Counted from the stretch's first letter, positions 1-64,000 are shown. The stretch is 64,000 bases of DNA from Candidatus Yanofskybacteria bacterium (GCA_016185525.1 JACPNK010000005.1:92473-156472); one strand, 5' to 3'. Notes: generated by a model not told the origin, from the sequence alone. Numbers and translations: made by a program.

Positions 1-2
1 TT

Positions 3-1145
3 GTTTCCGTTTTTTGTTTTTTTGGCCTGAACACTTTTTCAGCCGAAAAAACAGTTCAAGAACCGACCCAGTTTAGAGTAGAGGTTAAGAATGTTCACCT
101 ACCGCTCTTGATTTTTGATAAGGGACAGACAATAAAGCTTGACAAAGAAAATTTCCGAATTTTTGAGGGCGAAAAAGATGTTAACAGACAAATCATCTGG
201 ACCGAGCAGGGAATAGTGAGTTTTAGCAGATACGAAGACCAAGCTATCGCTTTGGCGGTGGCCATAGACTCAAGCGAGTCTATGATTCCCACTTTTCAAC
301 CCAACGCGCAACTTGAAGAAAACAAACTGGAACAAGCCAAAAATGCCGCTCGTTCACTTTTTCGTTCTGTTTTCAGGGAAGAAAAAGACATTGGTTTGGC
401 TTCAGAAATCGCTTATGAAATTAACTTTCTGGATTCTGATAAACTTGAAGATATCTTCGGTGCCAATATCCCAAGAAATTTCTTTTTTAGAAACACCTAC
501 TTCTCTTTCATCAAAAGATACGGCAGTGTAACTTTTGCTTCAACCAGCCTTTTCATCAACCAAGATTGGACTGACAATTTAAAAAAAATTGAAATTGGCA
601 TAAGCAAAGCCAACCAGCCCGGTGGCAACACGCCTCTAAGGGACGCCGTGTTTAATTTAGCCCAACACTTTTCTCATGTTAACGGCGACTTTCTAAGAGT
701 TGCGGTTGTCCTAACTGACGGTCTGGATATGCCAGACCCTCAAGTGGCAGGTGAAGTAAAAATTAATAGACACAGTCTGGCGGAAGTTATAAACGAACTG
801 CAAAATAATCAAGTGCTGGTCTATACTGTCGGCCTTTACCAGCAGGAACCGGCTCTTTTGTTCGGTTCTAACCGGGCAGTCCAGGCGACAGACTTTTTGG
901 AAGAGTTGGCCAAAACCACAGGTGGGTTGGCTTTCTTTGAAGTAAACCTTTCCAGACTAAGCGCTGTGTTTTTCAAAATTGGCGCCATGATAAGAAGTGT
1001 TAACTTTTTGAGCTATGAACCGATTAGCAACACGGAAGGCGAGAGACTGATTAAAGTAGAAGCGGGGGAGTGGGACACCCACAACAAATGGCACAAAAAA
1101 AATTACACGCTCTTTCATAGACAAGGATATTTTTACAAAAAGTAA
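3..1145 (+). CDS. Secreted VWA-domain protein (Acidobacterial VWFA-like), 5' truncated by window edge
   Basis: Frame is open from nt 3 (..EPTQFRVEVKNVHLPLLIFDK..ENFRIFEG). MIDAS DSSES, GNTPLRDA, VVLTDGLD, VYTVGL and LEELAKTTGG motifs are present. Confidence 0.8.
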   Translation, partial: VSVFCFFGLNTFSAEKTVQEPTQFRVEVKNVHLPLLIFDKGQTIKLDKENFRIFEGEKDVNRQIIWTEQGIVSFSRYEDQAIALAVAIDSSESMIPTFQPNAQLEENKLEQAKNAARSLFRSVFREEKDIGLASEIAYEINFLDSDKLEDIFGANIPRNFFFRNTYFSFIKRYGSVTFASTSLFINQDWTDNLKKIEIGISKANQPGGNTPLRDAVFNLAQHFSHVNGDFLRVAVVLTDGLDMPDPQVAGEVKINRHSLAEVINELQNNQVLVYTVGLYQQEPALLFGSNRAVQATDFLEELAKTTGGLAFFEVNLSRLSAVFFKIGAMIRSVNFLSYEPISNTEGERLIKVEAGEWDTHNKWHKKNYTLFHRQGYFYKK

Positions 1146-1168
1146 GTGGCAAAAAATGCCACTTTTTT
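1145..1168 (+). terminator. Intrinsic terminator after VWA gene
   Basis: AAGTGGCA-AAAAA-TGCCACTT hairpin followed by a T run. Confidence 0.6.
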
Positions 1169-1226
1169 GTTATTTGTGTGTCGCTTCGCCAATAGCGCTT
1201 TCTCCGGTCAGTCAAAACCAAGCTTC

Positions 1227-1371
1227 GCAGATACAACTCCTTCAGTACGTTCGCTACACCAGCGGTTTCGCTCACTCGCGACGTCGGCATATTTGAAATG
1301 AAGTGAGAAAAATTATACTTCATTTCAACCGTGCAATATGCCTTCTCAGCGACTTCAGGAGCTGTATCTGC
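1227..1371. repeat. Structured multi-stem element, copy A (unclassified ncRNA or REP/MITE-like)
   Basis: Nested inverted repeats; conserved blocks shared with 25096-25288. Confidence 0.7.
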
Positions 1372-1434
1372 TACGCTTTCATATGTTACCTAAAGTTCAC
1401 CAAAAACCCCTTATTTCTCAATGCTTTTTGACCA

Positions 1435-1490
1435 TTGACTAGGGTACTATAAATTTGTTATAATATAAGTACGGTATAGATCTTAAAAAA
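1435..1490 (+). promoter_or_regulatory. Sigma70-like promoter plus boxA-like motif
   Basis: TTGACT (1435), 18 nt spacer, TGnTATAAT (1459-1464); GATCTTAAAAAA at 1479-1490. Confidence 0.6.
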
Positions 1491-1529
1491 CAAGGTTTTT
1501 AGCCCAAACGGGCAGAAAGAGAGAAGGAA

Positions 1530-2282
1530 ATGTTGAAAAACTTTTTGAGAATCGCCGGTTTTTTGAGTCTGCTTTTCGGCGGCCAGTTCACGCTGACCGC
1601 CATGGCCCAAGGCGACCTGGGTCGAGTGGTCCAGGGAAACTTGGACATCATTTCCAGAAACCACATCCGAGGGGATGTGGCCAATCTGGAAGCCCAGATC
1701 CATAGCCTCATTTACCACGAGCGCTACGGGTATGGATATCTCGATGATGGTTATTTCTACGGGACCGACCAGTACGGTCGGGGTAACCGTGGAAGAGTTC
1801 ACATCAGCCCCATTGAAGTCGGGATTGGTGGGGCCATGATTGGTGGATCGGTCGATGGTTGGCGAGGTGCCGCTATCGGTGGAACTGCCGGCTACTTCGG
1901 GACCAAGGCTGTAAAGGCCGTTGTCCAACACAAACGCAACAAGCGAGAACAGAAGGAAGCCGAAGCCATGGCCGCCCAAGCGCAAGCGGAAGCTCAAGCC
2001 ATGCTCGAGAAAAAATTCTTCTGGAACGACACCGAGTCCGTGAATGCCGGGGTTTTTTATCAGGACAATAACGGTACCCAGTATGTCCGGGTGGGTCCTG
2101 GACAAAAAATCCTGCTGTTTATTCTGCCTGGCTCCAATGTTGGTGTTATGGCCGAGGGAGTAGTAACACCCAGTGGCCGGACCATCAACAAAGAGATCCC
2201 CTACGGCAAGGGGAAACAGTTCCTCCCAGCCAATGCTGGCTGGCGAATTTTCAACGTCCAGCTGGACAAGCTGGACTGGTAA
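1530..2282 (+). CDS. Secreted hypothetical protein with glycine-zipper segment
   Basis: Signal peptide ending AMA-Q; GIGGAMIGG..GAAIGGTAG; AAGGA SD; GC-richer than flanks. Confidence 0.75.
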   Translation: MLKNFLRIAGFLSLLFGGQFTLTAMAQGDLGRVVQGNLDIISRNHIRGDVANLEAQIHSLIYHERYGYGYLDDGYFYGTDQYGRGNRGRVHISPIEVGIGGAMIGGSVDGWRGAAIGGTAGYFGTKAVKAVVQHKRNKREQKEAEAMAAQAQAEAQAMLEKKFFWNDTESVNAGVFYQDNNGTQYVRVGPGQKILLFILPGSNVGVMAEGVVTPSGRTINKEIPYGKGKQFLPANAGWRIFNVQLDKLDW

Positions 2283-2297
2283 AGAAAGGATAAAAAA

Positions 2298-2669
2298 ATG
2301 AGAGCAAGTGGGCAAATCGTTATGGGTGGCAGAAGAATCGCCACTCAAAATTTTCATGTTCTTGGGCCGGGTGGTGGGACCTGGTGGGTGAAGTATTCTT
2401 GGTGGGTGATACCACTGGGAGTGGTGTTGTTGGTCCTACCGGCAGTCGGCTACTGGTCCGGGGCAAGGGTTTTTTCCTTCTCCGGTCAGACGACCACCTC
2501 TGCGCCGGCGGTAATGACACCACAACCGATTGTAGTAACACCGGTACCGGTTGTGATTCAATCACCACCACCGCCGGCACTAACAACTCCTTCAGCTCTG
2601 GGCGAAGCGGAAGAGGCTGGTGTAAAGCCTCCTCCTAAGCCCAAAAGCTTGTGGGAGTTAAACCCCTAG
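2298..2669 (+). CDS. Proline-rich single-pass membrane protein
   Basis: AAAGGA SD, one TM helix, P/T/V-rich tail; 15 nt downstream of the previous gene. Confidence 0.65.
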   Translation: MRASGQIVMGGRRIATQNFHVLGPGGGTWWVKYSWWVIPLGVVLLVLPAVGYWSGARVFSFSGQTTTSAPAVMTPQPIVVTPVPVVIQSPPPPALTTPSALGEAEEAGVKPPPKPKSLWELNP

Positions 2670-2697
2670 TGTATTTCTCTGGCCAAGAATTTCGGCC

Positions 2698-2727
2698 ACC
2701 CTGCACCATCCGGTACAGGGTTTTTTT
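2698..2727 (+). terminator. Intrinsic terminator
   Basis: ACCCTG..CAGGGT hairpin followed by a T run. Confidence 0.65.
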
Positions 2728-2755
2728 ATCCAGAAAAAGTTACTCCTGAACAAGA

Positions 2756-3016
2756 TTATCGGTAAATATCTTTGCGGTTTGCAACTCTGATTAACTGGAC
2801 TGTGTCGGGACTAAGAAGTTGAAAAATCACCCGGTAGTCACGGGTGATTCGGAAAGAGTAGAAACCAGACAAATCTGCGGAGAGCTGTTTAGTATGCAAA
2901 AGCGGATGAAAAATATTTTGTTCAAGCAAAGCTGTCTGGGTGTCAAGTTTGTTCTGGATTTTATCTGGCAAGTCCTTAGCTGACTTAAGAAATACCCTAG
3001 TAAAAACAACTCTCAT
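2756..3016 (-). CDS. RelE/ParE-family toxin
   Basis: 86 aa; F.K..K.L, HPLLHTKQL, YSFRITRDYRVIF. Confidence 0.85.
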   Translation of the reverse strand: MRVVFTRVFLKSAKDLPDKIQNKLDTQTALLEQNIFHPLLHTKQLSADLSGFYSFRITRDYRVIFQLLSPDTVQLIRVANRKDIYR

Positions 3017-3234
3017 TTAACTTTTTTGATAGCTTCCAGCAGAGAACCGCAACCATTGAAAGTATGAGTGGGTTTTTCCTTGGCTGCTCTTAAAATTTTA
3101 CGAACAAAGACAGGATTGTACTCTCCCTCTTCATCACGGCCAAGCATGCCAATCACTAGCGAACGCATTATGCCCATCTCTCTTTTAATGGTTGAAATCT
3201 CAGAATAAATTTTTTCGTTAGTAACTCTATTCAT
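3013..3234 (-). CDS. Putative antitoxin
   Basis: 73 aa gene overlapping the toxin start; TTGACT and TATAGT 6 nt before ATG (leaderless). Confidence 0.65.
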   Translation of the reverse strand: MNRVTNEKIYSEISTIKREMGIMRSLVIGMLGRDEEGEYNPVFVRKILRAAKEKPTHTFNGCGSLLEAIKKVK

Positions 3235-3306
3235 AATTCAACTATACTCCAATTACGAATAAAGTCAAAAATTGAAAAATAAGTACAAAAAAGATAAGAT
3301 AAAGTT

Positions 3307-3759
3307 ATGAAGTTTTTGTCAAAGAGTCCTAAAGAAACGCAAAAAGCGGCGGGAGTTCTGGCTAAGAAAATAACCCGAAAAACTTTGCAAAAAAGAACTG
3401 CTTTGGTGCTGGGTTTGGAAGGGGAGCTTGGCGCCGGCAAAACTACTTTCGTGAAAGGTTTTGCCAAAGGTCTAGGCCTCAAAAACAAAATTTCTAGCCC
3501 GACTTTTGTTTTAATAAAGTCTTATAACTTAAAACTTACGACTTATAACAACCTCTTCCACATTGACGCCTACCGGCTTAAAGACCACGAGGATTTAATC
3601 AGGCTGGGCATAAAAGAAATTTTTAGTAATCCCAAAAATTTAATCTTAATTGAATGGTCAGATAGAGTAAGAAAAATATTGCCAAAAAACTATCTTAGAA
3701 TTCACATAGACCACATAGACGAGAATGAAAGAAAAATTGTTATAGAAAATGACAAATGA
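3307..3759 (+). CDS. tsaE: tRNA threonylcarbamoyladenosine biosynthesis ATPase TsaE
   Basis: GELGAGKTTF, SPTFVL, HIDAYRL, IEW motifs. Confidence 0.95.
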   Translation: MKFLSKSPKETQKAAGVLAKKITRKTLQKRTALVLGLEGELGAGKTTFVKGFAKGLGLKNKISSPTFVLIKSYNLKLTTYNNLFHIDAYRLKDHEDLIRLGIKEIFSNPKNLILIEWSDRVRKILPKNYLRIHIDHIDENERKIVIENDK

Positions 3760-3867
3760 CAAAACTCAAATGACAAATCAATGACAAAATCTAAAATCTT
3801 AAATTTATTAGTTTGACATTTGAGCTTTGGATTTGAATTGTCATTAGTCATTTGGATTTAGTCATTA
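3748..3867. repeat. Heptamer tandem repeats (AATGACA-like) with an inverted copy
   Basis: AATGACA/AATGACAA units followed by TTGTCATT/GTCATT units. Confidence 0.75.
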
Positions 3868-3871
3868 ACTT

Positions 3872-6490
3872 ATGAAGAAACTCATTCTTATTGACGCCAA
3901 CGCTTTGGTCCACCGAGCCTTTCATGCTTTACCGCCCCTGACCTCACCTCAAGGCATGATTGTTAACGCAGTCTATGGCTTTACCTCGGTATTGCTTAAG
4001 ACCATCAAAGATATGCAACCGGACTATATGGCCGCCGCTTTTGATTTGGCCGGACCGACTTTCCGCCACGAAGAGTTTGAAGAATACAAAGCTCACCGCC
4101 AAAAAGCGCCCGATGAACTTTATGCCCAAATACCTCTGATCAAAGAGGTGTTGCAATCTTTCGGTGTTGAAATTTTTGAAAAAGAAGGCTTTGAGGCCGA
4201 CGATTTAATCGGCTCTCTGGCGGAAAAATCAAAAAAAATTCAACAAGACGACGGTCTTCAAACAATAATTTTAACCGGAGATCTGGACACCCTCCAACTG
4301 GTAGAAGAAGACAAAGTGGTTGTTTTTACTTTGAGAAAAGGCGTAACCGACACCGTTATTTACAATGAAAAGGGCGTCAAAGAAAGATACGGCCTGGAAC
4401 CTTATCAAGTTGTGGATTTCAAAGGATTGAAAGGCGATCCGTCAGACAATATTCCCGGAGTGCCAGGTATCGGTGAAAAGACGGCCATAACCTTGTTGCA
4501 GAAATACGGCACAATAGAAAATTTATACAAAGAACTGGCTAAAATAAAAGAATTTAAAAAAGGCGATGCCATAAGCGTTAAACTCGCAGAAAAATTAAAA
4601 GAAAACGAAAAGCAGGCAATTTTTAGTAAAAAATTGGCGACAATCGTTACTAATCTTGACATTGATTTTTCGTTGGAGAAAGTAAGCTGGAAAAATAAAT
4701 ATGACAAAACAACAGTTATTCAAATCCTGAAAAAATTAGGTTTTAACAGCTTGCTTGCCCGTCTTCCGAATGGACGAGCACCTCTATCCGAACTTGACAC
4801 GATAAAAAACAAAAACCAAGCCGAAAATCAAGGGAGTGAGCAAAAAAGCTTGGGTTTTAATGAGTCACAGCCTTTGATTTTACAAAACTCCGACCCGAAT
4901 GCCGTTTACTTAAACGGCAATACTACTATACCGGAAAAAGTATCTTCAAGACTTAAGGACATTTTAGAAGATAAAAGCATTGCCAAAAGAGGGCATAACT
5001 TAAAGCCTGTTGTTAAACTTCTTCTAGACCAAGGCGTTCGCATTAAAAATCTTGACTTTGATACAGCTGTGGCGTCTTACTTGGTGAGGCCGGAACTTAA
5101 AAATTACGATTTAGACAAAATCTACTTTGTGGAATTCGCCCAGTCTTTTACAGACATGGGTTCGGCCTTGCCGAAATTAGTGAAAGTTCTTGAGAAGAAG
5201 CTAAAAGAAAAAGAGTTGCTTAAAGTTTTTGAAGAAATTGAGATGCCTTTGATTCCCGTCTTAGCGGAAGTGGAAAGAAACGGCATCAAAATTGATACGG
5301 CTGGTTTAGAAAAATTGTCAGAAAAAGTAAATTATGAAATTACCGGCTTAGAAAAGAAAATTTATGAGCAAGCTCGCCTGCCGGACGAGCAAGCTGGACA
5401 AGAATTTAATATCAACTCACCCCAGCAACTCGGAGAAATTCTTTTTGACAAGCTTCAACTTAAAACCAGAGTCAAGAAAACCAGCGGGGGAGCCCGTTCC
5501 ACAGCCGTCTCCGAACTTGAAAAACTGGTTGACGAACATCCGATAATTGAACTGATAATGCAGTACCGAGAGCTTCAAAAACTAAAAACGACCTACATCG
5601 AACCGTTTCCAGCCTTAATTAACCGGAAAGACCATCGCATACATACCACGTACAACCAAATGGGTACAGTTACCGGCAGACTTTCCAGCCAGGACCCAAA
5701 TTTACAGAATATTCCCGTTCGCACTGAACTTGGGCAAGAGTTTAGAAAGGCCTTTGTCGCTGAAAACGGCTGGCAACTTTTATCCCTTGACTACTCACAA
5801 ATTGAATTAAGAATAGCCGCTTATCTGTCAGGCGACCGGAAGATGCTTGAGGCTTTCCAAAACAAGGAAGATATTCATACCCGTACGGCCGCCGAGGTCT
5901 TTGAGGTCAGTCCAGACAAAGTTACTCCTCAAATGCGCCGACAAGCCAAAGCCCTGAATTTTGGCATTTTATTTGGTATGGGTGTCCTTGGCTTCGCCCG
6001 TTCCGCTGGAGTAGACAAAATGCGTGCCCGAGAGTTCATCACAAAATATTTAAAAAAGTTTTCCGGCATGGCCGCCTACATGGAAAAAGCTAAGACTGAA
6101 GCTAGAGAAAAAGGTTTTGTCCAAACCTACTTCGGCAGAAGAAGAGACTTACCAGAGATAAATTCCAGCATGCCCCACATGGTGGCCCAAGCCGAGAGAA
6201 TGGCCGTCAATGCCCCGATTCAGGGAACAGAGGCTGATATAATGAAACTAGCCATGATAGGGGTTTACAATTTCATCCACGAAAATAAACTTGAAGATGA
6301 AGCTAAAATTTTACTGCAAGTTCACGATGAGCTATTATGCGAGGTGAAAGAGGAAAAGACGGCAAAAATCGCATTGAAATTCAAAGAAATCATGGAGAAC
6401 ATTTGGTCTCCTAACGCGCAAAAGGGGCAGGTCAAAGTACCCGTAGTAGTTGAAACTAAAGTCGGGAGAAATTGGTCAGAAATGTCATGA
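3872..6490 (+). CDS. polA: DNA polymerase I
   Basis: 5'-3' exonuclease (LIDANAL..HRAFHA, EADD, GDPSDNIPGV), TGRLSS, DYSQIELR, LQVHDEL. Confidence 0.97.
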   Translation: MKKLILIDANALVHRAFHALPPLTSPQGMIVNAVYGFTSVLLKTIKDMQPDYMAAAFDLAGPTFRHEEFEEYKAHRQKAPDELYAQIPLIKEVLQSFGVEIFEKEGFEADDLIGSLAEKSKKIQQDDGLQTIILTGDLDTLQLVEEDKVVVFTLRKGVTDTVIYNEKGVKERYGLEPYQVVDFKGLKGDPSDNIPGVPGIGEKTAITLLQKYGTIENLYKELAKIKEFKKGDAISVKLAEKLKENEKQAIFSKKLATIVTNLDIDFSLEKVSWKNKYDKTTVIQILKKLGFNSLLARLPNGRAPLSELDTIKNKNQAENQGSEQKSLGFNESQPLILQNSDPNAVYLNGNTTIPEKVSSRLKDILEDKSIAKRGHNLKPVVKLLLDQGVRIKNLDFDTAVASYLVRPELKNYDLDKIYFVEFAQSFTDMGSALPKLVKVLEKKLKEKELLKVFEEIEMPLIPVLAEVERNGIKIDTAGLEKLSEKVNYEITGLEKKIYEQARLPDEQAGQEFNINSPQQLGEILFDKLQLKTRVKKTSGGARSTAVSELEKLVDEHPIIELIMQYRELQKLKTTYIEPFPALINRKDHRIHTTYNQMGTVTGRLSSQDPNLQNIPVRTELGQEFRKAFVAENGWQLLSLDYSQIELRIAAYLSGDRKMLEAFQNKEDIHTRTAAEVFEVSPDKVTPQMRRQAKALNFGILFGMGVLGFARSAGVDKMRAREFITKYLKKFSGMAAYMEKAKTEAREKGFVQTYFGRRRDLPEINSSMPHMVAQAERMAVNAPIQGTEADIMKLAMIGVYNFIHENKLEDEAKILLQVHDELLCEVKEEKTAKIALKFKEIMENIWSPNAQKGQVKVPVVVETKVGRNWSEMS

Positions 6491-7470
6491 AAATTTCTAC
6501 AACAAAAATACTTTTAATTGGACTCGGGATCGTTGGCTTTATTGCCGGCTGGTTTTTGTTTTTCAGTAACAACAAAATTGAGGTCAAAAGGGGTGAAGCC
6601 ATGCTGGAAGGAATGAATTTTCCGGAGTCAGATCTCTCCGGCATTAAATGCGAAAAAGCCAAAGTCAGACCGCTGGCAGTCATGTTGGCTTCTGATCCGG
6701 AAACCAGACCCCTTTCGGGCATTGGAGAAGCTGACTTAGTCTTTGAAATGCCCGTAACCGACGGCGGGGTCACAAGAATGATGGCTGTTTTTCAATGCGA
6801 CTGGCCAGAAGAAATCGGCTCCATAAGGTCCTCGCGTTCTGACTTTATTCCGCTGGTACAGGGACTGGGAGCGGTTTATGCCCACTGGGGAGGAGAGAAA
6901 GAGGCGCTTTCAGAACTAAACCGTGGCGTAGTTGATAACATAGATGCTATGAAATACGACGGCACAATATATTACAGGAAAAAAGGAGCAAAACCTCCTC
7001 ATAACGGTTTCACCAATCCAGAACTTATAAACAAAGCTATTGTCAGTTTAGAGTATGGACTAAGCAAATCATTGAGTTCATATTCCCACCAAAACTCAAA
7101 GAGCTCTGGCGACATCCAACCGCCAACAATCTACAAAGATGAGTTTCAGATAGCTTGGGAGTATGATCAAGCCAGCAACTCATACCGCCGGAAAAGAGGC
7201 GGTAAAGAAGAAATAGACAAAAACACCTCCAAACAAGTTGAGGCAAAAAATATCGTTCTCATGAAAACAACATGGTCTCCTGTCAGTAAAGACTATATCC
7301 GAGTAAAAACTGTCGGCTCCGGCGAGGCAACCTTCTACCAGAACGGGCAAGAAATCAAAGGCTTCTGGAAAAAAATTACGGCCAAAGAAAAGCTTTATTT
7401 TTACGATGCCGAAGGTGGTGAGTTAAAATTTACACCGGGAACGACCTGGGTTGAGATAGTTACAGATTAA
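6487..7470 (+). CDS. DUF3048-family membrane-anchored protein
   Basis: RPLAVM, ADLVFE, TRMMAVF, GSIRSSR, PHNGF; ATGA overlap with the polA stop. Confidence 0.85.
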   Translation: MKISTTKILLIGLGIVGFIAGWFLFFSNNKIEVKRGEAMLEGMNFPESDLSGIKCEKAKVRPLAVMLASDPETRPLSGIGEADLVFEMPVTDGGVTRMMAVFQCDWPEEIGSIRSSRSDFIPLVQGLGAVYAHWGGEKEALSELNRGVVDNIDAMKYDGTIYYRKKGAKPPHNGFTNPELINKAIVSLEYGLSKSLSSYSHQNSKSSGDIQPPTIYKDEFQIAWEYDQASNSYRRKRGGKEEIDKNTSKQVEAKNIVLMKTTWSPVSKDYIRVKTVGSGEATFYQNGQEIKGFWKKITAKEKLYFYDAEGGELKFTPGTTWVEIVTD

Positions 7471-7492
7471 AACCCCCCCCAACGACAAATTC

Positions 7493-8470
7493 ATGTTTCA
7501 CTTTTTTTACGGCCAAGAAAATTTTTCGGTTAAAGAAGCTGTCAAAAAAAAGACAGCTGATTTTTTGAAAACAGCGCCCGACTTAATCATTGAAAAAATA
7601 GACATCAATCAAGAGGGGGGGGTGAAATCATTAAAAGACGCTTTGGAGACTAGATCCATATTCAATGAAGGCAAGATTGTTATTGCCAACGCTCTTTTTG
7701 CAAACGGCCAGACACAAGAGGCTGTCTTGGAAATATTAAAAAAATATTTCCAAGACCCTGAAAAAAACTTCCATTTGATTTTTTACGAATTCTACTCCGG
7801 TCCGGAGTTAAATAAAAAGGGCAAAAAACTTTTTCAATTTTTATCTCAAAACGCTCCGAAGTCAGGAGAAATTTTACCGCTCAAGAGCTCCGCCTTAGAA
7901 AAATGGTGCATAGAGGAGTTTAAAAGTGCGGGACTAAAAATTCAAGTACCGATGGCCAGAAAATTGCTTTTTCTGGTTTCACAGTCCCAAGAAAAAGCAA
8001 AAAACGAAATTGCCAAATTGATAGCTTACAAAAACTTTGACAGCCAAAGCAAAGACAAAGAAGTCAAAGAAGCCGACTTGGACAAAATAGTGGCGCCGGA
8101 ACTGACTCTAAACAATTTTGATTTAACCGATACCATGGCCGGTAAAAATCAGAGAAAAGCCATCTTACTGCTGGACCGATATCTTTCAGAAGGGGAAGAC
8201 CCCTACGCAATTCTGGGGTTAGTCATATATCAGTTCCGCGTCCTTTTGCGGATAAAGTCTCTAACCAAAAAAGCCGTGCCCTATAGCCAGCTTGCCGGCC
8301 TGTCTAAACTGCACCCTTTTGTTATCAGAAAAAATTACGAAAATGCCCGCAAGTTTGAGATGGAGGATCTTAAGAGAATATATCAAGAGTTGCGCGATGC
8401 AGATATCAATGCTAAAAACGGCGTCCTAAATCTGTCGGACTTCCTCTTTAGTTTTTTAATGAAAAACTAG
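7493..8470 (+). CDS. holA: DNA polymerase III delta subunit
   Basis: FFYGQENF N-terminus, NEIAKL, LHPFV..K, D...KNG. Confidence 0.9.
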   Translation: MFHFFYGQENFSVKEAVKKKTADFLKTAPDLIIEKIDINQEGGVKSLKDALETRSIFNEGKIVIANALFANGQTQEAVLEILKKYFQDPEKNFHLIFYEFYSGPELNKKGKKLFQFLSQNAPKSGEILPLKSSALEKWCIEEFKSAGLKIQVPMARKLLFLVSQSQEKAKNEIAKLIAYKNFDSQSKDKEVKEADLDKIVAPELTLNNFDLTDTMAGKNQRKAILLLDRYLSEGEDPYAILGLVIYQFRVLLRIKSLTKKAVPYSQLAGLSKLHPFVIRKNYENARKFEMEDLKRIYQELRDADINAKNGVLNLSDFLFSFLMKN

Positions 8471-8471
8471 C

Positions 8472-8540
8472 TTGACTCCATAATATTTTTAAATTACGCT
8501 TGCCATAATCAGGTCTTTAAAAAATTAAAGAAAAAAGGTG
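8472..8540 (+). promoter_or_regulatory. Promoter, boxA-like motif and SD for the prkA operon
   Basis: TTGACT-17-TACGCT; GGTCTTTAAAAA at 8512-8523; AAGGTG SD. Confidence 0.55.
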
Positions 8541-8544
8541 AAAA

Positions 8545-10614
8545 ATGTCTGAAAAAGTCATGACTGTTGATGACAACAAAAGCCTACTCTTTCATGTCAA
8601 AGAGGTACTGCAAGGCCGCAGAAAATTTGAAACAGTCTCCGAAGCCGTTCTTAGAATGGTTTTGTCAGAGGGAGTAGAGAAAAAAGTCCATGCCGGAAAA
8701 ACCATATATGATTTTATGTTTTTTCGTAAAGGCTCAAAACACATAGTCGGATGGTATGACGAAATAAATGACTTTGTACACTTTCTCAAAGACGCCGTTG
8801 AAGGCGGCCCTGCCAAAGAGCTGGCCTTTGTTTTTGTTGGAGAGCCTGGCAATGGCAAAACTTTTTTCATTGACTATCTTTGTGGCAGGTATAGGCAGTT
8901 TTTAGCAAGACCGGAAAATAGAAAATACACGTTTAAATTTATTGGCTTGGATAAAGTTCTCGGTTATGACAAAAAAGTTGCGGAGCTGCCGTCTCTTACC
9001 TTTGAAAATCCTATGATTTTAGCCATGAATCTTTTTGAAAACCAAGACCAAACAAAAGAGTTTTTAGCTCAACAGGGGTTTAGGGACACTCAAATTGAAG
9101 CATTTTACAAAAACCATCGTCCTTTGGGCGCCTCCTCGGAGTATTTGTGGTACGAACTGTTTGCTCATTATGACGGCGACCTTGTGGAAATGCTTAAACA
9201 TATTCAAGTCACTCCTGTACCCATGAGAGAAAGTTTGGGCATTACTACGGGAAAGTACGCGGCTAAAGACAAAATTACCGCTTCGGCCGCTGATCTCTTG
9301 GGAGAAGAATCTCTGCAGCTTATGCTGTTGTTGCCGATCGGGGACCCGAACCGATACGATCTGCAGATAGGTGCTTTAGCCAGGGTTGGCGACGGTGGGA
9401 TACATTTTGCTGACGAAATATTTAAGAATAAAACTGACTTCAACCATATTTATCTGCAGGTTGTTCAGAATAGAACCTTGGAACTGGGAGCATTTAAGTG
9501 GTGGCTGGATGTTTTAGTGCTTGCAACTTCCAACTCTGACGAATATCAGAAACTGGTAAGCATGAAAGAAGAATCACCGCTCAAAAGCAGATGTCGAATT
9601 TGTTATGTCGGTCATAATACTGACTATATACTTCAACAAGAACTGACAAAATATTCTATGGGCAGTCAAAAAAAGAAGACTATTTTGGGCGAAGACATGC
9701 ACGAGGACCCGAATTTAAACTTTGCTATTTCTGTTGGGGTGGTTTTTACCAGACTTCCACATTCAGAGAAGCTTACACCCATAGAAACATTGAAACTTGA
9801 AGCCGGTGAAACAGCCGGTGAAAAGGGCATAAAAACAATACTAGAAGTTAAGAAGACCTTAAACGCCAACCCCGATGTCACTAAAAGGTGGGGGCAGAGT
9901 GGATTGGGCCACCGTGATGAAGGCAAAGTTATACAAATTCTGGAAGCTATGCCTGAAAGTAACGAAGGTAAGTGCTTGTTTGCCAAAGATGTTTTTGAGG
10001 CATTTGAAAGAATCGTACTTGACTATGTGGAGGAAGCGGCAAAGCGTGAAAAGTATTTTGAAGACCTAAAAATAGCAAGACAGCTTTATCGTGAACAGGT
10101 GAGAACTTCCATTTTTAACGCTTACCGTGAAGATTCACAAGCCGTTCGTAAAGATGTTTTAGCTTATGTCAACATGATTATTGGAATGGATCAAGAAAAC
10201 TTGGGTCCGGATAAGATGTGGAAGTATCGTGATCCACAAACCGGAGAGTTGAAACCCCTTAAAATAGACACGAGTTTTATTGACAGCGTTGAAAACCGAA
10301 TGGGTCTTTCCAGCGATGAAAGAAAAGAATCTCACCGTAATACCGTACGCAAGATTTACGGTCAGAAAGTTTCCACAGATCCTAATTATGATTTTATGGA
10401 CAATCAGTTATTGGTTAAAGCAGTAACTGACGTAAGACTGGAATCGGATGTTGCCGGGGCAGGCAGTCTGGCTGGCGCTTTGGCCAATAGAACCAATGAA
10501 GAAAACCTAAAAATTTACGACAGGACGGTTAGAGCTATGCTGAAACTTGGCTATTGCCTAACCTGCGCTCAGAAGACGATAGAATACTTTATTACAAAAG
10601 AAGACGAAAGTTAG
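8545..10614 (+). CDS. prkA: PrkA/YeaG-family AAA+ protein (serine kinase-like)
   Basis: Walker A GEPGNGKT, Walker B FADE, C-terminal LGYC..CA; upstream of yeaH and spoVR. Confidence 0.88.
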   Translation: MSEKVMTVDDNKSLLFHVKEVLQGRRKFETVSEAVLRMVLSEGVEKKVHAGKTIYDFMFFRKGSKHIVGWYDEINDFVHFLKDAVEGGPAKELAFVFVGEPGNGKTFFIDYLCGRYRQFLARPENRKYTFKFIGLDKVLGYDKKVAELPSLTFENPMILAMNLFENQDQTKEFLAQQGFRDTQIEAFYKNHRPLGASSEYLWYELFAHYDGDLVEMLKHIQVTPVPMRESLGITTGKYAAKDKITASAADLLGEESLQLMLLLPIGDPNRYDLQIGALARVGDGGIHFADEIFKNKTDFNHIYLQVVQNRTLELGAFKWWLDVLVLATSNSDEYQKLVSMKEESPLKSRCRICYVGHNTDYILQQELTKYSMGSQKKKTILGEDMHEDPNLNFAISVGVVFTRLPHSEKLTPIETLKLEAGETAGEKGIKTILEVKKTLNANPDVTKRWGQSGLGHRDEGKVIQILEAMPESNEGKCLFAKDVFEAFERIVLDYVEEAAKREKYFEDLKIARQLYREQVRTSIFNAYREDSQAVRKDVLAYVNMIIGMDQENLGPDKMWKYRDPQTGELKPLKIDTSFIDSVENRMGLSSDERKESHRNTVRKIYGQKVSTDPNYDFMDNQLLVKAVTDVRLESDVAGAGSLAGALANRTNEENLKIYDRTVRAMLKLGYCLTCAQKTIEYFITKEDES

Positions 10615-10630
10615 TTAAAGGAGTCTTCCA

Positions 10631-11803
10631 ATGCCCAACGAATCCTTTGAAGAACTTTTGAAAAGAGACGCGCAGAGAGAAAAAGACGGATTCAAGAAGA
10701 AAATAAGGATAAGAAAAATATTGTCCGGGCCGGACAGGGTAATCGCAATTCCTTATGTCGTTGAGGAAAAACTCATTCATGGAGATTTTGAGCCGACCGG
10801 CGAACACGGGATAGACCAAGCCGGACACGGAGAAGGAGAGGTCGGAGATATTATCAGCGAAATACCTCTTTCCGAAAGCGGTGAAGACGGCGACGGCGAT
10901 GAAGAGATTGAAGATGGAGAACCCGAAGCCGGCGAAGGTGAAGGTGAACACGGCATAGAAACGGGAGCTTACCAGCTGGGCAAAGAGCTTTCGGAAGAGT
11001 TAAAGCTTCCTGACTTGAAAGATAAAGGCAAAAAAGTGCCGACTGACGAGTATGTTTATGATCTGACGGACAGACACAAAGGATCCGGCCAATTTTTAGA
11101 CAAAAAAGCAACACTGGTAAGCGTTGTAAAGAGCAATGTTGCTCTGGGCCGCATTGACAAAGACAACATTGATACGACAAAACTCATTGTTGGTCCGCAG
11201 GATAAAATTTATCGTGTTCTTTCCAAAGAAAGGGTCTGGAAGTCTCAAGCGATTGTGTTTTTCTTAAGAGATTATTCTGGTTCTATGCAGGGCGACCCGA
11301 CCAAAGCAATATTAAGCCAACACCTAATGATATATTCATGGCTTTTATTTCAGTATAAGCATCTGGTAATACCAAGGTTTTTTGTTCATGATGTTGAAGC
11401 TGAAGAAGTTTCAGTAGAAGCCTACTTTACAAAGGCTACCAACGGCGGCACTTTTATACCCTCCGTTTATCAAGAGGTTAACAGGATTGTTGAAAAGGAA
11501 AATCTTGCCAGAGATTATAACATTTACGTCTTTCAGGGCACTGACGGCGACGACGGAGACGACGGAGAAAAAGCAGTCCCGGAAATAGAAAAAATTCTAA
11601 GCTATGTCAACCGTATGGGTGTTAGTGTTTTGAGGAACCCACGCCATCTTGAACTTAAACAAGAAAGCCTTTTTGAGCTATATATAAAAGAAGGCAGCTT
11701 TACAGACAGAAAAGATGTTTTCAGAATGCATATTATGTCTGACAGCAACGTAACCGATGAAAAAAATAAACAAGCAGTCAAAGCTTTGGTTGCTGAAGAC
11801 TAG
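10631..11803 (+). CDS. YeaH/YhbH (DUF444) VWA-like protein
   Basis: G/E-rich linker (AGEGEGEH), EELKLPDL, RDYSGSM, GGT, YVFQGTDGD. Confidence 0.88.
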   Translation: MPNESFEELLKRDAQREKDGFKKKIRIRKILSGPDRVIAIPYVVEEKLIHGDFEPTGEHGIDQAGHGEGEVGDIISEIPLSESGEDGDGDEEIEDGEPEAGEGEGEHGIETGAYQLGKELSEELKLPDLKDKGKKVPTDEYVYDLTDRHKGSGQFLDKKATLVSVVKSNVALGRIDKDNIDTTKLIVGPQDKIYRVLSKERVWKSQAIVFFLRDYSGSMQGDPTKAILSQHLMIYSWLLFQYKHLVIPRFFVHDVEAEEVSVEAYFTKATNGGTFIPSVYQEVNRIVEKENLARDYNIYVFQGTDGDDGDDGEKAVPEIEKILSYVNRMGVSVLRNPRHLELKQESLFELYIKEGSFTDRKDVFRMHIMSDSNVTDEKNKQAVKALVAED

Positions 11804-11808
11804 AGTCA

Positions 11809-11834
11809 GCGGATGGTATCACCGTCCGTTTTTT
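11809..11834 (+). terminator. Terminator between yeaH-like and spoVR
   Basis: GCGGATGGT-ATC-ACCGTCCGT followed by T run. Confidence 0.6.
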
Positions 11835-11910
11835 AGTCCTTGTATTTATCTAATAATCCTGTAAATTTTAAGAAAGAACCTTAAAAATAAGGAAAAACGA
11901 GGCAAGAACT

Positions 11911-13617
11911 ATGGAACTGTTAGGACAAGAGACCAAGAAAATTATGGAGGAGTGCAAGACTAGAGCAAGAGCCGAGGGCTTAAGCTTTGAGGGAGAGACC
12001 TTAGAGTACATCGCCACCAATCAAGATTTCCTGGCGCTTATGCCAAAAGCGATGATTCCCACGCTTTATGATTTTTGGGTTGATGACGTGGAGGTTATCA
12101 AAAATAAGTGGGTTTACAAATTATATCCCGACAACCCTTATGAGACCGTAGTCAACACCAGACCTCCATTGTCATTTTACAACGACAACAACGCTGATTG
12201 GTTTAATATAATGATTTTCTACCACGTTTTGTTTCACATAGACTACTACCAGAACAATGTTTTTTTCAGAAACACATGGAATCGGGATTTTTGCGGTGAA
12301 GCGCTGGCCGATAAGCGCCTTATAAACAGGATCCGGGAAGAAATGGGAACCGAAAAGAGGTGGGTTGACTACGTAATTGAATTTGCCAGAGGCGCGGACA
12401 ACTTGGTCGGTTACTATCAGGAACTTAGGGAAGAAGACAGGAACCAGACAAGAGAAACTGCAGGCTCCTTTTCTAAAAAAGTTGACTTTTACTTCGGCGA
12501 ATTCCTGAAACAACGCCACGAAGAAAAGAACATAACGCTCAAGTTTTATTACGACGAACTTGAACGGCTCAATGTCTGCCATAAGCAGTTTGGCCAGAAA
12601 GTAGGAGACGACATTTTCTTCAACGACACGGCTTTCAGAAGCAAGTTTCCGGAATTTGACGGTGTCTTTAAGAAGCGTGAAGAGAAAAAGAAGCCAAAGA
12701 CAAAAGACATTCTTCAATATCTTGCGGACCGCTCCGAGTTTGTAAACAAAGAAGGCAACGGGTGGATGAAAGAAGTCCTTGAAGTAGTAAGAAGAACGTC
12801 GCTTTTTTTTCAGCCTCACTTCAGAACCCATAACAGCAACGAAGGCTGGGCCAGTTTGTGGCACGAAAGGTTGTTTATAGCCGACCCCCGGATTCGCTCT
12901 CATGAGATTGACTACAGCATAGTCAACTCTAGAGTTGTTGTTGACCCGGAAATAATAGGACTTAACCCTTATATCGGTTTCAAGCGTCTCTATGAATTTA
13001 TTGAAGAACTCGCGGCAAAAGGCAAGCTCTCCTACCAATACCAGCTGATAAAAGACGCTGAAGCTAGAAAACACTTTGACCAAAAACTGGGAGAAGAAAC
13101 GGGCAAAAAAGCCCTGTTTGAAGCCAGAAAAAATTTTGACGACTTTATGCTTGTCAATTTTCTTTCCGACGACGACTTTCAGGACTTCGTTGATAAATAC
13201 AATCTTTTTGTCGCCGGCCTTCATCTAAACTTAGAAAGATTGTCGCTTCAAGTTTATATCAAGTCGAGAAGCGGAAAAGAGTATCGGAAGATGCTCAACG
13301 ACAGCTTATACCACCCGCCCCACATCATAATCAGTGAAGATAAAGCCAGGGAAGGAGAGCTGTACCTTGACCATTCCTTTGAGGGCCGGTCTCTGGTTAC
13401 GGCCTATATTCCGGCAGTTTTAATCGGTCTGTCTTATTTGGCCGGTAATACGGTTAAGCTTGAAACAACAGAATTTGATTCTGGTCCGATAAGACTAGAC
13501 AGTCCACTTTTGGAAGCAGGATATACGCCAGAGTACAAAAAACTTCGTGTGCTTTACACTTGCAAAGGTAAAACAGTGGAAAAAACTTTGATTTCCGAAG
13601 AAGAGGGGGGAGAGTAA
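11911..13617 (+). CDS. SpoVR-family protein
   Basis: PYETVVN, HV.FH.DY, NEGWASLWH, LNPY motifs. Confidence 0.9.
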   Translation: MELLGQETKKIMEECKTRARAEGLSFEGETLEYIATNQDFLALMPKAMIPTLYDFWVDDVEVIKNKWVYKLYPDNPYETVVNTRPPLSFYNDNNADWFNIMIFYHVLFHIDYYQNNVFFRNTWNRDFCGEALADKRLINRIREEMGTEKRWVDYVIEFARGADNLVGYYQELREEDRNQTRETAGSFSKKVDFYFGEFLKQRHEEKNITLKFYYDELERLNVCHKQFGQKVGDDIFFNDTAFRSKFPEFDGVFKKREEKKKPKTKDILQYLADRSEFVNKEGNGWMKEVLEVVRRTSLFFQPHFRTHNSNEGWASLWHERLFIADPRIRSHEIDYSIVNSRVVVDPEIIGLNPYIGFKRLYEFIEELAAKGKLSYQYQLIKDAEARKHFDQKLGEETGKKALFEARKNFDDFMLVNFLSDDDFQDFVDKYNLFVAGLHLNLERLSLQVYIKSRSGKEYRKMLNDSLYHPPHIIISEDKAREGELYLDHSFEGRSLVTAYIPAVLIGLSYLAGNTVKLETTEFDSGPIRLDSPLLEAGYTPEYKKLRVLYTCKGKTVEKTLISEEEGGE

Positions 13618-13619
13618 CC

Positions 13620-15818
13620 GTGGATGAAACCAAAAAAGCGCTGGAGACGTTAAGAACCGATATTGAGGATAAAGAGAAAAGAAAAGTTTTGAGGTTTGAT
13701 GAATTTTTGGACGTTGCAAAAAGAGAGCCCGAGAGGTCTCTGCGGGATATTTTTCAGCTTTTTCACGACATGGTCAAAAGTTGTGTCGGCAAAGGAGAAG
13801 ACGAATATCCTGACGACCCCGAAAGCATCGGTTTCATTAAATACGACTGTTCAAAAATTTTTGTCAGGGATTCTGACAACCCCTTTTTTGCCGACAGGCT
13901 TTTTGCCAACAGATTTGTAAGGCAGGTGGAGTCGCTTAGGCAGGGCTCCAGGCAGAATCGGATATATGTCTACGAAGGGCCTCACGGATCCGGCAAAAGC
14001 ACATTTTTGAACAACCTTCTTCAGGCATTTGAAGAATACACAGCCACAGAGGAAGGGCAGAGCTTTGAGATTTTTTGGGATATTGATATTGGAGGGGGGG
14101 AAAAGGTTAATGTCTCTTGTCCAAGCCATGACTATCCGATGCTGGTTATCCCCAAAAGTTATCGCGCTGCTTTCTTGGACAAACTTCTGTCGGAAAAGAT
14201 GTCTGAATTTAAGTACAAGCTCTCTCACGAAAAAGAGTATGAGTGGCTATTTAAAAGAGAGGTCTGCACAATATGCAAGTCTCTTTTTTGGGCTTTGTTT
14301 GAAAAACTTGGCTCTCTTGACAAAGTTTTCGACATGATTAAAGTTCGTAATTGCAAATTTGATCGTCGGCTAGGCGAAGGCATTAGCGTTTTTAACCCCG
14401 GCGACAGCCCCATCAAAGAGGCTTACTTAACTGTTGCTCGGACCCAAAGAAAGCTCGATACCATATTCGGCGCCAATCTCGTAAAATACGTGTTTTCGCC
14501 CCTTGCCAAAACCAATAATGGCATATATGTCCTTATGGACATCAAGTCTTTCAACAAAGACAGACTTTTGGAACTTCACAATGTCATTTCCGAAGGCGTT
14601 CATAAGGTCAACGGCATGGTAGAAGAAAGAATAAGTTCGCTTTTTTTAGCTCTCATGAACCCGGAAGACAAAGAAAGCATAAAGGAAGAGAAAGCCGAAT
14701 CATTCCAAGGAAGAATCCAGTATAACAAAGTTTCATACGTTTTAGACGTGCCTACCGAGGTTAAAACTTACTATAGTGTCTTCGGTGAACAAATCGATCT
14801 GCAGTTTCTTCCGAGGGTTCTTAAAAACTTCGCAAGAGTAATAATTTCTTCCAGAATGAATGCCGAATGCGCAGCGCTTAAAGAGTGGATTCTGGACATG
14901 AAAAAATACAACCGTTACTGCGACGAAGCGGGACTTCTGCTAAGGATGGCGATAAATGGCGGCACCATTCCACAATGGCTATCTGAAGAAGACAAGAAAA
15001 AAATGACGGCTGTCATCAGGCGGAAACTGATTGCGACTGGAGAATTAGAAGGAGTAAAGGGTTTTTCCGGAAGAGAGTCTATCGATCTTCTTGGTGAATT
15101 TTTAAGGCGTTATGGCGGAAAACCCAAGTTGATAAACATGGACAACGTTTGTGACTTCTTCAAGCACAAGGTTGATAGAGACACGAGAAACGAAAATATA
15201 CCCAAAAACTTTATCGGCTCGCTTGTGAACTGGTATGACTACTTAGTGTTAAACGAAATAAAAGAGTCTCTTTATTTTTATAATAAGGAACAGATTCAAA
15301 AAGATATTCTAAATTATATCTACGCCGTAAACTACGATGTTGGGAGCAAAATAAAATGCGAGTGGACTCAGCAGGAATTAGAGGTTTCAACTGAATTTTT
15401 TAAAATGTTTGGTTCTTATTTTACCGGCATAGTTCTGGGTGATCACGGCGCTTTAGAGTTTGCAAAAGAAACTCAAAAAAAATTCAGAAAAGTTATTGCC
15501 CAATGCCAAAATAAAAAAATAACCGGCGAGAAAATATCTGAAACGGAGTTATACCAAGAACTCTTTACGGCTTACACCAAGAACTTGAAAGAAAAACTGT
15601 CCGAGCCGTTCCTTAAAAGCGACAACTTTAAAGAAGCGGTAAAATGTTTTGGAACCGAAAAATTCAAAACCTTTGACACTCGGCTGAAAGAACATGTTGC
15701 TCACATGACCAAGAACTTAGAAGAAAAGTTTGGATATTCGGAACAAGGAGCCAAAGAAATTTGTCTTTACGCGATTGAACAAAAGCTGGTTGACAAATTT
15801 CCTTCAAAACATTCTTAG
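13620..15818 (+). CDS. Second PrkA-like AAA+ protein
   Basis: Walker A GPHGSGKST, CPSHD.P, G.SGRES, FGYSEQGAKE; Walker B appears degenerate (VLMDIK). Confidence 0.82.
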   Translation: MDETKKALETLRTDIEDKEKRKVLRFDEFLDVAKREPERSLRDIFQLFHDMVKSCVGKGEDEYPDDPESIGFIKYDCSKIFVRDSDNPFFADRLFANRFVRQVESLRQGSRQNRIYVYEGPHGSGKSTFLNNLLQAFEEYTATEEGQSFEIFWDIDIGGGEKVNVSCPSHDYPMLVIPKSYRAAFLDKLLSEKMSEFKYKLSHEKEYEWLFKREVCTICKSLFWALFEKLGSLDKVFDMIKVRNCKFDRRLGEGISVFNPGDSPIKEAYLTVARTQRKLDTIFGANLVKYVFSPLAKTNNGIYVLMDIKSFNKDRLLELHNVISEGVHKVNGMVEERISSLFLALMNPEDKESIKEEKAESFQGRIQYNKVSYVLDVPTEVKTYYSVFGEQIDLQFLPRVLKNFARVIISSRMNAECAALKEWILDMKKYNRYCDEAGLLLRMAINGGTIPQWLSEEDKKKMTAVIRRKLIATGELEGVKGFSGRESIDLLGEFLRRYGGKPKLINMDNVCDFFKHKVDRDTRNENIPKNFIGSLVNWYDYLVLNEIKESLYFYNKEQIQKDILNYIYAVNYDVGSKIKCEWTQQELEVSTEFFKMFGSYFTGIVLGDHGALEFAKETQKKFRKVIAQCQNKKITGEKISETELYQELFTAYTKNLKEKLSEPFLKSDNFKEAVKCFGTEKFKTFDTRLKEHVAHMTKNLEEKFGYSEQGAKEICLYAIEQKLVDKFPSKHS

Positions 15819-15872
15819 CACCTTCGCTTCGTTTGACTGTTTGCAAAACTTAATTTATTATTTGTTGCAATA

Positions 15873-17441
15873 ATGGACTATACCAAATTAAGCAAATCTT
15901 TAGACCTTTCTGATAAAAAAGAAAGGTTTTTATATCGTTTTTTTGAGTTTTTGCCGGGCTTTTTAGCCTGGCTTACGCTATTTTTGATTACCTTTTTATC
16001 CTTCATTGCGCCGGCTTTTACTGCCGTTTTTATAATTTTATTTGACACCTATTGGCTTATTAAAACAGTTTATCTTTCTCTGCACTTAAGACACGCCTAC
16101 AAAAAACTAAGGCTTAATCTGACTATTGACTGGCTTGAAAGGCTGGAGAAACTGCCAACTACAGAGTATAAACTGCAAAGCATTAAATCCTGGCAAGACG
16201 TTTACCACCTAATAATACTGCCTCGCTACAAAGAAGGCAGGGAGTTGGTTACAGCCTCAATTGAAAGCCTGTTAAATTCAAACTACCCCAAGACAAAGAT
16301 GATCTTGGTTTTAGCCCAAGAATCCAGAGCCGGCGAGGAAGAAAACAAACTGGGCTATGAGCTGGAAAAAGAATATGGCAGTAAATTTTTTCAGTTTATA
16401 GTCACTGAACATCCGGACAATATTCAAGGAGAAATGTCCGGCAAAGGTTCAAACGCGGCCTATGCCGGCAGATTGGTCAAAGAAAAAATCATTAATGTTC
16501 TGGGTATAAAATACGACCATGTTATCGTCTCAAACTTTGATATCGACACTGTCGTCTCCAGCCACTATTTTTCTCTTTTAACATACCTTTATCTTACTAC
16601 CCAAAATCCTCTACGTACCTCTTATCAACCGGTACCTCTTTATGTTAACAACATTTGGGAAGCCCCGGCCTTAGCCCGAGTGGTCGCTTTCTCTGCCACT
16701 TTCTGGCACACGATCCAGCAGGAAAGACCGGAGAGGTTGACTACGTTTTCCAGCCACTCAATGCCATTTCAGGCCCTGGTTGATGTTGATTTTTGGCAAA
16801 CCAATATGGTCTCTGAAGACTCGCGCATTTTTTGGCAGTGTTTTCTTAGATACAACGGCAATTATAAGGTAACGCCCATGTTTTACCCTGTATCTATGGA
16901 TGCCAATGTTGCTTCCAACTTTTGGCAGACGATGAAAAATATATACAAACAACAGAGGCGGTGGGGTTACGGAGTAGAGAATATACCGTACTTCTTTTTT
17001 GGTTTTTACAAAAACAAACTAATTCCTTTGAAAAAAAAGCTCTACTATATCTTTAATGTCCTTGAAGGTTTCCACTCTTGGGCTACTAATGCGATCATAA
17101 TATTTCTTCTGGGCTGGCTGCCGGTTGCAGTTGGCGGAGCAAAATTCAACCAGTCTGTCTTGTCTTTAAACCTGCCTCAATTCACGAGAACCATAATGAG
17201 CTTAGCCATGATAGGACTTATCTCCTCGGCCGTCTTGTCTATAGTTCTCTTGCCGCCAAAACCCTTACGCTACAGACGCTTTAAGTATTTTTGGATGGTT
17301 TTGCAGTGGTTATTATTCCCCATAACCACAATCGTCTTAGGTGCTTTACCTGGTCTTGAGGCTCAAACTAGACTGATGATCGGAAAGTATCTGGGTTTTT
17401 GGGTTACACCTAAGAATAGAATCATGAATCACGAATCATGA
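15873..17441 (+). CDS. GT2-family membrane glycosyltransferase
   Basis: IILPRYKE, GKGSN, DID, SED, QQRRW; N- and C-terminal TM helices. Confidence 0.88.
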   Translation: MDYTKLSKSLDLSDKKERFLYRFFEFLPGFLAWLTLFLITFLSFIAPAFTAVFIILFDTYWLIKTVYLSLHLRHAYKKLRLNLTIDWLERLEKLPTTEYKLQSIKSWQDVYHLIILPRYKEGRELVTASIESLLNSNYPKTKMILVLAQESRAGEEENKLGYELEKEYGSKFFQFIVTEHPDNIQGEMSGKGSNAAYAGRLVKEKIINVLGIKYDHVIVSNFDIDTVVSSHYFSLLTYLYLTTQNPLRTSYQPVPLYVNNIWEAPALARVVAFSATFWHTIQQERPERLTTFSSHSMPFQALVDVDFWQTNMVSEDSRIFWQCFLRYNGNYKVTPMFYPVSMDANVASNFWQTMKNIYKQQRRWGYGVENIPYFFFGFYKNKLIPLKKKLYYIFNVLEGFHSWATNAIIIFLLGWLPVAVGGAKFNQSVLSLNLPQFTRTIMSLAMIGLISSAVLSIVLLPPKPLRYRRFKYFWMVLQWLLFPITTIVLGALPGLEAQTRLMIGKYLGFWVTPKNRIMNHES

Positions 17442-17499
17442 ATTAATGTCCTTAAAAATCTGTTTCTCTCCTTGATTCTTGACTCATACTTCATAATTC
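17419..17499. repeat. Heptamer tandem repeats (GAATCAT-like) with an inverted copy
   Basis: GAATCAT GAATCAC GAATCAT ... TGATTCT TGACTCA. Confidence 0.6.
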
Positions 17500-17504
17500 C
17501 TTTT

Positions 17505-19751
17505 TTACTCAAAGTGTCTTATTTTTTGAAAGTTAGCCACTTGAGTCTTAAGAAGGGGAGACTTTTTCAGATTCGGGTCATCTTTCAACAAAAGCTTAGC
17601 TTCCAGCCGAGCTTTTTTTATTAACTCCAAATCGGTTAGAGAAGCCATTGCCAAGTCGGGTAAACCGGATTGTTTGGTGCCGACAAATTCTCCGGGTCCG
17701 CGCAAAAGCAAGTCTTGTTCAGCCAGCTTAAACCCGTCATCGCAACTCTCTAAAGCTTTGAGTCTTTTGTTCTCAAAACGGTTGTTGCCACCGTTGACCA
17801 AAAAGCAATAAGACTGATGTTCAGCCCGCCCCACCCTGCCCCTAAACTGGTGCAGTTGCGACAAACCGAACCTTTCAGCATTTTCAATCAGCATGACCGA
17901 GGCATTTGGAATATCAACGCCAACTTCAACAACCGAGGTAGACACCAAAATGTGATACTTCCTGTTTTTAAAATCTTCCATGATTTTTTCTTTTTCTTTA
18001 GGCTTCATCTTTCCATGAAGCATGGCGATTTTAAAATTGGGAAAAATACTTTTTGAAAGTTTTTCGTATTCAGCAGTAACAGCCTTAACTTCCGCCCACA
18101 ACACATTCATCTTGTTTTGTTTTCCCGAAGTCTTAATCACCTCTTGCGGGTTGCCCAGCTCAATACGGGGACATATCACAAAAGACTGTCGGCCGGATAG
18201 AATTTCTTTTTCAACAAAACCATAAACTTCAGAAGATTTATCTTTTGTAAAAACTTTGGTAATAATTTTCTTTCGGTCTTTTGGCTTTTCTTTGATTAAA
18301 GAAACATCCAAGTCGCCGTATACCGTCAATGCCAAAGTGCGGGGGATGGGAGTTGCTGTCATAGATAGCAAGTGCGGTGTTAGTTCTTGATTTTTAACAA
18401 GCTTCATTCTTTGCTCAATACCGAAACGATGCTGTTCGTCTATTACTATCAAACCGAGATTTTTAAACTTCACATTTTTTTGTATAACCGCGTGCGTGCC
18501 GACTATAATGTCTATCCGGCCATAGGCAATTTTCTTTTGCATTAACTTTTTAGGTATTTTTTCTTCGGTAACTTCATCAGTCGGCCATTGTTTTGTCTCG
18601 TTTCCAGTCAAGAGTCCAATGGTTAAGTTAGGCAAATCAGCCACACCCCTACTCGAAAATTCCCGAGCGAAGAGTCGAGGGTCGAGAGTGGGCGGTGTGG
18701 CTGATTTGCTATCAACTTTGTATTGTAAATTTACCAGTAACGACTTTATCGTTGCGTAATGCTGATGCGCCAGTATCTCTGTTGGCGCCAAAAAAACTGC
18801 CTGAAAACCTGAGTCAGCTGCCTGATATGCTGCGATTACGGCAACGATCGTCTTGCCTGAACCGACATCTCCGTTCAACAGCCTATTCATGGGATAACTT
18901 CTGCCAAAATCTTTCATAATCTCAAAAGCGCAGATCCTTTGATCATTTGTCAGAGCAAATGGCAAACTCTCAACAAAATCTTTTACCAACTCCGGTTTGA
19001 AGATTACTGAAGGCGCTTTAAGTTTAGAAAGGCCGCGCCGGCCCAGAAGAGATTTAATCTGAAATAAAAGCAATTCGTCAAAGGCGACTCTTTTTCTGGC
19101 AACTTCGGCTTCGACAACAGATTCCGGAAAGTGGATTGTTTTAATTGCTTGAACCAAATCCGGAAAATCGTATTTTTTTCTGATACCTTCAGGCAGGTAG
19201 TCGTAAATTCCGTCAACGGTAGCCAGCAAAGGTTTTATTAAAAAACGGAGATATTTTGAGGAAATACCCTCTGTTTCCGGGTACACAGGAACCAATCTGC
19301 CGGTATGAACCAGTTCCGTTTGCGGTTGGTAGTTTGAGTTATGAATCTTTTCGTAAGAAGGGCTGGAAAGATAAATTCCACGCTTATCCAAAGCCACCTT
19401 ACCGGATAAACTGACCAGACTTCCTTCAGCAAGAGAGTTTTCTATATACGGTTGATTGAACCAAACCACCCGGAGTTGTTCATCGGCATCTTTTATATGA
19501 GCCTCCGTTATAGACAACCGGCGGTGCCAAATATTAGTTGTCTTTATCTTCATCACTTCGCCCACCACGCTAACAACCCTGCCAGTCTCTTTGACCTCGC
19601 CAACACCAACTATTTGGGTAAAATCTTCGTAACGGCTGGGAAAATGCCAGAGCAAATCTTTGATAGTTTTAATGCCCAGTCTTTTCAGTCTTGGCAAATT
19701 CTTAGGCCCAACTTTAGGCAATTTTTCTATAGGAGTAGTCAGATCAAGCAT
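17505..19751 (-). CDS. recG: ATP-dependent DNA helicase RecG
   Basis: GDVGSGKT, DEQHRFG, TATPIPRT, QLHQFRGRVGR. Confidence 0.97.
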   Translation of the reverse strand: MLDLTTPIEKLPKVGPKNLPRLKRLGIKTIKDLLWHFPSRYEDFTQIVGVGEVKETGRVVSVVGEVMKIKTTNIWHRRLSITEAHIKDADEQLRVVWFNQPYIENSLAEGSLVSLSGKVALDKRGIYLSSPSYEKIHNSNYQPQTELVHTGRLVPVYPETEGISSKYLRFLIKPLLATVDGIYDYLPEGIRKKYDFPDLVQAIKTIHFPESVVEAEVARKRVAFDELLLFQIKSLLGRRGLSKLKAPSVIFKPELVKDFVESLPFALTNDQRICAFEIMKDFGRSYPMNRLLNGDVGSGKTIVAVIAAYQAADSGFQAVFLAPTEILAHQHYATIKSLLVNLQYKVDSKSATPPTLDPRLFAREFSSRGVADLPNLTIGLLTGNETKQWPTDEVTEEKIPKKLMQKKIAYGRIDIIVGTHAVIQKNVKFKNLGLIVIDEQHRFGIEQRMKLVKNQELTPHLLSMTATPIPRTLALTVYGDLDVSLIKEKPKDRKKIITKVFTKDKSSEVYGFVEKEILSGRQSFVICPRIELGNPQEVIKTSGKQNKMNVLWAEVKAVTAEYEKLSKSIFPNFKIAMLHGKMKPKEKEKIMEDFKNRKYHILVSTSVVEVGVDIPNASVMLIENAERFGLSQLHQFRGRVGRAEHQSYCFLVNGGNNRFENKRLKALESCDDGFKLAEQDLLLRGPGEFVGTKQSGLPDLAMASLTDLELIKKARLEAKLLLKDDPNLKKSPLLKTQVANFQKIRHFE

Positions 19752-19826
19752 ATAATCTTAATATCATTTCTAGCCGCGCCTTAAAAGCGTGCGCAAACTT
19801 TCAAGACAGCACATATGAGTTTGAGG

Positions 19827-20192
19827 TTAGAAAGACCTCAATAGCAACCAAAAGAAAAGAAAGCCAAACCCCCATATTGGTATGGTTAAATAGCTGGTAT
19901 GGCGTCCGGGCAAAGGATAGCGCTCATATAACCAAAGACGAGAACCCATAACTTTGTACCAAGAAAAACCCACCGCCCATTCAAGAGCCGGTCCTATTAA
20001 AGATGTAACCAAGAAAACATATAATGGTTTCCATCCTAGCCAAAATACAAGCAGGACAATACCTATAGTCGGTATCAAGATAATAAAAAAATATTCTTGC
20101 CACAAGAATTGATGTTTGCCTTTACTATATAAAAAGGCCAACAGAAATCCTGTGAAGATTAAGACTAAATAAAAGATTGAGAATTTTATCAT
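19827..20192 (-). CDS. Small multi-pass membrane protein
   Basis: Four hydrophobic segments; E...G..W...G.RLW.Y motif; start at ATG 20192 inferred. Confidence 0.7.
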   Translation of the reverse strand: MIKFSIFYLVLIFTGFLLAFLYSKGKHQFLWQEYFFIILIPTIGIVLLVFWLGWKPLYVFLVTSLIGPALEWAVGFSWYKVMGSRLWLYERYPLPGRHTSYLTIPIWGFGFLFFWLLLRSF

Positions 20193-20422
20193 GACCGTTT
20201 TCTGTAAAAACCCAAACCCTTCCAAAACTTATAGAGAGGCGTACTGACTTGTCCGTCCGAAGCTTTAGCGAAGGAGGATGACAATTTCCAAATTTTCTTT
20301 GGCGGAGTTCGGATTACTGAAATTCTAGCGAATTTCAGTCTTGGCGGCAAATTCTTTGAAAAACAAAACCGCCAGAGGCCTTTCGACATAGCGGTTTGAG
20401 CAGTCAGTCTGCTTAGTCCTTT

Positions 20423-20887
20423 TCAGGAACGAGTCGGTTTCTCCGAAAGGAGAGTACCGATCCATTCCATGTTGCCTTTGTGGTTCTCGAACCAGGGCCA
20501 TCGAGCTCTTGCGGCATCACGATTGAAAGGGTCGCCGATAATAAGCTCGACGGTCTCGTTGTCCTCGATTGCGATCTTGACCTTGTCGAAATCCGCAACC
20601 TCGATAGTACAGACTTCTTCACGACCAAACTCGTTCTCAGCTGGTGCATAGATACGCACCTTAACCTCGAAGGGATTGTAGTCATTTTCCCCACGAATAT
20701 CGACGTCGAGAGAATGAGTGGCTTGTTGAGGATTCTGTCCTCTGACGAAGTGCTCTGGACACATGCACTCATCGATCTTGAAGAAAAACATTGTCCCTTG
20801 AAGATCCTCAATCATGCAATTCTCGCCACGATGAGCATCAAAATACTTTCCTTTAACCAACGAACGAAGTCCTGTATAGACATGCAT
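20423..20887 (-). CDS. Hypothetical protein
   Basis: Strong AAGGAGGT SD; GC-richer; own terminator at about 20366-20398. Confidence 0.7.
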   Translation of the reverse strand: MHVYTGLRSLVKGKYFDAHRGENCMIEDLQGTMFFFKIDECMCPEHFVRGQNPQQATHSLDVDIRGENDYNPFEVKVRIYAPAENEFGREEVCTIEVADFDKVKIAIEDNETVELIIGDPFNRDAARARWPWFENHKGNMEWIGTLLSEKPTRS

Positions 20888-21069
20888 TTACTACCTCCTT
20901 TTTTGACAAAAACCGACTGAAACGAAAGTTCAGCCCACATCATACCATATCTTATCGTTGTTGTAAATAGCAACAACAAACAAGATAACAAAAAAGCCCA
21001 TATTCAGGCTATTTCTTACTCTTAAACTCTTATTAAAATTTTTCTTTTCTGCTTCTATAAAATATGGTT

Positions 21070-21191
21070 TCCTCTAGAGGCGGGGTTTTCGGGGAAGTGA
21101 AACTTTTCACTTTCCCTCAATACCCTTCTCATCCCACCAAAACAGATAATTAACAATACCTTCAAAAGGAAGATATTGTTAATTCCTGATG
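21070..21191 (-). repeat. tRNA 3' trailer element, copy behind tRNA-Leu
   Basis: 59 nt core matches 30488-30546 at 49/59 with compensatory stem changes. Confidence 0.7.
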
Positions 21192-21274
21192 TGCTCGGGG
21201 TGGGATTCGAACCCACATGGGCTTGCGCCCACAGCATTTTAAGTGCTGCGTGTAAACCATTCCACCACCCGAGC
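21192..21274 (-). tRNA. tRNA-Leu(TAA)
   Basis: GCTCGGG acceptor, CAGCA-CTTAAAA-TGCTG anticodon arm, long variable arm, TTCGAAT T-loop. Confidence 0.95.
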
Positions 21275-21285
21275 AATTTAGATTT

Positions 21286-21996
21286 TCAAGTCTTCTCACT
21301 CTTCTTAGCCCATTCTACCGCCTCGGCCAAAGAGTGGAAAGTGCCTGCGTCAACCCAAAAACCCCCAACAAATTCAGCTTTCATTTTTTTATTCCGGATG
21401 TAGGCGTTGTTTACGTCAGTGATTTCAAATTCGCCGCGAGCCGACGGCTTAAGCGTGCGGATAATATCAAACACTTTTGAATCATACTGATACAACCCGG
21501 TAACAGCAAAAGGGGATAGCGCTTTTTTGGGCTTTTCAACGATGGCCGAAACCAGCTTGCCTTTTAACGTCGCCACACCGAATCTTTCCGGATCCGGAAC
21601 CTTCTTTAAAAATATCCTTGCTCCGCCGGAAAAAGTTTTGATTGCTTTGGAAAAAGTATCCTCAAAAACATTATCGCCTAAAATTACAGTCATTAAATCT
21701 TTGCCGACAAATTCTTCGGCTAGCAAAAGAGCGTGAGCTATGCCCAAAGTTTTTTCTTGCACTCTATAGGTAAAATTTGCCCCGAAATCTCTGCCCGAAC
21801 CAAGATATTCTATAAAATCTCCGGAGTGCTCGCGCCCGGAAACGATTAAAATGTCTTTTATACCAGACTTTAAGAGGGTGTTTAGTGGGTACTCAATCAA
21901 GGCCCGGTCAAAAACGGGCAACAAACTTTTGTTTACTAAATTTGTCAGCGGCCGAAGGCGCGTACCGTTGCCGCCGGCCAAGATGACTCCACGCAT
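21286..21996 (-). CDS. Glucose-1-phosphate thymidylyltransferase (RmlA/SpsI-like)
   Basis: GVILAGGNGTRLRPLT, LGDN, EKP, SARGEFEITD, W.DAGT. Confidence 0.93.
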   Translation of the reverse strand: MRGVILAGGNGTRLRPLTNLVNKSLLPVFDRALIEYPLNTLLKSGIKDILIVSGREHSGDFIEYLGSGRDFGANFTYRVQEKTLGIAHALLLAEEFVGKDLMTVILGDNVFEDTFSKAIKTFSGGARIFLKKVPDPERFGVATLKGKLVSAIVEKPKKALSPFAVTGLYQYDSKVFDIIRTLKPSARGEFEITDVNNAYIRNKKMKAEFVGGFWVDAGTFHSLAEAVEWAKKSEKT

Positions 21997-22007
21997 GGAT
22001 AATTTGT

Positions 22008-22442
22008 TTAAATTGGTTTGTGTCTAGATTTATTTAAAACTTTCATTCTTAAATAAATCTTTTCTAGCCTTGCATCACTCTCTGGATTTGACTTGGGTTT
22101 TATAATAGAAAGGGCATCTAGCAAGAGCTCGGCTTGTTTTTTCTTTACACGGATGTGCTGTAACATGGGTGGCAAGAACTTTCTAATCTCGTTTGAATAA
22201 AGAGTGAGATAGTACATTAACCGTTTACTGCCTTTTGCTTCGCGCAATCTTTTTTTATCAAATTTTTGCATGATAAACTCCAATCCCTCTTTATCTGACA
22301 TTCCAACAGATATGCGTAACTCCCAAACCCAGCCCCGCTTGCCACAATGTTTTGTTTTTGCAAAATGTTTAGCAACTACAAAACTTCCTTCGCCGTCGAG
22401 TAGCCCTGCTATATAAGCATAGTCCGTATCAGTTAATTCCAC
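22008..22442 (-). CDS. Free-standing single-motif LAGLIDADG endonuclease
   Basis: AYIAGLLDGEGSF, RVKKKQAELL; GTG start 6 nt after TAAAAT. Confidence 0.88.
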   Translation of the reverse strand: MELTDTDYAYIAGLLDGEGSFVVAKHFAKTKHCGKRGWVWELRISVGMSDKEGLEFIMQKFDKKRLREAKGSKRLMYYLTLYSNEIRKFLPPMLQHIRVKKKQAELLLDALSIIKPKSNPESDARLEKIYLRMKVLNKSRHKPI

Positions 22443-22508
22443 GGGTTAATTTTATCATACTGTATTGAGATTACCACCCGCACAATATACACCTTTCATT
22501 GTTGAAAG

Positions 22509-23063
22509 TTAGTAATTTTTAGGCGATGTTGGATCGTAATTAAAATGAAAATACTCTCGTTTTTTGCCTAATCTAAAACCATTATTCTGCATAATGCCTA
22601 TGAGTATTTCTTGAAGTTCTTGGTAGCTTCTGTTGCTTTGTTTATAAAAATCAACAAAATAGCCATTAATTCCATCTTTCTTGTCATGTAAAATAATTTT
22701 TTTACCATCTTTCCACGATGCCACGTCTACTGACTTGCCAGTCGAGTGGGGCATATCGATTATATTTAGTATACGATTGGTATCAACTTCGCCGATTTTC
22801 TCTTTCATTTTGTTATTAACAAGAGTATACAAGTCTTTTGATCTGTATCCTTCTGTAATGTAAAGCCGATACTCTTTATTTTGAAGTTCTCTATCAGCAC
22901 TTTTTAATGCCTGAACTATGTCTTTATGAACCAAAACACGCTCGTCGTGCAAATCAACACTTACTAGATCTTCCTTAGAAATTCCTATTTCAACTCCTTT
23001 GCGCCAATAAAAATTACTGCCTAACAAGTCATAATCGTCAATGTAAACAAAGTTTTTGTCCAT
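22509..23063 (-). CDS. M15-family D-Ala-D-Ala dipeptidase (VanX-like)
   Basis: I.EGYRS, HSTGKSVD, EYFHF zinc motifs. Confidence 0.82.
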   Translation of the reverse strand: MDKNFVYIDDYDLLGSNFYWRKGVEIGISKEDLVSVDLHDERVLVHKDIVQALKSADRELQNKEYRLYITEGYRSKDLYTLVNNKMKEKIGEVDTNRILNIIDMPHSTGKSVDVASWKDGKKIILHDKKDGINGYFVDFYKQSNRSYQELQEILIGIMQNNGFRLGKKREYFHFNYDPTSPKNY

Positions 23064-23065
23064 TG

Positions 23066-23137
23066 AGGCGGCAGCGAGAATTGCACTCGCGTATATTCCT
23101 TTTGCAGAGGAACGCCTTACTCCTTGGCTATGCCGCC
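23066..23137 (-). tRNA. tRNA-Cys(GCA)
   Basis: GGCGGCA acceptor, TTCCT-CTGCAAA-AGGAA, U73; T-loop TGCAATT. Confidence 0.92.
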
Positions 23138-23139
23138 GT

Positions 23140-23481
23140 CTATTTCTCTTTAACTTTTTCTATTATTTTCTCTACTTCAGCTGCTCTTTCCTCTGTTTCA
23201 TCCAGAACAAAAAACAATTTGGGAACTGGCCGCATTTGCAGTTTTTTATTCAACGTCTGCTGAAAAAAATATATATTTCTGTTAATATTTTCCAAAACTT
23301 TTTTAGCGACATCTAAAGGAAAAATGGAGACGTAGACCCTGGCGTGATTATGATCCTCCGAAATAACTGCCCGGGTTACCGTAACCAAAGCTTCAAAATC
23401 AAGATCAAGTTCGCGATGCAAAATCTTTCCCACCTCATCTCTAACCAAATCGCCAATCTTTTCTTTACGATATAACGACAT
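23140..23481 (-). CDS. rbfA: Ribosome-binding factor A
   Basis: R.EKI, VTVT, S.D...ARVY, MRPVPKL.F..D; follows infB. Confidence 0.93.
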   Translation of the reverse strand: MSLYRKEKIGDLVRDEVGKILHRELDLDFEALVTVTRAVISEDHNHARVYVSIFPLDVAKKVLENINRNIYFFQQTLNKKLQMRPVPKLFFVLDETEERAAEVEKIIEKVKEK

Positions 23482-23510
23482 AAAAAATTAATAAGAAATA
23501 AATTTTTAAC

Positions 23511-25040
23511 CTAGAGCGATCTTTTTATTTTTTCCTCTTCGTAAACTTCTAAGATGTCTCCCTCTTTGACAAACATATTTGGAGCGATCGGCTGACCGAA
23601 ATCAACTCTTAAGCCGGCCTCTAAACCCTCGGCGACTTCTTCAACATCCGCTTTTTGCTGTTGAAGCTGTCCGAGCTTTCCTTTCGTTATTACATTACTG
23701 TTTCTAGTTACCTCAATCAACGCGCCTCTCTTGATTTTACCAGAAACCACTTTTCCTCCCACAACCTGATTTTTAGGATCCTTTTTGAATAAGGCCAACA
23801 CCTTAAGCTTACCCAAGGAAATTCTATTAATTTCCGGGTCTAAAAGGTCGGACATCTTTCTTTTTACCTCCTCCACCAGTTCATATATTATATCAAAGGA
23901 TTCCACAACAACTCCTTCTCTTTCTGCTATCTGACGAAGAGAACTACTGACCGGAACGTGAAAACCGACAACCACCGCTTTGGTTGCTACGGCCTTTTTA
24001 ATATCGCCCTCCGAAATATTACCGACACCGTAATCTACAATTTTGTAACTTACCTCCTCCGATTTTATCGTCCTCAAAACTTGGTCAATTGCCTCAAGAG
24101 AACTTGAAACATCGGCTTTCACAATTAAGTTCAGGCTTTTATTTTTACTTTTTTCCGGACCGCTTTCTTGGACAAAAATTACCGGCTGGCCCAACGTTGA
24201 ATTCTCTTTGGCCAGTTTTAAAGCTTCTTCTCTGGACTCAGCTTTTCTTACAATAGAGCCTAGGATTGGGGGAGTACCCCAGCCCAAAACTACCGAAGGC
24301 TTTGAAGCGCCGGCTTCCGTTATACTTCTGCCCAAAAAGTCTGACATTGATTTTATCCTGACAGCTTCCGCTCCAGCAACGACCCAGTCGTTAACACGAA
24401 AAAAACCGCTTTTCACTAAAATTGTAGCCACGTAGCCACGTCGGCTGTCAAGATGCGAATCAATTATAATTCCGGTGGTGGAGGTGTCGTCTGATTTCAG
24501 TTCTTCCAGCTCGGCTACCAGAAGAATCATCTCCAGCAAAGAATCTATGCCTTGCCCTGTTTTCGCTGATACTTCAACTGCCGGGACTTTACCGCCCCAC
24601 TCTTCTATAAAAACATTATTTTCAGAAAGTTCCTGTTTAACTCTCTGCACATTGGCATTTTCTTTGTCCACCTTGTTTATGGCAACAATAAAAGGAGTTT
24701 TGGTGTCTTCAATAATTTTGATAGCTTCCTTTGTTTGCGGCTTGACTCCTTCATCGGCGGCTACAACCAGAACAGCTACATCGGCCACGTTAGCGCCTCT
24801 GGAACGTATGGCTGAAAAAGCTTCGTGGCCGGGTGTGTCCAAGAACGTAATCATCTTTCCATTAGACTCTACTTGATAAGCTCCGATATGTTGGGTAATC
24901 CCGCCAGCTTCGCCTTCGGCAATTTTAGTCTTACGAATATAATCCAGAATTTTGGTCTTACCGTGGTCAACGTGTCCCAAAACAACCACAATTGGTGGTC
25001 TGGTTTGAAAATTTACCTTTTTTCCCTGTGTTTCTGCCAT
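23511..25040 (-). CDS. infB: Translation initiation factor IF-2 (short form)
   Basis: RPPIVVVLGHVDHGKT, GGITQHIGAY, DTPGH, NKVD. Confidence 0.97.
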   Translation of the reverse strand: MAETQGKKVNFQTRPPIVVVLGHVDHGKTKILDYIRKTKIAEGEAGGITQHIGAYQVESNGKMITFLDTPGHEAFSAIRSRGANVADVAVLVVAADEGVKPQTKEAIKIIEDTKTPFIVAINKVDKENANVQRVKQELSENNVFIEEWGGKVPAVEVSAKTGQGIDSLLEMILLVAELEELKSDDTSTTGIIIDSHLDSRRGYVATILVKSGFFRVNDWVVAGAEAVRIKSMSDFLGRSITEAGASKPSVVLGWGTPPILGSIVRKAESREEALKLAKENSTLGQPVIFVQESGPEKSKNKSLNLIVKADVSSSLEAIDQVLRTIKSEEVSYKIVDYGVGNISEGDIKKAVATKAVVVGFHVPVSSSLRQIAEREGVVVESFDIIYELVEEVKRKMSDLLDPEINRISLGKLKVLALFKKDPKNQVVGGKVVSGKIKRGALIEVTRNSNVITKGKLGQLQQQKADVEEVAEGLEAGLRVDFGQPIAPNMFVKEGDILEVYEEEKIKRSL

Positions 25041-25095
25041 ATTAGAAGTTCAGAAAATATAGCATTTTAAAGTGTTTTGGGCAAATTGTTGTATC

Positions 25096-25288
25096 ATATC
25101 AAACTTGGCAAACACTGCTTCTTTAGTACGTTCGTCTGCTCCTGCCTGCCTGCCGGCAGGCAGGCGGCAGACTCACTCGCGCTGAAGTTGGGGTTTGCTC
25201 GCAGTTAAAAGAATAATTATACTGCTCGCAACCAAGCAACCCTCAACTTCAGAGCGACCGCAGAAGCAGTGTTTGCCAAGTTTGATAT
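25096..25288. repeat. Structured multi-stem element, copy B
   Basis: 27 bp perfect outer inverted repeat; loop blocks shared with 1227-1371; contains CCTGCCTGCCGGCAGGCAGG. Confidence 0.75.
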
Positions 25289-25315
25289 AAAAAAACCGCT
25301 TCTTGCGAAGCGGTA
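25289..25315 (-). terminator. Terminator of the PBP gene
   Basis: ACCGCTTC..GAAGCGGT hairpin with T run on the minus strand. Confidence 0.65.
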
Positions 25316-25338
25316 CCTGTTTGTTTAGATACCGGAAT

Positions 25339-27282
25339 TTATATAGGATTTATAATCTTTTGAACCTTTTCCTCCACGGCAGAAGAGAAGCTGGCTTTAG
25401 GTTTGTCTTTGTATATTTCTTCTATAATCCGCCTGCATATCGGGGCGGCAAGCAAACCTCCGGTTTGTCTGGCACCGATGCTTTTAGGCGTATCGTAGCC
25501 AAGCCTGACTCCGACCGTATAACCACGGCTACCGGGGGTGAAACCAAAAAACAAAACATCTCGTGACTCATTTGTTGTTCCTGTTTTTCCGGCAACTTTT
25601 TGTTCTATGCCTTTGAAAGTTAGTTTAGCCGTTCCAATTTCGGTAACCGCTCTCATCAAAACTGTCATGTCTTCAGCAACTTTGGGAGAAAGTACATTTT
25701 TTACTACCGACTCTTTTTGAAAAAGTATCTTGCCTTCAGAGTCGGCAATTTCGTAAACGATAACCGGTTCGTAATAAGAGCCTTGATTGGGAAAGACAGA
25801 AAAAGCGGTCGTAAGCTCCAAAAGACCGACTGACGAAGCGCCTATTGCTGTCGGCAAGTATGGATCAAGTTTGCTTTTTATGCCCATCTCGTGAGCTGTT
25901 TCTATTATCTTCTTAATGCCGATCCGGCTAGCCAAAAATATTGTCGCAACATTTCTGGAGAGAATAAATCCATCGCTAGTGTCGATGAGACCCATAAAGT
26001 CGGGGTGAGATTTCTCGTGGTAATTTCTAGGACTCCACCACTTTATAACCTGCCCATGAAAACTTATTTTTCCCGGCAAATGAATTGGACAGTCACAGAT
26101 TTTATCGTTAAATTTCCAACCTTCTTTCAAGGCCGTAGCATAAGTAAAAATTTTAAAAGCTGAACCCGGTTGACGTATGGCCGACTCTTGGACAGCCCGA
26201 TTGTATTTCGTCTCAGCAAAATCGTGCCCACCGACAACTGCCACTATTTTTCCGGAAAAGTTCTCAATCACCACTACCGCGCCTTCAAGCTTTTCTTTGG
26301 TATTACCCCAATCATTATTTAACTTAGCAAGATGTTCACTCAAAGCACTGACAGCAATATGCTGAATATGGCTGTCTATTGTAGTTTTGACTTTCAGACC
26401 GCCTTTGTGCCAAATTTCCTCACTATCATAGCCCTTTTTCAAGAGAACCCGGCGAACAAAATCTTTTGCGTAGTTAAAACTGGAGTCAACCTTTGACAAG
26501 TTCAGGCTTATTGGCTCCTTAGTCATTTTTTCGTACTCCGACTGACTGATAAATTTGTTCTCTTTCATTAAAAGCAAAACCAAATTTCTTCGCTCCAGAG
26601 CCGCCTCTTTTTTGTTTATCGGAGAAAAGCGTGCGGGGGATTTAACCAAGGCGGCCAGCATGGCTGTTTCCGGCGCCGTAAGTTCTTTGAGTTCTTTGCT
26701 AAAATAATATCGGCTGGCTTCAACTATGCCGAAGCGGCCATAGCCGAAATAAACATAGTTTATATAAGCTTCAAATATTTCTTGCTTGGTATAACGGCGT
26801 TCAAGCTGTATAGCCAGACGAGCTTCCTTTATTTTTCTCCAGTAAGTTTGATCTCGTCTCTTAAACTCCGGTATCTCGTCTTCGTAAAGAAAACGATCTA
26901 GTTGTTGAGTAATTGTGCTAGCACCAGAAACTACACGCCGGCTCATTTTGTTATGAAGCCAAGCCCGTAATATCGCTCTCGGATCAACACCCCAATGAGA
27001 AAAAAATCTCTTGTCTTCTGCCGCTAAAATAGAGTTTTTGACAAGTTCCGGAATGTTGTCAAATTTAACCGGATCCCTGTTTTCATAGAAAAACCTGCCG
27101 GCAATTTTTTCATCTTTTGAATAGATGTATGAAGACTGCTTGAGTTCAAGATGAGAAAGTTTCTTAATATCCGGCAAATCATCTGTTTTAAAATACAGAT
27201 AATAAAAACCGTAAGAGCCGGTCAAAATAACTGCCGTCAGCAAAGACAACAAAAAAAGGCCTATTTTTTGACGTAATCTCAA
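25339..27282 (-). CDS. Class A penicillin-binding protein (PBP1A family)
   Basis: Transglycosylase EDKRF, GASTITQQ, RKIKE; transpeptidase SAFK, SRN, KTG; TTG start with AGGAGG. Confidence 0.93.
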   Translation of the reverse strand: MRLRQKIGLFLLSLLTAVILTGSYGFYYLYFKTDDLPDIKKLSHLELKQSSYIYSKDEKIAGRFFYENRDPVKFDNIPELVKNSILAAEDKRFFSHWGVDPRAILRAWLHNKMSRRVVSGASTITQQLDRFLYEDEIPEFKRRDQTYWRKIKEARLAIQLERRYTKQEIFEAYINYVYFGYGRFGIVEASRYYFSKELKELTAPETAMLAALVKSPARFSPINKKEAALERRNLVLLLMKENKFISQSEYEKMTKEPISLNLSKVDSSFNYAKDFVRRVLLKKGYDSEEIWHKGGLKVKTTIDSHIQHIAVSALSEHLAKLNNDWGNTKEKLEGAVVVIENFSGKIVAVVGGHDFAETKYNRAVQESAIRQPGSAFKIFTYATALKEGWKFNDKICDCPIHLPGKISFHGQVIKWWSPRNYHEKSHPDFMGLIDTSDGFILSRNVATIFLASRIGIKKIIETAHEMGIKSKLDPYLPTAIGASSVGLLELTTAFSVFPNQGSYYEPVIVYEIADSEGKILFQKESVVKNVLSPKVAEDMTVLMRAVTEIGTAKLTFKGIEQKVAGKTGTTNESRDVLFFGFTPGSRGYTVGVRLGYDTPKSIGARQTGGLLAAPICRRIIEEIYKDKPKASFSSAVEEKVQKIINPI

Positions 27283-27450
27283 GTAGCTTGCCTCCTTTCT
27301 TCAGATTTTAAGGTTCTTTGTTTTGAATAAAAATACCACTTTTGTGAAGTAGTTCAAGCGCTTAGCGTTTTTGGCGGTAAGTTTACTTTTTTAAAATCTT
27401 CTTCTATACTTTGGGCAAATAGGTCTTATGTTCTTTGAAAAGGGGGCGAT

Positions 27451-28569
27451 ATGAAAGTAGATACAGCCATCATTGGCGGAGGAGTTGTGGGATGCGCAAT
27501 AGCCAGACGCTTAGCCACAACTCAACCAGGAACAAAAATTGTCGTATTGGAAAAGTTGGAAAGCGTCGGTCTGGAAACCAGCAGTCTGAATAGCGGTGTT
27601 TTGCACTCCGGCATCCATCAGAATCCAAACTTTCTGAAGTCAAAATTGGCCAAAAAAGGCAGTAAAATAGCGGCCTGCTACATGAAAATACGCTCCATAC
27701 CGATAATGCGTTGCGGAATGCTGATAGTGGTTTCTTCAGAATCTCTTAGGCACGGCCTTTACAAAGAGTGGCTGGATCTGTGGCGCTTGATAAAAAGGGG
27801 ACAGGAACAAAAAATAGACTTAAAATTTTTGACTCCTTTCGGCATAAGAAAAATTGAACCAAATATAAAAGCGCTTGGCGGAATTTTTATACCCAATGTT
27901 TGGGTTGTTGATCCAGCAGGCTTCACAAATTCTCTTTATCAGGAAGCTAAAGCAAAAAAAGTTGAGTTCTTTTTTAAAAATCCCGTCCTGTCGGTTTCCA
28001 AAAACAACGACTCTTATTGCCTCGCGACTCCAAGCAAAGAATTTTTTGCAAAAAAAGTAGTCAATGCTGCAGGTCTTTATGCCGACGAAGTTGCCAAAAT
28101 GGCCGGTTTTGCGGGATACAAAATCTACCCTTGGCGAGGCGAATATTATGAGGTGATCGGTGAAAAGAAAAAACTAGTCAGCCGTCTGGTTTATCCGGCA
28201 CTGCCCGCCAACTACCCGGGAAAGGGGATACATTTTAGTCCCAGAGTTGATGAGAGATTATTCATTGGTCCAAATGCCCGGCCGGTTCCCAGAAAAAATT
28301 TCTACACAGAATGTAAAACTCCTGTTGAAGAATTTTTAAAAACAACACAAAAATTTTGTCCTCAAATTAAAGAAGAAGATTTGGTTTGGGCTTATTCCGG
28401 TATCCGGCCCAAATTGACCAATGCCGCCGAAGAGTCAGATTTTATAATAAGGTTGGATAACCGTAATCCCCATTGGTTAAATTTGATCGGCATTGAATCT
28501 CCCGGACTTTCTTCTGCTATGGCTACTGCTGAATATGTAGAAAAGCTTTTAAACTCACCGCCAGGGTGA
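27451..28569 (+). CDS. FAD-dependent oxidoreductase (L-2-hydroxyglutarate oxidase LhgO-like)
   Basis: GGGVVG, TSSLNSGVLHSG, NAAGLYAD, RGEY, GIRPK, GIESPGL. Confidence 0.88.
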   Translation: MKVDTAIIGGGVVGCAIARRLATTQPGTKIVVLEKLESVGLETSSLNSGVLHSGIHQNPNFLKSKLAKKGSKIAACYMKIRSIPIMRCGMLIVVSSESLRHGLYKEWLDLWRLIKRGQEQKIDLKFLTPFGIRKIEPNIKALGGIFIPNVWVVDPAGFTNSLYQEAKAKKVEFFFKNPVLSVSKNNDSYCLATPSKEFFAKKVVNAAGLYADEVAKMAGFAGYKIYPWRGEYYEVIGEKKKLVSRLVYPALPANYPGKGIHFSPRVDERLFIGPNARPVPRKNFYTECKTPVEEFLKTTQKFCPQIKEEDLVWAYSGIRPKLTNAAEESDFIIRLDNRNPHWLNLIGIESPGLSSAMATAEYVEKLLNSPPG

Positions 28570-28580
28570 GTTTTTGTTAC

Positions 28581-28666
28581 TGGCGGAGAGGGTGGGAGTC
28601 GAACCCACAAGTCCTTACGGACGCCGGTTTTCAAGACCGGTGGAATAACCATTATCCGACCTCTCC
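28581..28666 (-). tRNA. tRNA-Ser(TGA)
   Basis: GGAGAGG acceptor, CCGGT-CTTGAAA-ACCGG, long variable arm, GCCA end. Confidence 0.95.
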
Positions 28667-28790
28667 AGGGTATTAAGGAATCTCACTTTGTGCATATTCT
28701 AACAGGTACACATTCTGACAGGCAAGGCCTGTAAAAGTGCGCATATTTTCTTCTCTCCTTCGCGACCTACTTCCCGCTGTCGCGTTCTTC

Positions 28791-28875
28791 TGGCGGAGGA
28801 TGCAGGAGTCGAACCTGCAAGGGATTGCACCCGGCGGTTTTCGAAACCGCTGCCATGCCATTAGGCGAACCCACC
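28791..28875 (-). tRNA. tRNA-Ser(CGA)
   Basis: GCGGT-TTCGAAA-ACCGC, long variable arm, GCCA end; U3:U70 mismatch. Confidence 0.9.
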
Positions 28876-28896
28876 AAGTTTTTCGGTAAGACCCAA

Positions 28897-29151
28897 TCAA
28901 TAAATGTTATGTTTGCCGACAGCATAAAATCTTATGATATTCTTGTCGGCAAAATCAAATATTATCCGGTACTGATAATTTATAGAAAAAGCCCAAAACT
29001 CACCAAGTTCACCGTGAAGTTTGTGGGTTTTGAGGTGTAAATCAAACGGGTTTATTCTAAAAATTTTCTCTTTTTTTATTGCCAGCGACTTGACCTCTTT
29101 GGGCAGTTTCTTAAATTGCTGTTTAAACTTGGAGTAGTAAAATATCTTCAT
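28897..29151 (-). CDS. RelE/YafQ-like mRNA interferase toxin
   Basis: F.QQFKKL, NPF...LKTHKLHG, WAFSINYQYRIIF, VGKH.IY. Confidence 0.88.
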   Translation of the reverse strand: MKIFYYSKFKQQFKKLPKEVKSLAIKKEKIFRINPFDLHLKTHKLHGELGEFWAFSINYQYRIIFDFADKNIIRFYAVGKHNIY

Positions 29152-29156
29152 TTTAT

Positions 29157-29366
29157 CTATTCCAAATCTTCCAGAGACTTAAGGATTTTCCAATTCTTGC
29201 CTTTACCAAAGTCCCTCTTGGCTTTTTCAAGTTCTTTGGCCAGTTCGTGGACACGCAAAAGATGGCGAAAGAACTCGCTGACACTGGCAAAGTTGCCGGT
29301 CTTTACTTCGTCCCTAACTTTTCTGGTTAATTCTTGGGGCAAGGATATGTTAATAATGTTTCTCAT
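29157..29366 (-). CDS. Ribbon-helix-helix antitoxin
   Basis: INISLP, G.FASVSEFFR; directly upstream of the toxin. Confidence 0.85.
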   Translation of the reverse strand: MRNIINISLPQELTRKVRDEVKTGNFASVSEFFRHLLRVHELAKELEKAKRDFGKGKNWKILKSLEDLE

Positions 29367-29567
29367 GGCTGTAATAATTTATATTACAATCCTAACAAAA
29401 ATTAAGAAAGAGGTCAAATCGCGAAGTTTCTATTGGCGGTGTATTCTGAAGATAGCTCGAACGCATTTCGCCGCCGAAGGCGGCGTGGTTGGCGGGCAGA
29501 AATCCGCGCGGCGAAGCCGCGAACATTAACAATTTCAAGTTTTTCTTTGGCGGCAAATTCAGAATTC

Positions 29568-30266
29568 TTATTTCGTAAATCCGAAAGTCCCCGTAATCTG
29601 GTCAATAAAGAAAGTTTTGTTGGCTAAGACAGAAACACTTTCTTGAGGTATACCATTATTGCCTGTGTAAAATTGGAATAATTTACCATCTTTGATGAAC
29701 TCAATGTCCCGCTCTTTATTTCCGACGCCCTCTCCCTCGGACATTTCAAAAGTATTTACGATAGCTTTAACACCGCCGATAGTTTTATATGAGGTCACAC
29801 AATTCGAATTTGATGAACATGCCCTTTCTTCAATGGTTTTGGATGGACTTGGATCAACTATTTGAAAACCAACAAACATGTTCTGTCGGTCATAAAAATT
29901 TTTCTGTTTCTGTTGTAATTTACTATCTTGAAAATAGAATGAAAAAGTATTTAATTTATTGTTGTAAAGTGGTGGTTCCTGTTTTTGTTCTTGAAAACCT
30001 TCAACTATCCAATCTTGTGGATACTGAACTTCAAAACCATATTTTTCACTTCTATATATTTGCCAACCAGGAATTTTATTTGATGATTGTGTGTTGTTTG
30101 AGGTTGTCGGTTTTTCGGCAGTCTGGTTATTCGTTGGGGCTGGGGTATTGATCTGTTGAGCAATTTCCGGCGATTTTTTCACAAATGCAAAATACCCCAC
30201 TACACCAGCAAGCACTACAACTAAAACTATGAGAACAATATTCACAAATCCTTTTTGTTGGTTCAT
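29568..30266 (-). CDS. Membrane-anchored PsbP-like protein with pilin-like N-terminus
   Basis: QKGF then TM helix; T/N/P linker; GWQIYRSEKYGFEVQYPQDW; ends DQITGTFGF. Confidence 0.78.
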   Translation of the reverse strand: MNQQKGFVNIVLIVLVVVLAGVVGYFAFVKKSPEIAQQINTPAPTNNQTAEKPTTSNNTQSSNKIPGWQIYRSEKYGFEVQYPQDWIVEGFQEQKQEPPLYNNKLNTFSFYFQDSKLQQKQKNFYDRQNMFVGFQIVDPSPSKTIEERACSSNSNCVTSYKTIGGVKAIVNTFEMSEGEGVGNKERDIEFIKDGKLFQFYTGNNGIPQESVSVLANKTFFIDQITGTFGFTK

Positions 30267-30419
30267 GTGTTTAAAATTAATTTCTTAATTATGCAAAAAT
30301 TTCTTTTGCCCTTCACTCTCAAATCCTTTTCCTTTTCGCCAAAAAAGCCTTTTCAAATCCTATGCGAGCGGCGCATCTCGCGCCGCGAGCTGACCTCTTC
30401 AAATTTGCATTTTCCCAAC

Positions 30420-30611
30420 TGGCGGAGGGAGTGGGAGTCCTCTTCCTCCGAAAATTTCTATATGCCTAAAGGCATATAGAAATTTTCTCCTCCAGAGCCG
30501 GGGTTTTCTAAAAAGTGAAATTATTCACTTTTTCTCAATACCCTTCGACTCCCACTCTTGCATCGACAAGTAGCATAAATAGTTAGCAAAAGCTAACTAT
30601 TTATGTACATG
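30420..30611 (-). repeat. tRNA 3' trailer element ending in a duplicated tRNA-Ser 3' end
   Basis: 30420-30439 repeats the tRNA-Ser(GCT) 3' end with CCA; three hairpins; core shared with 21070-21128. Confidence 0.75.
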
Positions 30612-30697
30612 CGGAGGGAGTGGGAGTCGAACCCACCTGACCCCTTTCGGGGTCGGAGATTAGCAATCTCCTGCACCAGCCGATATGCGCCCCCTCC
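30612..30697 (-). tRNA. tRNA-Ser(GCT)
   Basis: GGAGA-TTGCTAA-TCTCC, long variable arm with GAAA loop, TTCGACT T-loop, G73. Confidence 0.93.
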
Positions 30698-30722
30698 AAA
30701 TTCACCAAATTTTACCATATTT

Positions 30723-31475
30723 TTACCCTTTGGCAACGACCAAACCGATGACTTTTTTTGCTCCGGCTTCTTTTAATATCCGAGCGCATTCGTCTAGGGT
30801 TGCTCCAGTGGTGGCAATGTCATCCACCAAAACGACTGTTTTGTTTTTTATTTTTTCCGGCCTGGGGCAGACAAATATGCCTTCCGTATTTTTTATCCTT
30901 TCTTCTTTGTTTTCTATCTCCGCTTGAGGCTTTTTATTTTTTGTCCTCTCCAAAACACCAACAGCAATTTCTAATTTAAATTCCCCGGCCAGCTCTTCGG
31001 CTAAAAGTTCTGACTGATTGTAAGAGCGCCAGTTAAGCCTTAAGCGGTGCAGGGGCAGGGGAATAAGGACAACCTCGCTTCGGTAACTGTCAAAAAAGCG
31101 GTCTTTGTTTTTTTCTTTTAAAAACTTTATCAGAAGTTTGCCAAGGGGTTTTTTTGCCGAAACTATAAACTTATATTTTAAAGCCCAAAGCATTTTTTTG
31201 ACTAAAGGTTCTTCGTAACTGGCGGCTATCCAGATAAAGTCCAAGTAATGATTCTTTTTGCAAAATGGGCAGGTTTCGCCCTGGCTGGCCGGGGATGAAC
31301 AGAAGGCGCACTCAAAACCTTTTCTTAAGTTTATTTTTTCAAAACAAAGCCGGCAGAGGTGTTTGTCGGGGTCAGAAGCATTTTGTATTTGGCGGCAACC
31401 AAGGCAGTGAATAGGGAAAAGAAGGTCAAACAAAAAGTCCTTTAGGCTTTCTATGGATAACTTGCACAACTTCAT
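30723..31475 (-). CDS. comF: ComF-family competence protein
   Basis: Double zinc ribbon, P.PLH..R..WRSYNQ, LVDDIATTGAT. Confidence 0.92.
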   Translation of the reverse strand: MKLCKLSIESLKDFLFDLLFPIHCLGCRQIQNASDPDKHLCRLCFEKINLRKGFECAFCSSPASQGETCPFCKKNHYLDFIWIAASYEEPLVKKMLWALKYKFIVSAKKPLGKLLIKFLKEKNKDRFFDSYRSEVVLIPLPLHRLRLNWRSYNQSELLAEELAGEFKLEIAVGVLERTKNKKPQAEIENKEERIKNTEGIFVCPRPEKIKNKTVVLVDDIATTGATLDECARILKEAGAKKVIGLVVAKG

Positions 31476-31505
31476 TTTATTTTTATGGTATAATCAAGAT
31501 TAACT

Positions 31506-32600
31506 ATGAACTTCGGTTTCTTCAAGAATTTTTTATCTAAAGGCACGCTTGGAATAGATATAGGCACTGCCTCAATCAAAGTTGCCGAGCTTTCAAGAGA
31601 AAGCGGGCACTTTAAGTTACTGAATTATGGAATCTTCCAGCTTGAGAATCAAGAAGAAGCTATTGAGACCAAGCAGAAGATTACCAAATTGCCCGATCAG
31701 GATATTGTTTGGGGCATAAAAGAGCTTATCTCTCGTTCGGGAGTGAAGAGCAAAAACGTAGTTGCCTCTATTCCCTCGTTTTCAACTTTCTCAACGACTA
31801 TCTCCTTGCCCTACTTGTCAGAGAAAGATTTGGCAAAAGCCATTCCTTTTGAGGCTAAAAAATATGTGCCAATTCCGATTGATGAAGTTATTTTAGACTG
31901 GTCAATCATCAATTTGGCTTCTGACCATGCTGGCGGCGGACAGGCGTTGGCGGGAGGGCGGGTTACTCCCACAGTAGAAGTTTTTCTGGCGGCGGTGCCG
32001 AAGCATGAGACAGAAAGATATAAAAAAATTATGACTGCCGCGGGTTTGAATTTGGCGGCCCTTGAACTTGAAAATATTGCTTTAATCAGATCTCTGATTG
32101 GCAACGACCTAAGTCCGGTTGCGATAGTTAACATTGGAGGCAGAAGCACGTCTATATTGGTGGTGGACCGGGGTTTTGAGAGGATAAGCCACAATTATGA
32201 GATCGGAGGATTTGAGATAACCAAGTCCATTGCCCGATCTATGGGCGTCAGTCTTTCCAGAGCGGAAGAATTTAAAAGAACAGTCGGTTTAAAATCAGAC
32301 AGCACCAAAGTTGTGGGAGAAGCAATGATTTCTTTGTTGGACATGATTGTCTTTGAATCAAAAAAAACCATAACCACCTATGAAAATAACAAGGGCGCCA
32401 AAATACAAAAAGTTTTTTTGTCCGGCGGAGTGGCCAACATGCCGAGCTTTCTTGAATATTTTAAGTCCAAGATTAATTTAGAAACCGCTATTAGCAATCC
32501 TTTTGTACGCGTTGTCTACCCAAAAGAGCTTGCCAAGATGATTCCTGAACTAAGCCCGACTTTTTCAATAGCTGTGGGTTTGGCTATGAGAGAAGTGTGA
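31506..32600 (+). CDS. pilM: Type IV pilus assembly protein PilM
   Basis: LGIDIG..SIK, EAKKYVP, NIGG, LSGG, AVGLAMR. Confidence 0.92.
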   Translation: MNFGFFKNFLSKGTLGIDIGTASIKVAELSRESGHFKLLNYGIFQLENQEEAIETKQKITKLPDQDIVWGIKELISRSGVKSKNVVASIPSFSTFSTTISLPYLSEKDLAKAIPFEAKKYVPIPIDEVILDWSIINLASDHAGGGQALAGGRVTPTVEVFLAAVPKHETERYKKIMTAAGLNLAALELENIALIRSLIGNDLSPVAIVNIGGRSTSILVVDRGFERISHNYEIGGFEITKSIARSMGVSLSRAEEFKRTVGLKSDSTKVVGEAMISLLDMIVFESKKTITTYENNKGAKIQKVFLSGGVANMPSFLEYFKSKINLETAISNPFVRVVYPKELAKMIPELSPTFSIAVGLAMREV

Positions 32601-32606
32601 TATAAT

Positions 32607-32665
32607 AAGTTTAGTTAAAAGTTTATCAAGTTACTTTATAACTTTACAAACTTTATAACTTAGAA
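32607..32665. repeat. Short tandem/inverted AAGTTT/AACTTTAT repeats
   Basis: AAGTTTA units followed by ACTTTATA units between pilM and pilN. Confidence 0.5.
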
Positions 32666-32681
32666 CTAGCGCGAAGCGCTT

Positions 32682-33242
32682 ATGCCAGAACAAGGGTTAA
32701 TACAACTTCTTCCAGAAACAAGAAGAAAACTGGAAATCAAACTTCCCGGAGAAAACCGGCCGGTTTATTTAGCGACGGGTTTTTTGGTTTTAGTCTTTTT
32801 GGTTTTTGGAGGTTTAAAAATATATTCTTCTTCCTTAAAAAATAATTTGAAATCCCTAGACCAAGAGGCTGTTGCTTTGGAAACAAGCAGAGACAGGGCT
32901 TTTGAGTCTGAACTTTTGGTTTTAAACAAGAGATTTGCTTTGTCTTCGGGTTTGATTAACGAACATATTATCTGGTCGGGAGCTTTAAGCAAGCTTCAGA
33001 ATCTTATGCCCAAGCAGTCGCAGATGGACACATTTTTCGCCGACTCTCAAGCCGGCAAGATAGAGCTTAAGGGCAGGGCTGTCAGTTATACTGTCATTGC
33101 TCAGCAGATTGCCAGTTTTTTGACGGATGAAGCCGTTGCAGACATTGAATTAAACAAGATTAACAGTTTATCGTCCGGCGTGCTGGAGTATGATATGAAA
33201 ATCGTTTTTGACAAAAACAAGTTTTTAGTTTTTAAGAAGTGA
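32682..33242 (+). CDS. pilN: PilN-like protein
   Basis: IQLLP, TM helix, coiled coil, WS..L..L...MP, LKGRA; follows pilM. Confidence 0.75.
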   Translation: MPEQGLIQLLPETRRKLEIKLPGENRPVYLATGFLVLVFLVFGGLKIYSSSLKNNLKSLDQEAVALETSRDRAFESELLVLNKRFALSSGLINEHIIWSGALSKLQNLMPKQSQMDTFFADSQAGKIELKGRAVSYTVIAQQIASFLTDEAVADIELNKINSLSSGVLEYDMKIVFDKNKFLVFKK

Positions 33243-33249
33243 CTTTGGG

Positions 33250-33801
33250 ATGAACTACAAAAAATTAATTGGATCGGGTCTGATTGCTTTAGGCATTATT
33301 TTTCTGCCCATTTTGGTCGTACCAGAATATCGCGCCGTCTCGGCTATTAAAAGCGCTATACAGCAAAAAAAGGCGGCTTTTGATAAAAAAAAGGTTTTGA
33401 TGGACAAGATAGACACTTTAAGAATACAGACCAAAGAAAGACGCGCTGATCTTGAAAAGTTGGCGACTATTTTACCGGAGAGCCGAAAGACCCAAGAGGT
33501 GGTTGTTAACATTGAAGAAATGTCTAAAGAGGCGGGAGTTGAATTAAAGACATTAAAAACGGCCATTGTTCAACAAGGGAGAGCGGGTGTCAGCGGGACG
33601 GGAGCCATGCAAATTGAGATCAGCAGCTCCGGACAGTACAGATCCCTTCTTGATTTTATAAAATCAATTGAGAAAAACTTGAGAATATTGGATGTTCAGG
33701 AGTTTACTTTATCATTGGACAGTTCAGCGGCATCAGTGGGCGGTCTTACTTTTGCCGCCAAGATTTTAACTTATTTTATTGAAAAACCTTTAACGCCTTA
33801 G
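33250..33801 (+). CDS. pilO: PilO-like protein
   Basis: TM helix, coiled coil, ILP, GQY..L..F...IE...RI.DV. Confidence 0.82.
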   Translation: MNYKKLIGSGLIALGIIFLPILVVPEYRAVSAIKSAIQQKKAAFDKKKVLMDKIDTLRIQTKERRADLEKLATILPESRKTQEVVVNIEEMSKEAGVELKTLKTAIVQQGRAGVSGTGAMQIEISSSGQYRSLLDFIKSIEKNLRILDVQEFTLSLDSSAASVGGLTFAAKILTYFIEKPLTP

Positions 33802-33813
33802 GCGCAACTTCTT

Positions 33814-34101
33814 ATGGCTCAATCAAGTATAAAATCGGATTCAGAAAATTTGTTTGTCGGTTTGATAATATTCGCCGGATTGGCAGCGGCTTATCTTTTT
33901 TACTCAAATCTGGTTCCGGTTGAACCTTCTGACTTTTCTCCTCCCGCTCCGGCCAGATCGGAAATTGCTTCGGAAATTGAAACAATGAGTTTGGACTTTA
34001 GTGTTTTTGACCACATCCTTTTCAAGCAGTTAAAAGTTTTTGGAATCATTCCTGTCGGTTCGGGCCAAACTGGCAGAGAAAACCCCTTTGCTCCTTTTTA
34101 G
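33814..34101 (+). CDS. Small pilus-cluster membrane protein (PilP position)
   Basis: TM helix; C-terminal GRENPFAP. Confidence 0.65.
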   Translation: MAQSSIKSDSENLFVGLIIFAGLAAAYLFYSNLVPVEPSDFSPPAPARSEIASEIETMSLDFSVFDHILFKQLKVFGIIPVGSGQTGRENPFAPF

Positions 34102-34104
34102 ACC

Positions 34105-35886
34105 ATGATCAAAATTCCCCAAGTTCTCATTCAGGAACTGGTAAAAAGAAATCTTGTCGCTGAAGAAAAGATTGACGAATATGCGGGGCAAGCCCAGGAC
34201 CAGAACAAAGACTTCGGGAGGATTTTGATTGAACAAGGGCTTATCGGCGAAGAAGACCTGTTGAAGATAAAAGAAGAGGTTTATCACCTGCCTGTTTTTG
34301 ATTTAATCAAATCAAAAACAGAAATAAATCTTGAACTTTCCAAGATTATTTCCGAAGACGTAATAAATTTTTATCAGATAATTCCTTTTGCTAAGACGGA
34401 GTCTGTTTTAAGGGTTGGCATTCTCAATCCGGAAGATATCAACGCTTTGGAAGCTTTAAAATTCATAGGCGAGGATAAGGGTTTGGAGCTGGAAAGATTT
34501 CTCATAAGTTATAAAGATTTTGACCGTCTTTTGCAGAGTTATTCTTCTATTACCAGCGAGGTTGGTGAAGCCTTAGAAGTTAAATCTGTCGGCGAAGCCG
34601 ACGCTTCTAAGCTCAAGCTTGAGATACCGAAAACCGGCTCCTTGGATCAAATCACAGCCGATTCACCCATAACTCGGGTGGTTGCGATTATGGTTAAACA
34701 CGCGGTTGAGAATAAGGCCTCTGATATACACATTGAACCGATGGACAGTATTATTCGTGTCCGTTTCAGGGTTGACGGAATTTTGCAGGCGACCCTTTCT
34801 CTGCCCAAAAATCTTTTGTCAGCGATTGTTACCAGAATTAAAATCTTGTCGGAGATGAAGATTGATGAGACTCGTTTACCGCAGGACGGGCGCTTCAGCA
34901 CTTATCTGGACAGAAAGATTGACTTTAGGATTTCTTCTTTGCCGACTAGGCACGGAGAGAAGATAGTCATGCGTATTTTGGATCCTTTGGTCGGCAATAT
35001 TGACCTTCCTGATTTGGGACTTTTTGGCCGTTCGCTGGAGCTGGTTTTAAAAAATATAGAGAAGCCTTTTGGCGAGATATTAATTACCGGCCCCACCGGT
35101 TCCGGCAAGAGTACCACTCTATACTCTGTTTTAAAAAAATATAATAAAGAGGGGGTAAACATTATTACTTTGGAGGATCCGATAGAATATTTTTTGGAAG
35201 GAATAAACCAGTCTCAAGTCCATGAGGAAATCGGTTATACTTTTGCCAGCGGTTTGCGCCACATTTTACGCCAAGACCCCGATGTCATCATGGTGGGGGA
35301 GATAAGAGATAGCGAAACGGCCGGCTTGGCTACTAATGCCGCTTTGACCGGCCACGTGGTTTTGTCTACTTTGCACACCAACGATACTATCGGTGTGATT
35401 CCGAGGCTTATAGATATGGGCGTGGAAAAATACCTCATTGCGCCGACAGTCAACCTGGCTATTGCCCAGAGGCTTTTGAGAAAGTTATGCAAAAAGTGTA
35501 AAATCAAGACAAAGCCTAACGCCGCTGAAAAGAAGATACTTGATCAAGGGATAAAAAATATGCCGACAGCTTACAGAAAAGATTTGCCCTCGGAGACAGA
35601 TTTTATTTATAAACCGTCAGAAAAAGGTTGTCAGGAGTGTAACGGCAAGGCTTACAAAGGACGGATTGCTATTTTCGAGGTTCTGGAGATGACCGATGAG
35701 CTTGAGCAGATAATTTTGGGCCAGATCTCGGAGGCAAAAATCAGATCTGAAGCTGTTAGACAGAATATGATTACGATGTTTCAAGACGGTATCATAAAAG
35801 TTTTGCAGGGCACGACTTCTTTGGAAGAGCTTTTAGAAACCGCCCAGGAACAAGAAGAAAAAGAAGAGGAAAAAATTAAAGCTTAA
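34105..35886 (+). CDS. pilB: Type IV pilus assembly ATPase PilB (GspE/PulE)
   Basis: ASDIHIEP, PQDGR, GPTGSGKS, LEDPIE, LRQDPD, Zn-binding Cys pairs. Confidence 0.93.
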   Translation: MIKIPQVLIQELVKRNLVAEEKIDEYAGQAQDQNKDFGRILIEQGLIGEEDLLKIKEEVYHLPVFDLIKSKTEINLELSKIISEDVINFYQIIPFAKTESVLRVGILNPEDINALEALKFIGEDKGLELERFLISYKDFDRLLQSYSSITSEVGEALEVKSVGEADASKLKLEIPKTGSLDQITADSPITRVVAIMVKHAVENKASDIHIEPMDSIIRVRFRVDGILQATLSLPKNLLSAIVTRIKILSEMKIDETRLPQDGRFSTYLDRKIDFRISSLPTRHGEKIVMRILDPLVGNIDLPDLGLFGRSLELVLKNIEKPFGEILITGPTGSGKSTTLYSVLKKYNKEGVNIITLEDPIEYFLEGINQSQVHEEIGYTFASGLRHILRQDPDVIMVGEIRDSETAGLATNAALTGHVVLSTLHTNDTIGVIPRLIDMGVEKYLIAPTVNLAIAQRLLRKLCKKCKIKTKPNAAEKKILDQGIKNMPTAYRKDLPSETDFIYKPSEKGCQECNGKAYKGRIAIFEVLEMTDELEQIILGQISEAKIRSEAVRQNMITMFQDGIIKVLQGTTSLEELLETAQEQEEKEEEKIKA

Positions 35887-35898
35887 AATTGTAATTTT

Positions 35899-36978
35899 AT
35901 GAAAGACATCACAACTTATAAAAGTGAAATTGACGAATTACTTCTGCTTTTGGCTCAAGAACGGGGTTCGGATATCCACCTTTCTCCGGGTGTTTTTCCG
36001 ACCATCAGAGTGGATGGCAGGCTTATTCCTTTGTCAAACAGAACCATTTTGGATTCTGAAACCATTGAAGGCTACGCCACGGCGCTTATCGGAGAAGAAA
36101 GAAAAGCAAGATTTATCCAGGAAAAAGAAGCCGACTTTTCGTATATGGTTGGGGAAAAAGCCAGATTCAGAATGAACATTTATATAAGCAGGGGCAGTTT
36201 TGCCATTACCGGCCGGTATGTACCTTTTGAAATTAGGACTATTGAGGAACTAAAACTACCCAAAATCTTAAAATTTTTTGCACAGCTTTCTCAAGGTTTT
36301 GTTTTGATAGTCGGACCCAACGGACATGGCAAATCAACGACTTTGGCGGCTTTGATAAATTTAATCAACAAAGAGAGAGTGGAAAAAATAATTACTATAG
36401 AAGACCCGATTGAATATATGTTTGTGTCTGACCAGAGCATTATTGACCAAAGAGAGGTTTATCGTGATACAAACTCTTTTGCCAATGCTTTGCGGGCAAC
36501 TTTCCGAGAGAATGTAAATGTCATCATGGTGGGGGAGTTGCGTGATTATGAAACTATGAACGCCGCCGTCTCGGCGGCTGAAACCGGACATTTGGTTTTT
36601 GCGTCTTTGCATACCAACAACGCCGCGCAGACAATTGAAAGAATCATTGACAGTTTTCCGCCTGCCCAACAATCCCAAATTATTTCCCAGCTTGCCAACA
36701 CGGTTTCCGGCATTATTTCCCAAAGGTTGGTTCCCTCAACAAAAGGAGGTTTGGTTCCGGCGGTGGAAGTTTTGGTGGCCAACTCCGCCGTAAGAAATTT
36801 AATTAGAGAGAATAAAACGGAACAGCTGAATGTAGTTATTGATACCAGCGAGGAGGCCGGCATGATCTCAATGAATAAATCTTTGGCTGACCTGGTCAAG
36901 AAAGGAGAAATTTCCGCAGAGCAGGCCGGATTTTTCTCTCTAAATCCCAAAGAACTAAAGCTCCTGCTTAAGCAATAA
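35899..36978 (+). CDS. pilT: Pilus retraction ATPase PilT/PilU
   Basis: GSDIHL, GPNGHGKS, AAETGHLV, AVRNLIRE. Confidence 0.92.
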   Translation: MKDITTYKSEIDELLLLLAQERGSDIHLSPGVFPTIRVDGRLIPLSNRTILDSETIEGYATALIGEERKARFIQEKEADFSYMVGEKARFRMNIYISRGSFAITGRYVPFEIRTIEELKLPKILKFFAQLSQGFVLIVGPNGHGKSTTLAALINLINKERVEKIITIEDPIEYMFVSDQSIIDQREVYRDTNSFANALRATFRENVNVIMVGELRDYETMNAAVSAAETGHLVFASLHTNNAAQTIERIIDSFPPAQQSQIISQLANTVSGIISQRLVPSTKGGLVPAVEVLVANSAVRNLIRENKTEQLNVVIDTSEEAGMISMNKSLADLVKKGEISAEQAGFFSLNPKELKLLLKQ

Positions 36979-36988
36979 GTTTTTAATT

Positions 36989-38200
36989 ATGCCCCAATTT
37001 ACTTATGAAGCGAAAGATAAAGAAGGCAAGCTGGTTCAAGGCGCCATAGACGCCTTGTCTGAAAATGCGGCCGTTGACACTCTCCACGATAAAGACCTTA
37101 CTATTTTAAGCTTGATTGCCGTTGAGAAAACTTTATTCAAAGGCGATATTGGCTCTATTCTGATAAAACCGAGCAAAAAGGACGTTACCGTCTTTACAAG
37201 ACAACTGGCTACAATTATCGCGGCGGACATCCCTTTAATTGAAGGTCTGGAAACGATAGCCAGCCAGGCGGAAAAAGAAGGCTTTGCCAAAATCATAAAA
37301 GAAATGGCCGAGGATATCAGGGGCGGCAGTTCGCTTTCGGCGGCTGTTGCCAAACAGCCGAAACTTTTCGGAGATTTTTACGTCAGTCTGGTCAAATCAG
37401 GAGAGGTGTCCGGCAGATTGGAGCAGACATTGAACTACCTTGCTGATTATTTGGAGAGAAGCCAAAGTTTGAACTCCAAAATAAAAGGGGCAATGGCTTA
37501 TCCGATGTTTATAGTTTTTGCTTTGGGTTTAGTTGGTTTTATTATGATGACTTTTGTTTTGCCCAAACTGCTTGGTATTTTGACCGAGTCAGGAGTTGAA
37601 GACATTCCCTTAATTACAAAAGTTCTTATTAAGCTGACCGACTTTGTCAACAATTACAGCTTACTAATTTTGGTATCGGCGGTTTTCTTGGTCTGGTTTG
37701 TCAGACAGTATGTAAAAACCAAATCAGGCAAATATCGGATTGACCGTTTGAAAATACGTTTTCCCAGACTCGGTGTGATTGCCCGCAATATCTACATCGC
37801 CCGCATGTCGGAGACACTCTCAACATTGGTGAAAGCCGGAGTGCCGATACTGGAAGGCCTAAGAATTACTTCCGAAATAGTCGGCAATTTTATTTTTAGA
37901 GATATGCTTTTAGAAGCGGAAAAAAATGTCAGAAATGGAGGCAATATATCAACTGTTTTGTCTCAACACGAAGACGTGCCAAAGTTGGTTTCCTCAATGT
38001 TGGCTATCGGTGAAAAGACCGGTAAGACTAATTTTATGCTTGATAATATATACAAATTTTATAATGCCGAAGCCGAAAGAGATATACAAAACCTTTCCCA
38101 GTTGATTGAACCGATTCTAATCCTGCTTTTAGGTGTTGGCGCCGGACTTTTGGTGGCAGGGATATTGTTGCCGATATTCAGTCTAGTGGGTGCGGCGTAA
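36989..38200 (+). CDS. pilC: Pilus platform protein PilC (GspF)
   Basis: FTRQLAT, GEVSGRL, AMAYP, GEKTG, LIEP. Confidence 0.93.
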   Translation: MPQFTYEAKDKEGKLVQGAIDALSENAAVDTLHDKDLTILSLIAVEKTLFKGDIGSILIKPSKKDVTVFTRQLATIIAADIPLIEGLETIASQAEKEGFAKIIKEMAEDIRGGSSLSAAVAKQPKLFGDFYVSLVKSGEVSGRLEQTLNYLADYLERSQSLNSKIKGAMAYPMFIVFALGLVGFIMMTFVLPKLLGILTESGVEDIPLITKVLIKLTDFVNNYSLLILVSAVFLVWFVRQYVKTKSGKYRIDRLKIRFPRLGVIARNIYIARMSETLSTLVKAGVPILEGLRITSEIVGNFIFRDMLLEAEKNVRNGGNISTVLSQHEDVPKLVSSMLAIGEKTGKTNFMLDNIYKFYNAEAERDIQNLSQLIEPILILLLGVGAGLLVAGILLPIFSLVGAA

Positions 38201-38427
38201 GAAAATTTATGAGCTAAGAAAATCAAAAGGCCCGACCTTCAGAGGACTGTCCTTAAATTCGAAAAAAGGACAGTCCTCTAGTCGGACAGGTATTCCTGTT
38301 GATAACCTTCATTTGCAAACTACACGCGACTATTATAAAATCCTATTAGTTAGATATTAAAAAACAGCAATCGGTAGACACAAGCAACGTCGATTGCTTT
38401 TGTTTGTCGGTTACTGCTTTGCTATAA

Positions 38428-38985
38428 ATGTATATTTTTTCCAGAAAAAGTTTCAAACCCAGTTCGTTTGGTTTGTCTCGCGGTTTTACTCTGGTCGAGT
38501 TGTTGGTTGTTATCGCTATAATCGGTATTTTAGCGACTTTGTTGCTTTTACAACTTGGTACTGCTCGATCCAAAGCTAGAGACGCGGCTAGGATTGCTCA
38601 CGTCAACCAAATTCGCACCGCAGTTGAGTTTTACTTTGACGACAATGGTAAGTTTTTCGAGTCTACTACTATGGCTGCTCTTGCTCCCAAATATATTACG
38701 CAAATACCCAGAGATCCGCTTGCTTCCGATTGCACCAATGGTGTTTATGATGGCAGAGTGAGCGGTGCGGCTCAATGTTATGGTTATGCTTGGAACCCGG
38801 CGACCAACCCGATTCGTTATCAAGCTTGGGCAGAACTAGAAATTTGGGCTAAAGCCTTAGACCAGGATGTGGATATTAACTCAACCGGTTGGAATGGTGC
38901 AGCGGTGAATGGTGCGACTGACCTTAAAACCAATTGTACGACAGCTACTACCAGTGACTGCATTTACGACCAAGGCCAACTATAG
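38428..38985 (+). CDS. Type IV pilin (probable major pilin)
   Basis: [19 protein letters not shown]; own promoter TTGCAA-17-TAAAAT and own terminator. Confidence 0.88.
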
Positions 38986-39003
38986 TCTAATAAATTCGTA
39001 TTA

Positions 39004-39030
39004 TAAAGCCGCCTTATCAGGCGGCTTTTA
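39004..39030 (+). terminator. Terminator after pilin
   Basis: AAAGCCGCCT-TATC-AGGCGGCTTT. Confidence 0.75.
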
Positions 39031-39055
39031 GTTTGTTACAATTATCCATAGGACA

Positions 39056-39124
39056 ACTAGTAAGCATGCCTCTTTTATAGTCGACAGCGACAGTTCGGCG
39101 CAAAAAAGAGGCATGCTCACTAGT
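39056..39124. mobile_element. Short palindromic MITE-like element, copy 1
   Basis: ACTAGT at both ends; GCATGCCTCTTTT..AAAAGAGGCATGC; related to 40028-40106. Confidence 0.6.
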
Positions 39125-39145
39125 TATAGCAACTCTGTTATAAAT

Positions 39146-39991
39146 ATGTTTTTGCTTACTACAATTTTTCTGCTGGGCTTAACTGTTGGCAGTTTTTTGA
39201 ATGTTCTTATTTACCGTTTACCGAGGACTGTCCTCAGTAAGCGACTGAGGACAGTCCTCGGGAGCATTGTTTATGGCCGATCCAAATGTCCAAAATGCAA
39301 GCATGTTTTGGCTTGGTACGATCTTGTTCCTCTTTTCAGCTTCATTTTTTTGAAAGGCCGGTGCCGTTATTGCAAAAAACCCTTTTCTGGACGGTACTTT
39401 TTTGTGGAAATTTTGACAGGTTTATTGTTTTTAACTTTCTTTGCTTTGCAACGGCCCGGTAGCCTCTACGGATATCTGGATCTTTCTTTTTGGCTCTTTG
39501 TTTTCTCAACACTATTGGTTTTGGCTTTCATTGACTTGGACTATTTTATTATTATTGATAAAATATTGATAGTTTTAGTTCTTATTACATTTTTGTATCA
39601 AGTTTTTAGGAAATACGTCGTCCTGGCAGAACCGGCGACCATCGGAGGAATTTTTAACATATATCCCAACCTGCTGACTGCTTTTTTGTCTGGCCTGATT
39701 TTTCTTTTAATTTTTTGGGCCACTAAGGGTAGGGGCATAGGACTGGGAGACGTAAAGTTTATTTTTGTTTTGGGGTTTTTGCTGGGTTTTCCCGGTATTC
39801 TGATTGTTGTTTATCTTTCTTTACTTGCCGGCATGATTTGGGGACTGGCGCTAATTTTATTTTTCGGCGCCTCAATGAAGTCAAAGATCGCTTTTGGCTT
39901 TATCCTGGCTAATGCTGCCATTGTTTTTATGCTTTTTAACCAGTTTTTAACAGCAAAGTTCGCGCCTTATATTTTTAGACTGTATCTCTAG
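39146..39991 (+). CDS. pilD: Prepilin peptidase
   Basis: GSFLNV..YRLP, RSKCPKC, GRCRYC, FID, GLGDVK. Confidence 0.93.
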   Translation: MFLLTTIFLLGLTVGSFLNVLIYRLPRTVLSKRLRTVLGSIVYGRSKCPKCKHVLAWYDLVPLFSFIFLKGRCRYCKKPFSGRYFFVEILTGLLFLTFFALQRPGSLYGYLDLSFWLFVFSTLLVLAFIDLDYFIIIDKILIVLVLITFLYQVFRKYVVLAEPATIGGIFNIYPNLLTAFLSGLIFLLIFWATKGRGIGLGDVKFIFVLGFLLGFPGILIVVYLSLLAGMIWGLALILFFGASMKSKIAFGFILANAAIVFMLFNQFLTAKFAPYIFRLYL

Positions 39992-40027
39992 CTTTTATCA
40001 AAAAATAATGAAAAAGATTTTAATTAG

Positions 40028-40106
40028 AACCGAAGCAAATGCCTCTTTTGCAGTTGGCGGCGACAGTCCGACGCAAAAAAGAGGCATTTGCGAAGGTTTG
40101 CACTAG
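40028..40106. mobile_element. Short palindromic MITE-like element, copy 2
   Basis: TAG duplication; GCAAATGCCTCTTTT..AAAAGAGGCATTTGC. Confidence 0.6.
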
Positions 40107-40566
40107 TTTGAAAAAAAAAGAAGATAAGAAAAAAGTTAAATATTACGTAATTCTAATCGGCATCGGCTTGGGATTTTTGCTTTTTCTGGATTTGTTTACT
40201 TTGGGCTCCAACATTTTTAATTTGAAAAAGATCCAGACGACGGAATTTAAAAGAACCGCAGAGGTCAGAATTTCTGGTCAGACGGGTGAAACCAGAACGT
40301 TTTCGGGTGAAGTAGTTGAGAATATGACGGTGTTGGATGCTCTTCTTGCCGCCGCCCAAAGCGCCAACTTTAACGTTGATTACCTTATTGCGAATGGAGA
40401 GCTGGATATCCGTTTAATTAACGGTTTGCCGGAGTCACCGGTTATGTTTTGGAATGTTTACTTAAATGGCGCGCCTATTAGCATTAAAAATTTGAATTCA
40501 CTTGAAATTGAGAATGGCGACCTTGTTGAATTTAAGCTTAAGCCTGTTGTAAATGAAAATAAATAA
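40039..40566 (+). CDS. DUF4430-like membrane protein; original start at 40008 interrupted
   Basis: TM helix, TVLDAL, INGL, W.VYLNG, IENGD.VE. Confidence 0.72.
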   Translation: MPLLQLAATVRRKKEAFAKVCTSLKKKEDKKKVKYYVILIGIGLGFLLFLDLFTLGSNIFNLKKIQTTEFKRTAEVRISGQTGETRTFSGEVVENMTVLDALLAAAQSANFNVDYLIANGELDIRLINGLPESPVMFWNVYLNGAPISIKNLNSLEIENGDLVEFKLKPVVNENK

Positions 40567-41095
40567 AAAAAATGCGGGCTTTACCCTGATAGAGATGATT
40601 GTTATAGCTCTATTAGTGGGTATCTTTTCAACTTTTTTGCTCATTAATCTTAGAGGTTTTTCCACTAATACCGTGATCTTGGAACGCGCGGCATTGGGGA
40701 TGATTTCTAATTTAAGAAAGGCTCAAAGCCTATCTATTGCCGGGGTTTCTTTTCAGGGCGCTTCTGTTTGCGGTTATGGTGTTCATTATGTTGATAATGA
40801 AACCTACCTAATCTATGCCGGAGGTGAAAGTGTGTGCATTTCATCAAATAAAAACTATCAAATTGGCAACGACCTTTCTTACCAGCTGGTAAAAATTTCT
40901 GAAAAAAACGTGGAATTTAAAAACTCTTTTAATGACGTTTTTTTTCTATTGCCGGACCCCAAAACATACATTAACAACAGCTTTTCTTTATCAGACCCAC
41001 CCTTGACTATAAGCATTGGTTTTAAAGGTCTTACTTGTCCGGCTTACTGTAAAACAATTTCTATATTTCCTTCTGGAAAAGTTGACTTAAATTGA
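40553..41095 (+). CDS. Minor pilin (FimT/GspH-like)
   Basis: AG/FTLIE, LRKAQS, YGVH, I.I..SG.V. Confidence 0.82.
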   Translation: MKINKKNAGFTLIEMIVIALLVGIFSTFLLINLRGFSTNTVILERAALGMISNLRKAQSLSIAGVSFQGASVCGYGVHYVDNETYLIYAGGESVCISSNKNYQIGNDLSYQLVKISEKNVEFKNSFNDVFFLLPDPKTYINNSFSLSDPPLTISIGFKGLTCPAYCKTISIFPSGKVDLN

Positions 41096-41099
41096 TTTG

Positions 41100-41585
41100 A
41101 TGAAACCAAAAAAAAACAACGAAGGGTTTACTTTAATTGAGTTGATTACGACTCTTTTGGTTTTAGTCGCAGTTATTCAGATATTCGTTCTGATAACCGG
41201 CGATATTACCAGTTCGTTTCTGGTCAGAGACAACCTTATTGCCGCTAACCTTGTGCAGGAGGGTATAGAGGTTGCCCGCAACATAAGAGACCGCGACTGG
41301 TTTTTGGGAAACAGTTTTGGCGCATCCTTGCCAGCTGGTACTTGGAGAGTCCAGTGGAACTCAAACTCTCTTCTTTCCCTTGGTTTAAATCCTCCGCTAA
41401 AAAAAGATTCAAATTCAGGGGTTTTCAGTTATGACGTTGGAACCGACACTGTTTTTAAAAGAACGCTTTCAATAACCGCGATTTCATCTCAGGAAATTAG
41501 AGTTACCTCCACTGTCATTTGGAATTTCAAGGGTTCAGCCAAAAACATTACTGCTGAAGCTCATCTTTTTGACTGGTTTAGATAA
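41100..41585 (+). CDS. Minor pilin (PilV-like)
   Basis: EG/FTLIE, A.NL.QEGIE..RNIRD. Confidence 0.82.
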   Translation: MKPKKNNEGFTLIELITTLLVLVAVIQIFVLITGDITSSFLVRDNLIAANLVQEGIEVARNIRDRDWFLGNSFGASLPAGTWRVQWNSNSLLSLGLNPPLKKDSNSGVFSYDVGTDTVFKRTLSITAISSQEIRVTSTVIWNFKGSAKNITAEAHLFDWFR

Positions 41586-41607
41586 ACCGACGAAGTCTGC
41601 AAACAAA

Positions 41608-42144
41608 ATGGAGACAAAAAAACAAAAAATAAAAAACTCTGAAGCCGGATTTTCTTTGATTGAGTTTCTGGTGGCAATCACTTTGGGGTCTGTTGCCGTT
41701 ATGGTAATCAGCGGTATTTTTGTCCAAACTTTGCGTTTGCAAAGAAAGGCATTTTTTATCCAAAGGGTTCAGGAGAATATAAGTCTTGCTTTGGAAACCT
41801 TAGCTAAAGAGATTAGGGTCAGCACGATTTCAACTTTTAATACGAACTGTCCGGCTTCTCCTGCCCAGCTTTTAGCCGTAGCCCATCCAATTAACGGCAA
41901 TCTGGAGTATTTTTTGTCCGGCGGGGCGATTCATCGCAGGGCAGTTGATTCCGGCATTGACACCACTTTGAGTTCAAGCGGAATTTCGGTAACCCGTTTG
42001 GGTTTTTGCGTCAGCGGCAACTCTTTGGACGACAATTTTCAGCCCAGGGTGACAATTTTGCTTTCTGTGCAAAATACTAATGGCAGTGAAGTCATTCAGG
42101 TAGACATACAAACCACGGTTTCTCAAAGATTGTTGAGTAATTAA
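41608..42144 (+). CDS. Minor pilin (PilW-like)
   Basis: AG/FSLIE, LE.LAKEIR, QTTVSQR. Confidence 0.82.
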   Translation: METKKQKIKNSEAGFSLIEFLVAITLGSVAVMVISGIFVQTLRLQRKAFFIQRVQENISLALETLAKEIRVSTISTFNTNCPASPAQLLAVAHPINGNLEYFLSGGAIHRRAVDSGIDTTLSSSGISVTRLGFCVSGNSLDDNFQPRVTILLSVQNTNGSEVIQVDIQTTVSQRLLSN

Positions 42145-42154
42145 GATACAAACC

Positions 42155-42499
42155 ATGACTAAAAAAATAAAATTACAAGACGGCCAGATACTAATTTTCG
42201 CCGCAATTATATTGGGGGTTATGGTGCTGACCTCTATATCTTTGCAGGCAATTCTTTTGTCCAAGCTAAGGCTGTCTGCAGAAGTAAAAAATTCAGTTGG
42301 TGCGGCTTTTGCCGCAGAAAGCGGTTTGGAGTGGTGTTTATACAATAACCAAATTTCTCCTTCGCCCACGCCTTGGCCGGCGCCAATTATGGCAAATGGG
42401 TCAACCTATCAGGTTTTTCCTCCCGATTGCACCGGCGAAGTCTTAAAATCAATCGGCACTTATAAAGGTGTTGTCAGGTCTTTTGAGGCAAGTTTCTAA
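42155..42499 (+). CDS. PilX-like minor pilin
   Basis: DG/QILI, A.FAAESGLE, KSIG.Y.G..R. Confidence 0.78.
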   Translation: MTKKIKLQDGQILIFAAIILGVMVLTSISLQAILLSKLRLSAEVKNSVGAAFAAESGLEWCLYNNQISPSPTPWPAPIMANGSTYQVFPPDCTGEVLKSIGTYKGVVRSFEASF

Positions 42500-42591
42500 C
42501 CATAATTTTTGTGTTTTGGCCGGCTAACCTGCATATCTAAGAGTTTTAGACTTGGCCAAACGCCAAAGTTTTGGTATTTTGCTTAGTAATC

Positions 42592-44598
42592 ATGCTTTTA
42601 AATGAAGCCAAAAATAGAATAGAAAAGCTAAAAATTCTTATTAACAAATACCGTCACAGCCGGTTAGTTTTTGATAAGCCGGTAGTGGAAGAGTCGGTTG
42701 AGGACTCTCTCAAGAAAGAACTTTTTGACTTGGAGCAGGCTTTTCCGGGGCTGATAACGCCGGATTCTCCGACGCAGAGGGTCGGCGGAGCGCCCCTCAA
42801 AGAATTTAAAAAATTTGTCCATCCCGAAAGGATGCTCTCTTTTAACGACGCGTTTGGAGAAAAAGATATGCTGGATTGGGAGGAGAGACTAAAAAGAATT
42901 GACCCGCGCGCGACTGAAGGCGGCTTTTATTGCGAGCTTAAAATAGACGGACTAGCCATAGGGCTTTTGTACAAAGATTCTGTTTTCCAAACAGGCGCTA
43001 CGCGCGGGGACGGTTTGGTGGGCGAAGATGTGACCCAAAACTTAAGAACAATTGAAGCGGTTCCTCTTAACCTTACAATGGGCATCATTGCAAATGCAAT
43101 GATGCCCATTGTAGTTCGGGGAGAAGTTTTTATTACTAAGAAAGAATTTGAGAGAATCAACAGAGAACAAAAGTCCAAAAGCATTTCTGCTTATGCCAAT
43201 CCGCGCAATTTGGCTGCCGGTTCAGTCAGGCAGTTGGATCCCAAGATAACCGTGAGTCGAAGGCTTGATTCTTTTGCTTACGCTTTGGTTACCGACCTGG
43301 GCCAGCAAACGCACGAAGATGAACATAAAATCCTTCACCGACTTGGTTTTAAAACCAATCCCCACAATAAGTTTTGCCGTAATCTGGCGGAGGTTCAGGA
43401 GTTTAGAGACTACTGGGAAAAACACAGAGAAAGGTTGGACTACGAAATTGACGGAATTGTTGTTCAGGTGAACAGCAATCAGATGTTCAAAAAGTTGGGT
43501 GTCGTCGGCAAAGCGTCCAGAGCCGCCATTGCTTACAAATTTTCTCCAAAAGAATCCACGACTAAGGTTAAAGATATAACCGTCAGTATTGGCCGGACCG
43601 GAACAGTTACTCCGATTGCAATTTTGGAACCGGTTGAGATCGGCGGTACGACTGTTTCTCGCGCAACACTGCACAACGAAGACGAGATTAGGCGTCTGGA
43701 TGTTAGAGTGGGGGATACGGTTGTTGTCGGCCGGGCCGGCGACGTTATTCCCGATATTAAAAAAGTTCTTAAAGAGTTGCGCGTCGGTCGTGAGAAGATT
43801 TTTCACTTTCCGGAAAAGTGTCCGGTATGCGGCCAGCCAATCAAGAGAATTGAGGGCGAAGCGGCTTTTAAGTGTGTGAATAAAAATTGCTCGGCTATCA
43901 AGCGTGAGGGAATTTACCACTTTGTGTCCAAGGGAGCGATGAACATAGACGGCGTCGGCCCGAGGATTGTTGACCAGTTGATGGATGTCGGGTTAATCAG
44001 GGATTCAGCCGACCTCTATACTCTTAAGAAGTCAGATCTTCTTAATCTTGAACGTTTTGCCGACAAATCAGCTGAAAACACGATTAACTCCATCAATTCA
44101 CGCAAAGAGGCGGCTCTTGACCGATTTGTTTTTGCTTTGGGTATCCCTCATGTTGGATCGGAAACGGCTCTTGATTTGGCTCGCAACTTTGGCTCGCTAG
44201 AGAATATTAGCAAGGTTAGTCTGGAGGATCTTTTGAAAATAAAGGATGTCGGGCCTGTTGTGGCTAAAAGTATTTACGACTGGTTTCGTTCTGACCATAA
44301 TCAAAAACTTTTGAAAAAATTCACTTCGGCGGGTTTACGTGTTCTTAAGCAGGAGTTGGTTCAAAAGTCCTCAAAGTTGAAAGATAAAACTTTTGTTTTT
44401 ACCGGCACCTTGGAAGAGTTGACCAGAGAAAAAGCCGAGGAGTTGGTCAGGGAACATGGCGGCAATGTTTCATCTGCGGTATCCAAAGAAACCGCCTATG
44501 TCGTGGCAGGAGAAGAATCCGGTTCCAAATTCAGTAAAGCCAAGAGGCTGGGCGTGAAAATTATTGACGAAAGAAACTTTCTTGACATGATAAAGTAG
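42592..44598 (+). CDS. ligA: NAD-dependent DNA ligase
   Basis: SPTQRVG, ELKIDG, TRGDG, zinc finger, BRCT. Confidence 0.97.
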   Translation: MLLNEAKNRIEKLKILINKYRHSRLVFDKPVVEESVEDSLKKELFDLEQAFPGLITPDSPTQRVGGAPLKEFKKFVHPERMLSFNDAFGEKDMLDWEERLKRIDPRATEGGFYCELKIDGLAIGLLYKDSVFQTGATRGDGLVGEDVTQNLRTIEAVPLNLTMGIIANAMMPIVVRGEVFITKKEFERINREQKSKSISAYANPRNLAAGSVRQLDPKITVSRRLDSFAYALVTDLGQQTHEDEHKILHRLGFKTNPHNKFCRNLAEVQEFRDYWEKHRERLDYEIDGIVVQVNSNQMFKKLGVVGKASRAAIAYKFSPKESTTKVKDITVSIGRTGTVTPIAILEPVEIGGTTVSRATLHNEDEIRRLDVRVGDTVVVGRAGDVIPDIKKVLKELRVGREKIFHFPEKCPVCGQPIKRIEGEAAFKCVNKNCSAIKREGIYHFVSKGAMNIDGVGPRIVDQLMDVGLIRDSADLYTLKKSDLLNLERFADKSAENTINSINSRKEAALDRFVFALGIPHVGSETALDLARNFGSLENISKVSLEDLLKIKDVGPVVAKSIYDWFRSDHNQKLLKKFTSAGLRVLKQELVQKSSKLKDKTFVFTGTLEELTREKAEELVREHGGNVSSAVSKETAYVVAGEESGSKFSKAKRLGVKIIDERNFLDMIK

Positions 44599-44661
44599 AG
44601 TGCTATGCTCTATCAGGCTTACTTAAATGAGCCTTTGTACTTTTTAAAACAGGAGAAAAAA

Positions 44662-45258
44662 GTGAGAAAATCGGGGATAGTTTTTTTGGTGATCTTAGCG
44701 GTTGCTGCAACTTTAACGAATTCTGTCTTTGCGCAGAACGACGATGAAAGGCGCGGACTGTTTTCCGTTCAACTGGGCGGAACTTCAAATATTGGGTCAT
44801 CTGAAGCCAATAAGTTCAACATCGGCGGAAGTTTTGCTTACAGGTTGTTTGAATCGCGCAACTTTTATATTGAGCCGGGTCTGTCGCTGAATTGGCCGAG
44901 CAAAGAGTACCTTTTTGTTGAGGAGTATCCTTATCCTGTGGGGAGGATAAGCTCAAAGACTGTTATTGTGGATTTCAACGCTTCACAATCTTTTGTTGGA
45001 AAAAGGCAGAAGCGTTGCGTTCCTTATCTCACCGGGGGCGTCGGTTTTATAAGAAACTGGTCAACTTTGACAGACGGATATTATGTTTATGACTGGGGTT
45101 CGGAGACCAGTTTTACCAAAAACTTAGGCGGTGGATTCAGAATTTTTTTAGGGGAAGATCAGAACATTTTTGTTGGCGGAGAGTATAAAAATTACTGGGC
45201 CGGCGATATCGGTGGCTTTCGTGTTTTTTCCGGTAAGATCGGGTTTAGGTTTGAGTAA
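44662..45258 (+). CDS. Outer-membrane beta-barrel-like protein (8-stranded OmpA/OmpW type)
   Basis: GTG start after AGGAG; signal peptide ending VFA-Q; alternating strands, PYLTGGVG, NLGGGFR, C-terminal KIGFRF. Confidence 0.75.
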   Translation: MRKSGIVFLVILAVAATLTNSVFAQNDDERRGLFSVQLGGTSNIGSSEANKFNIGGSFAYRLFESRNFYIEPGLSLNWPSKEYLFVEEYPYPVGRISSKTVIVDFNASQSFVGKRQKRCVPYLTGGVGFIRNWSTLTDGYYVYDWGSETSFTKNLGGGFRIFLGEDQNIFVGGEYKNYWAGDIGGFRVFSGKIGFRFE

Positions 45259-45260
45259 TA

Positions 45261-45293
45261 AAAATCCCACACATAATTTTGTGTGGGATTTAA
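45261..45293. terminator. Bidirectional terminator
   Basis: AAATCCCACACA..TGTGTGGGATTT between convergent genes. Confidence 0.75.
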
Positions 45294-45298
45294 CTTTT

Positions 45299-46291
45299 TT
45301 ATTTCTTTGAAGAAAAATAATTTTCTAAAACTTTTAGTCTGGGTTTGGTCAACTGTAGTTTTCTGGCTATATCACTTCTGTTTGGAAAAGTTGTAACCAA
45401 CTTTTCCAGCAAGGAAACTTCTTTTTCTAAGACCAACCACTCATTTTTACTTTTTCCGCCGTTCATGAATTTTTCACGCTGATCGTCGTAAACTTCAGCC
45501 AGCAGTAAGGCCGATTCAAGCCATGTTTTTTTAAGCCACGGTTTGTCATAGCTGTTTTCGTATGATTTTTCAATCCATTTTAGGGCGGTACTTTTGTTAA
45601 AAACATCGTCATCAGCAAAATAATAAAGCTCACTGTAAGTGTAAGACTTCCATCTGACAAAAAGCCTTTTTAGGCTCAACGGATCTGTTTTGCTGGCAAG
45701 TCCGTAGCGGGTAGCTCCCAGAAAAAAATAAGCGGAGTGAAAATCGGGATTTTCCTTTAAAATTTTTTTCAATATTTTTATGCCGTCGGCCGTGTCTTTG
45801 TCTGCCTGCGACAGTCCGGATAAGTTGCCTTCAAACCTATAAATGAATTTGGCTTGGCTGAAAAGCAAAATTGCTTGTGCCAACAAGTGTTTGTGGTTAT
45901 CTTGACTGCTTGCCAGTTTAAAACCTTGACCGACAATCTCGTGATATTTTTTGGCTCTGCCTGCCAATTCCATGTTGTCAGAAATATTTTTTTGCTTATC
46001 TAACCCCACGCCAAGTTCGTGGCCCAGTAAAACCCACTCTATTGATGCCCAAAGATCGTAAAAATAAGGGTCATCCGGATATTTACGCAACAGTTCCCAG
46101 GCGTCCTTTAAGTCTTGAGCATTGCTTTCTTTTGATTCAAAATTGTTGTAAAAGCTGTCTACGACCCTATTAAGCTGTTCGTACCTTTGTTCTTCTTGAT
46201 TTTGTTCCTGCGGAGTTGGCCAGGCTATTGCTGTGGCCGGAGGACTTAACATGACAAAAGCAAGGAAAGCAAGTATTTTTTTAAGTACCAT
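45299..46291 (-). CDS. Secreted all-helical TPR-like protein
   Basis: Signal peptide (AIA-W); YPDDP and ENPDFHSAYFFLG repeat-like motifs. Confidence 0.72.
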   Translation of the reverse strand: MVLKKILAFLAFVMLSPPATAIAWPTPQEQNQEEQRYEQLNRVVDSFYNNFESKESNAQDLKDAWELLRKYPDDPYFYDLWASIEWVLLGHELGVGLDKQKNISDNMELAGRAKKYHEIVGQGFKLASSQDNHKHLLAQAILLFSQAKFIYRFEGNLSGLSQADKDTADGIKILKKILKENPDFHSAYFFLGATRYGLASKTDPLSLKRLFVRWKSYTYSELYYFADDDVFNKSTALKWIEKSYENSYDKPWLKKTWLESALLLAEVYDDQREKFMNGGKSKNEWLVLEKEVSLLEKLVTTFPNRSDIARKLQLTKPRLKVLENYFSSKK

Positions 46292-46452
46292 CTTTGCCTC
46301 TGACTGACTTTATTTTCAAGGTAGCTTGCCTATTTTACAATCAAAAACAAGTTTTTGCAAGGGTCCACCCCTTGTCAGGGTCATCCTGACAAGGGGTGAC
46401 AAATTATGCATTGGCTTGCTGTTGATTGGGCGGTATATTATAATTAAAAATT

Positions 46453-46692
46453 ATGGATAATAACGTAGAGATTTACACAACTCCCTCTTGTCCTTACTGC
46501 CATCTGGCCAAGGAGTATTTTAAGAGCAAAGGTATTGATTATAAAGAATACAATGTTGCTCAAGATGTTAAGAAGAGAGAAGAAATGCTTAAGTTGGTCG
46601 GTCAGATAGCTGTGCCGGTGATAGTTATAAACGGCCAAGCGATTCTCGGTTTCAACAAGGCTAAGATAAATGAGTTGTTAGGAATAAATTGA
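46453..46692 (+). CDS. Glutaredoxin (NrdH-like)
   Basis: IYTTPSCPYC, VPVI, GFN. Confidence 0.92.
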   Translation: MDNNVEIYTTPSCPYCHLAKEYFKSKGIDYKEYNVAQDVKKREEMLKLVGQIAVPVIVINGQAILGFNKAKINELLGIN

Positions 46693-46718
46693 GTTCAAAC
46701 TCACAAAGTATCCTATGT

Positions 46719-47321
46719 ATGTACGAAATTAAACCTCTAAACAAAAAAGAAGTTCCGGGTATATCAGAAAAGACTTTATCAATCCATCACGACAAACTTT
46801 ATACCGGCTATGTAAATAAGAGCAATGAGATTCTTCAAAAACTCAAAGACTTGCGAGCTAGCGGCAAGGCAGAAGGCAATACTACTTACAGCGAGTTGCG
46901 GGCATTAAAAGACGCTGAGACTTTTGCCATTAATGGCATTTATCTTCACGAGAATTACTTTGACTTGCTGGGAGGAGGCGGGGATTGGAGAAAGGCGCCG
47001 GAGCTGTCGGCGGCGATGGCAGAAAAATGGGGCTCGGTTGAAACCATCGTCGGTTGGTTTTCAACTTGCGCCACGGCGGCCCGAGGCTGGTCTGTTCTTT
47101 GTTGGGACCCTTATATTGGAGACCTAAGGCACTACAACGGCGATGCTCACAATCAGGGAGTCTGGGGCTGTATCCCAATTATCGCTCTGGATGTTTACGA
47201 ACACGCTTACTTTATAGATTATGGTTCAGACAGGAAAGCCTACATTGAAGCCTTCTGGAAAAGCCTTGACTGGATGAAAGCGGAAGCTATCTATTTGAAA
47301 GCAAGGGAAGTAAAACTATGA
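46719..47321 (+). CDS. Fe/Mn superoxide dismutase family protein
   Basis: HH...Y.GYVN, NG..LHE.YF, GW, DVYEHAY. Confidence 0.9.
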   Translation: MYEIKPLNKKEVPGISEKTLSIHHDKLYTGYVNKSNEILQKLKDLRASGKAEGNTTYSELRALKDAETFAINGIYLHENYFDLLGGGGDWRKAPELSAAMAEKWGSVETIVGWFSTCATAARGWSVLCWDPYIGDLRHYNGDAHNQGVWGCIPIIALDVYEHAYFIDYGSDRKAYIEAFWKSLDWMKAEAIYLKAREVKL

Positions 47322-47740
47322 GCAAACTCAAAATAGGTTTGTTGATAATTGTCGTCATATTTTTGGTTTTCTTATTATCGCCCTGGAGTCTTATTTCTGA
47401 CTATCTGACAGTCAAAGCAGTCAGAGGAATGATTAGTTACTTAAACGATTACTATGCTACTAATGGCACCTACCCGACACACAGTGAATTTTACCAAAGA
47501 TTTTCGGAAGGATTGAATAACGGGTTATACAAATATAGTTATATAGATATGGTGGGTGCTGCAGACCAGATCGACAACATTATTTTAGCCTATCCTACTG
47601 ACGGACGGAGATTTTTTGCAATCGGCGATCCGGTTTCTGAACTCGGTTTTGTTAGAGGGTATACAATACGTTCATGTGGTGTTGCTGGTTATACGCAAAC
47701 AGCTCTGCAGTGTCACTATAGTGATAGAAGCAAGAAATAA
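47318..47740 (+). CDS. Hypothetical membrane-anchored protein
   Basis: N-terminal TM helix, L..YY..NG.YP pilin-like segment; ATGA overlap. Confidence 0.65.
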   Translation: MSKLKIGLLIIVVIFLVFLLSPWSLISDYLTVKAVRGMISYLNDYYATNGTYPTHSEFYQRFSEGLNNGLYKYSYIDMVGAADQIDNIILAYPTDGRRFFAIGDPVSELGFVRGYTIRSCGVAGYTQTALQCHYSDRSKK

Positions 47741-47744
47741 ACCA

Positions 47745-49091
47745 CTACCTCCATGTTGGCAGCCAAAAAAGAAGATTTTGCTCGGGTGCAGTCAGGGGCA
47801 GACCGTATGTAAAAGGGGAGAAGAATAAGAAAAACAAAATAGAAAAAAATACAAAAAGGGCAAAAACGCCTTTTTTGTTTTGTTTATCAAGCAAATAACC
47901 TAGAGCTAAGATTGCAAATACCAGAGAAGTAAAGTAGTGGTACAAAAACATAACTCTGCCGACACCGATAAAAGGCAGCAGATTTATAAAAAAACCGGCC
48001 AATATAAAAGAGGAGGTAAAATCAAGCTTCCATTTTTTTATTTTTGGTACTGAAACAATAAGCAGATAAAGTATGGCTATGGCAGATGACCACCAAATGA
48101 AGGGATTGCCCAAAAGATAAATCTTGCTTTCGGTCTGGACTGCGGCTTTGTTCCAGTAGTAAATGGTTCGGGTCATAAACGGCCAACTGTACCACTTGCT
48201 GCCGTAAGGGTGTACGGCAGTCAGTGTTTTATTGGAACGATACATTTGAAGATTTAGTTCAACAAATTTTTTAAAAAAACCGATCGGTTTAACTGACAGG
48301 TTGCTTTCGTGACTGTTATTAAGCAAAGTTTTTTGGAAACTTGGCGTCATAAAAGCGTTGCCCGGTCCAGACTTGGGCAAGAGTTTGAAGTGTATGGCAA
48401 ATATGCCGAGATAGATTACGAACGGAAGCAAGACAAGAGAAGCAAGGTTTAAAGAAAATTCTTTAAGATTCTTCTTTTGTTTCAGAAGGTCAAACAGTTG
48501 GAAAAGTACTATCAGAGCTAAAAATCCCAAACCGGTCCATTTGATTGAGGCGGATAATCCGGCTAATATCCCGGTCAGCAAAAGCATTCGGAAAGATCGG
48601 CTGGACTTATATTTCAAGTAGGCCAAAATTGCACCGAAGCCAAAAATCAGCAGCATTGAATCTAGAAGTATAAAACGTGACTGAACGAGAAGGGCATTCT
48701 CAAAAATTATAAATAATGACGTCAGTAAGGATATTTTTTTAGAGAAACCCAGCCGCAACGCTAGGAAGAAAACTACAAGCGGCAACAGAGTTCCGGCTAT
48801 AATTGGCAGGAGACGGAGAGCCAAGTAATGCTTGTCTGGAAATACCTCGCCGATATTAGCAAAAGAGAAGCCTGGTTTAAAACCACTGGCGTAGCCCGCC
48901 GCACTTAGTAGAAGTTTGCCAAGCGGCGGGTGTATGTCAAAAAAGTATTCTCCGGTAAAATATCCGGATAAAAATTTTCCAAAGTGAACTTCGTCAAAAA
49001 CGGTCTGGTTTGGGTGTCCAAAGCGTATAAAATGAGTAAAAAGGCTTAAGGCCAGAATGATTATAATAAGCGTCTTTTTATTTTTAAACAT
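47745..49091 (-). CDS. Protein O-mannosyltransferase (PMT/GT39)
   Basis: VFDEVHF, FFDIHPPLGK, SRFILLD, KWTG, HPYGSKW, FLYHY. Confidence 0.9.
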   Translation of the reverse strand: MFKNKKTLIIIILALSLFTHFIRFGHPNQTVFDEVHFGKFLSGYFTGEYFFDIHPPLGKLLLSAAGYASGFKPGFSFANIGEVFPDKHYLALRLLPIIAGTLLPLVVFFLALRLGFSKKISLLTSLFIIFENALLVQSRFILLDSMLLIFGFGAILAYLKYKSSRSFRMLLLTGILAGLSASIKWTGLGFLALIVLFQLFDLLKQKKNLKEFSLNLASLVLLPFVIYLGIFAIHFKLLPKSGPGNAFMTPSFQKTLLNNSHESNLSVKPIGFFKKFVELNLQMYRSNKTLTAVHPYGSKWYSWPFMTRTIYYWNKAAVQTESKIYLLGNPFIWWSSAIAILYLLIVSVPKIKKWKLDFTSSFILAGFFINLLPFIGVGRVMFLYHYFTSLVFAILALGYLLDKQNKKGVFALFVFFSILFFLFFSPFTYGLPLTAPEQNLLFWLPTWR

Positions 49092-49141
49092 ATGGTTTGA
49101 GGGTTGTTTTGCAAAGCTTCCATATATAGTATAATTTAAGC

Positions 49142-50071
49142 GTGGAAAATAAAGAAGTATATGACTTAATTATCATTGGCGGTTCAGCGGCGGCAACTTC
49201 TGCCGGTATTTATGCCGCGCGGAGAGGCTTAAATTTTAAGATTATAACTAAAGAATTCGGCGGTGAGGTGGCAACTTCAGGTGAAATCGGCAATTGGCCG
49301 GGAGTCAATAAGACAGATGGCATCACTTTGGCTGGGCAGTTTAAGGAGCATTTAAAATATTACGGAATTGAGCCGGAAGAGGGGGTTGAGGTGGAAAAAG
49401 TGATAATAGAGCCAGATGGCAATTTTTTAATTAAATCAAACAATGGGAATTATGCCGCTAAAACAATCATTGTAACTACCGGAGTCCATCCGCGCGAACT
49501 GGGCGTGACCGGGGAAAAAGAGTTTCGCAACAAAGGAGTCAGTTACTGTACAGTATGTGACGGCCCCCTTTTTGCCGGCAAAGTTGTGGCTACAATCGGC
49601 GGGGGCAATTCGGCTCTGGAGTCTGCCTTGATGTTGACTGACGTCGCTTCAAAAGTTTATGTTATTAACAAAAATATGCAGTTCAAGGGCGACCAGATAT
49701 TGATTGAAAACTTGAACCAAAAGAAAAATGTAGAGATAATTTATAACGCTAAAACTGCTCAAATAGAGGGCAATGAATTTGTGACTGGGTTAAAATACAA
49801 AACTGAGGACAGTCCTCAGGAGCTAGAGATCAAGGTTGATGGTATTTTTATTCACATTGGCATGGTGCCAAACAGCGGTTTGGCCCCTGATGGGGTAAAA
49901 AAAGACAAGTTTGGTCAGATCGGGGTCAATGCTAATTGTGAGACCAGTATTCAAGGACTTTATGCTGCCGGTGATGTTACTGATACACCATACAAACAAA
50001 TTGTCATTGCTGCCGGCATGGGCGCGACAGCGCTTTTGTCGGCTGTTAATTACTTAAATAGAATGAAATGA
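49142..50071 (+). CDS. trxB: Thioredoxin reductase
   Basis: GVSYCTVCDG, GGGNSA, AAGDVT; GTG 7 nt after TATAAT. Confidence 0.92.
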   Translation: MENKEVYDLIIIGGSAAATSAGIYAARRGLNFKIITKEFGGEVATSGEIGNWPGVNKTDGITLAGQFKEHLKYYGIEPEEGVEVEKVIIEPDGNFLIKSNNGNYAAKTIIVTTGVHPRELGVTGEKEFRNKGVSYCTVCDGPLFAGKVVATIGGGNSALESALMLTDVASKVYVINKNMQFKGDQILIENLNQKKNVEIIYNAKTAQIEGNEFVTGLKYKTEDSPQELEIKVDGIFIHIGMVPNSGLAPDGVKKDKFGQIGVNANCETSIQGLYAAGDVTDTPYKQIVIAAGMGATALLSAVNYLNRMK

Positions 50072-50562
50072 TTTACCTAGGCGCTGACCATCGGGGGTTC
50101 GAACTTAAAGAAAAAGCCAAACAATGGCTGTCTGAATTGGGATATCAATATGAAGATTGTGGGGCGTTTGTGTATGACAAAGACGACGATTATCCTGACT
50201 TTGCTCGGGCGGTAGCGGAAAAAGTCCATCAAGGTTCAACCTTGATGGACAGAGGTATTTTGATTTGCGGGTCTGGAATTGGTGTCTGTATCGCCGCCAA
50301 CAAAATTAAAGGCATTCGCGCCGGCACGGCGGCTAGCCCGGAGCAAGTCAAAGCGTCGGTCAACGACGAAGATCTCAATATTCTTTGCCTGTCAGCAGAC
50401 TATCTTCCGAATGCCGACCTGCCCGCCAGTCGCCTTGGCTCCAGGCCATGGCAGGCGGGAGTTGCCGCTAAAGAAATTATCAAAACTTTCTTGGAAACCA
50501 AATTTTCCGGAGAGGAGCGGCATAAGCGGAGAATAGACAAAATTGAACAATTAGAACAATGA
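50068..50562 (+). CDS. rpiB: Ribose-5-phosphate isomerase B
   Basis: GADHRG, DYPD, ICGSGIG, ANKIKGIRA, RHKRR. Confidence 0.93.
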   Translation: MIYLGADHRGFELKEKAKQWLSELGYQYEDCGAFVYDKDDDYPDFARAVAEKVHQGSTLMDRGILICGSGIGVCIAANKIKGIRAGTAASPEQVKASVNDEDLNILCLSADYLPNADLPASRLGSRPWQAGVAAKEIIKTFLETKFSGEERHKRRIDKIEQLEQ

Positions 50563-50822
50563 AAAAGATTGTAATTATCGTGTTGCTTGCCGTAGTTACT
50601 AATTTCATTATTTTTTGGATTACCGGGAATGATTCTTGCCCTAAAGAGCCCGGGGTAGTATCAATTCCAGAATGCGTTTTTGATATTACAGGAGGTTTGC
50701 CCTTAAAATATGACTTGGAAGTATTCGGTAGCAGCACATCATTTCTAGGACTTATAGTTGATATATCATTTTGGATTACAGTTATTTATTTGGTAAATAG
50801 AGTTTTATTGAATCGAAAATAG
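50559..50822 (+). CDS. Small membrane protein
   Basis: Two TM helices, G.P motif, ATGA overlap. Confidence 0.65.
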   Translation: MKKIVIIVLLAVVTNFIIFWITGNDSCPKEPGVVSIPECVFDITGGLPLKYDLEVFGSSTSFLGLIVDISFWITVIYLVNRVLLNRK

Positions 50823-50883
50823 GCCTAAAATTTTTGTAATCCGACCTTTGACTATTATCCGATAATTTGCTAAAATTCAAGCA

Positions 50884-51144
50884 ATGAAGAAAACATTTAA
50901 TTCTCAGTACTCAATTTTTCCCATTACTATCGAGCCTATGGGAGAAGGCGGTTATTTTGCTTTTACCGAAACCTTGCAAGGCGCTCATGCCGAAGGGGAA
51001 ACGCTGGGTGAGGCGATAGACAATATTAAAGATGTTATTGAAAAACATTTGGAAGTAAGAAAGGAGCACGGGGAAAATATCGGAAACTTTGAGATTGGCG
51101 TAGAACCCAGGATTTCAATTCCTTTGCCTTTGCTTTCCAAATGA
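50884..51144 (+). CDS. hicB: HicB-family antitoxin
   Basis: EGGY.A....L.G...EGET..EA..N..D.I; promoter TTGACT-17-TAAAAT 7 nt before ATG. Confidence 0.88.
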   Translation: MKKTFNSQYSIFPITIEPMGEGGYFAFTETLQGAHAEGETLGEAIDNIKDVIEKHLEVRKEHGENIGNFEIGVEPRISIPLPLLSK

Positions 51145-51383
51145 GTAGAAAATTTCCGGCCTTGAATTATAGACAAACAGCCAAGGTTGCCAAGCGCCTT
51201 GGTTTTTATTTGGTCCGTCGAGCTAAAGGTAGTCATGAAATATGGCGCCGGGAATCTGATAAAAGACAAACCACAATTCCTAACCACGGAAACAAAACAA
51301 TAAAGCGCAGAACATTAAAAGCGATACTTGATGACTTTGGAATTACGTTGGAGGGTTTAAATAAAATTTTGAAAGACTTATAA
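51141..51383 (+). CDS. hicA: HicA-family toxin
   Basis: LGF...R..KGSHE, TTIP.H, TL..IL. Confidence 0.9.
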   Translation: MSRKFPALNYRQTAKVAKRLGFYLVRRAKGSHEIWRRESDKRQTTIPNHGNKTIKRRTLKAILDDFGITLEGLNKILKDL

Positions 51384-51390
51384 TCATTGT

Positions 51391-52362
51391 ATGCCTAAAA
51401 TTTTTGTAACTCGTCCAATTCCCGATAGCGGAATCAAGCTCTTACAAGAAAAGGGCTGTGAAGTAGTGATCAACGAGGCGGCTAGGGATAGGGTGGCGAC
51501 AAAAGAAGAAATATTGGCCGGTGTAAAAGATGCTGACGGCCTGCTTTCAATTTTGACGGAAAAGATTGATACGGAAATTATGGATGCGGGTCTGCCGAAC
51601 TTAAAAATCATTGCCAACTATGCTGTTGGTTTTGACAATATTGACTTGGAAGCCGCCAAGCAACGTAATATTTTGGTAACTAACACGCCCGGAGTTTTGA
51701 CAAATACCGTCGCTGAACATACTTTTGCTCTGATGCTGGCTATTGCGCATCGCATTGCCGAAGCTGACAAATTTTCTAAAGCGGGAATGTATAGAGCTTG
51801 GGGTCCGGAATTGCTTTTAGGTACGGACGTTTCGGGAAAAACTTTGGGTGTTGTCGGTTTGGGCAGAATTGGTTCTCGGGTGGCTTACCACGGTGTAAAA
51901 GGTTTTGACATGAAAGTTGTGTATTGTGACCCTAATCGCAACGAAGAATTTGAAAAAGAATTTGGCGCGCAGTATGTCGCCAATGTTGAGGAAATGCTTT
52001 CTTTGTGCGACTTTGTCTCAATACATGTTCCTCTCCTAGATTCAACAAAGCATTTGTTCAACGAAGCCAGATTTAAACTGATGAAGCCGACAGCCTACTT
52101 GATTAACACATCTCGCGGACCGATTGTGGACGAGCAGGCTCTTGCGAATGCTCTTAAAAAAGGCACAATCAAAGGAGCGGCGATTGATGTCTTTGAAAAC
52201 GAGCCGGAAATTACACCAGAGTTGAAAGACTTGGAAAATGTAATTTTAACTCCCCACATTGCTTCGGCTACCGAAGAAACGAGGCAGGCGATGTCGCGTT
52301 TGGCCGCCGAAAATATAATTGAAGCTTTGGAAGGCAGAGTCCCGCCAAATTTGATTAAATAG
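51391..52362 (+). CDS. D-glycerate dehydrogenase / glyoxylate reductase
   Basis: AVGFDNID, TNTPGVL, GLGRIG, NTSRG, TPHIAS. Confidence 0.92.
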   Translation: MPKIFVTRPIPDSGIKLLQEKGCEVVINEAARDRVATKEEILAGVKDADGLLSILTEKIDTEIMDAGLPNLKIIANYAVGFDNIDLEAAKQRNILVTNTPGVLTNTVAEHTFALMLAIAHRIAEADKFSKAGMYRAWGPELLLGTDVSGKTLGVVGLGRIGSRVAYHGVKGFDMKVVYCDPNRNEEFEKEFGAQYVANVEEMLSLCDFVSIHVPLLDSTKHLFNEARFKLMKPTAYLINTSRGPIVDEQALANALKKGTIKGAAIDVFENEPEITPELKDLENVILTPHIASATEETRQAMSRLAAENIIEALEGRVPPNLIK

Positions 52363-52363
52363 C

Positions 52364-52996
52364 ATGGTAGAAATTATTCCTTCAATTTTAGTAAAAACAA
52401 AAGAAGAATTTTTAAACAAGATTTTAGCGGTTGAAAACATATCTGAACGGGTTCACCTTGACATTGCTGATGGTATTTTTGTGCCCAATATGACCATCAG
52501 CGGTTTTGAGGAAGTTGAGAGCATTGAGACCAATTTGAAGATAGACGTCCATCTTATGGTTTCAAAACCTGAAAACCATATTATTCGTTGGCTGGAGACT
52601 CCGGTTGACTCCATCACTTTTCATATAGAGGCGACTCAAAAAGCTCAAGAAATTATTGAAAAAGCCAAAGAGGCGGACAGAAGAGTTGGGATTGCTCTTA
52701 ACCCGGAGACGCCTATATCGGCACTGGCGACTTTTATAGACCAGATTGACTTTGTTCATTTTATGACTGTGGAACCTGGTTTTTACGGAGGACAATTTGT
52801 TGAATCGGTTTTGGACAAGATGTCTGACTTCTTTTATTTTTATCCTGATAAGCCAATTTCCGTAGACGGCGGTGTTAATCCGGAAACTGCTCCGAAGTTG
52901 ATCCAGGCGGGAGCGAATATGTTGGTGGCGGGAAGTTATATATGGAACAGTGGAAATATAACCGAAGCAATCGAAAAAATAAGAAATGACATTTAG
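52364..52996 (+). CDS. rpe: Ribulose-phosphate 3-epimerase
   Basis: IPSIL, HLDIADG.FVPN, DVHLMV, MTVEPGF.G, VDGG. Confidence 0.93.
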   Translation: MVEIIPSILVKTKEEFLNKILAVENISERVHLDIADGIFVPNMTISGFEEVESIETNLKIDVHLMVSKPENHIIRWLETPVDSITFHIEATQKAQEIIEKAKEADRRVGIALNPETPISALATFIDQIDFVHFMTVEPGFYGGQFVESVLDKMSDFFYFYPDKPISVDGGVNPETAPKLIQAGANMLVAGSYIWNSGNITEAIEKIRNDI

Positions 52997-53025
52997 TTGG
53001 TAAATTAAACATTGCATATTAATTT

Positions 53026-53217
53026 ATGAAAGTTTTGGGAATAATAATTTACTTTGTCATTGCCGCATGGTTTATATTTATAGGCATTGGTTTCATCTCC
53101 GAAGATCTATTTAGACCGGGTAGTTTTAGAAATGGGAGTGAAAAGGGTTACTTTTTACTTGCTATCGCTGTACTATTTATTTGGCGAGTAGTGGCCATTA
53201 TTAAAAGAAAAAGATAA
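53026..53217 (+). CDS. Small membrane protein
   Basis: 63 aa, two TM helices, fills an operon gap. Confidence 0.55.
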   Translation: MKVLGIIIYFVIAAWFIFIGIGFISEDLFRPGSFRNGSEKGYFLLAIAVLFIWRVVAIIKRKR

Positions 53218-53219
53218 TT

Positions 53220-54197
53220 ATGTACGACATAATCACAATCGGTTCTGCCACACGGGATGTTTTTTTGAGAGCGGAGGGTTTTGAGTTGCGGAAACATGAA
53301 GATTCGCCATCTGGCGTTGAACAGTGTTTTCCTTTGGGTTCCAAAATTGAAGTAAAAGAAATAACTTTTACCACCGGCGGGGGCGGAACGAATGCGGCGG
53401 TAACCTTTGCCAGACAGGGATTGAAAACGGCCTGCATCGGTTCGGTTGCTGATGACATAAACGGCAAAGAAATTCTGGAGGAACTGAAAAAAGAAAAAGT
53501 TGAAACTAAATTTTTTCAGAAAAATGCTTCAGGGCATACTGCTTATTCGGTCATATTTATCCATCCAAACGCCGAAAGAACAATTTTAAGCTACAAGGGC
53601 GAAGGCCAAAACCTCAACGCCGAAGAAACTCTTTTCAAAAAGATTAAAACAAAATGGCTGTTTCTTAACAGTCTGGGCGGCAATTATGAATTATTGGAGA
53701 AAGCAGTTTTGTGGGCTAAAGAAAATAGCGTCAAAATCGCCTCAAACCCCGGAGGCAAGGAACTGGCGTATGGTTTGGAAAAGTTGAAAGTTCTTTTGGA
53801 AAACGGCGACATCATAATTATGAATCAAGAGGAAGCGGCGCGTCTTGCCGGCGTTAACTATGAAAATGAAAGTGAAATTTTCCAAGCCATGGACAAAGTT
53901 GTGAAGGGCATTTTCGTTATGACTAAAGGACACGAAGGCGTTGCCGTTTCTGACGGCAAAAATATTTACAAAGCCGGTGTGCCGGATTCGCCCATAGTTG
54001 AACGCACGGGCGCCGGCGATGCTTTCAGTTCGGGCTTTGTTTCGGAGTTTATCAGAAGCGGTGATGTTGCTAAAGCTATACAGCTGGCAACAGCCAATGC
54101 TTCTTCGGTTGTAACAAAAGTCGGCTCTAAGGCGGGGATATTAAAAGAAGGCGATTGGGGGCCATGGCCGTTAGTTGAAGTTAAAACAAATTTCTAA
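53220..54197 (+). CDS. PfkB-family carbohydrate kinase
   Basis: GGGGTNAA, N.EEA, T.G..G, TGAGDAF. Confidence 0.92.
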   Translation: MYDIITIGSATRDVFLRAEGFELRKHEDSPSGVEQCFPLGSKIEVKEITFTTGGGGTNAAVTFARQGLKTACIGSVADDINGKEILEELKKEKVETKFFQKNASGHTAYSVIFIHPNAERTILSYKGEGQNLNAEETLFKKIKTKWLFLNSLGGNYELLEKAVLWAKENSVKIASNPGGKELAYGLEKLKVLLENGDIIIMNQEEAARLAGVNYENESEIFQAMDKVVKGIFVMTKGHEGVAVSDGKNIYKAGVPDSPIVERTGAGDAFSSGFVSEFIRSGDVAKAIQLATANASSVVTKVGSKAGILKEGDWGPWPLVEVKTNF

Positions 54198-54294
54198 TTA
54201 TTCTAATTGCTCTAATTAACCTAAATAATAACTAAGTCCCCAATTCTAAAATGTCTAAAATACTTAGTTATTAGGTTATTAGGATTTATTTAGG
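54193..54294. repeat. Tandem/inverted CTAATT-type repeat block
   Basis: CTAATT-containing units followed by TTAGG/TTATTAGG units. Confidence 0.55.
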
Positions 54295-54304
54295 TCAACT
54301 TACT

Positions 54305-55561
54305 GTGGTCTTTGCCCACGAAAAACTTGCGAGGATTTTACGCACTAAACCAGAAGTGCTTTTAAGTTTGGAAGAAAAAATGAACTCTCTTACCGGTAAA
54401 AGCGGGGTTATGGAAAAAATATTGATAGAGAACGATATTTTGGTAAAACGTACTTTGAGCGAATTGGGTTTGTCTGAAGCCGGACTTAAGGCCGAGAAGG
54501 TTTATGATGCTTTAGTTGCCAGAATTGAGTATATGGATAAGGATTTATATAACTTTTTAGGCAGACCAATTCTTTCTGAAATGTCAGGTGTTTGCGGAAA
54601 ACTTTGCGAAACCTCTCTGTTTTTAAACAAACCTAAAACCGGTTTTTTTATCAAAAAAGAGAAAGCTGTTGAAATGCTGGAAAAATTTCCACCACAAAAT
54701 TTGCTGGACCATTTCGGCTATAAAACGGCCGAAGAGCTTGTTCGGAAAGAAGGCTTCTCGTCTGTCGTCTCGGCATTGCGCTTTGCTCAGGACTCAAAAT
54801 GGATGCATGAGTTTTTTGATAGGGCATATAATGAGCTTACAGCCGAAGATTTTGAAGAACGTGAAGTTGAGCTGAAAGTTTTGGAAACTAAGTGGCTGGA
54901 TGTGGCGGAAAAATTTTTGGAAAAGAAATACCACAATGTCAGCCATCTTAAAGAATTTGGCGTTATTTTTATTATTCCGTTGGAAATAGACACCAAAGGG
55001 GAAACCCTGAGAATGTTTACTTTGATACTCCACTACCTCAATGAGGTGCCTTTTTATTCAAAACTTTTCAAAAAGTTTTCTGTGGAGGAAAATTTTCCTC
55101 CTAAATTAAAATCACTGCTGCGTGGTGACGTTGCAGAAGGGCCGGCGCCCGACAATGCCGTCAGAATTGTTCAACGGTATCTCGCCAAGGACGACAAAAA
55201 TGACTTTAGGCTTTTTGAGCCGCATATCAATCCCGAGGCCGAACACTGGTACAAAGCGGAAACTGATTTGGCAAACTTGAACTCTGTGCCTGAGGAAAAA
55301 GGGCGCGCTACGGGTTACTGGCGCGGGTTGGATTTTGTCGGCGACTTTTTTCCGGACGGGTTGGAAAAAGGCGAAAAAGAAAATTTAGTGAGTTTTGACC
55401 TTATTGACTTGGTTATGTCTTTGGTTAAGAAAGGAGAAATAAAATACTTATATCACCAGCAAGAAGCTCTCTGGAATAAGATTTTTATAGAATATCTTGG
55501 AAGGGAAAAGTTAAATGAACTAGTTGAAGAGAATATAGTTAGTGGGTTTATAAAATTTTAA
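54305..55561 (+). CDS. Hypothetical protein
   Basis: 418 aa open frame within the sugar-metabolism operon; HNVSHLKE and HYLNE segments. Confidence 0.8.
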   Translation: MVFAHEKLARILRTKPEVLLSLEEKMNSLTGKSGVMEKILIENDILVKRTLSELGLSEAGLKAEKVYDALVARIEYMDKDLYNFLGRPILSEMSGVCGKLCETSLFLNKPKTGFFIKKEKAVEMLEKFPPQNLLDHFGYKTAEELVRKEGFSSVVSALRFAQDSKWMHEFFDRAYNELTAEDFEEREVELKVLETKWLDVAEKFLEKKYHNVSHLKEFGVIFIIPLEIDTKGETLRMFTLILHYLNEVPFYSKLFKKFSVEENFPPKLKSLLRGDVAEGPAPDNAVRIVQRYLAKDDKNDFRLFEPHINPEAEHWYKAETDLANLNSVPEEKGRATGYWRGLDFVGDFFPDGLEKGEKENLVSFDLIDLVMSLVKKGEIKYLYHQQEALWNKIFIEYLGREKLNELVEENIVSGFIKF

Positions 55562-55574
55562 TGGCAAAATCCAA

Positions 55575-56498
55575 ATGACAAATGACAAAAATCTTAAAAC
55601 TTACTTAAGCAAGGCGCAACAAGAACATTGGGCGATTGGGCATTTTAATTTTTCTACGGCGGAGCAGCTTAAAGCCATAGTTGAAGCGGCGGCGGAACTT
55701 AAAAGTCCGGTGATGGTCGCAACTTCTGAAGGAGAAGCGGAGTTTGTCGGTTATGACCAAGCCGTAGCGCTTGTTAAGTCTTACCAGCAGGCGGGGTATG
55801 CTGTTTGGCTTAACGCCGACCATCATAAAAGTTTTGAGTCGGCCAAGAAAGCGATCGATGCCGGTTACGATACGGTTTTAATTGATGCATCAAGGTTGAA
55901 CCTTGATGAAAACATCGGTACGACATCGCAAGTCGTACAGTATGCCCATAGAGGTTTAACCTCTATAATGGTGGAAGGGGAGTTGGGGTATTTGCGCGGG
56001 TCATCAGAAGTTCAGGAAAAAGTGGAGATTAATCCAACCGACTATACCCAACCCGAACAAGCGGCGGATTTTGTGGCGCGGACAGGCGTGGAGAGATTAG
56101 CGGTAGTGTTTGGCAATATCCACGGAATTGTTACAGAGGTTATAACAACAACCCCGACGCCCAATGGGGTCGGGGCCCCGACCGAAGCGTCGGGGGAAGA
56201 AAAATTAGACATTGAACATCTTAAAAAAATTACTGTGGCTGTGCCGGAAACAATTTTGGTATTGCATGGCGCTTCGGGTTTGCCGGATGAAGACGTGCGT
56301 GCTGCTATTGCCGCCGGCATTTCTAATGTCCATATCAACACCGAACTGAGGGTTGCTTACCACGACACTCTTCACGCTGAACTTGAAAAAGAACCAAACC
56401 AAACCACACCCTACAAATTTCTGGCGTCATCGCAAGATGCAATGAAAGAGTTGGTGAAGAAGAAGCTGAAGCTCTTTGGGTCGGTTGACAAAATTTAG
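55575..56498 (+). CDS. fba: Class II fructose-bisphosphate aldolase
   Basis: AIGHFN, ADH, VEGELG, GNIHG, VLHGASG, INTELR. Confidence 0.92.
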   Translation: MTNDKNLKTYLSKAQQEHWAIGHFNFSTAEQLKAIVEAAAELKSPVMVATSEGEAEFVGYDQAVALVKSYQQAGYAVWLNADHHKSFESAKKAIDAGYDTVLIDASRLNLDENIGTTSQVVQYAHRGLTSIMVEGELGYLRGSSEVQEKVEINPTDYTQPEQAADFVARTGVERLAVVFGNIHGIVTEVITTTPTPNGVGAPTEASGEEKLDIEHLKKITVAVPETILVLHGASGLPDEDVRAAIAAGISNVHINTELRVAYHDTLHAELEKEPNQTTPYKFLASSQDAMKELVKKKLKLFGSVDKI

Positions 56499-56520
56499 CC
56501 TTCAGGTAAAATCATACTTC

Positions 56521-57216
56521 ATGCGAAAAGTTGAGATAAAAGCAGAAAAAAGAAGCGTGGTCGGCAAGTCTATGGCCGGTATTATGGGCCGTGGCTTTTT
56601 GCCTGCGGTAATTTACGGCCACGATTTTAAATCAACTCCTGTTCAGGTGAATCTTAAAGATTTTGAAAGAGCTTATCTGGAGGCCGGAGAGTCCTCTCTG
56701 GTTTATGTAAATTTGGACAGTAAAGATTTGCCGGTGATTATTCACGACGTTGCCAGAAACCCAATTTCCGATAGATTTATTCATGCTGATTTTTATAAAG
56801 TTAATTTGGCTGAAAAAATTACTGCTGATGTGCAATTGATTTTTATCGGCGAAGCTCCGGCAGTTAAAGATTTTGCCGGCATTTTGGTTAAGAATGTAAA
56901 TGAAGTTAAAGTTGAGGCTCTGCCTCAAAACTTGCCGCACGAAATTCAAGTTGATATTTCTGCGCTGAAAAATTTTACCGATCAGATTTTAATCAAAGAC
57001 CTTAAACTGCCAAAAGGCGTTGAGGTTAAAGAAAAGCCGGAAGAAATTATTGCGCTTATTCAGGAGCCAATTTCACAGGAAGAACTGGACAAGCAGTTGG
57101 CCGTACCGGAAGCTGGTGTGGCTGAAGTTGAGGTAATCAAGAAAGAAAAAGAAGCTGAAGAAGGCGAAGCAGTTGTTGCAGATGAAGGAGAGGTTGGAGA
57201 AAAAAAGAACTCATAA
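56521..57216 (+). CDS. rplY: 50S ribosomal protein L25/Ctc
   Basis: PAVIYG, HADFY, GEAPAVK, LP..LP..I.VDIS. Confidence 0.93.
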   Translation: MRKVEIKAEKRSVVGKSMAGIMGRGFLPAVIYGHDFKSTPVQVNLKDFERAYLEAGESSLVYVNLDSKDLPVIIHDVARNPISDRFIHADFYKVNLAEKITADVQLIFIGEAPAVKDFAGILVKNVNEVKVEALPQNLPHEIQVDISALKNFTDQILIKDLKLPKGVEVKEKPEEIIALIQEPISQEELDKQLAVPEAGVAEVEVIKKEKEAEEGEAVVADEGEVGEKKNS

Positions 57217-57246
57217 AAATAAACCCCACTTAGTGGGGTTTATTTT
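57216..57246. terminator. Bidirectional terminator
   Basis: AAAATAAACCCCAC-TTA-GTGGGGTTTATTTT. Confidence 0.8.
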
Positions 57247-57725
57247 TATTTCAAGTACTGTCTGAATTTTTCCAATTTGCTTTCTGAAAGAGCCAAAGAC
57301 TCTCTAACCGCCTGTTCTATGTCTGCCTTTGTAAATTGCGCTTTTTCTCCGAGGACAAAAAATTTTCCGTCCATTTTGCTTTTGAAAAAATTGTCTATGT
57401 AAAGTTTTTGTTCCGGTTTGAGTTTAATTTCCGGAAACTCTTCAAGGTATTTATTTAAAGCTTTGCGTGAGAGGGCGATGATACCGTCGCCTTTTTCTAC
57501 AGAGACTTCCAAAAAGTTAGCGGTTAACGGCTTGTTTTCAGTATTTACTGTTTTTGAGGGTCGGCTGAAAGCTGAAGCAATTCCGATAAGCAACACCACC
57601 GCGGCAACAAAAGGTAAAATTCTTTTCCCGAAATTTCTTTTAAACCAACTGCTGACTTTTTTGCCCCAGCCCGGACCTGCTTCAAAAACAGGACCGGTAG
57701 GCAACGAGACTTGTTCTTCTGTCAT
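57246..57725 (-). CDS. Membrane-anchored hypothetical protein
   Basis: TM helix, V.KGDG...L.RKA; ATGA overlap with prfA. Confidence 0.72.
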
Positions 57726-58606
57726 TGATTTTTAGAGGCGTCTGTCAGGGCTTGGACAACTTGGTCCAAGTTTCCGTTCAAGATATCGCCAATATTACTC
57801 CAACTTTTTTTAATTCGGTGGTCGGTGATTCTGTCTTGTGGGAAATTGTAAGTTCTTATCTTTTCGGAGCGGTTCGCTGAACCTATTTGTGATCTTCTTT
57901 CTCCGCCAATCTTTTTTTCTTGTTCTTCTTTGTGAGCGGCTGCCAACTTGGCTCTCAAAATTTCCATAGCTTTTTCTCTGTTCCTGCCTTGAGACCTTTC
58001 TTCACGAGAAAATACTACCAAACCGCTGGGTTTATGTAAAATCCTTACGGCAGTTTCAACTTTGTTTACATTCTGACCTCCCGGTCCGCCGGCTCTGGTG
58101 AAAGTTATTTCCAGATCCTCTGGTTTAATCTGAACCTCACTTTCTTTTACTTTGGGCAGTACGGCTACGGTGGCGGTAGATGTGTGAACTCTGCCACTTT
58201 TTTCTGTTTCGGGAACTCTCTGTACTCTATGGACGCCGCTTTCATATTGCAGCAGGTTGTAAATGTTTTTTCCTGAAATCTCAAAAACAGCCTGTTTGTA
58301 GCCGCCGAGCGGGTTTTGGTTGTAGTCGATGATCCGCACCACAAAGTTGTTAAGAGCCGAAAACTTTTTATACATGGAAAATAAATCTGCGGCAAAAAGA
58401 CTTGCTTCGTCACCGCCGGCGCCGGCCCGAATCTCTACAATTACCTCGTTAATGCCGCTGCCATCGTTTTCTTGTTCCAAAGTTCTTTTAATTTCGGCAT
58501 GCTTCTTTCCGAGTTCGGCAACTTTTTTATAGTCAACGAAAATTTCCGGATTGGACATCTGAACCTCAATTTCTTGAAGCTCTTTTAAAAGCCTTTCTTT
58601 TGACAT
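57722..58606 (-). CDS. prfA: Peptide chain release factor 1 (short N-domain)
   Basis: [14 protein letters not shown] (PxT), GGQ, RTYNFPQ. Confidence 0.93.
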
Positions 58607-58831
58607 CTATTTTTTTAGAGTTTTTCTTTGGGATTTTTCCAGCCTCTTTTTAAACTTGTCCACCCGTCCTCTTGTGTCTAAGACTTTTTCTTTGCCGGAG
58701 TAAAAAGGGTGGCAGTTTGAGCAGATTTCAATTTCAAGATCGGGCTGGGTTGAGCCGGTGGTCCAAGTTTTTCCGCAGGCGCAGCGGACTTTGGCGTTGT
58801 CGTAATAGGTTGGATGAATAGCTGATTTCAT
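58607..58831 (-). CDS. rpmE: 50S ribosomal protein L31
   Basis: IHPTY, CACG, CSNCHPFYSG, GRVDKF. Confidence 0.96.
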   Translation of the reverse strand: MKSAIHPTYYDNAKVRCACGKTWTTGSTQPDLEIEICSNCHPFYSGKEKVLDTRGRVDKFKKRLEKSQRKTLKK

Positions 58832-58887
58832 TGCTGTCTATCCTATCACTCTTGATTCAAAAGGTCAATTTTGATATACTGCATTTC

Positions 58888-59571
58888 ATGCTAAAAAACG
58901 AAACACAGTTGCCAACTTATGAAGATATGATTAAGGCCGGTATGCACTTGGGGCGCAAAAAATCTATTTTTAATCCCAAGATGAAGTCCAATGTCTATCT
59001 GATGAGGGACGGCATTCATATTATAGATTTGATAAAAACAAAACAGGGGATGACTTCAGTGGTGGATTTTTTGAGAAAATCTTTGGAAGATAAAAAACTA
59101 GTTTTATTTGTTGGTATTTCCAAACAGTCATCTGATTTGGTCAAAGACCTGGCGGAAAGCCTCGGTATGCCCTATGCGATCAATCGTTGGCTTGGCGGCA
59201 CTTTGACAAATTTTAAGACTGTAATTTCGCGTCTCCACTATCTTGAATCTTTGGAGACTGATTTTGCTTCGGGGGCATTTGAAAAGTACACAAAAAAAGA
59301 AAGACTGATGAAAGAAAAAGAAATGGCAAAGTTGAAAGAAAAATTTGATGGTTTGAGGAAGTTGAACCGTGTTCCAGACATTTTGTTTGTTTCTTCGGTT
59401 AAAGAGAACGAACTCCCAATTAGAGAAGCCAAAAAAATGAAAGTCAAAATTGTCGGTTTGATTAATACCGAAAGCGATCCTAGCCGAATTGATTTCCCGA
59501 TTCCAGCCAATGACAACGCACGCAAATCCCTGGAATTGATTATTAAAGCTATCAAAGATTCTCTTTTGTAA
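58888..59571 (+). CDS. rpsB: 30S ribosomal protein S2
   Basis: AGMHLG, RWLGGTLTN, PANDN; ATG 7 nt after TATACT. Confidence 0.96.
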   Translation: MLKNETQLPTYEDMIKAGMHLGRKKSIFNPKMKSNVYLMRDGIHIIDLIKTKQGMTSVVDFLRKSLEDKKLVLFVGISKQSSDLVKDLAESLGMPYAINRWLGGTLTNFKTVISRLHYLESLETDFASGAFEKYTKKERLMKEKEMAKLKEKFDGLRKLNRVPDILFVSSVKENELPIREAKKMKVKIVGLINTESDPSRIDFPIPANDNARKSLELIIKAIKDSLL

Positions 59572-59582
59572 TTTAAACTACT

Positions 59583-60032
59583 GTGTCTGTCATAGAAAAA
59601 GTAAAAAAAATCAGAGAGGCTACCAGTTTATCTGTCGGCGAGATATCTAAGGCTTTGGTTGAAGCGGCCGGAGACGAGTTTCGGGCTTTGCAAATTTTGA
59701 AAGACCGGGGGGTTCAGATTGCCAACAAGAAGTCCTCTAGAGAAATCAAAGAGGGGATTGTAGAGTGCTATGTGCATGGCAACAGAAAAATAGGTGCTAT
59801 GGTTGAACTTGGCTCGGAAACGGACTTTGTCGCTAAAAATGAAGAATTTAGGAAATTAGCTCACGAATTGGCAATGCAGGTTGCTTCAATGGAACCCAAG
59901 GACTCTGAAGATCTGCTTTCGCAGACATTTATCAAGGACCCCTCAATGACTATCGCCGATCTGGTCAATCAGTATATTGCCAGACTGGGAGAAAATATAA
60001 AAATCAGAAAAATAGTCAGATTTGAAATATAA
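59583..60032 (+). CDS. tsf: Elongation factor Ts (short form)
   Basis: SETDFVA, LGENI; follows rpsB. Confidence 0.94.
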   Translation: MSVIEKVKKIREATSLSVGEISKALVEAAGDEFRALQILKDRGVQIANKKSSREIKEGIVECYVHGNRKIGAMVELGSETDFVAKNEEFRKLAHELAMQVASMEPKDSEDLLSQTFIKDPSMTIADLVNQYIARLGENIKIRKIVRFEI

Positions 60033-60034
60033 TC

Positions 60035-60637
60035 ATGTACCTCATCATACCCCTCTTCATAATTTTTGTTTCTTTGTTTGGTGTTATGCTTATCGTTTGG
60101 CGTAAGATCCCATACTTAAAGAAAATTACCAATCCGGCGCCAATATCATTTTCAGAGTCCGTGCCACTTGTTCTGCTTTCAGATTTTTTTCCGGAGGTTG
60201 CCAACTATCTCAAAAAATCAGATCTCACAGCCTACAGAAATCATCTAATGAAAGAGTTGGAAAAGTTTTTGCGCAGACTAAGGGTGCTTTCGTTGAAGCT
60301 GGATAGTTTTACCAACAAATTGCTGGCCAAGATTAAGTCGGAAAATCTAAAAAACGGGCATACCTTGGCGCAGGAATTTAAAGAAGCAGCCGAAGTAAAA
60401 ACAATTCAGAGAAAAGAAAGTTTTACAGAGCGCGCTAAAAAAGAAGAACAGGCTTTAATCATTGAAATTGCCAAAAATCCTAAAAACCCTGAACTTTATA
60501 AAAAACTGGCCGAAGTCTATCTTTCTGTTAAAAATTTTTCCGATGCCAAAGAGTCGCTGGAGACGGCTTTAGAACTTGATCCGGAAGACCAGCAGACGAG
60601 GGAAAAACTGGAGACAGTAAGGAGGCTATTGTCTTAA
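60035..60637 (+). CDS. Membrane-anchored protein with C-terminal TPR
   Basis: TM helix; NPKNPELYKKLAEVY..ALELDP. Confidence 0.8.
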   Translation: MYLIIPLFIIFVSLFGVMLIVWRKIPYLKKITNPAPISFSESVPLVLLSDFFPEVANYLKKSDLTAYRNHLMKELEKFLRRLRVLSLKLDSFTNKLLAKIKSENLKNGHTLAQEFKEAAEVKTIQRKESFTERAKKEEQALIIEIAKNPKNPELYKKLAEVYLSVKNFSDAKESLETALELDPEDQQTREKLETVRRLLS

Positions 60638-60709
60638 GCCGCCTTAGTTCAGTGGCAGAACGCCATCCCCGTAAGATGGATGTCCCCAGTTCGATTCTGG
60701 GAGGCGGCT
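60638..60709 (+). tRNA. tRNA-Thr(CGT)
   Basis: GCCGCCT acceptor, CCATC-CCCGTAA-GATGG (C33), TTCGATT T-loop. Confidence 0.88.
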
Positions 60710-60764
60710 CTTGAAAAGTTATTCTAGAGTTACTTTACTGAAAAAATGTTATAGTTTACTTAAC

Positions 60765-60838
60765 GCCGGAGTAGCTCAATGGTAGAGCAGCCGATTTGTA
60801 ATCGGCAGGCTTGTTGGGTTCGAGTCCCACCTCCGGCT
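60765..60838 (+). tRNA. tRNA-Thr(TGT)
   Basis: GCCGGAG acceptor, GCCGA-TTTGTAA-TCGGC; extra nt around the variable/T stem. Confidence 0.88.
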
Positions 60839-60840
60839 CA

Positions 60841-61482
60841 ATGGCTTATAATTTTTATAGTTCGAGAGAGTATAAAAAAAGACAAAGCTTGTTGGTAAAG
60901 GCTGCTTGGAAAAGAGGAGACTTTGATTTTTTTAGGAAAAAAGAAGAAAGAGTATGTAGGCGAAATGATTGTGGCGAGGTTTTTACTGTTAAGCCAAGCG
61001 ATTCAAAGGTTTTTTGTTCTCATTCCTGTTCTGCCATGGTAAATAATAGGAATCGACGCATTGTTAGATATTGTCTAAGTTGCGAAAAAAAAGTATTAAG
61101 GCCAAGTTACAAATATTGTTCTAACGCGTGTCATGTTGTTCACAAATTTAACTCCTATGTAAAAAGATGGAAGAAGGGGGAGGAGAGTGGTTTAAAGGGT
61201 AGCCTGGGTATAGTATCTAGACACGTTAAAAGATATTTAAGAGAGAAATATAGAAATAGATGCTGTTTGTGTGGCTGGTCAAAAATTAATCCCAAAACTA
61301 ATGTAGTTCCGTTAGTGGCCGACCACATTGATGGAAACTGGCAAAATAATAAGGAGAAAAATTTGAGACTATTGTGTCCAAACTGTGACTCTTTAACTCC
61401 AACTTTTTGCGGATTAAATAAAGGGAGAGGGAGGAAAAATCGAGCCGTAAGTAAAAGAATTCGAATCAGTAAATTATTATAA
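60841..61482 (+). CDS. HNH endonuclease with N-terminal Cys-rich zinc repeats
   Basis: FCSHSC, YCSNAC, CCLCG, DHIDGN..NLRLLCPNC; AT-rich. Confidence 0.88.
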   Translation: MAYNFYSSREYKKRQSLLVKAAWKRGDFDFFRKKEERVCRRNDCGEVFTVKPSDSKVFCSHSCSAMVNNRNRRIVRYCLSCEKKVLRPSYKYCSNACHVVHKFNSYVKRWKKGEESGLKGSLGIVSRHVKRYLREKYRNRCCLCGWSKINPKTNVVPLVADHIDGNWQNNKEKNLRLLCPNCDSLTPTFCGLNKGRGRKNRAVSKRIRISKLL

Positions 61483-61544
61483 TTATTTAAGGAAAGTTAA
61501 ATTTGATTATGGCTAGAAAGCTTAGTTAAATGGACAGATTGTTG

Positions 61545-61628
61545 GGGCAGTTGGTGGAGTAGTCAAACACACCACGCTGTAAACGTGGCGGCCTTAGGCC
61601 TTCGGGGGTGCAAATCCCTCACTGCCCA
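61545..61628 (+). tRNA. tRNA-Tyr(GTA)
   Basis: GGGCAGT acceptor, CCACG-CTGTAAA-CGTGG, long variable arm; T-loop TGCAAAT. Confidence 0.92.
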
Positions 61629-61639
61629 CAAAAAACAAA

Positions 61640-61711
61640 GCCAGCGTAGCTTAGTGGTAAAGCACCCCCTTGGTAAGGGGAAGACCGTCGGTCCGATTCC
61701 GACCGCTGGCT
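61640..61711 (+). tRNA. tRNA-Thr(GGT)
   Basis: GCCAGCG acceptor, TTGGTAA anticodon loop; T-loop TCCGATT. Confidence 0.9.
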
Positions 61712-61713
61712 CT

Positions 61714-61872
61714 ATGAGTCAAGATAATTTAATAAAAATGAAGTGCGGAAAGTGTAAGCGTTTCAATTACCACACTTTCAAGAATAAAAAGAAAGTGGAG
61801 CGGACCATCACTTTAAAGAAGTTTTGTAAGTGGTGCCGCGCGCACACCGAACATAAAGAAACCAAAAAATAA
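61714..61872 (+). CDS. rpmG: 50S ribosomal protein L33
   Basis: C..C...NY.T.KN, LKKFC..C..HT.HKE. Confidence 0.95.
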   Translation: MSQDNLIKMKCGKCKRFNYHTFKNKKKVERTITLKKFCKWCRAHTEHKETKK

Positions 61873-61886
61873 TTTTGGTTTCTTTT

Positions 61887-61957
61887 GGGGATGTCGTTCA
61901 ATGGCAGGACTCTTCTCTCCAAAAGAAGGTATTCCCGTTCAAGTCGGGACATCCCCG
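61887..61957 (+). tRNA. tRNA-Trp(CCA)
   Basis: GGGGATG acceptor, CTTCT-CTCCAAA-AGAAG, G73. Confidence 0.92.
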
Positions 61958-61989
61958 CAGGAAAGGGCTGGACAATTCCCTCAACTCCC

Positions 61990-62042
61990 GCCATGCACCG
62001 CGTGGGGTGCATGGTTGCCCTGAATCCTACGTGGTTCAGGGC
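61990..62042. repeat. Inverted doublet of related 26 nt hairpins (REPIN/BIME-like)
   Basis: 61990-62015 resembles the reverse complement of 62017-62042. Confidence 0.55.
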
Positions 62043-62054
62043 GTCACACCCTAC

Positions 62055-62091
62055 AAATCAAAAAGATGGCCAGTTGCCATCTTTTTGATTT
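62055..62091 (+). terminator. Terminator after the tRNA operon
   Basis: AAATCAAAAAGATGGC..GCCATCTTTTTGATTT. Confidence 0.7.
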
Positions 62092-62140
62092 ATGATAGTA
62101 TCATCCCAAATTTGATCTTTGAAAATTAAAGGAGAAAAAA

Positions 62141-64000
62141 ATGGGAAGCCAAAAGGGAGCAAAAATTGGTTTTGCTTCTCGCGTTGACTATGGCTCGTCA
62201 GGTTTCCGCAGTGGACTTGTCAGGGCAGGGTTTGAGATTTTTGTTAAGGAGCAAGTTAACTTTATTGTAATGCCGGGCGGGTTGGTGGCAAAAAAGGCGT
62301 TAACTGAAAAAATGAATGCTTGGATTAAAGAGCGGTTAAGTATTAGAAAGTCTGGCGGGTCTAAAAAAAACAATGGAAGAACTAAATTAGGAAAAAAGAA
62401 AAACGGCAACGGCCTTTCTGCTTCGGAAAAGTTGAGAATAAAAAAAGGAGAACTGCGGGCGGAATTCTTGTCCGGGGTTGCCAAAGAACTCGCCGAACTT
62501 ATTCCGGTAACGACTGTCACGGATCCCGAAGATGCGACCAAGAAAAAAAGTCTGGATTTGTTTATCACAACCAGTCCGGCTTTTGACGGAGAAATCGGAG
62601 AAGATGTGGCCCAATTGTTGGCCGAACTGCGCCCAGATATAAAAGTCTGGAATGTCGGCGGTGATCGTTTTCCGGTTCTTTACGTGGATAAGCTTATCTG
62701 GGCGCTAGCTCCATCCAAAGCAACCTGGATGCGAGGCGACTACTTCAGCACTCCCGTAGAAAGAGTTATTAAGGACAAAATAAAACAAACTTCGCAAAGT
62801 TCACCTGACCGTTTTGTTGTCGGTTGTTTTGGTTCAAGCATCAACAAAACCAAAGGTGAGTTAAAATATGCTTACGTTTCCGTTCCGGCACTTTCACGCT
62901 TAGAAGAAACGCGGGTCAACGAAAACCAGATTGGCGTTTGTGTGCTTGAGTACCCTGCCGATAATAGCGATTCGCTTTGGCGCAATTACAGCTTAAAGGA
63001 CGTGGTTAGTCGGGAGTTAGACTTTATTGTTCCACCGACAGAAACCAGCAGTCTTCAGAAAAAAATGATTGACATCATGAAGACCAGGGGGTGGGCTACT
63101 CCGGGAATATTGAGAAATGCTCTTAAAGATATTCCTTTGGATAAGATTAAGGCTGGAATGGCGGAATTAATGAAGTTAAAAACCTTCAGGCGTATGGGGG
63201 AAAACTGGCCTGGTATTGTTTACAAAGAAAGTGGCAAGAAGTATTACTTTGATCTTGACTTCATCCAACACCGTCTAAAATATGCTTTGCCGAACGGACC
63301 ATTCAAAGAAGATCGTATCGTGTCTTTTTCTTGTCTTCACACCGGTTCCATAGAAACTGACTACGATTTTTTTAGAAACGAACTACCCAAAATTATTCTA
63401 AAACATAACGTAGATATTCTTGTTAATGTCGGCGATCTCATAGAGGGTATGAAGCATTTTTTGGACCGAAAAGGTGAGATTATTGCCGGAATGAATAATT
63501 ATACAATCCAAGAAGAAGCTGCTGCTAATCTGGTGGGTGCTGTCATGGAAGAAGTGTTCAACATTCGTTTTGCCAAGGCTTTAGCGGGAGAAACGGGAGA
63601 AGTAACTCCAGACATAGTTCATTCCATCGTTAAACAGAGTTTGATTGATTTGAAAAACAAACTAGGCAACCATGACCTTTGGCAGATAGATGACGGACAT
63701 ACTCCTTTGCGAGTTTTTGAACTCACTATAGTAAATTATTTAGCCGACAAAATTACAGAAACACTTGCTAAAAAAAAGTTGTCTTGTTCGGACCTACGGG
63801 GAATAGTTGAAAGTAAAATTATCCGTAGTGATCTTTTTGAACTGCCATCGGGCTTGAAAGTTTCCGTTCAGCATCCGCATATGGCTCGGGCCAAAACCAC
63901 TTCTCTGCGTCCGCAGGAAATGCTGGAGTTTGCCAAAAGGCAAGGGTGCCAAGTTGCTATCGGCGGAAATTTCCACGTGAGCGAAAATATTGAAGAGTGG
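62141..64000 (+). CDS. Large calcineurin-like metallophosphoesterase protein, 3' truncated (absent from ORF track)
   Basis: ATG after AAGGAG; MGSQKGAKIGFASRVDYG..; later SCLHTGS, VGDLIEG, GNHD, QHPH, GNFHV motifs. Confidence 0.78.
   Translation, partial: MGSQKGAKIGFASRVDYGSSGFRSGLVRAGFEIFVKEQVNFIVMPGGLVAKKALTEKMNAWIKERLSIRKSGGSKKNNGRTKLGKKKNGNGLSASEKLRIKKGELRAEFLSGVAKELAELIPVTTVTDPEDATKKKSLDLFITTSPAFDGEIGEDVAQLLAELRPDIKVWNVGGDRFPVLYVDKLIWALAPSKATWMRGDYFSTPVERVIKDKIKQTSQSSPDRFVVGCFGSSINKTKGELKYAYVSVPALSRLEETRVNENQIGVCVLEYPADNSDSLWRNYSLKDVVSRELDFIVPPTETSSLQKKMIDIMKTRGWATPGILRNALKDIPLDKIKAGMAELMKLKTFRRMGENWPGIVYKESGKKYYFDLDFIQHRLKYALPNGPFKEDRIVSFSCLHTGSIETDYDFFRNELPKIILKHNVDILVNVGDLIEGMKHFLDRKGEIIAGMNNYTIQEEAAANLVGAVMEEVFNIRFAKALAGETGEVTPDIVHSIVKQSLIDLKNKLGNHDLWQIDDGHTPLRVFELTIVNYLADKITETLAKKKLSCSDLRGIVESKIIRSDLFELPSGLKVSVQHPHMARAKTTSLRPQEMLEFAKRQGCQVAIGGNFHVSENIEEW

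Follow-up and report, generated by a model that had tools for sequence, protein, structure and literature searches.

Why does a bacterium furnish a dispersed set of accessory genes with elaborate leaders while its core genes start without a Shine-Dalgarno (SD) motif? The question is raised by a window of 64,000 nt, the whole stretch of DNA analyzed here, from a Candidatus Yanofskybacteria genome (Table 1), for which a sequence-only reading had proposed that a boxA-like motif lies between promoter and SD in front of accessory units. The motif was indeed present in this position at all cited sites, as an exact match at 8512, 11876, 27430, and 62114 and with one mismatch each at 1479, 27316-27305, and 46324-46313 (profile scores of the main cited sites, 9.2-14.5 bits); the two weaker variants named, at 44637 and near 20915, were recovered with lower scores (Table 1).

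The two-tier organization proposed for the window holds genome-wide. The cassettes have the layout promoter-boxA-SD-ORF, often followed by an intrinsic terminator, and contain accessory genes nearly exclusively, whereas core genes are SD-less or leaderless and have terminators at background level. About 130-230 genes of the genome bear an SD, mostly accessory ones, and a strong SD precedes 11 of the 315 core genes. Terminators follow 40 of 57 genes with box and SD, compared with 17 of 117 SD-less core genes (antisense control, 15) and 17 of 104 SD-less accessory genes (antisense control, 16). In non-SD genes, the -10 element is most often found 6 nt ahead of the start (39 of 340), and in SD genes its peak lies 29-41 nt ahead. 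A TANNNT stands 6-7 nt before the start of trxB, rpsB, hicB, the 3234 antitoxin, and the LAGLIDADG gene, which had been cited as leaderless; polA, holA, and pilM are SD-less. In the 3234 antitoxin, a GGAG (dG -5.9) additionally overlaps the -10. The mean SD strength of the cassettes is -7.1, their codon usage equals that of the core, and most box leaders have no boxB-like hairpin. Within the window, yeaH, which is operon-internal, has an SD and no box; the most likely start of the barrel gene is GTG 44662 rather than ATG 44605; and for the ORF at 62141, labelled "phosphoesterase" in the earlier reading, the in-window part has no Pfam or NCBIfam match.

Table 1. Features of the 64-kb window (cassettes, their elements, and SD-less genes for contrast)
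Coordinates	Strand	Feature	Basis
1435..1464	+	sigma70-like promoter TTGACT-18-TATAAT of the 1530 unit	sequence
1479..1490	+	boxA-like GATCTTAAAAAA, 9.2 bits; long leader (~40 nt to start)	profile
1530..2669	+	two SD-led ORFs: 250-aa secreted glycine-zipper-like protein; 123-aa protein	
2698..2727	+	hairpin and U-tract, intrinsic-terminator-like; ends the 1530 unit	sequence reading
8512..8523	+	boxA-like GGTCTTTAAAAA, 13.5 bits; downstream of TTGACT at 8472	profile
8545..11803	+	prkA (PF06798/PF08298) and yeaH (DUF444)	family search
11876..11887	+	boxA-like GAACCTTAAAAA, 13.1 bits; in the 107-nt gap before spoVR	profile
11911..15818	+	spoVR and second prkA, each SD-led	
20359..20915	-	cassette: weak box 20915-20903 (7.2 bits), strong SD, 154-aa ORF 20887-20423	
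about 20398-20359	-	terminator of the 154-aa ORF cassette	
25295..27316	-	cassette: box 27316-27305, SD, second PBP1A 27282-25339, terminator 25314-25295	
27430..28573	+	cassette: box GTTCTTTGAAAA 27430-27441 (14.5 bits), SD GGGGG	
27451-28569	+	FAD oxidoreductase (DAO family); terminator-like 28551-28573	
44637..45258	+	cassette: box 44637 (8.9 bits), AGGAG, GTG 44662, signal peptide, predicted outer-membrane beta-barrel	
45260..45300		hairpin between convergent barrel and TPR genes, likely two-way terminator	sequence reading
45299..46324	-	cassette: box 46324-46313 (11.4 bits), SD, secreted TPR-like protein 46291-45299	
62114..64000	+	cassette: box TGATCTTTGAAAA at 62114 (13.5 bits), AGGAG, 701-aa ORF from 62141 past the window end	
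49142..50071	+	trxB (contrast): start 6 nt after TATAAT, SD-less	
58888..59571	+	rpsB (contrast): start 7 nt after -10, SD-less	
50884..51144	+	hicB (contrast): start 7 nt after -10, SD-less	
22008..22442	-	LAGLIDADG gene (contrast): start 6 nt after -10, SD-less	
3013..3234	-	DUF2683-like antitoxin (contrast): start 6 nt after TATAGT	

The exact boxA-like pattern of the sequence-only reading occurs 39 times in the genome, 24 times in intergenic position; 22 of the 39 matches have a start 3-35 nt downstream, and 15 have an SD. For 300 permuted patterns, the corresponding averages are 5.9, 1.1, 0.46, and 0.07, and none attains the real counts, which amount to 35, 20, 18, and 12 outside the window. 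In antisense orientation, 4 matches lie near a start, compared with 22 in sense orientation, and 1 has an SD. In the window alone, the one-mismatch pattern is not enriched (38 vs 38.06 in shuffles), and thus the signal of the motif is in its position, not in its count. With a contig-held-out profile (seeded with the motif of the earlier reading; threshold, at least 8 bits; starts called from the coding signal only), a box was detected in 37 of the 114 SD-led genes with at least 40 nt of upstream space, but only in 16 of 340 non-SD genes (OR 9.7, p 2e-13); for operon-internal SD genes the count was 2 of 29. The reverse-complement control of this profile was fairly high (22 of the 114 SD-led genes) because the motif core is semi-palindromic. 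An unseeded k-mer search of all 770 leaders returned SD and promoter words and not the box, the core of which, TTTAAAA, surfaced only when SD and non-SD leaders were contrasted. Altogether, 67-100 of the 774 genes, about a tenth of the genome, have a box, with its 3' end 8-27 nt ahead of the start codon. Of 67 boxes, 34 have a promoter match of at least 9/12 in the 60 nt preceding them (3.7 in shuffles), the start sites being predicted. Both the genome-wide profile and the permutation checks thus confirm that the motif is more common before SD-led genes than before non-SD genes and than permuted patterns, and a chance origin was ruled out by permutation, hold-out, and cross-genome tests. A role of the box as a sigma -35 or -10 element was also rejected: its distance to the start codon is 8-27 nt, and a separate sigma70 promoter precedes it.

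Judged by its sequence, the leader motif is boxA. The consensus of the mRNA-leader profile, G-W-W-C-T-T-T-R-A-A-A-A, fits the 12-13 nt boxA type GNUCUUURANAA, and the published rrn leader boxA words of E. coli (UGCUCUUUAACA) and B. subtilis (AUGAUCUUUGAAA) (PMC13753749) score 13.7 and 13.5 bits on it, near the maximum. The 16S leaders of 8 of 9 CPR genomes contain the word with a best match of at least 8.5 bits (G019 fails with 4.2), so that the resemblance to rrn boxA, on which the earlier reading had been built, stands. The genome's own 16S leader has a boxA-like site of 9.5 bits (shuffle fraction 0.07), and its 23S leader one of 9.7 bits. NusB, the presence of which was to be checked, is encoded in this genome, in 31 of 31 relatives, and in 158 of 161 genomes of the phylum; with this near universality, a test for correlation between NusB and the motif was not possible. 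The genome also encodes S10, NusG, a NusA-like gene, and a four-domain S1. Given NusB, S10, NusG, the NusA-like gene, and the boxA-like sites before 16S and 23S, the cell's own machinery could read the boxes. However, classical Nus antitermination inside this cell, as proposed, was not supported, because Rho (PF07497) was found in 0 of the 31 genomes searched, compared with 9 of 14 controls, and SuhB (PF00459) was not found in this genome. The upstream regions of nusB, rpsJ, nusG, and nusA score below 6.5 bits, with no box evident upstream of nusB, and therefore suhB-type autoregulation is missing. In four control archaea, neither NusB nor Rho was found.

For part of the cassette cargo, the partner machinery was not found in this cell. 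The barrel protein encoded at 44662 is assigned to OMP_b-brl clusters (Atlas 0.97) and has homologues at 73-93% identity as well as one 40% homologue with PF13505; its single-sequence fold (pLDDT 33) was set aside as evidence. Profile searches did not find Omp85/BamA alongside it, MotA_ExbB was found in 0 of 31 genomes although TonB is cassette cargo, and ETF was not found although acyl-CoA dehydrogenase is. The barrel, TonB, and acyl-CoA dehydrogenase thus lack partners, but most cargo does not, and a clear need for diderm machinery is confined to three or four cargo genes. Outside CPR, the nearest named relatives of both TonB and a vWA cassette protein belong to Acidobacteriota. Cargo enzymes include thyA, purA, guaB, and murAB; guaA, the partner of guaB, is SD-less, and the PBP1A and HtrA cassettes each have an SD-less core paralogue elsewhere. 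An N-terminal hydrophobic stretch is present in 26 of 84 cassette proteins and 50 of 226 SD-less accessory proteins. By Pfam (E<=1e-6), no outer-membrane or TonB family was detected in 89 SD-only and 139 SD-less accessory proteins; the scan took in a minority of the 315 core proteins and did not extend to 74 further non-core ones. Another barrel-like gene is led by a strong SD but by no clear box. An argument from Fe-S dependence was dropped because cysteine desulfurase is encoded. A TraG/VirB4-type ATPase is present in 11 of 11 genomes; a relaxase is missing in most CPR (PMC12102498).

Four independent lines, namely, an SD without a reader, a boxA without Rho, the terminators, and the partnerless cargo, suggest a direction away from the parasite's own machinery. 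The most speculative idea of the earlier reading, an action in a host cell, gains indirect backing from the cassette SDs kept in some anti-SD-less genomes and from cargo dependent on diderm machines that were not found. It is possible, if somewhat short of an even chance, that the cassettes are translated by the ribosomes of a diderm host, after a predicted transfer of DNA or mRNA. A shade more tentatively, two orthogonal grammars may share one chromosome: an SD-less, largely terminator-less one of the parasite's own, and a host grammar, the cassettes of which would be delivered as nucleic acid, expressed by the host in the manner of phage genes, and would rebuild host envelope and metabolism. 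The parasite's ribosomes would mostly ignore SDs, as the Bacteroidota-type autoregulatory SD of rpsU, lost together with the anti-SD, leads us to infer. If DNA is delivered, boxA may load host NusB-S10 and so shield the foreign transcripts from host Rho; alternatively, if RNA is delivered, it may load parasite NusB-S10 and silence or tag the mRNA. The cassette products would remodel the host envelope and raise the supply of nucleotides and cell-wall precursors, and the relaxase-less type IV secretion system is a candidate delivery route. Among the observations that speak against reading by the host, the own 16S carries an anti-SD, many cargo enzymes (thyA, purA, guaB, murAB) could serve the parasite itself, and one Ca. 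Yanofskybacteria lineage parasitises the archaeon Methanothrix (PMC9600506).

Rather more doubtful is a regulon of the cell itself with two locks, in which NusB-S10 at boxA would act as a translational repressor, on the model of E. coli suhB, and only bS21-free ribosomes would read the SD; unbalanced ribosome supply or one life-cycle stage would switch it on, and products required in the host would reach it as proteins. Such a regulon is consistent with the ubiquity of NusB, with the boxA-like sites before 16S and 23S, and with the distance from box to start, which resembles suhB, where boxA, at 6 nt from the SD, brings about a Rho-independent repression of translation (PMC5725501). The anti-SD, for which a check had been suggested, is present: the own 16S ends GGATCACCTCCTTTCT. 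A strong, conserved rpsU SD is found in 20 of 29 relatives, as in F. johnsoniae, the bS21-less ribosomes of which raise translation of strong-SD reporters (PMC9976891); among genomes with an anti-SD it occurs in 10 of 11, and among those without in 1 of 8 (p 0.001, kin not being independent). The match to bS21 (87 aa) is 26.5 bits at a cut-off of 28.95. However, the cassette SDs are much weaker than that of the own rpsU (about -11.6; extended, -13.4), SuhB was not found, the Nus-factor genes are boxless, and TonB and barrel genes without ExbB or BamA remain unexplained. The same applies to the cassette SDs of anti-SD-less genomes. In G171, a box of at least 8 bits precedes 12 of 41 SD-led genes vs 2 of 152 other genes (373 kb examined), two box genes share a contig with the 16S end, and the cassette SDs are no weaker than here (mean -9.7 vs -7.1). 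In G018, an SD-led ORF follows 8 of 9 sites examined, of 10 pattern sites. Box counts clearly exceed the control in three of the eight anti-SD-less genomes (G171, 6 vs 1; G076, 5 vs 0; G018, 10 vs 2) and are near it in the others (G007, 7 vs 4; G009, 2 vs 2; G156, 1 vs 1; G185, 1 vs 3; G183, 2 vs 3); the anti-SD-less family f2 was represented by 20 short stretches picked around pattern matches.

It is improbable that the cassettes were recently acquired from other anti-SD-bearing CPR, from hosts, or from phages, with expression signals that have not yet decayed. In favour of traffic are the patchiness of the cargo (thyA occurs in 6 of 31 genomes, with 34-52% identity), the wide variation of box counts within the phylum, and the GC3 of the G171 cassettes, 0.55 compared with 0.49 for its other genes (n=12). 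However, the box is maintained in CPR orthologues but not in non-CPR homologues: a box of at least 9 bits precedes prkA in 8 of 11 labelled CPR homologues, the leaders of which are otherwise unrelated, and in 0 of 37 non-CPR homologues, and precedes spoVR in 6 of 9 CPR and 0 of 30 non-CPR genes, CPR spoVR being without a box where it directly follows yeaH. Codon usage like that of the core also argues against import, as do five non-CPR genomes (22.4 Mb), with 69 matches vs 56 for a permuted motif. A phage source of the box grammar is unsupported in 80 viral loci, of at least 120 matches, where 8 of 411 neighbouring SD genes have a box, equal to the control. Traffic among CPR would still require a function of boxA.

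Very improbably, the motif only resembles boxA and serves as a transcription-factor operator in DNA or as an A/U-rich enhancer of translation by bS1, for although its core is semi-palindromic, it lies just downstream of the -10, and S1 is encoded, its positions are asymmetric (G at 1 in 58/67, C at 4 in 45/67, A at 11 in 67/67, where a mirror would have G), its spacing to the -10 ranges between about 3 and 20 nt, permutation of the 5' half with the A-rich half kept reduces 18 matches to a mean of 3.1, and the identical word is present in rRNA leaders.

Phage auxiliary metabolic and host-takeover genes are likewise parasite-borne and combine strong signals of the host's style with cargo of the kind of thyA, purA, guaB, and prkA. 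The cassettes described here, in contrast, are dispersed on a cellular chromosome, and no such boxA grammar was seen around the 80 viral loci. In suhB-type systems (PMC5725501), boxA is also part of an mRNA leader, where it precedes the SD by a few nt, and belongs to the same consensus family, but there are 0-7 sites per genome, mostly for Nus-factor autoregulation, coupled to Rho and in need of SuhB, whereas here 67-100 genes have a box, no Nus-factor genes are among them, and Rho and SuhB were not found. Bacteroidota bS21 autoregulation (PMC9976891; see also PMC7797042) shares the SD-less core despite an anti-SD and the very strong rpsU SD; however, F. johnsoniae has one obvious SD gene, compared with the mostly accessory SD genes here, and bS21 is longer here, a sequestration of the anti-SD by bS21, bS18, and bS6 being putative. 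In the literature searched, with subscription papers and supplements (e.g., PMC5725501, PMC9297842) outside, no paper on boxA in CPR mRNA leaders was found.

How CPR bacteria exploit their hosts and the role of their type IV secretion system are described as open questions (PMC11665869; PMC12102498). Across many uncultured genomes, a simple sequence signature would single out the best candidates for genes with an action on the host. If the cassettes are read by the host, they would indicate which kind of host is used, in this case possibly Acidobacteriota, and would provide the type IV secretion system of CPR with a substrate; if they are read by the cell itself, they would still be the largest boxA regulon found described, in a Rho-less cell and tied to specialised ribosomes. 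The boxes share with rrn leader boxA the location at the transcript 5' end, and in CPR 16S leaders, as in rrn leaders, the same word follows a hairpin; unlike rrn boxA, they precede short translated, often single-gene mRNAs with intrinsic terminators, mostly without a boxB-like hairpin. The box at 8512 is identical to the 16S-leader site of a relative (G015), and the box TGATCTTTGAAAA at 62114 equals the B. subtilis consensus.

All nine box sites cited in the sequence-only reading are present in the window, where one-mismatch matches occur as often as expected by chance (38 vs. 38.06). Across the 812-kb CPR (Patescibacteria) genome, which comprises 8 contigs with the window located on C6, the exact pattern was found 39 times, with 24 intergenic matches, 22 just ahead of a start codon, and 15 accompanied by a Shine-Dalgarno (SD) motif, whereas 300 permuted patterns yielded on average 5.9, 1.1, 0.46, and 0.07 matches, respectively. 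Beyond the window, the corresponding counts were 35, 20, 18, and 12. The observation was confirmed, and it is the position of the box, not its count in the window, that is decisive. The gene set consisted of 774 genes from a self-trained coding model, with predicted starts. A box profile held out by contig marked 37 of the 114 SD genes proximal to a promoter, 16 of the 340 genes without an SD, and 2 of the 29 SD genes inside operons, which places the box at the 5' ends of transcripts. After refinement of the starts, 100 genes had boxes of at least 6.5 bits, 80 of at least 8, and 67 of at least 9, counts that are partly circular because SD and box themselves were used in the refinement; the loosest set includes probable false positives, for example dnaB, alaS, ileS, and prfA.

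The postulated division into two gene tiers was also recovered. When the complete chromosome of G019, a member of another family of the same order, was used as reference, 315 genes were conserved, 405 had no match, and 54 were intermediate. A strong SD was present in 11 of the 315 conserved genes versus 105 of the 405 genes without a match, and the combination of box and SD in 3 versus 54 (p 3e-11). The non-SD genes have a −10 element peaking 6 nt ahead of the start. The codon usage of the cassette genes is that of the core genes.

By its sequence, the element is boxA. The profile was trained only on mRNA leaders and scored the boxA sequences of E. coli and B. subtilis given in PMC13753749 at 13.7 and 13.5 bits, respectively. 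It also detected boxA in the 16S leaders of CPR (8 of 9), where the match in several cases directly follows a hairpin. The site in the 16S leader of one genome (G015) is identical to the prkA box. A boxA-like site also precedes the unlinked 23S gene, but just 1 of 43 tRNAs. Under either main explanation of the cassettes, the element is quite probably a NusB-S10 site. The nusB gene, which the sequence-only reading named for checking, is present, and S10 and NusG are encoded as well. Rho was found in none of the 31 genomes, and SuhB was not found in the studied genome. Therefore, the proposed Nus antitermination in the cell's own transcription is contradicted in its anti-Rho form, which is excluded inside the parasite cell as far as the genomes examined go.

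The cassettes have a regular anatomy. The −10 hexamer mostly ends 5–12 nt and the −35 element starts 34–44 nt upstream of the box, the box ends 8–27 nt before the start codon, and the SD spacing peaks at 6–8 nt. Promoter matches were found upstream of 34 of 67 boxes, versus 3.7 in shuffles. Among genes with at least 60 free nt downstream, an intrinsic terminator was found after 40 of 57 box+SD genes (antisense control 7), 31 of 64 SD-only genes (12), and 17 of 104 SD-less accessory genes (16). For SD-less core genes, terminators are at background only (17 of 117 vs. 15), and Rho was not found. A similar trend was seen in G003 (8/9 vs. 12/76) and G171 (7/15 vs. 24/108); it is weak in G017 (4/7 vs. 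23/69) and absent in G019 (1/5 vs. 31/154). In three further genomes, different genes (L287, L288, and L301, from G027, G010, and G030) share an upstream block whose last nucleotides, gcaa(t/a)tcc, immediately precede boxA and which is possibly a mobile promoter-boxA module.

The 16S rRNA of the studied genome carries an anti-SD, and its rpsU gene (bS21, 87 aa) has a very strong SD, among the strongest of the core genes, and no boxA. The rpsU SD is strong in 20 of 29 relatives; among genomes whose 16S end was seen, it is present in 10 of 11 with an anti-SD versus 1 of 8 without. Apparently, it was lost along with the anti-SD in several lineages (G007, family f2, and other orders). This pattern is the signature of bS21 autoregulation described for F. 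johnsoniae in passages of PMC9976891, and excerpts of PMC9297842 report loss of the anti-SD in some Parcubacteria. The cassette SDs, unlike that of rpsU, behave differently where the anti-SD is absent. In the anti-SD-less G171, a box was counted for 12 of 41 SD-led versus 2 of 152 other genes (in 373 of ~700 kb), including thyA, and two of these boxed SD genes lie on its 16S contig. In G018, 8 of 9 fetched sites precede SD-led ORFs, the sites having been picked by a pattern containing an SD-like word. In five other anti-SD-less genomes, box+SD counts were near control. In one genome (G129), two different 3' termini of the 16S rRNA were seen, of which the anti-SD is present in one but not the other, probably because the bin is mixed; G183, with an anti-SD-less 16S end and an SD-bearing rpsU, may be a similar case.

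No Pfam family was assigned at 1e-5 to 47 of 92 cassette proteins encoded outside the window. The matched cargo includes TonB_C, YkuD, HtrA, M48 and M50 peptidases, MoxR-vWA, thyA, purA, guaB, IscA, and beta-oxidation enzymes. The protein encoded at 44662 in the window resembles outer-membrane barrels. Omp85 and ETF were not found in the studied genome, nor was ExbB in any of the 31 genomes. Among the few named matches, the nearest non-CPR relatives of the TonB and vWA proteins, by similarity rather than phylogeny, are from Acidobacteriota. A TraG/VirB4-type ATPase is encoded in all 11 of 11 genomes; according to PMC12102498 and PMC11665869, most CPR type IV secretion systems have no relaxase, and what they do is an open question.

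Reading of the cassettes in a host would account for SDs without an anti-SD, boxA without Rho, terminators confined to cassettes, and diderm proteins without partners. We favor it tentatively, at somewhat short of an even chance, because Nus factors are encoded by the cell itself, most of the cargo is neutral, and the host of one Yanofskybacteria lineage is an archaeon (PMC9600506, in part). Alternatively, the cassettes could form a regulon of the cell itself, under repression of the suhB type, modeled on passages of PMC5725501, and read by ribosomes free of bS21. This is considered somewhat less likely. A third possibility, that the cassettes are a relic, is unlikely.

The box is kept by selection in CPR. 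Among 56 prkA loci, 51 were scored; the other five were omitted because their upstream sequence was too short or they matched only in part. A box of at least 9 bits precedes 8 of 11 labelled CPR homologues, whose leaders are otherwise unrelated, and 0 of 37 non-CPR homologues; one further non-CPR homologue had no start, and one of two unlabelled loci carries a box. For spoVR, the box is present at 6 of 9 CPR loci, being absent where spoVR directly follows yeaH, and at 0 of 30 non-CPR loci. With alternative starts counted twice, the box+SD+start pattern had 198 versus 49 control matches in 30 relatives and 617 versus 434 in 161 genomes of the phylum, 12 of which, but no control, had at least 10. 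The grammar is therefore widespread but patchy across the phylum. In five non-CPR genomes totaling 22.4 Mb, matches numbered 69 versus 56 for permuted patterns, a density of about 3 per Mb compared with about 25 per Mb in the studied genome, and viral neighborhoods showed no box grammar (8 of 411 genes, control 8).

That the motif is an operator or enhancer is very improbable, and a palindromic operator is contradicted by the column asymmetry and the variable spacing of the box. No published account of a genome-scale boxA+SD class in CPR was found, and the term matches in PMC12641261, PMC10783764, and PMC13000453 contain nothing on it. Gammaproteobacteria have 0–7 mRNA boxA sites per genome according to the same passages of PMC5725501, whereas here the boxA+SD class is genome-scale.

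Locations of individual features (G000, studied genome; L, DNA stretches examined)
Feature	Location	Strand	Observation
rpsU	G000:C1:23620-23880 (L041:3716-3976)		
16S gene	G000:C5:15261-20112		Unlinked to 23S; own promoter and boxA-like site; interrupted by introns, which contain LAGLIDADG genes and a match to a group II intron domain
23S gene	G000:C2 near 13238		Own promoter and boxA-like site
prfB frameshift site (CTT TGA)	L044:2670-2700		Preceded by GGAG; elongation may still make use of an internal SD
Second secreted protein resembling an outer-membrane barrel	L049:18809-19645	-	Strong SD, no clear box; BamA not found in the genome
Cassette run	L075:9278-18527 and L076:2197-5476		About 10 adjoining genes, most with own box and terminator; includes two vWA-like paralogues, purA, 3-hydroxyacyl-CoA dehydrogenase, and an enoyl-CoA hydratase/acyl-CoA dehydrogenase fusion
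Free-standing LAGLIDADG gene	window 22008-22442		5' of a nucleotidyltransferase-like gene
Putative HNH-like ORF	window 60811-61482		Among tRNA-Thr/Tyr genes
prkA-yeaH-spoVR-prkA	window 8545-15818		In most CPR copies, unlike non-CPR ones, spoVR gained its own intergenic gap and box

Follow-up and report, generated by a model that had tools for sequence, protein, structure and literature searches.

A protein-less three-way-junction cassette that follows tRNA and tmRNA genes in CPR bacteria and is likely inserted at the T-loop

The window, by which is meant the whole stretch of 64,000 nucleotides analysed here (Candidatus Yanofskybacteria bacterium, GCA_016185525.1 JACPNK010000005.1:92473-156472), holds two tRNA genes which are each followed on the same strand by a copy of a small structured cassette. 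The copy behind tRNA-Ser(GCT) is intact and is composed of the following parts:

30611-30697, minus strand: tRNA-Ser(GCT), from ARAGORN, the Rfam tRNA model (35.5 bits) and the sequence
30611-30628, minus strand: first repeat, the last 18 nt of tRNA-Ser(GCT) (tRNA nt 57-74)
30575-30604, minus strand: AT-rich hairpin 1, a 13-bp stem with a TTTT loop, from the sequence and the MFE fold
30544-30557, minus strand: antisense, guide-like segment GAGTGGGAGTCGAA, complementary at 14/14 positions to tRNA nt 54-67
30500-30543, minus strand: core hairpin B, GGGTATTGAG - stem-loop - GAAAACCCC
30440-30499, minus strand: helix C, with a lower stem CTCT/AGAG, a purine-rich 7x7 internal loop (GGAGGAG / CGGAGGA) and hairpin 3
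30420-30439, minus strand: second repeat, tRNA nt 57-74 plus CA

The tRNA-Ser(GCT) gene does not encode CCA at its end, where the sequence runs on from the last C as ATG, and a simple scan, which did not flag hairpin 1, detected no terminator between the gene and the cassette. Hairpin 1 caps a single long and imperfect hairpin whose arms are the first repeat and the antisense segment, and the 17 nt upstream of that segment (30558-30574) are complementary, in degraded form, to the acceptor 3' strand. The second repeat, previously noticed as a duplicate of the tRNA 3' end, reads GACTCCCACTCCCTCCGC plus CA, its 18 nt being identical to tRNA-Ser nt 57-74, and is followed by a flank that looks native, GTTGGGAAA. 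The antisense segment pairs with the first 11 nt of this repeat, which closes a three-way junction. MFE folding of the locus yields two near-equal folds, in which the antisense segment pairs with either repeat.

The copy behind tRNA-Leu(TAA) has been reduced to the following parts:

21191-21274, minus strand: tRNA-Leu(TAA), from ARAGORN, ending GAGCAC followed by AT
21148-21184, minus strand: hairpin 1, 16 pairs, terminator-like
21126-21138, minus strand: antisense segment GGTGGGATGAGAA, 11/13 to the T-arm
21082-21125, minus strand: core hairpin B, a match to the core pattern
21070-21081, minus strand: remnant of helix C, GC-CTCT joined directly to AGAG-GA

Empty orthologous tRNA-Leu(TAA) sites end GAGCACCA, as against GAGCAC followed by AT in the window, and comparison with one of them (genome G008) reveals an internal deletion in which the internal loop, hairpin 3, the tRNA-end repeat and about 70 nt of native flank have gone. 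The third hairpin and the second tRNA-end part, whose absence had been remarked upon before, are missing because the lower-stem strands CTCT and AGAG are fused. The two mismatches of the antisense segment place GA opposite G57-A58, a variant which recurs in further copies and in the E. coli RtT repeat discussed below.

An earlier, sequence-only reading had proposed the same order of hairpin, antisense segment and core behind both tRNAs; this order holds, intact at Ser and deleted at Leu, as do the antisense matches of 14/14 and 11/13. The cores are alike as it had claimed, and their hairpins differ in a compensatory manner (GGGAAAGTGAA/TTCACTTCCCC versus GAAAAAGTGAA/TTCACTTTTTA), but the count is 47 of 59 ungapped positions rather than 49 of 59. 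The core pattern GGGTATTGAG-N-GAAAACCCC has exactly two matches in the window, at 21082-21125 and 30500-30543 on the minus strand, and none in 100 shuffles; the 812-kb genome holds no further true copy of the core.

A covariance model of the cassette built in this analysis (R1) scores the Ser copy at 124.5 bits and the deleted Leu copy still at 55.7 bits. Within the order, 17 of 105 genomes yield 30 matches to it in total, and within the class 26 of the 151 genomes sampled (approximately 17%, or about one in six of these ultra-small bacteria) yield 45, the cassette being found at one to six tRNAs in each carrying genome; no copy was detected in 2.9 million viral contigs. Cassettes are 100-190 nt in size and contain no gene, there being no ORF between the repeats. 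Fifty-two of the 70 copies examined start no more than 60 nt from the 3' end of a tRNA or tmRNA gene (33 of the 43 in set 1 and 19 of the 27 in set 2), and nine others lie in tandem arrays (four, set 1) or 88-536 nt behind such a gene (five, set 2). With arrays counted, 61 of the 70 copies thus stand behind a tRNA or tmRNA, so that the tRNA linkage first suspected from two copies extends to the family. The hosts comprise at least 13 tRNA identities, tmRNA and also tRNAs that carry group I introns.

The order of parts runs from the tRNA through hairpin 1, a segment complementary to nt 54-63(67), hairpin B and helix C, which includes hairpin 3, to tRNA nt 57 onward, and the junction is closed by pairing between the antisense segment and the second copy of the tRNA end. 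RNAalifold likewise predicts a three-way junction. Among 28 class-level matches left out of model building, 96.7% of cells are paired and 25 of the 29 pairs change on both sides, which is reached in none of 500 shuffles. Hairpin B forms a long helix that contains a tandem G-A step as well as a bulged A and in which the U7-R pair covaries (UA 8, UG 7, CG 11, CA never), and the lower stem of helix C occurs as CTCT/AGAG, CTTC/GAAG, CCCT/AGGG, CTGC/GCAG, CTCC/GGAG and CTTT/AAAG. The fold is strand-specific, with G-U/G-T pairs on the tRNA-sense strand only. The core sequence is strongly conserved over a whole class; such conservation would also fit an RNA that is useful to the host.

The antisense segment follows the T-loop of whichever tRNA stands before it. 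In one set it matches its own tRNA at 11.8 of 14 positions on average and other tRNAs at 9.5, in a second, separate set at 11.3 and 8.9, and in neither did any of 10,000 permutations do as well, which bears out the earlier suggestion that the variable segment tracks tRNA identity. Neither of the two findings that the sequence-only reading had named as fatal to it was thus made. The match is 0.90 at position 57 and 1.00 at position 59 (control 0.46 and 0.37), and unusual T-loops are followed at nt 54-56, where ATC is met by GAT in L245, TGC by GCA in L293 and TCC by GGA in L288. Tracking is weak beyond nt 63 (0.53-0.63), and in several copies no more than 9-10 of the 14 positions pair. Since the fold in any case requires the antisense segment to pair with the flanking repeat, the match to the tRNA could be maintained by structure and not by targeting.

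Congeneric genomes have sites without the cassette, namely tRNA-Leu(TAA) of G005 and of G008 and tRNA-Ser(GCT) of G004, while tRNA-Asp is empty in G000 and filled in G003 and G005. Between G000 and G003 a tRNA and its cassette are 94% identical, the upstream gene is 81% identical, and nothing aligns downstream of the cassette. The repeat starts at nt 55-57 in all families seen and at nt 57 in the window, and the junction between nt 56 and nt 57 is precise and alike across at least 13 tRNA identities. The repeat varies in where it ends (C74 in most copies, C75 in L182, A76 in L170) and in length, which is 18, 19, 20, at least 35 or, in L205, 54 nt. CCA and the flank GTTGGGAAA come after the second repeat, and the same flank lies behind a paralogous tRNA-Ser and in L170 and L182; on this likeness of flanks, which falls short of proof, the second repeat is likely the native one. 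Copies are found stacked in tandem and decayed. No fewer than two core families occur together in arrays, in L287 a pair of ordinary genes is trapped between two units, and hairpin B is identical in G004 and G085, which belong to different families. Many copies stand behind a terminator-like hairpin. In the DNA contigs no excised or circular form was seen, nor any empty allele at the population level.

The state of the two repeats bears on whether the cassette might be an intron of the T-loop, with the tRNA body spliced to the second repeat and the first repeat removed together with the cassette. One would expect of such an intron a guide that spans the would-be ligated junction, as here; group I introns sit in tRNA genes of the same genome, and in the MFE fold of the Ser locus it is the second repeat to which the tRNA body pairs, so that the rest becomes a T-loop insert. 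However, it is the first repeat that is always intact, whereas the second is degenerate in many copies (e.g. L032, L203, L229, L234), absent from the Leu copy and furnished with the wrong discriminator base at tRNA-Asp of G003. Terminator-like hairpins often separate tRNA and cassette, no intron model matches the cassette, and this reading is close to refuted.

With a probability of roughly 0.6, the window contains two copies, one intact and the other deleted internally, of a cassette which forms a three-way junction, encodes no protein and stands behind CPR tRNA and tmRNA genes, and which likely inserts into the T-loop, where it supplies a replacement for the tRNA 3' end while the native end stays behind as a direct repeat. 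The cassette would thus be a non-autonomous and likely mobile insert aimed at the T-loop. Empty sites, patchy distribution, tandem arrays, decayed copies and the lack of an internal gene favour the tRNA-targeted non-autonomous element that had been offered as one of two options. It is proposed that the 10-nt antisense segment serves as a guide, akin to an intron guide sequence spanning ligated exons; as it spans the junction of nt 56 and 57 in the uninterrupted T-loop, it would select the insertion point. Integration might be Campbell-like, via the carried copy of the tRNA end, and repeat lengths from 18 to 54 nt would then be accounted for. The first copy would be the one used in the functional tRNA, the second providing only one strand of the closing stem, and the candidate catalysts are a host recombinase, an enzyme acting in trans or the RNA itself. 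By analogy with the E. coli RtT repeat, transcription from the tRNA promoter probably also runs through the cassette.

The build shared with the E. coli RtT repeat, together with the conserved core, could mean that the cassette is an RtT-type trailer RNA of use to the host, which would be transcribed along with the tRNA and then set free as a small RNA. Its closing stem and tRNA-like tail would then stem from local duplication, and it would spread without targeting by ordinary recombination or transfer of tRNA loci. The lack of a detected terminator behind tRNA-Ser, the two near-equal folds and the lack of a mobilising enzyme among the families searched all agree with this. It sits poorly with an RNA confined to one to six tRNAs in about 17% of genomes, with empty sites in sister species, with the terminator-like hairpins before many copies and with the toleration of decayed copies such as Leu, and local duplication leaves the precise 56/57 junction at no fewer than 13 tRNAs unexplained; it is judged improbable. 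The reading takes in the second option raised earlier, a pre-tRNA folding switch, which may hold for the RNA but fails to explain the comings and goings of the cassette or the displaced native 3' end.

The search for co-occurring recombinases or reverse transcriptases, which the sequence-only reading had recommended, covered five copy-rich genomes (G006, G047, G061, G050 and G000) and found no recombinase, transposase or reverse transcriptase common to all five among the families searched. Phage_integrase matches occur in four of the five, mostly as one Xer-like gene, sit elsewhere than in or beside any cassette, and are lacking in G061 (three copies, 94% complete). IS110 and TnpB are found in none of the five, Y1_Tnp in G000 only and resolvase in two. 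In G047 (four copies, 100% complete) a single tyrosine recombinase is the only one of the enzyme families searched.

The Xer-like genes would suit a miniature integrative element, in which an att-bearing arm is recombined into the T-loop by a tyrosine recombinase, either the host Xer-like enzyme or one acting in trans, and the long hairpin or three-way junction is a folded single-strand substrate as in integron attC or CTX-type Xer-hijacking elements. A direct repeat from T-loop to tRNA end, of variable length that fits an identity carried by the element and not target duplication, is consistent with this, as are the use of tmRNA genes, the tandem arrays with their two trapped genes in L287 and the strand-specific fold. 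Yet a genome with three copies lacks any Phage_integrase match, no cassette contains or adjoins an integrase, a circle would measure about 170 bp, which is very small, and viral contigs carry no copy. The T-stem 5' half is not present beside the second repeat, hence there is no conventional double-stranded core site, and an integrative element of this kind seems unlikely.

Reverse transcription offers a further route, in which cDNA would be made from the cassette RNA, the tRNA 3' end serving as primer or as partner in a template switch, and would then enter the tRNA gene by recombination. The last 23 nt of the tRNA have a degraded complement in the 5' arm, which begins in L205 and L170 with the complement of NCCA, the repeats end at C74, C75, A76 or the end of a terminator hairpin, and RVT_1 genes are present in three of the five copy-rich genomes (G000, G006 and G050). 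They have no match in G047 or G061, with four and three copies, never adjoin a copy, and R1 has no matches at the reverse transcriptase loci. The repeat of L233 passes the terminator T-run and so does not end at the likely transcript end, and since nearly every tRNA gene of the genome encodes C74, a repeat ending there needs no RNA intermediate. A retroelement-type insert is a very improbable source of the cassette.

Among known systems, a 'T-loop sublocation' was reportedly described by Williams in 2002 for integrative elements in tRNA and tmRNA genes, namely tyrosine-integrase islands and prophages. Like these, the cassette has a direct repeat from the T-loop to the tRNA 3' end (nt 57-74 here), keeps the tRNA intact by the end it carries, forms tandem arrays at one tRNA and uses tmRNA as a target. 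Unlike them, it is only 100-190 nt long without an integrase or other gene, has a covarying, RNA-type fold with an internal antisense to its target, and lacks a double-stranded core site beside the second repeat. Folded single-strand recombination sites such as integron attC and CTX-phage attP combine conserved structure with varying sequence, a strand-specific fold, arrays of units and a 7-nt core. The cassette resembles them in its structure conserved over varying sequence, its strand-specific fold and its arrays, some with trapped genes, but has target-specific arms and a repeat of at least 18 nt in place of a 7-nt core; no integron integrase was seen. A MITE or other IS-derived miniature transposon was rejected, given inverted arms that change with the tRNA, no fixed repeat length and no consistent cognate transposase among the three families searched (IS110 0/5, TnpB 0/5, Y1_Tnp in G000 only), and so was a retron or other reverse-transcriptase element, RVT_1 being absent from G047 and G061 and never adjacent.

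Intron guides, such as the group I IGS that forms P1/P10 and the EBS/IBS of group II, share with the cassette a contiguous internal segment complementary to both sides of the insertion point (nt 54-56 and 57-63). The cassette differs in being too small and in lacking an intron core, an Rfam intron match and an intron-encoded protein, and its 'downstream exon' is dispensable. Group I, group II and protein-spliced tRNA introns were all discarded, with no intron model matching (bulge-helix-bulge judged by eye) and the second repeat decaying or lost.

The closest known relative of the cassette is the E. coli RtT repeat (RF00391), which is alike in build without detectable similarity of sequence or model. 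In E. coli K-12 tyrT-tyrV four RtT units each stand behind a tRNA-Tyr gene on the same strand. Within the unit GGGGAAGGATGAGAA is complementary at 13 of 15 positions to tRNA-Tyr nt 54-68, and GA faces G57-A58 just as it does in the Leu copy; as in the cassette, a structured core follows, the end is the tRNA's own nt 58-76 and the Rfam consensus closes with an antisense:sense stem. The cassette thus shares with RtT its same-strand place behind a tRNA, the antisense/sense T-arm stem and the tRNA 3' end as last part. RtT units are tandem and vary in number among strains, with one to nine places per genome in 4726 of 5426 genomes. RF00391 scores 133-138 bits on E. coli units (Rfam gathering threshold 45 bits) and has no match at E up to 10 in 30250-30750 and 20900-21320, and R1 reaches at most 6.8 bits on E. 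coli RtT units. According to the papers on it, E. coli RtT is processed from the tyrT transcript, and a literature search returned no paper in which RtT is treated as mobile or as bearing a guide. A small ORF (tpr) overlaps RtT, whereas the CPR cassettes have none. Finally, RtT is known at one enterobacterial tRNA and the CPR family at 13 or more tRNA identities and tmRNA, and it is this multitude of hosts that reveals the rule by which the antisense segment tracks its tRNA.

The window holds ten tRNA genes (ARAGORN), two of which, tRNA-Ser(GCT) and tRNA-Leu(TAA), are followed by a gene-less folded unit, the cassette, which is intact behind the former and internally deleted behind the latter. 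An intact cassette lies between two repeats of the tRNA 3' end from nt 57, termed first and second, and contains an antisense segment complementary to the T-loop of its own tRNA. The features, in transcript-strand reading, are as follows.

21191-21274, (-) strand: tRNA-Leu(TAA), called by ARAGORN
30611-30697, (-) strand: tRNA-Ser(GCT), called by ARAGORN, with the 3' end ...GACTCCCACTCCCTCCGC followed by ATG, without CCA
30575-30604, (-) strand: AT-rich hairpin of the Ser locus
Between this hairpin and the antisense, (-) strand: 17 nt, a degraded complement of the acceptor 3' strand
30544-30557, (-) strand: Ser antisense GAGTGGGAGTCGAA, 14/14 complementary to tRNA nt 54-67
30500-30543, (-) strand: Ser core hairpin GGGTATTGAG...GAAAACCCC
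30440-30499, (-) strand: Ser GGCTCT-GGAGGAG-hairpin-CGGAGGA-AGAG
30420-30439, (-) strand: Ser second repeat, GACTCCCACTCCCTCCGC+CA

The Leu locus consists of a hairpin, a 13-nt antisense (11/13) and a core in which CTCT is fused directly to AGAG, the third hairpin and the tRNA-end repeat being absent. The sequence-only reading had described these matched cassettes, and the observation is confirmed: both antisense matches were reproduced on the transcript strand, as was the tRNA 3'-end duplicate that closes the Ser copy and is missing from the Leu copy. The identity of the two cores is indeed high, with the hairpin differences compensated, but the count is 47/59 ungapped positions and not the 49/59 first put forward. 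Two instances of the core pattern are present in the window, against none in 100 shuffles, and a pattern scan found no third true copy anywhere in the 812-kb host genome (G000). Directly downstream of the Ser second repeat (30288-30420, (-) strand) lies a conserved block of ~130 nt, GTTGG.AA...CTCGCGGCG..CGCCGCTCG..AGGATTTGAAA.GGCTTTTTTGGCGAAAAGGAAAAGGATTT, which is found behind tRNA-Ser in G000 and at the cassette loci L170 and L182, has no Rfam match and contains GGATTTGAA, resembling another T-loop antisense. In four groundwater runs the summed contig depth of this block is 10 to >100x that of its surroundings, so it is common to many organisms. About half of the 43 tRNA genes of G000 encode CCA, and in nearly all of the rest C74 is still present behind the discriminator, with a base other than C next to it.

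True copies with an identical order of parts were found by pattern scan in six of the nine genomes of the family (G000, G003-G006 and G008), and scanning the order, 185,579 species genomes and metagenome contigs brought further copies. The species-genome scan yielded 47 stretches with matches, 16 matches passing a hairpin filter, and the metagenome scan 67 stretches with 18 passing matches, two of which (L156, L176) were judged to be chance. RNAalifold folds an alignment of 26 full-length copies (A2) into a three-way junction with compensatory changes in 19 of 29 pairs. The antisense and the 5'-most 6-11 nt of the downstream repeat form helix A, the GGG...CCC core hairpin is helix B, and helix C has CTCT/AGAG as its lower stem, followed by an internal loop rich in purines and by hairpin 3. 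The sequence-only reading had proposed a model search across relatives; a covariance model built from A2 (R1) matches 17 of the 105 genomes of the order and 26 of 151 sampled genomes of the class, with a maximum of six copies per genome. In 28 class-level matches outside the training set of R1, 96.7% of cells pair and 25 of 29 pairs are changed on both sides, values reached by 0 of 500 shuffles, though the alignment was fitted to R1 itself, which somewhat favours structure; shifting the 3' partners by 1-3 columns leaves only 35-58% pairing. G-U pairs occur only on the tRNA-sense strand, and the fold is therefore a property of that strand.

Arrays in two genomes (G006, G068) mix the first core with a second, unrelated-looking core of the same architecture. 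Neither core family is matched by Rfam 15, the cassettes contain no ORF, and a comparison by eye, short of a formal test, found no fit among hammerhead, hairpin ribozyme, k-turn/box C/D, bulge-helix-bulge and retron ncRNA. An architecture-only scan of the 46 tRNA/tmRNA genes of G000 flagged the Ser locus and one other on contig C5. The latter (L296, ~54540-54750, outside the window) is a second-family cassette behind tRNA-Met(CAT) with a GC-rich core CGCCGGA...GAGGCGGTGG..., the antisense GAGGATTTGAA and the repeat CAAATCCTCCCCCCGCAAC; it has no Rfam match, and its host tRNA carries a 789-nt group I intron in the anticodon loop (RF00028, 51 bits; cut-off 50). At L230, L232 and L229 (G067, G062, G068) and at G000 C2:86366-86637, tRNA genes (Met, Phe, Asn) that double as cassette hosts have anticodon-loop introns of 190-213 nt called by ARAGORN, the Rfam check covering the G000 tRNA-Met only.

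The copies are linked to tRNA genes, as the sequence-only reading had supposed. Set 1 comprises 43 copies, scored with intron and tmRNA detection on and without removal of copies from the same organism (near-duplicate pairs are L012/L177 and L191/L215); 33 of these begin 8-59 nt past a tRNA or tmRNA gene, four lie 173-240 nt behind one within tandem arrays, two are cut by contig ends and four have no detectable tRNA (L034, L140, L165, L194). Set 2, 27 class-level matches independent of set 1, has 19 copies at no more than 60 nt from a tRNA or tmRNA gene, five at 88-536 nt and three with no detectable tRNA, two of them at contig ends and one being the second unit behind two genes. Hosts include the tRNAs for Ser, Leu, Asp, Glu, Pro, Ala, Gly, Cys, His, Phe, Met and Trp, tmRNA, and tRNAs bearing group I introns. 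At L034/L106 (G100:C51, 1-300) the position directly upstream of the cassette, where a tRNA would be expected, is occupied by an IS3-like transposase ORF, of which the C-terminal end is present.

The variable segment tracks the adjacent tRNA in both sets. Over 30 unique cassette-tRNA pairs of set 1, 11.8 of 14 antisense positions match the cassette's own tRNA and 9.5 of 14 match other tRNAs (0/10,000 permutations), and the corresponding values for set 2 are 11.3 and 8.9 (0/10,000), despite one row mis-anchored by the motif. Tracking is concentrated at nt 54-63 (93-100% match), where the variable T-loop positions reach 0.90 (nt 57) and 1.00 (nt 59), the control values being 0.46 and 0.37, and drops to 0.53-0.63 past nt 63. 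This rule, a guide complementary to T-loop nt 54-63, is visible only because many tRNA identities are hit. The 'GAA' ahead of the core belongs to the antisense and not to the core, and unusual T-loops are accompanied by a matching change of the antisense, namely ATC/GAT (L245), TGC/GCA (L293) and TCC/GGA (L288). A recurrent variant with GA opposite G57-A58 (the window Leu copy, L016/L182, L285, L288) would form a tandem G-A step, which speaks for a folded strand over plain sequence copying.

Related genomes provide empty sites. There is no cassette at tRNA-Leu(TAA) of G005 and G008 or at tRNA-Ser(GCT) of the congener G004, and these tRNAs end in CCA; at tRNA-Asp the cassette is absent in G000 and present in G003 and G005. 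Between G000 and G003 the tRNA and cassette are 94% identical, the upstream gene is 81% identical and the downstream region gives no alignment, and an identical hairpin B occurs in genomes of different families. At occupied sites cassette sequence comes after the first repeat, and CA plus the flank GTTGGGAAA... after the second, and because this flank recurs behind a paralogous tRNA-Ser of the same genome and behind the second repeats of L170 and L182, the second repeat looks like the displaced native tRNA end. The repeat starts at nt 57 in the family of the window and at nt 55/56 in the second family. It mostly ends at C74, but at C75 in L182, at A76 in L170, three nt beyond the discriminator in L204 and after the entire 36-nt terminator in L205, giving 54 identical nt. 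This variable length (18-54 nt) rules out a fixed-length target duplication, and the variable end agrees with an element that is supplied with its own tRNA-end copy and uses it for integration. Two other rules were rejected: a repeat ending at the transcript 3' end holds for L205 and not for L233, and hairpin 1 as an invariable local terminator is true or likely for L205 and L233 and partly so for L012, but not for the window copies when set against empty sites. The second repeat is often degenerate past its first 6-10 nt (L032, L203, L229, L234 and others) and is lost in the Leu copy, whereas the first is intact in every copy. It is therefore the first repeat that serves the working tRNA, and the notion that the insert is an intron of the T-loop fails on this point and is extremely unlikely.

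Four DNA contig runs show that related organisms carry the cassette and contain no informative joint, empty allele or circle; the sole joint seen (30362 to 30611; one contig, side 26, run X4) probably stems from another organism with a shorter spacer. The locus is present in no RNA run. L287 (G205:C11, 3369-5450) has tRNA-Asp, a cassette and a repeat, then two genes, one pyrophosphatase-like (below the Pfam cut-off) and one for a DUF6159 membrane protein, and then another cassette, nearly identical to the first and likewise equipped with a hairpin and a repeat. Either this form carries cargo or an array has enclosed two genes; the genes were rejected as cargo, both being ordinary. In L216, a metagenome contig of 1389 nt, the cassette behind tRNA-Gly stops after the first strand of helix C, and the unrelated DNA beyond the break contains a TTGACA resembling a promoter element and a Cys-rich ORF of 69 codons, the contig being too short to include the other end.

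It is proposed, with a probability of about 0.6, that the cassette is a non-autonomous insert targeting the T-loop. Site selection would fall to the 10-nt antisense, since it spans nt 54-56 and nt 57-63 of the uninterrupted T-loop. The cassette would bring a replacement tRNA end, often plus a terminator-like hairpin, and the native end would stay behind, retained only as far as the closing of helix A requires. The tRNA linkage, the tracking in two sets, the empty sites and the gene-less cassette support the tRNA-targeted non-autonomous element that the sequence-only reading had offered as one of two possibilities. The guide model is weakened chiefly by the fold itself, which requires pairing of the antisense with the flanking repeat in any case; the match of the antisense to the tRNA could therefore follow from structure and not drive targeting. 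The other possibility, a pre-tRNA folding switch, falls within a wider alternative, in which a host-useful trailer RNA of the RtT type (after the E. coli tyrT-tyrV repeat) is spread by ordinary recombination. Set beside the empty sites, the trailer alternative appears improbable.

A non-autonomous insert may be moved by an enzyme encoded elsewhere, and the sequence-only reading had suggested looking for co-occurring recombinases or reverse transcriptases. Five genomes were surveyed, three copy-rich (G006, G047, G061), one closed (G050) and G000. RVT_1 was present in 3/5, Phage_integrase in 4/5 (mostly one Xer-like gene), IS110 in 0/5, Y1_Tnp in 1/5, TnpB in 0/5 and resolvase in 2/5; none of these six families is common to the copy-rich genomes. 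G047, which is 100% complete and has four copies, encodes a single tyrosine recombinase among the six families. A miniature integrative element driven by Xer or an integrase, with a folded-strand site, is unlikely. One candidate enzyme-linked copy (L258), weak and divergent and located behind a tRNA-Ser ~1 kb from the Xer-like gene of G050, was judged a coincidence. A retroelement is very unlikely, as no cassette was found at RT loci, RVT_1 being present in three of the surveyed genomes. Viral contigs gave 41 pattern matches, 0 with the hairpin or downstream motif, and hence no cassette copy.

tRNA genes are classic landing sites of mobile DNA and, to our knowledge, every well-understood mobile case that targets them carries its own integrase. 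In contrast, the cassette combines a gene-less conserved fold with a target-matched arm, and is found at many tRNAs and tmRNA in a large share of one class of the CPR, the bacterial group to which the organism belongs. A bolder and rather doubtful extension would unite the cassettes and the E. coli RtT as a protein-less, guide-bearing mobile class, in which a ~100-nt three-way-junction RNA (or DNA strand) picks a tRNA or tmRNA T-loop through its 10-nt antisense, installs itself at nt 56|57, self-catalysed or by way of a borrowed universal host enzyme, and is retargeted by a change of guide. If true, this would be a natural programmable insertion system without a gene of its own. Should the guide direct insertion, the cassette would be a minimal programmable element; should it not, the cassettes are still a widespread, uncatalogued structured RNA family, missed by annotation pipelines, which inflates 'tRNA fragment' counts in CPR genomes. 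A literature search found no publication on the CPR cassette family, and the relevant passages of PMC10714607 deal solely with introns in archaeal tRNAs and in CPR rRNAs. The present analysis contributes replicated tracking statistics, covariation at nt 54-56, frequencies in the order and class, a negative enzyme survey and a direct reading of RtT.

The build shared with the RtT repeat (RF00391) matters because that repeat, whose sequence dates back decades, still lacks a clear role, and because the mechanism can be tested in E. coli as a tractable organism. In E. coli K-12 tyrT-tyrV, four units follow tRNA-Tyr, each with GGGGAAGGATGAGAA, which is complementary to tRNA-Tyr nt 54-68 at 13/15 positions and, like the window Leu copy, places GA opposite G57-A58. 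Each unit continues with a structured core and ends in the tRNA's own AATCCTTCCCCCACCACCA, and the Rfam consensus RF00391 is an RNA closed by exactly this antisense:sense stem. RtT units occupy 1-9 places per genome (median 2) in 4726 of 5426 complete E. coli genomes, 18 places being on plasmids. A 2024 preprint states that rtT RNA is involved in the processing of the tyrT transcript and probably in the stringent response, its mode of action being unknown, and that coverage of the tyrT locus in exonuclease-resistant DNA is raised under stress (10.1101/2024.07.17.603846); the latter is suggestive and not evidence of circles. At the sequence level the two differ, since RF00391 gives no match on the window cassettes at E up to 10, and R1 scores RtT units at 6.8 bits or less. 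The window cassettes thus have the architecture of RtT yet are not members of RF00391. They belong in kind to this poorly understood type of tRNA-linked repeat, to which they add many new members, and they also share features with T-loop integrative elements.
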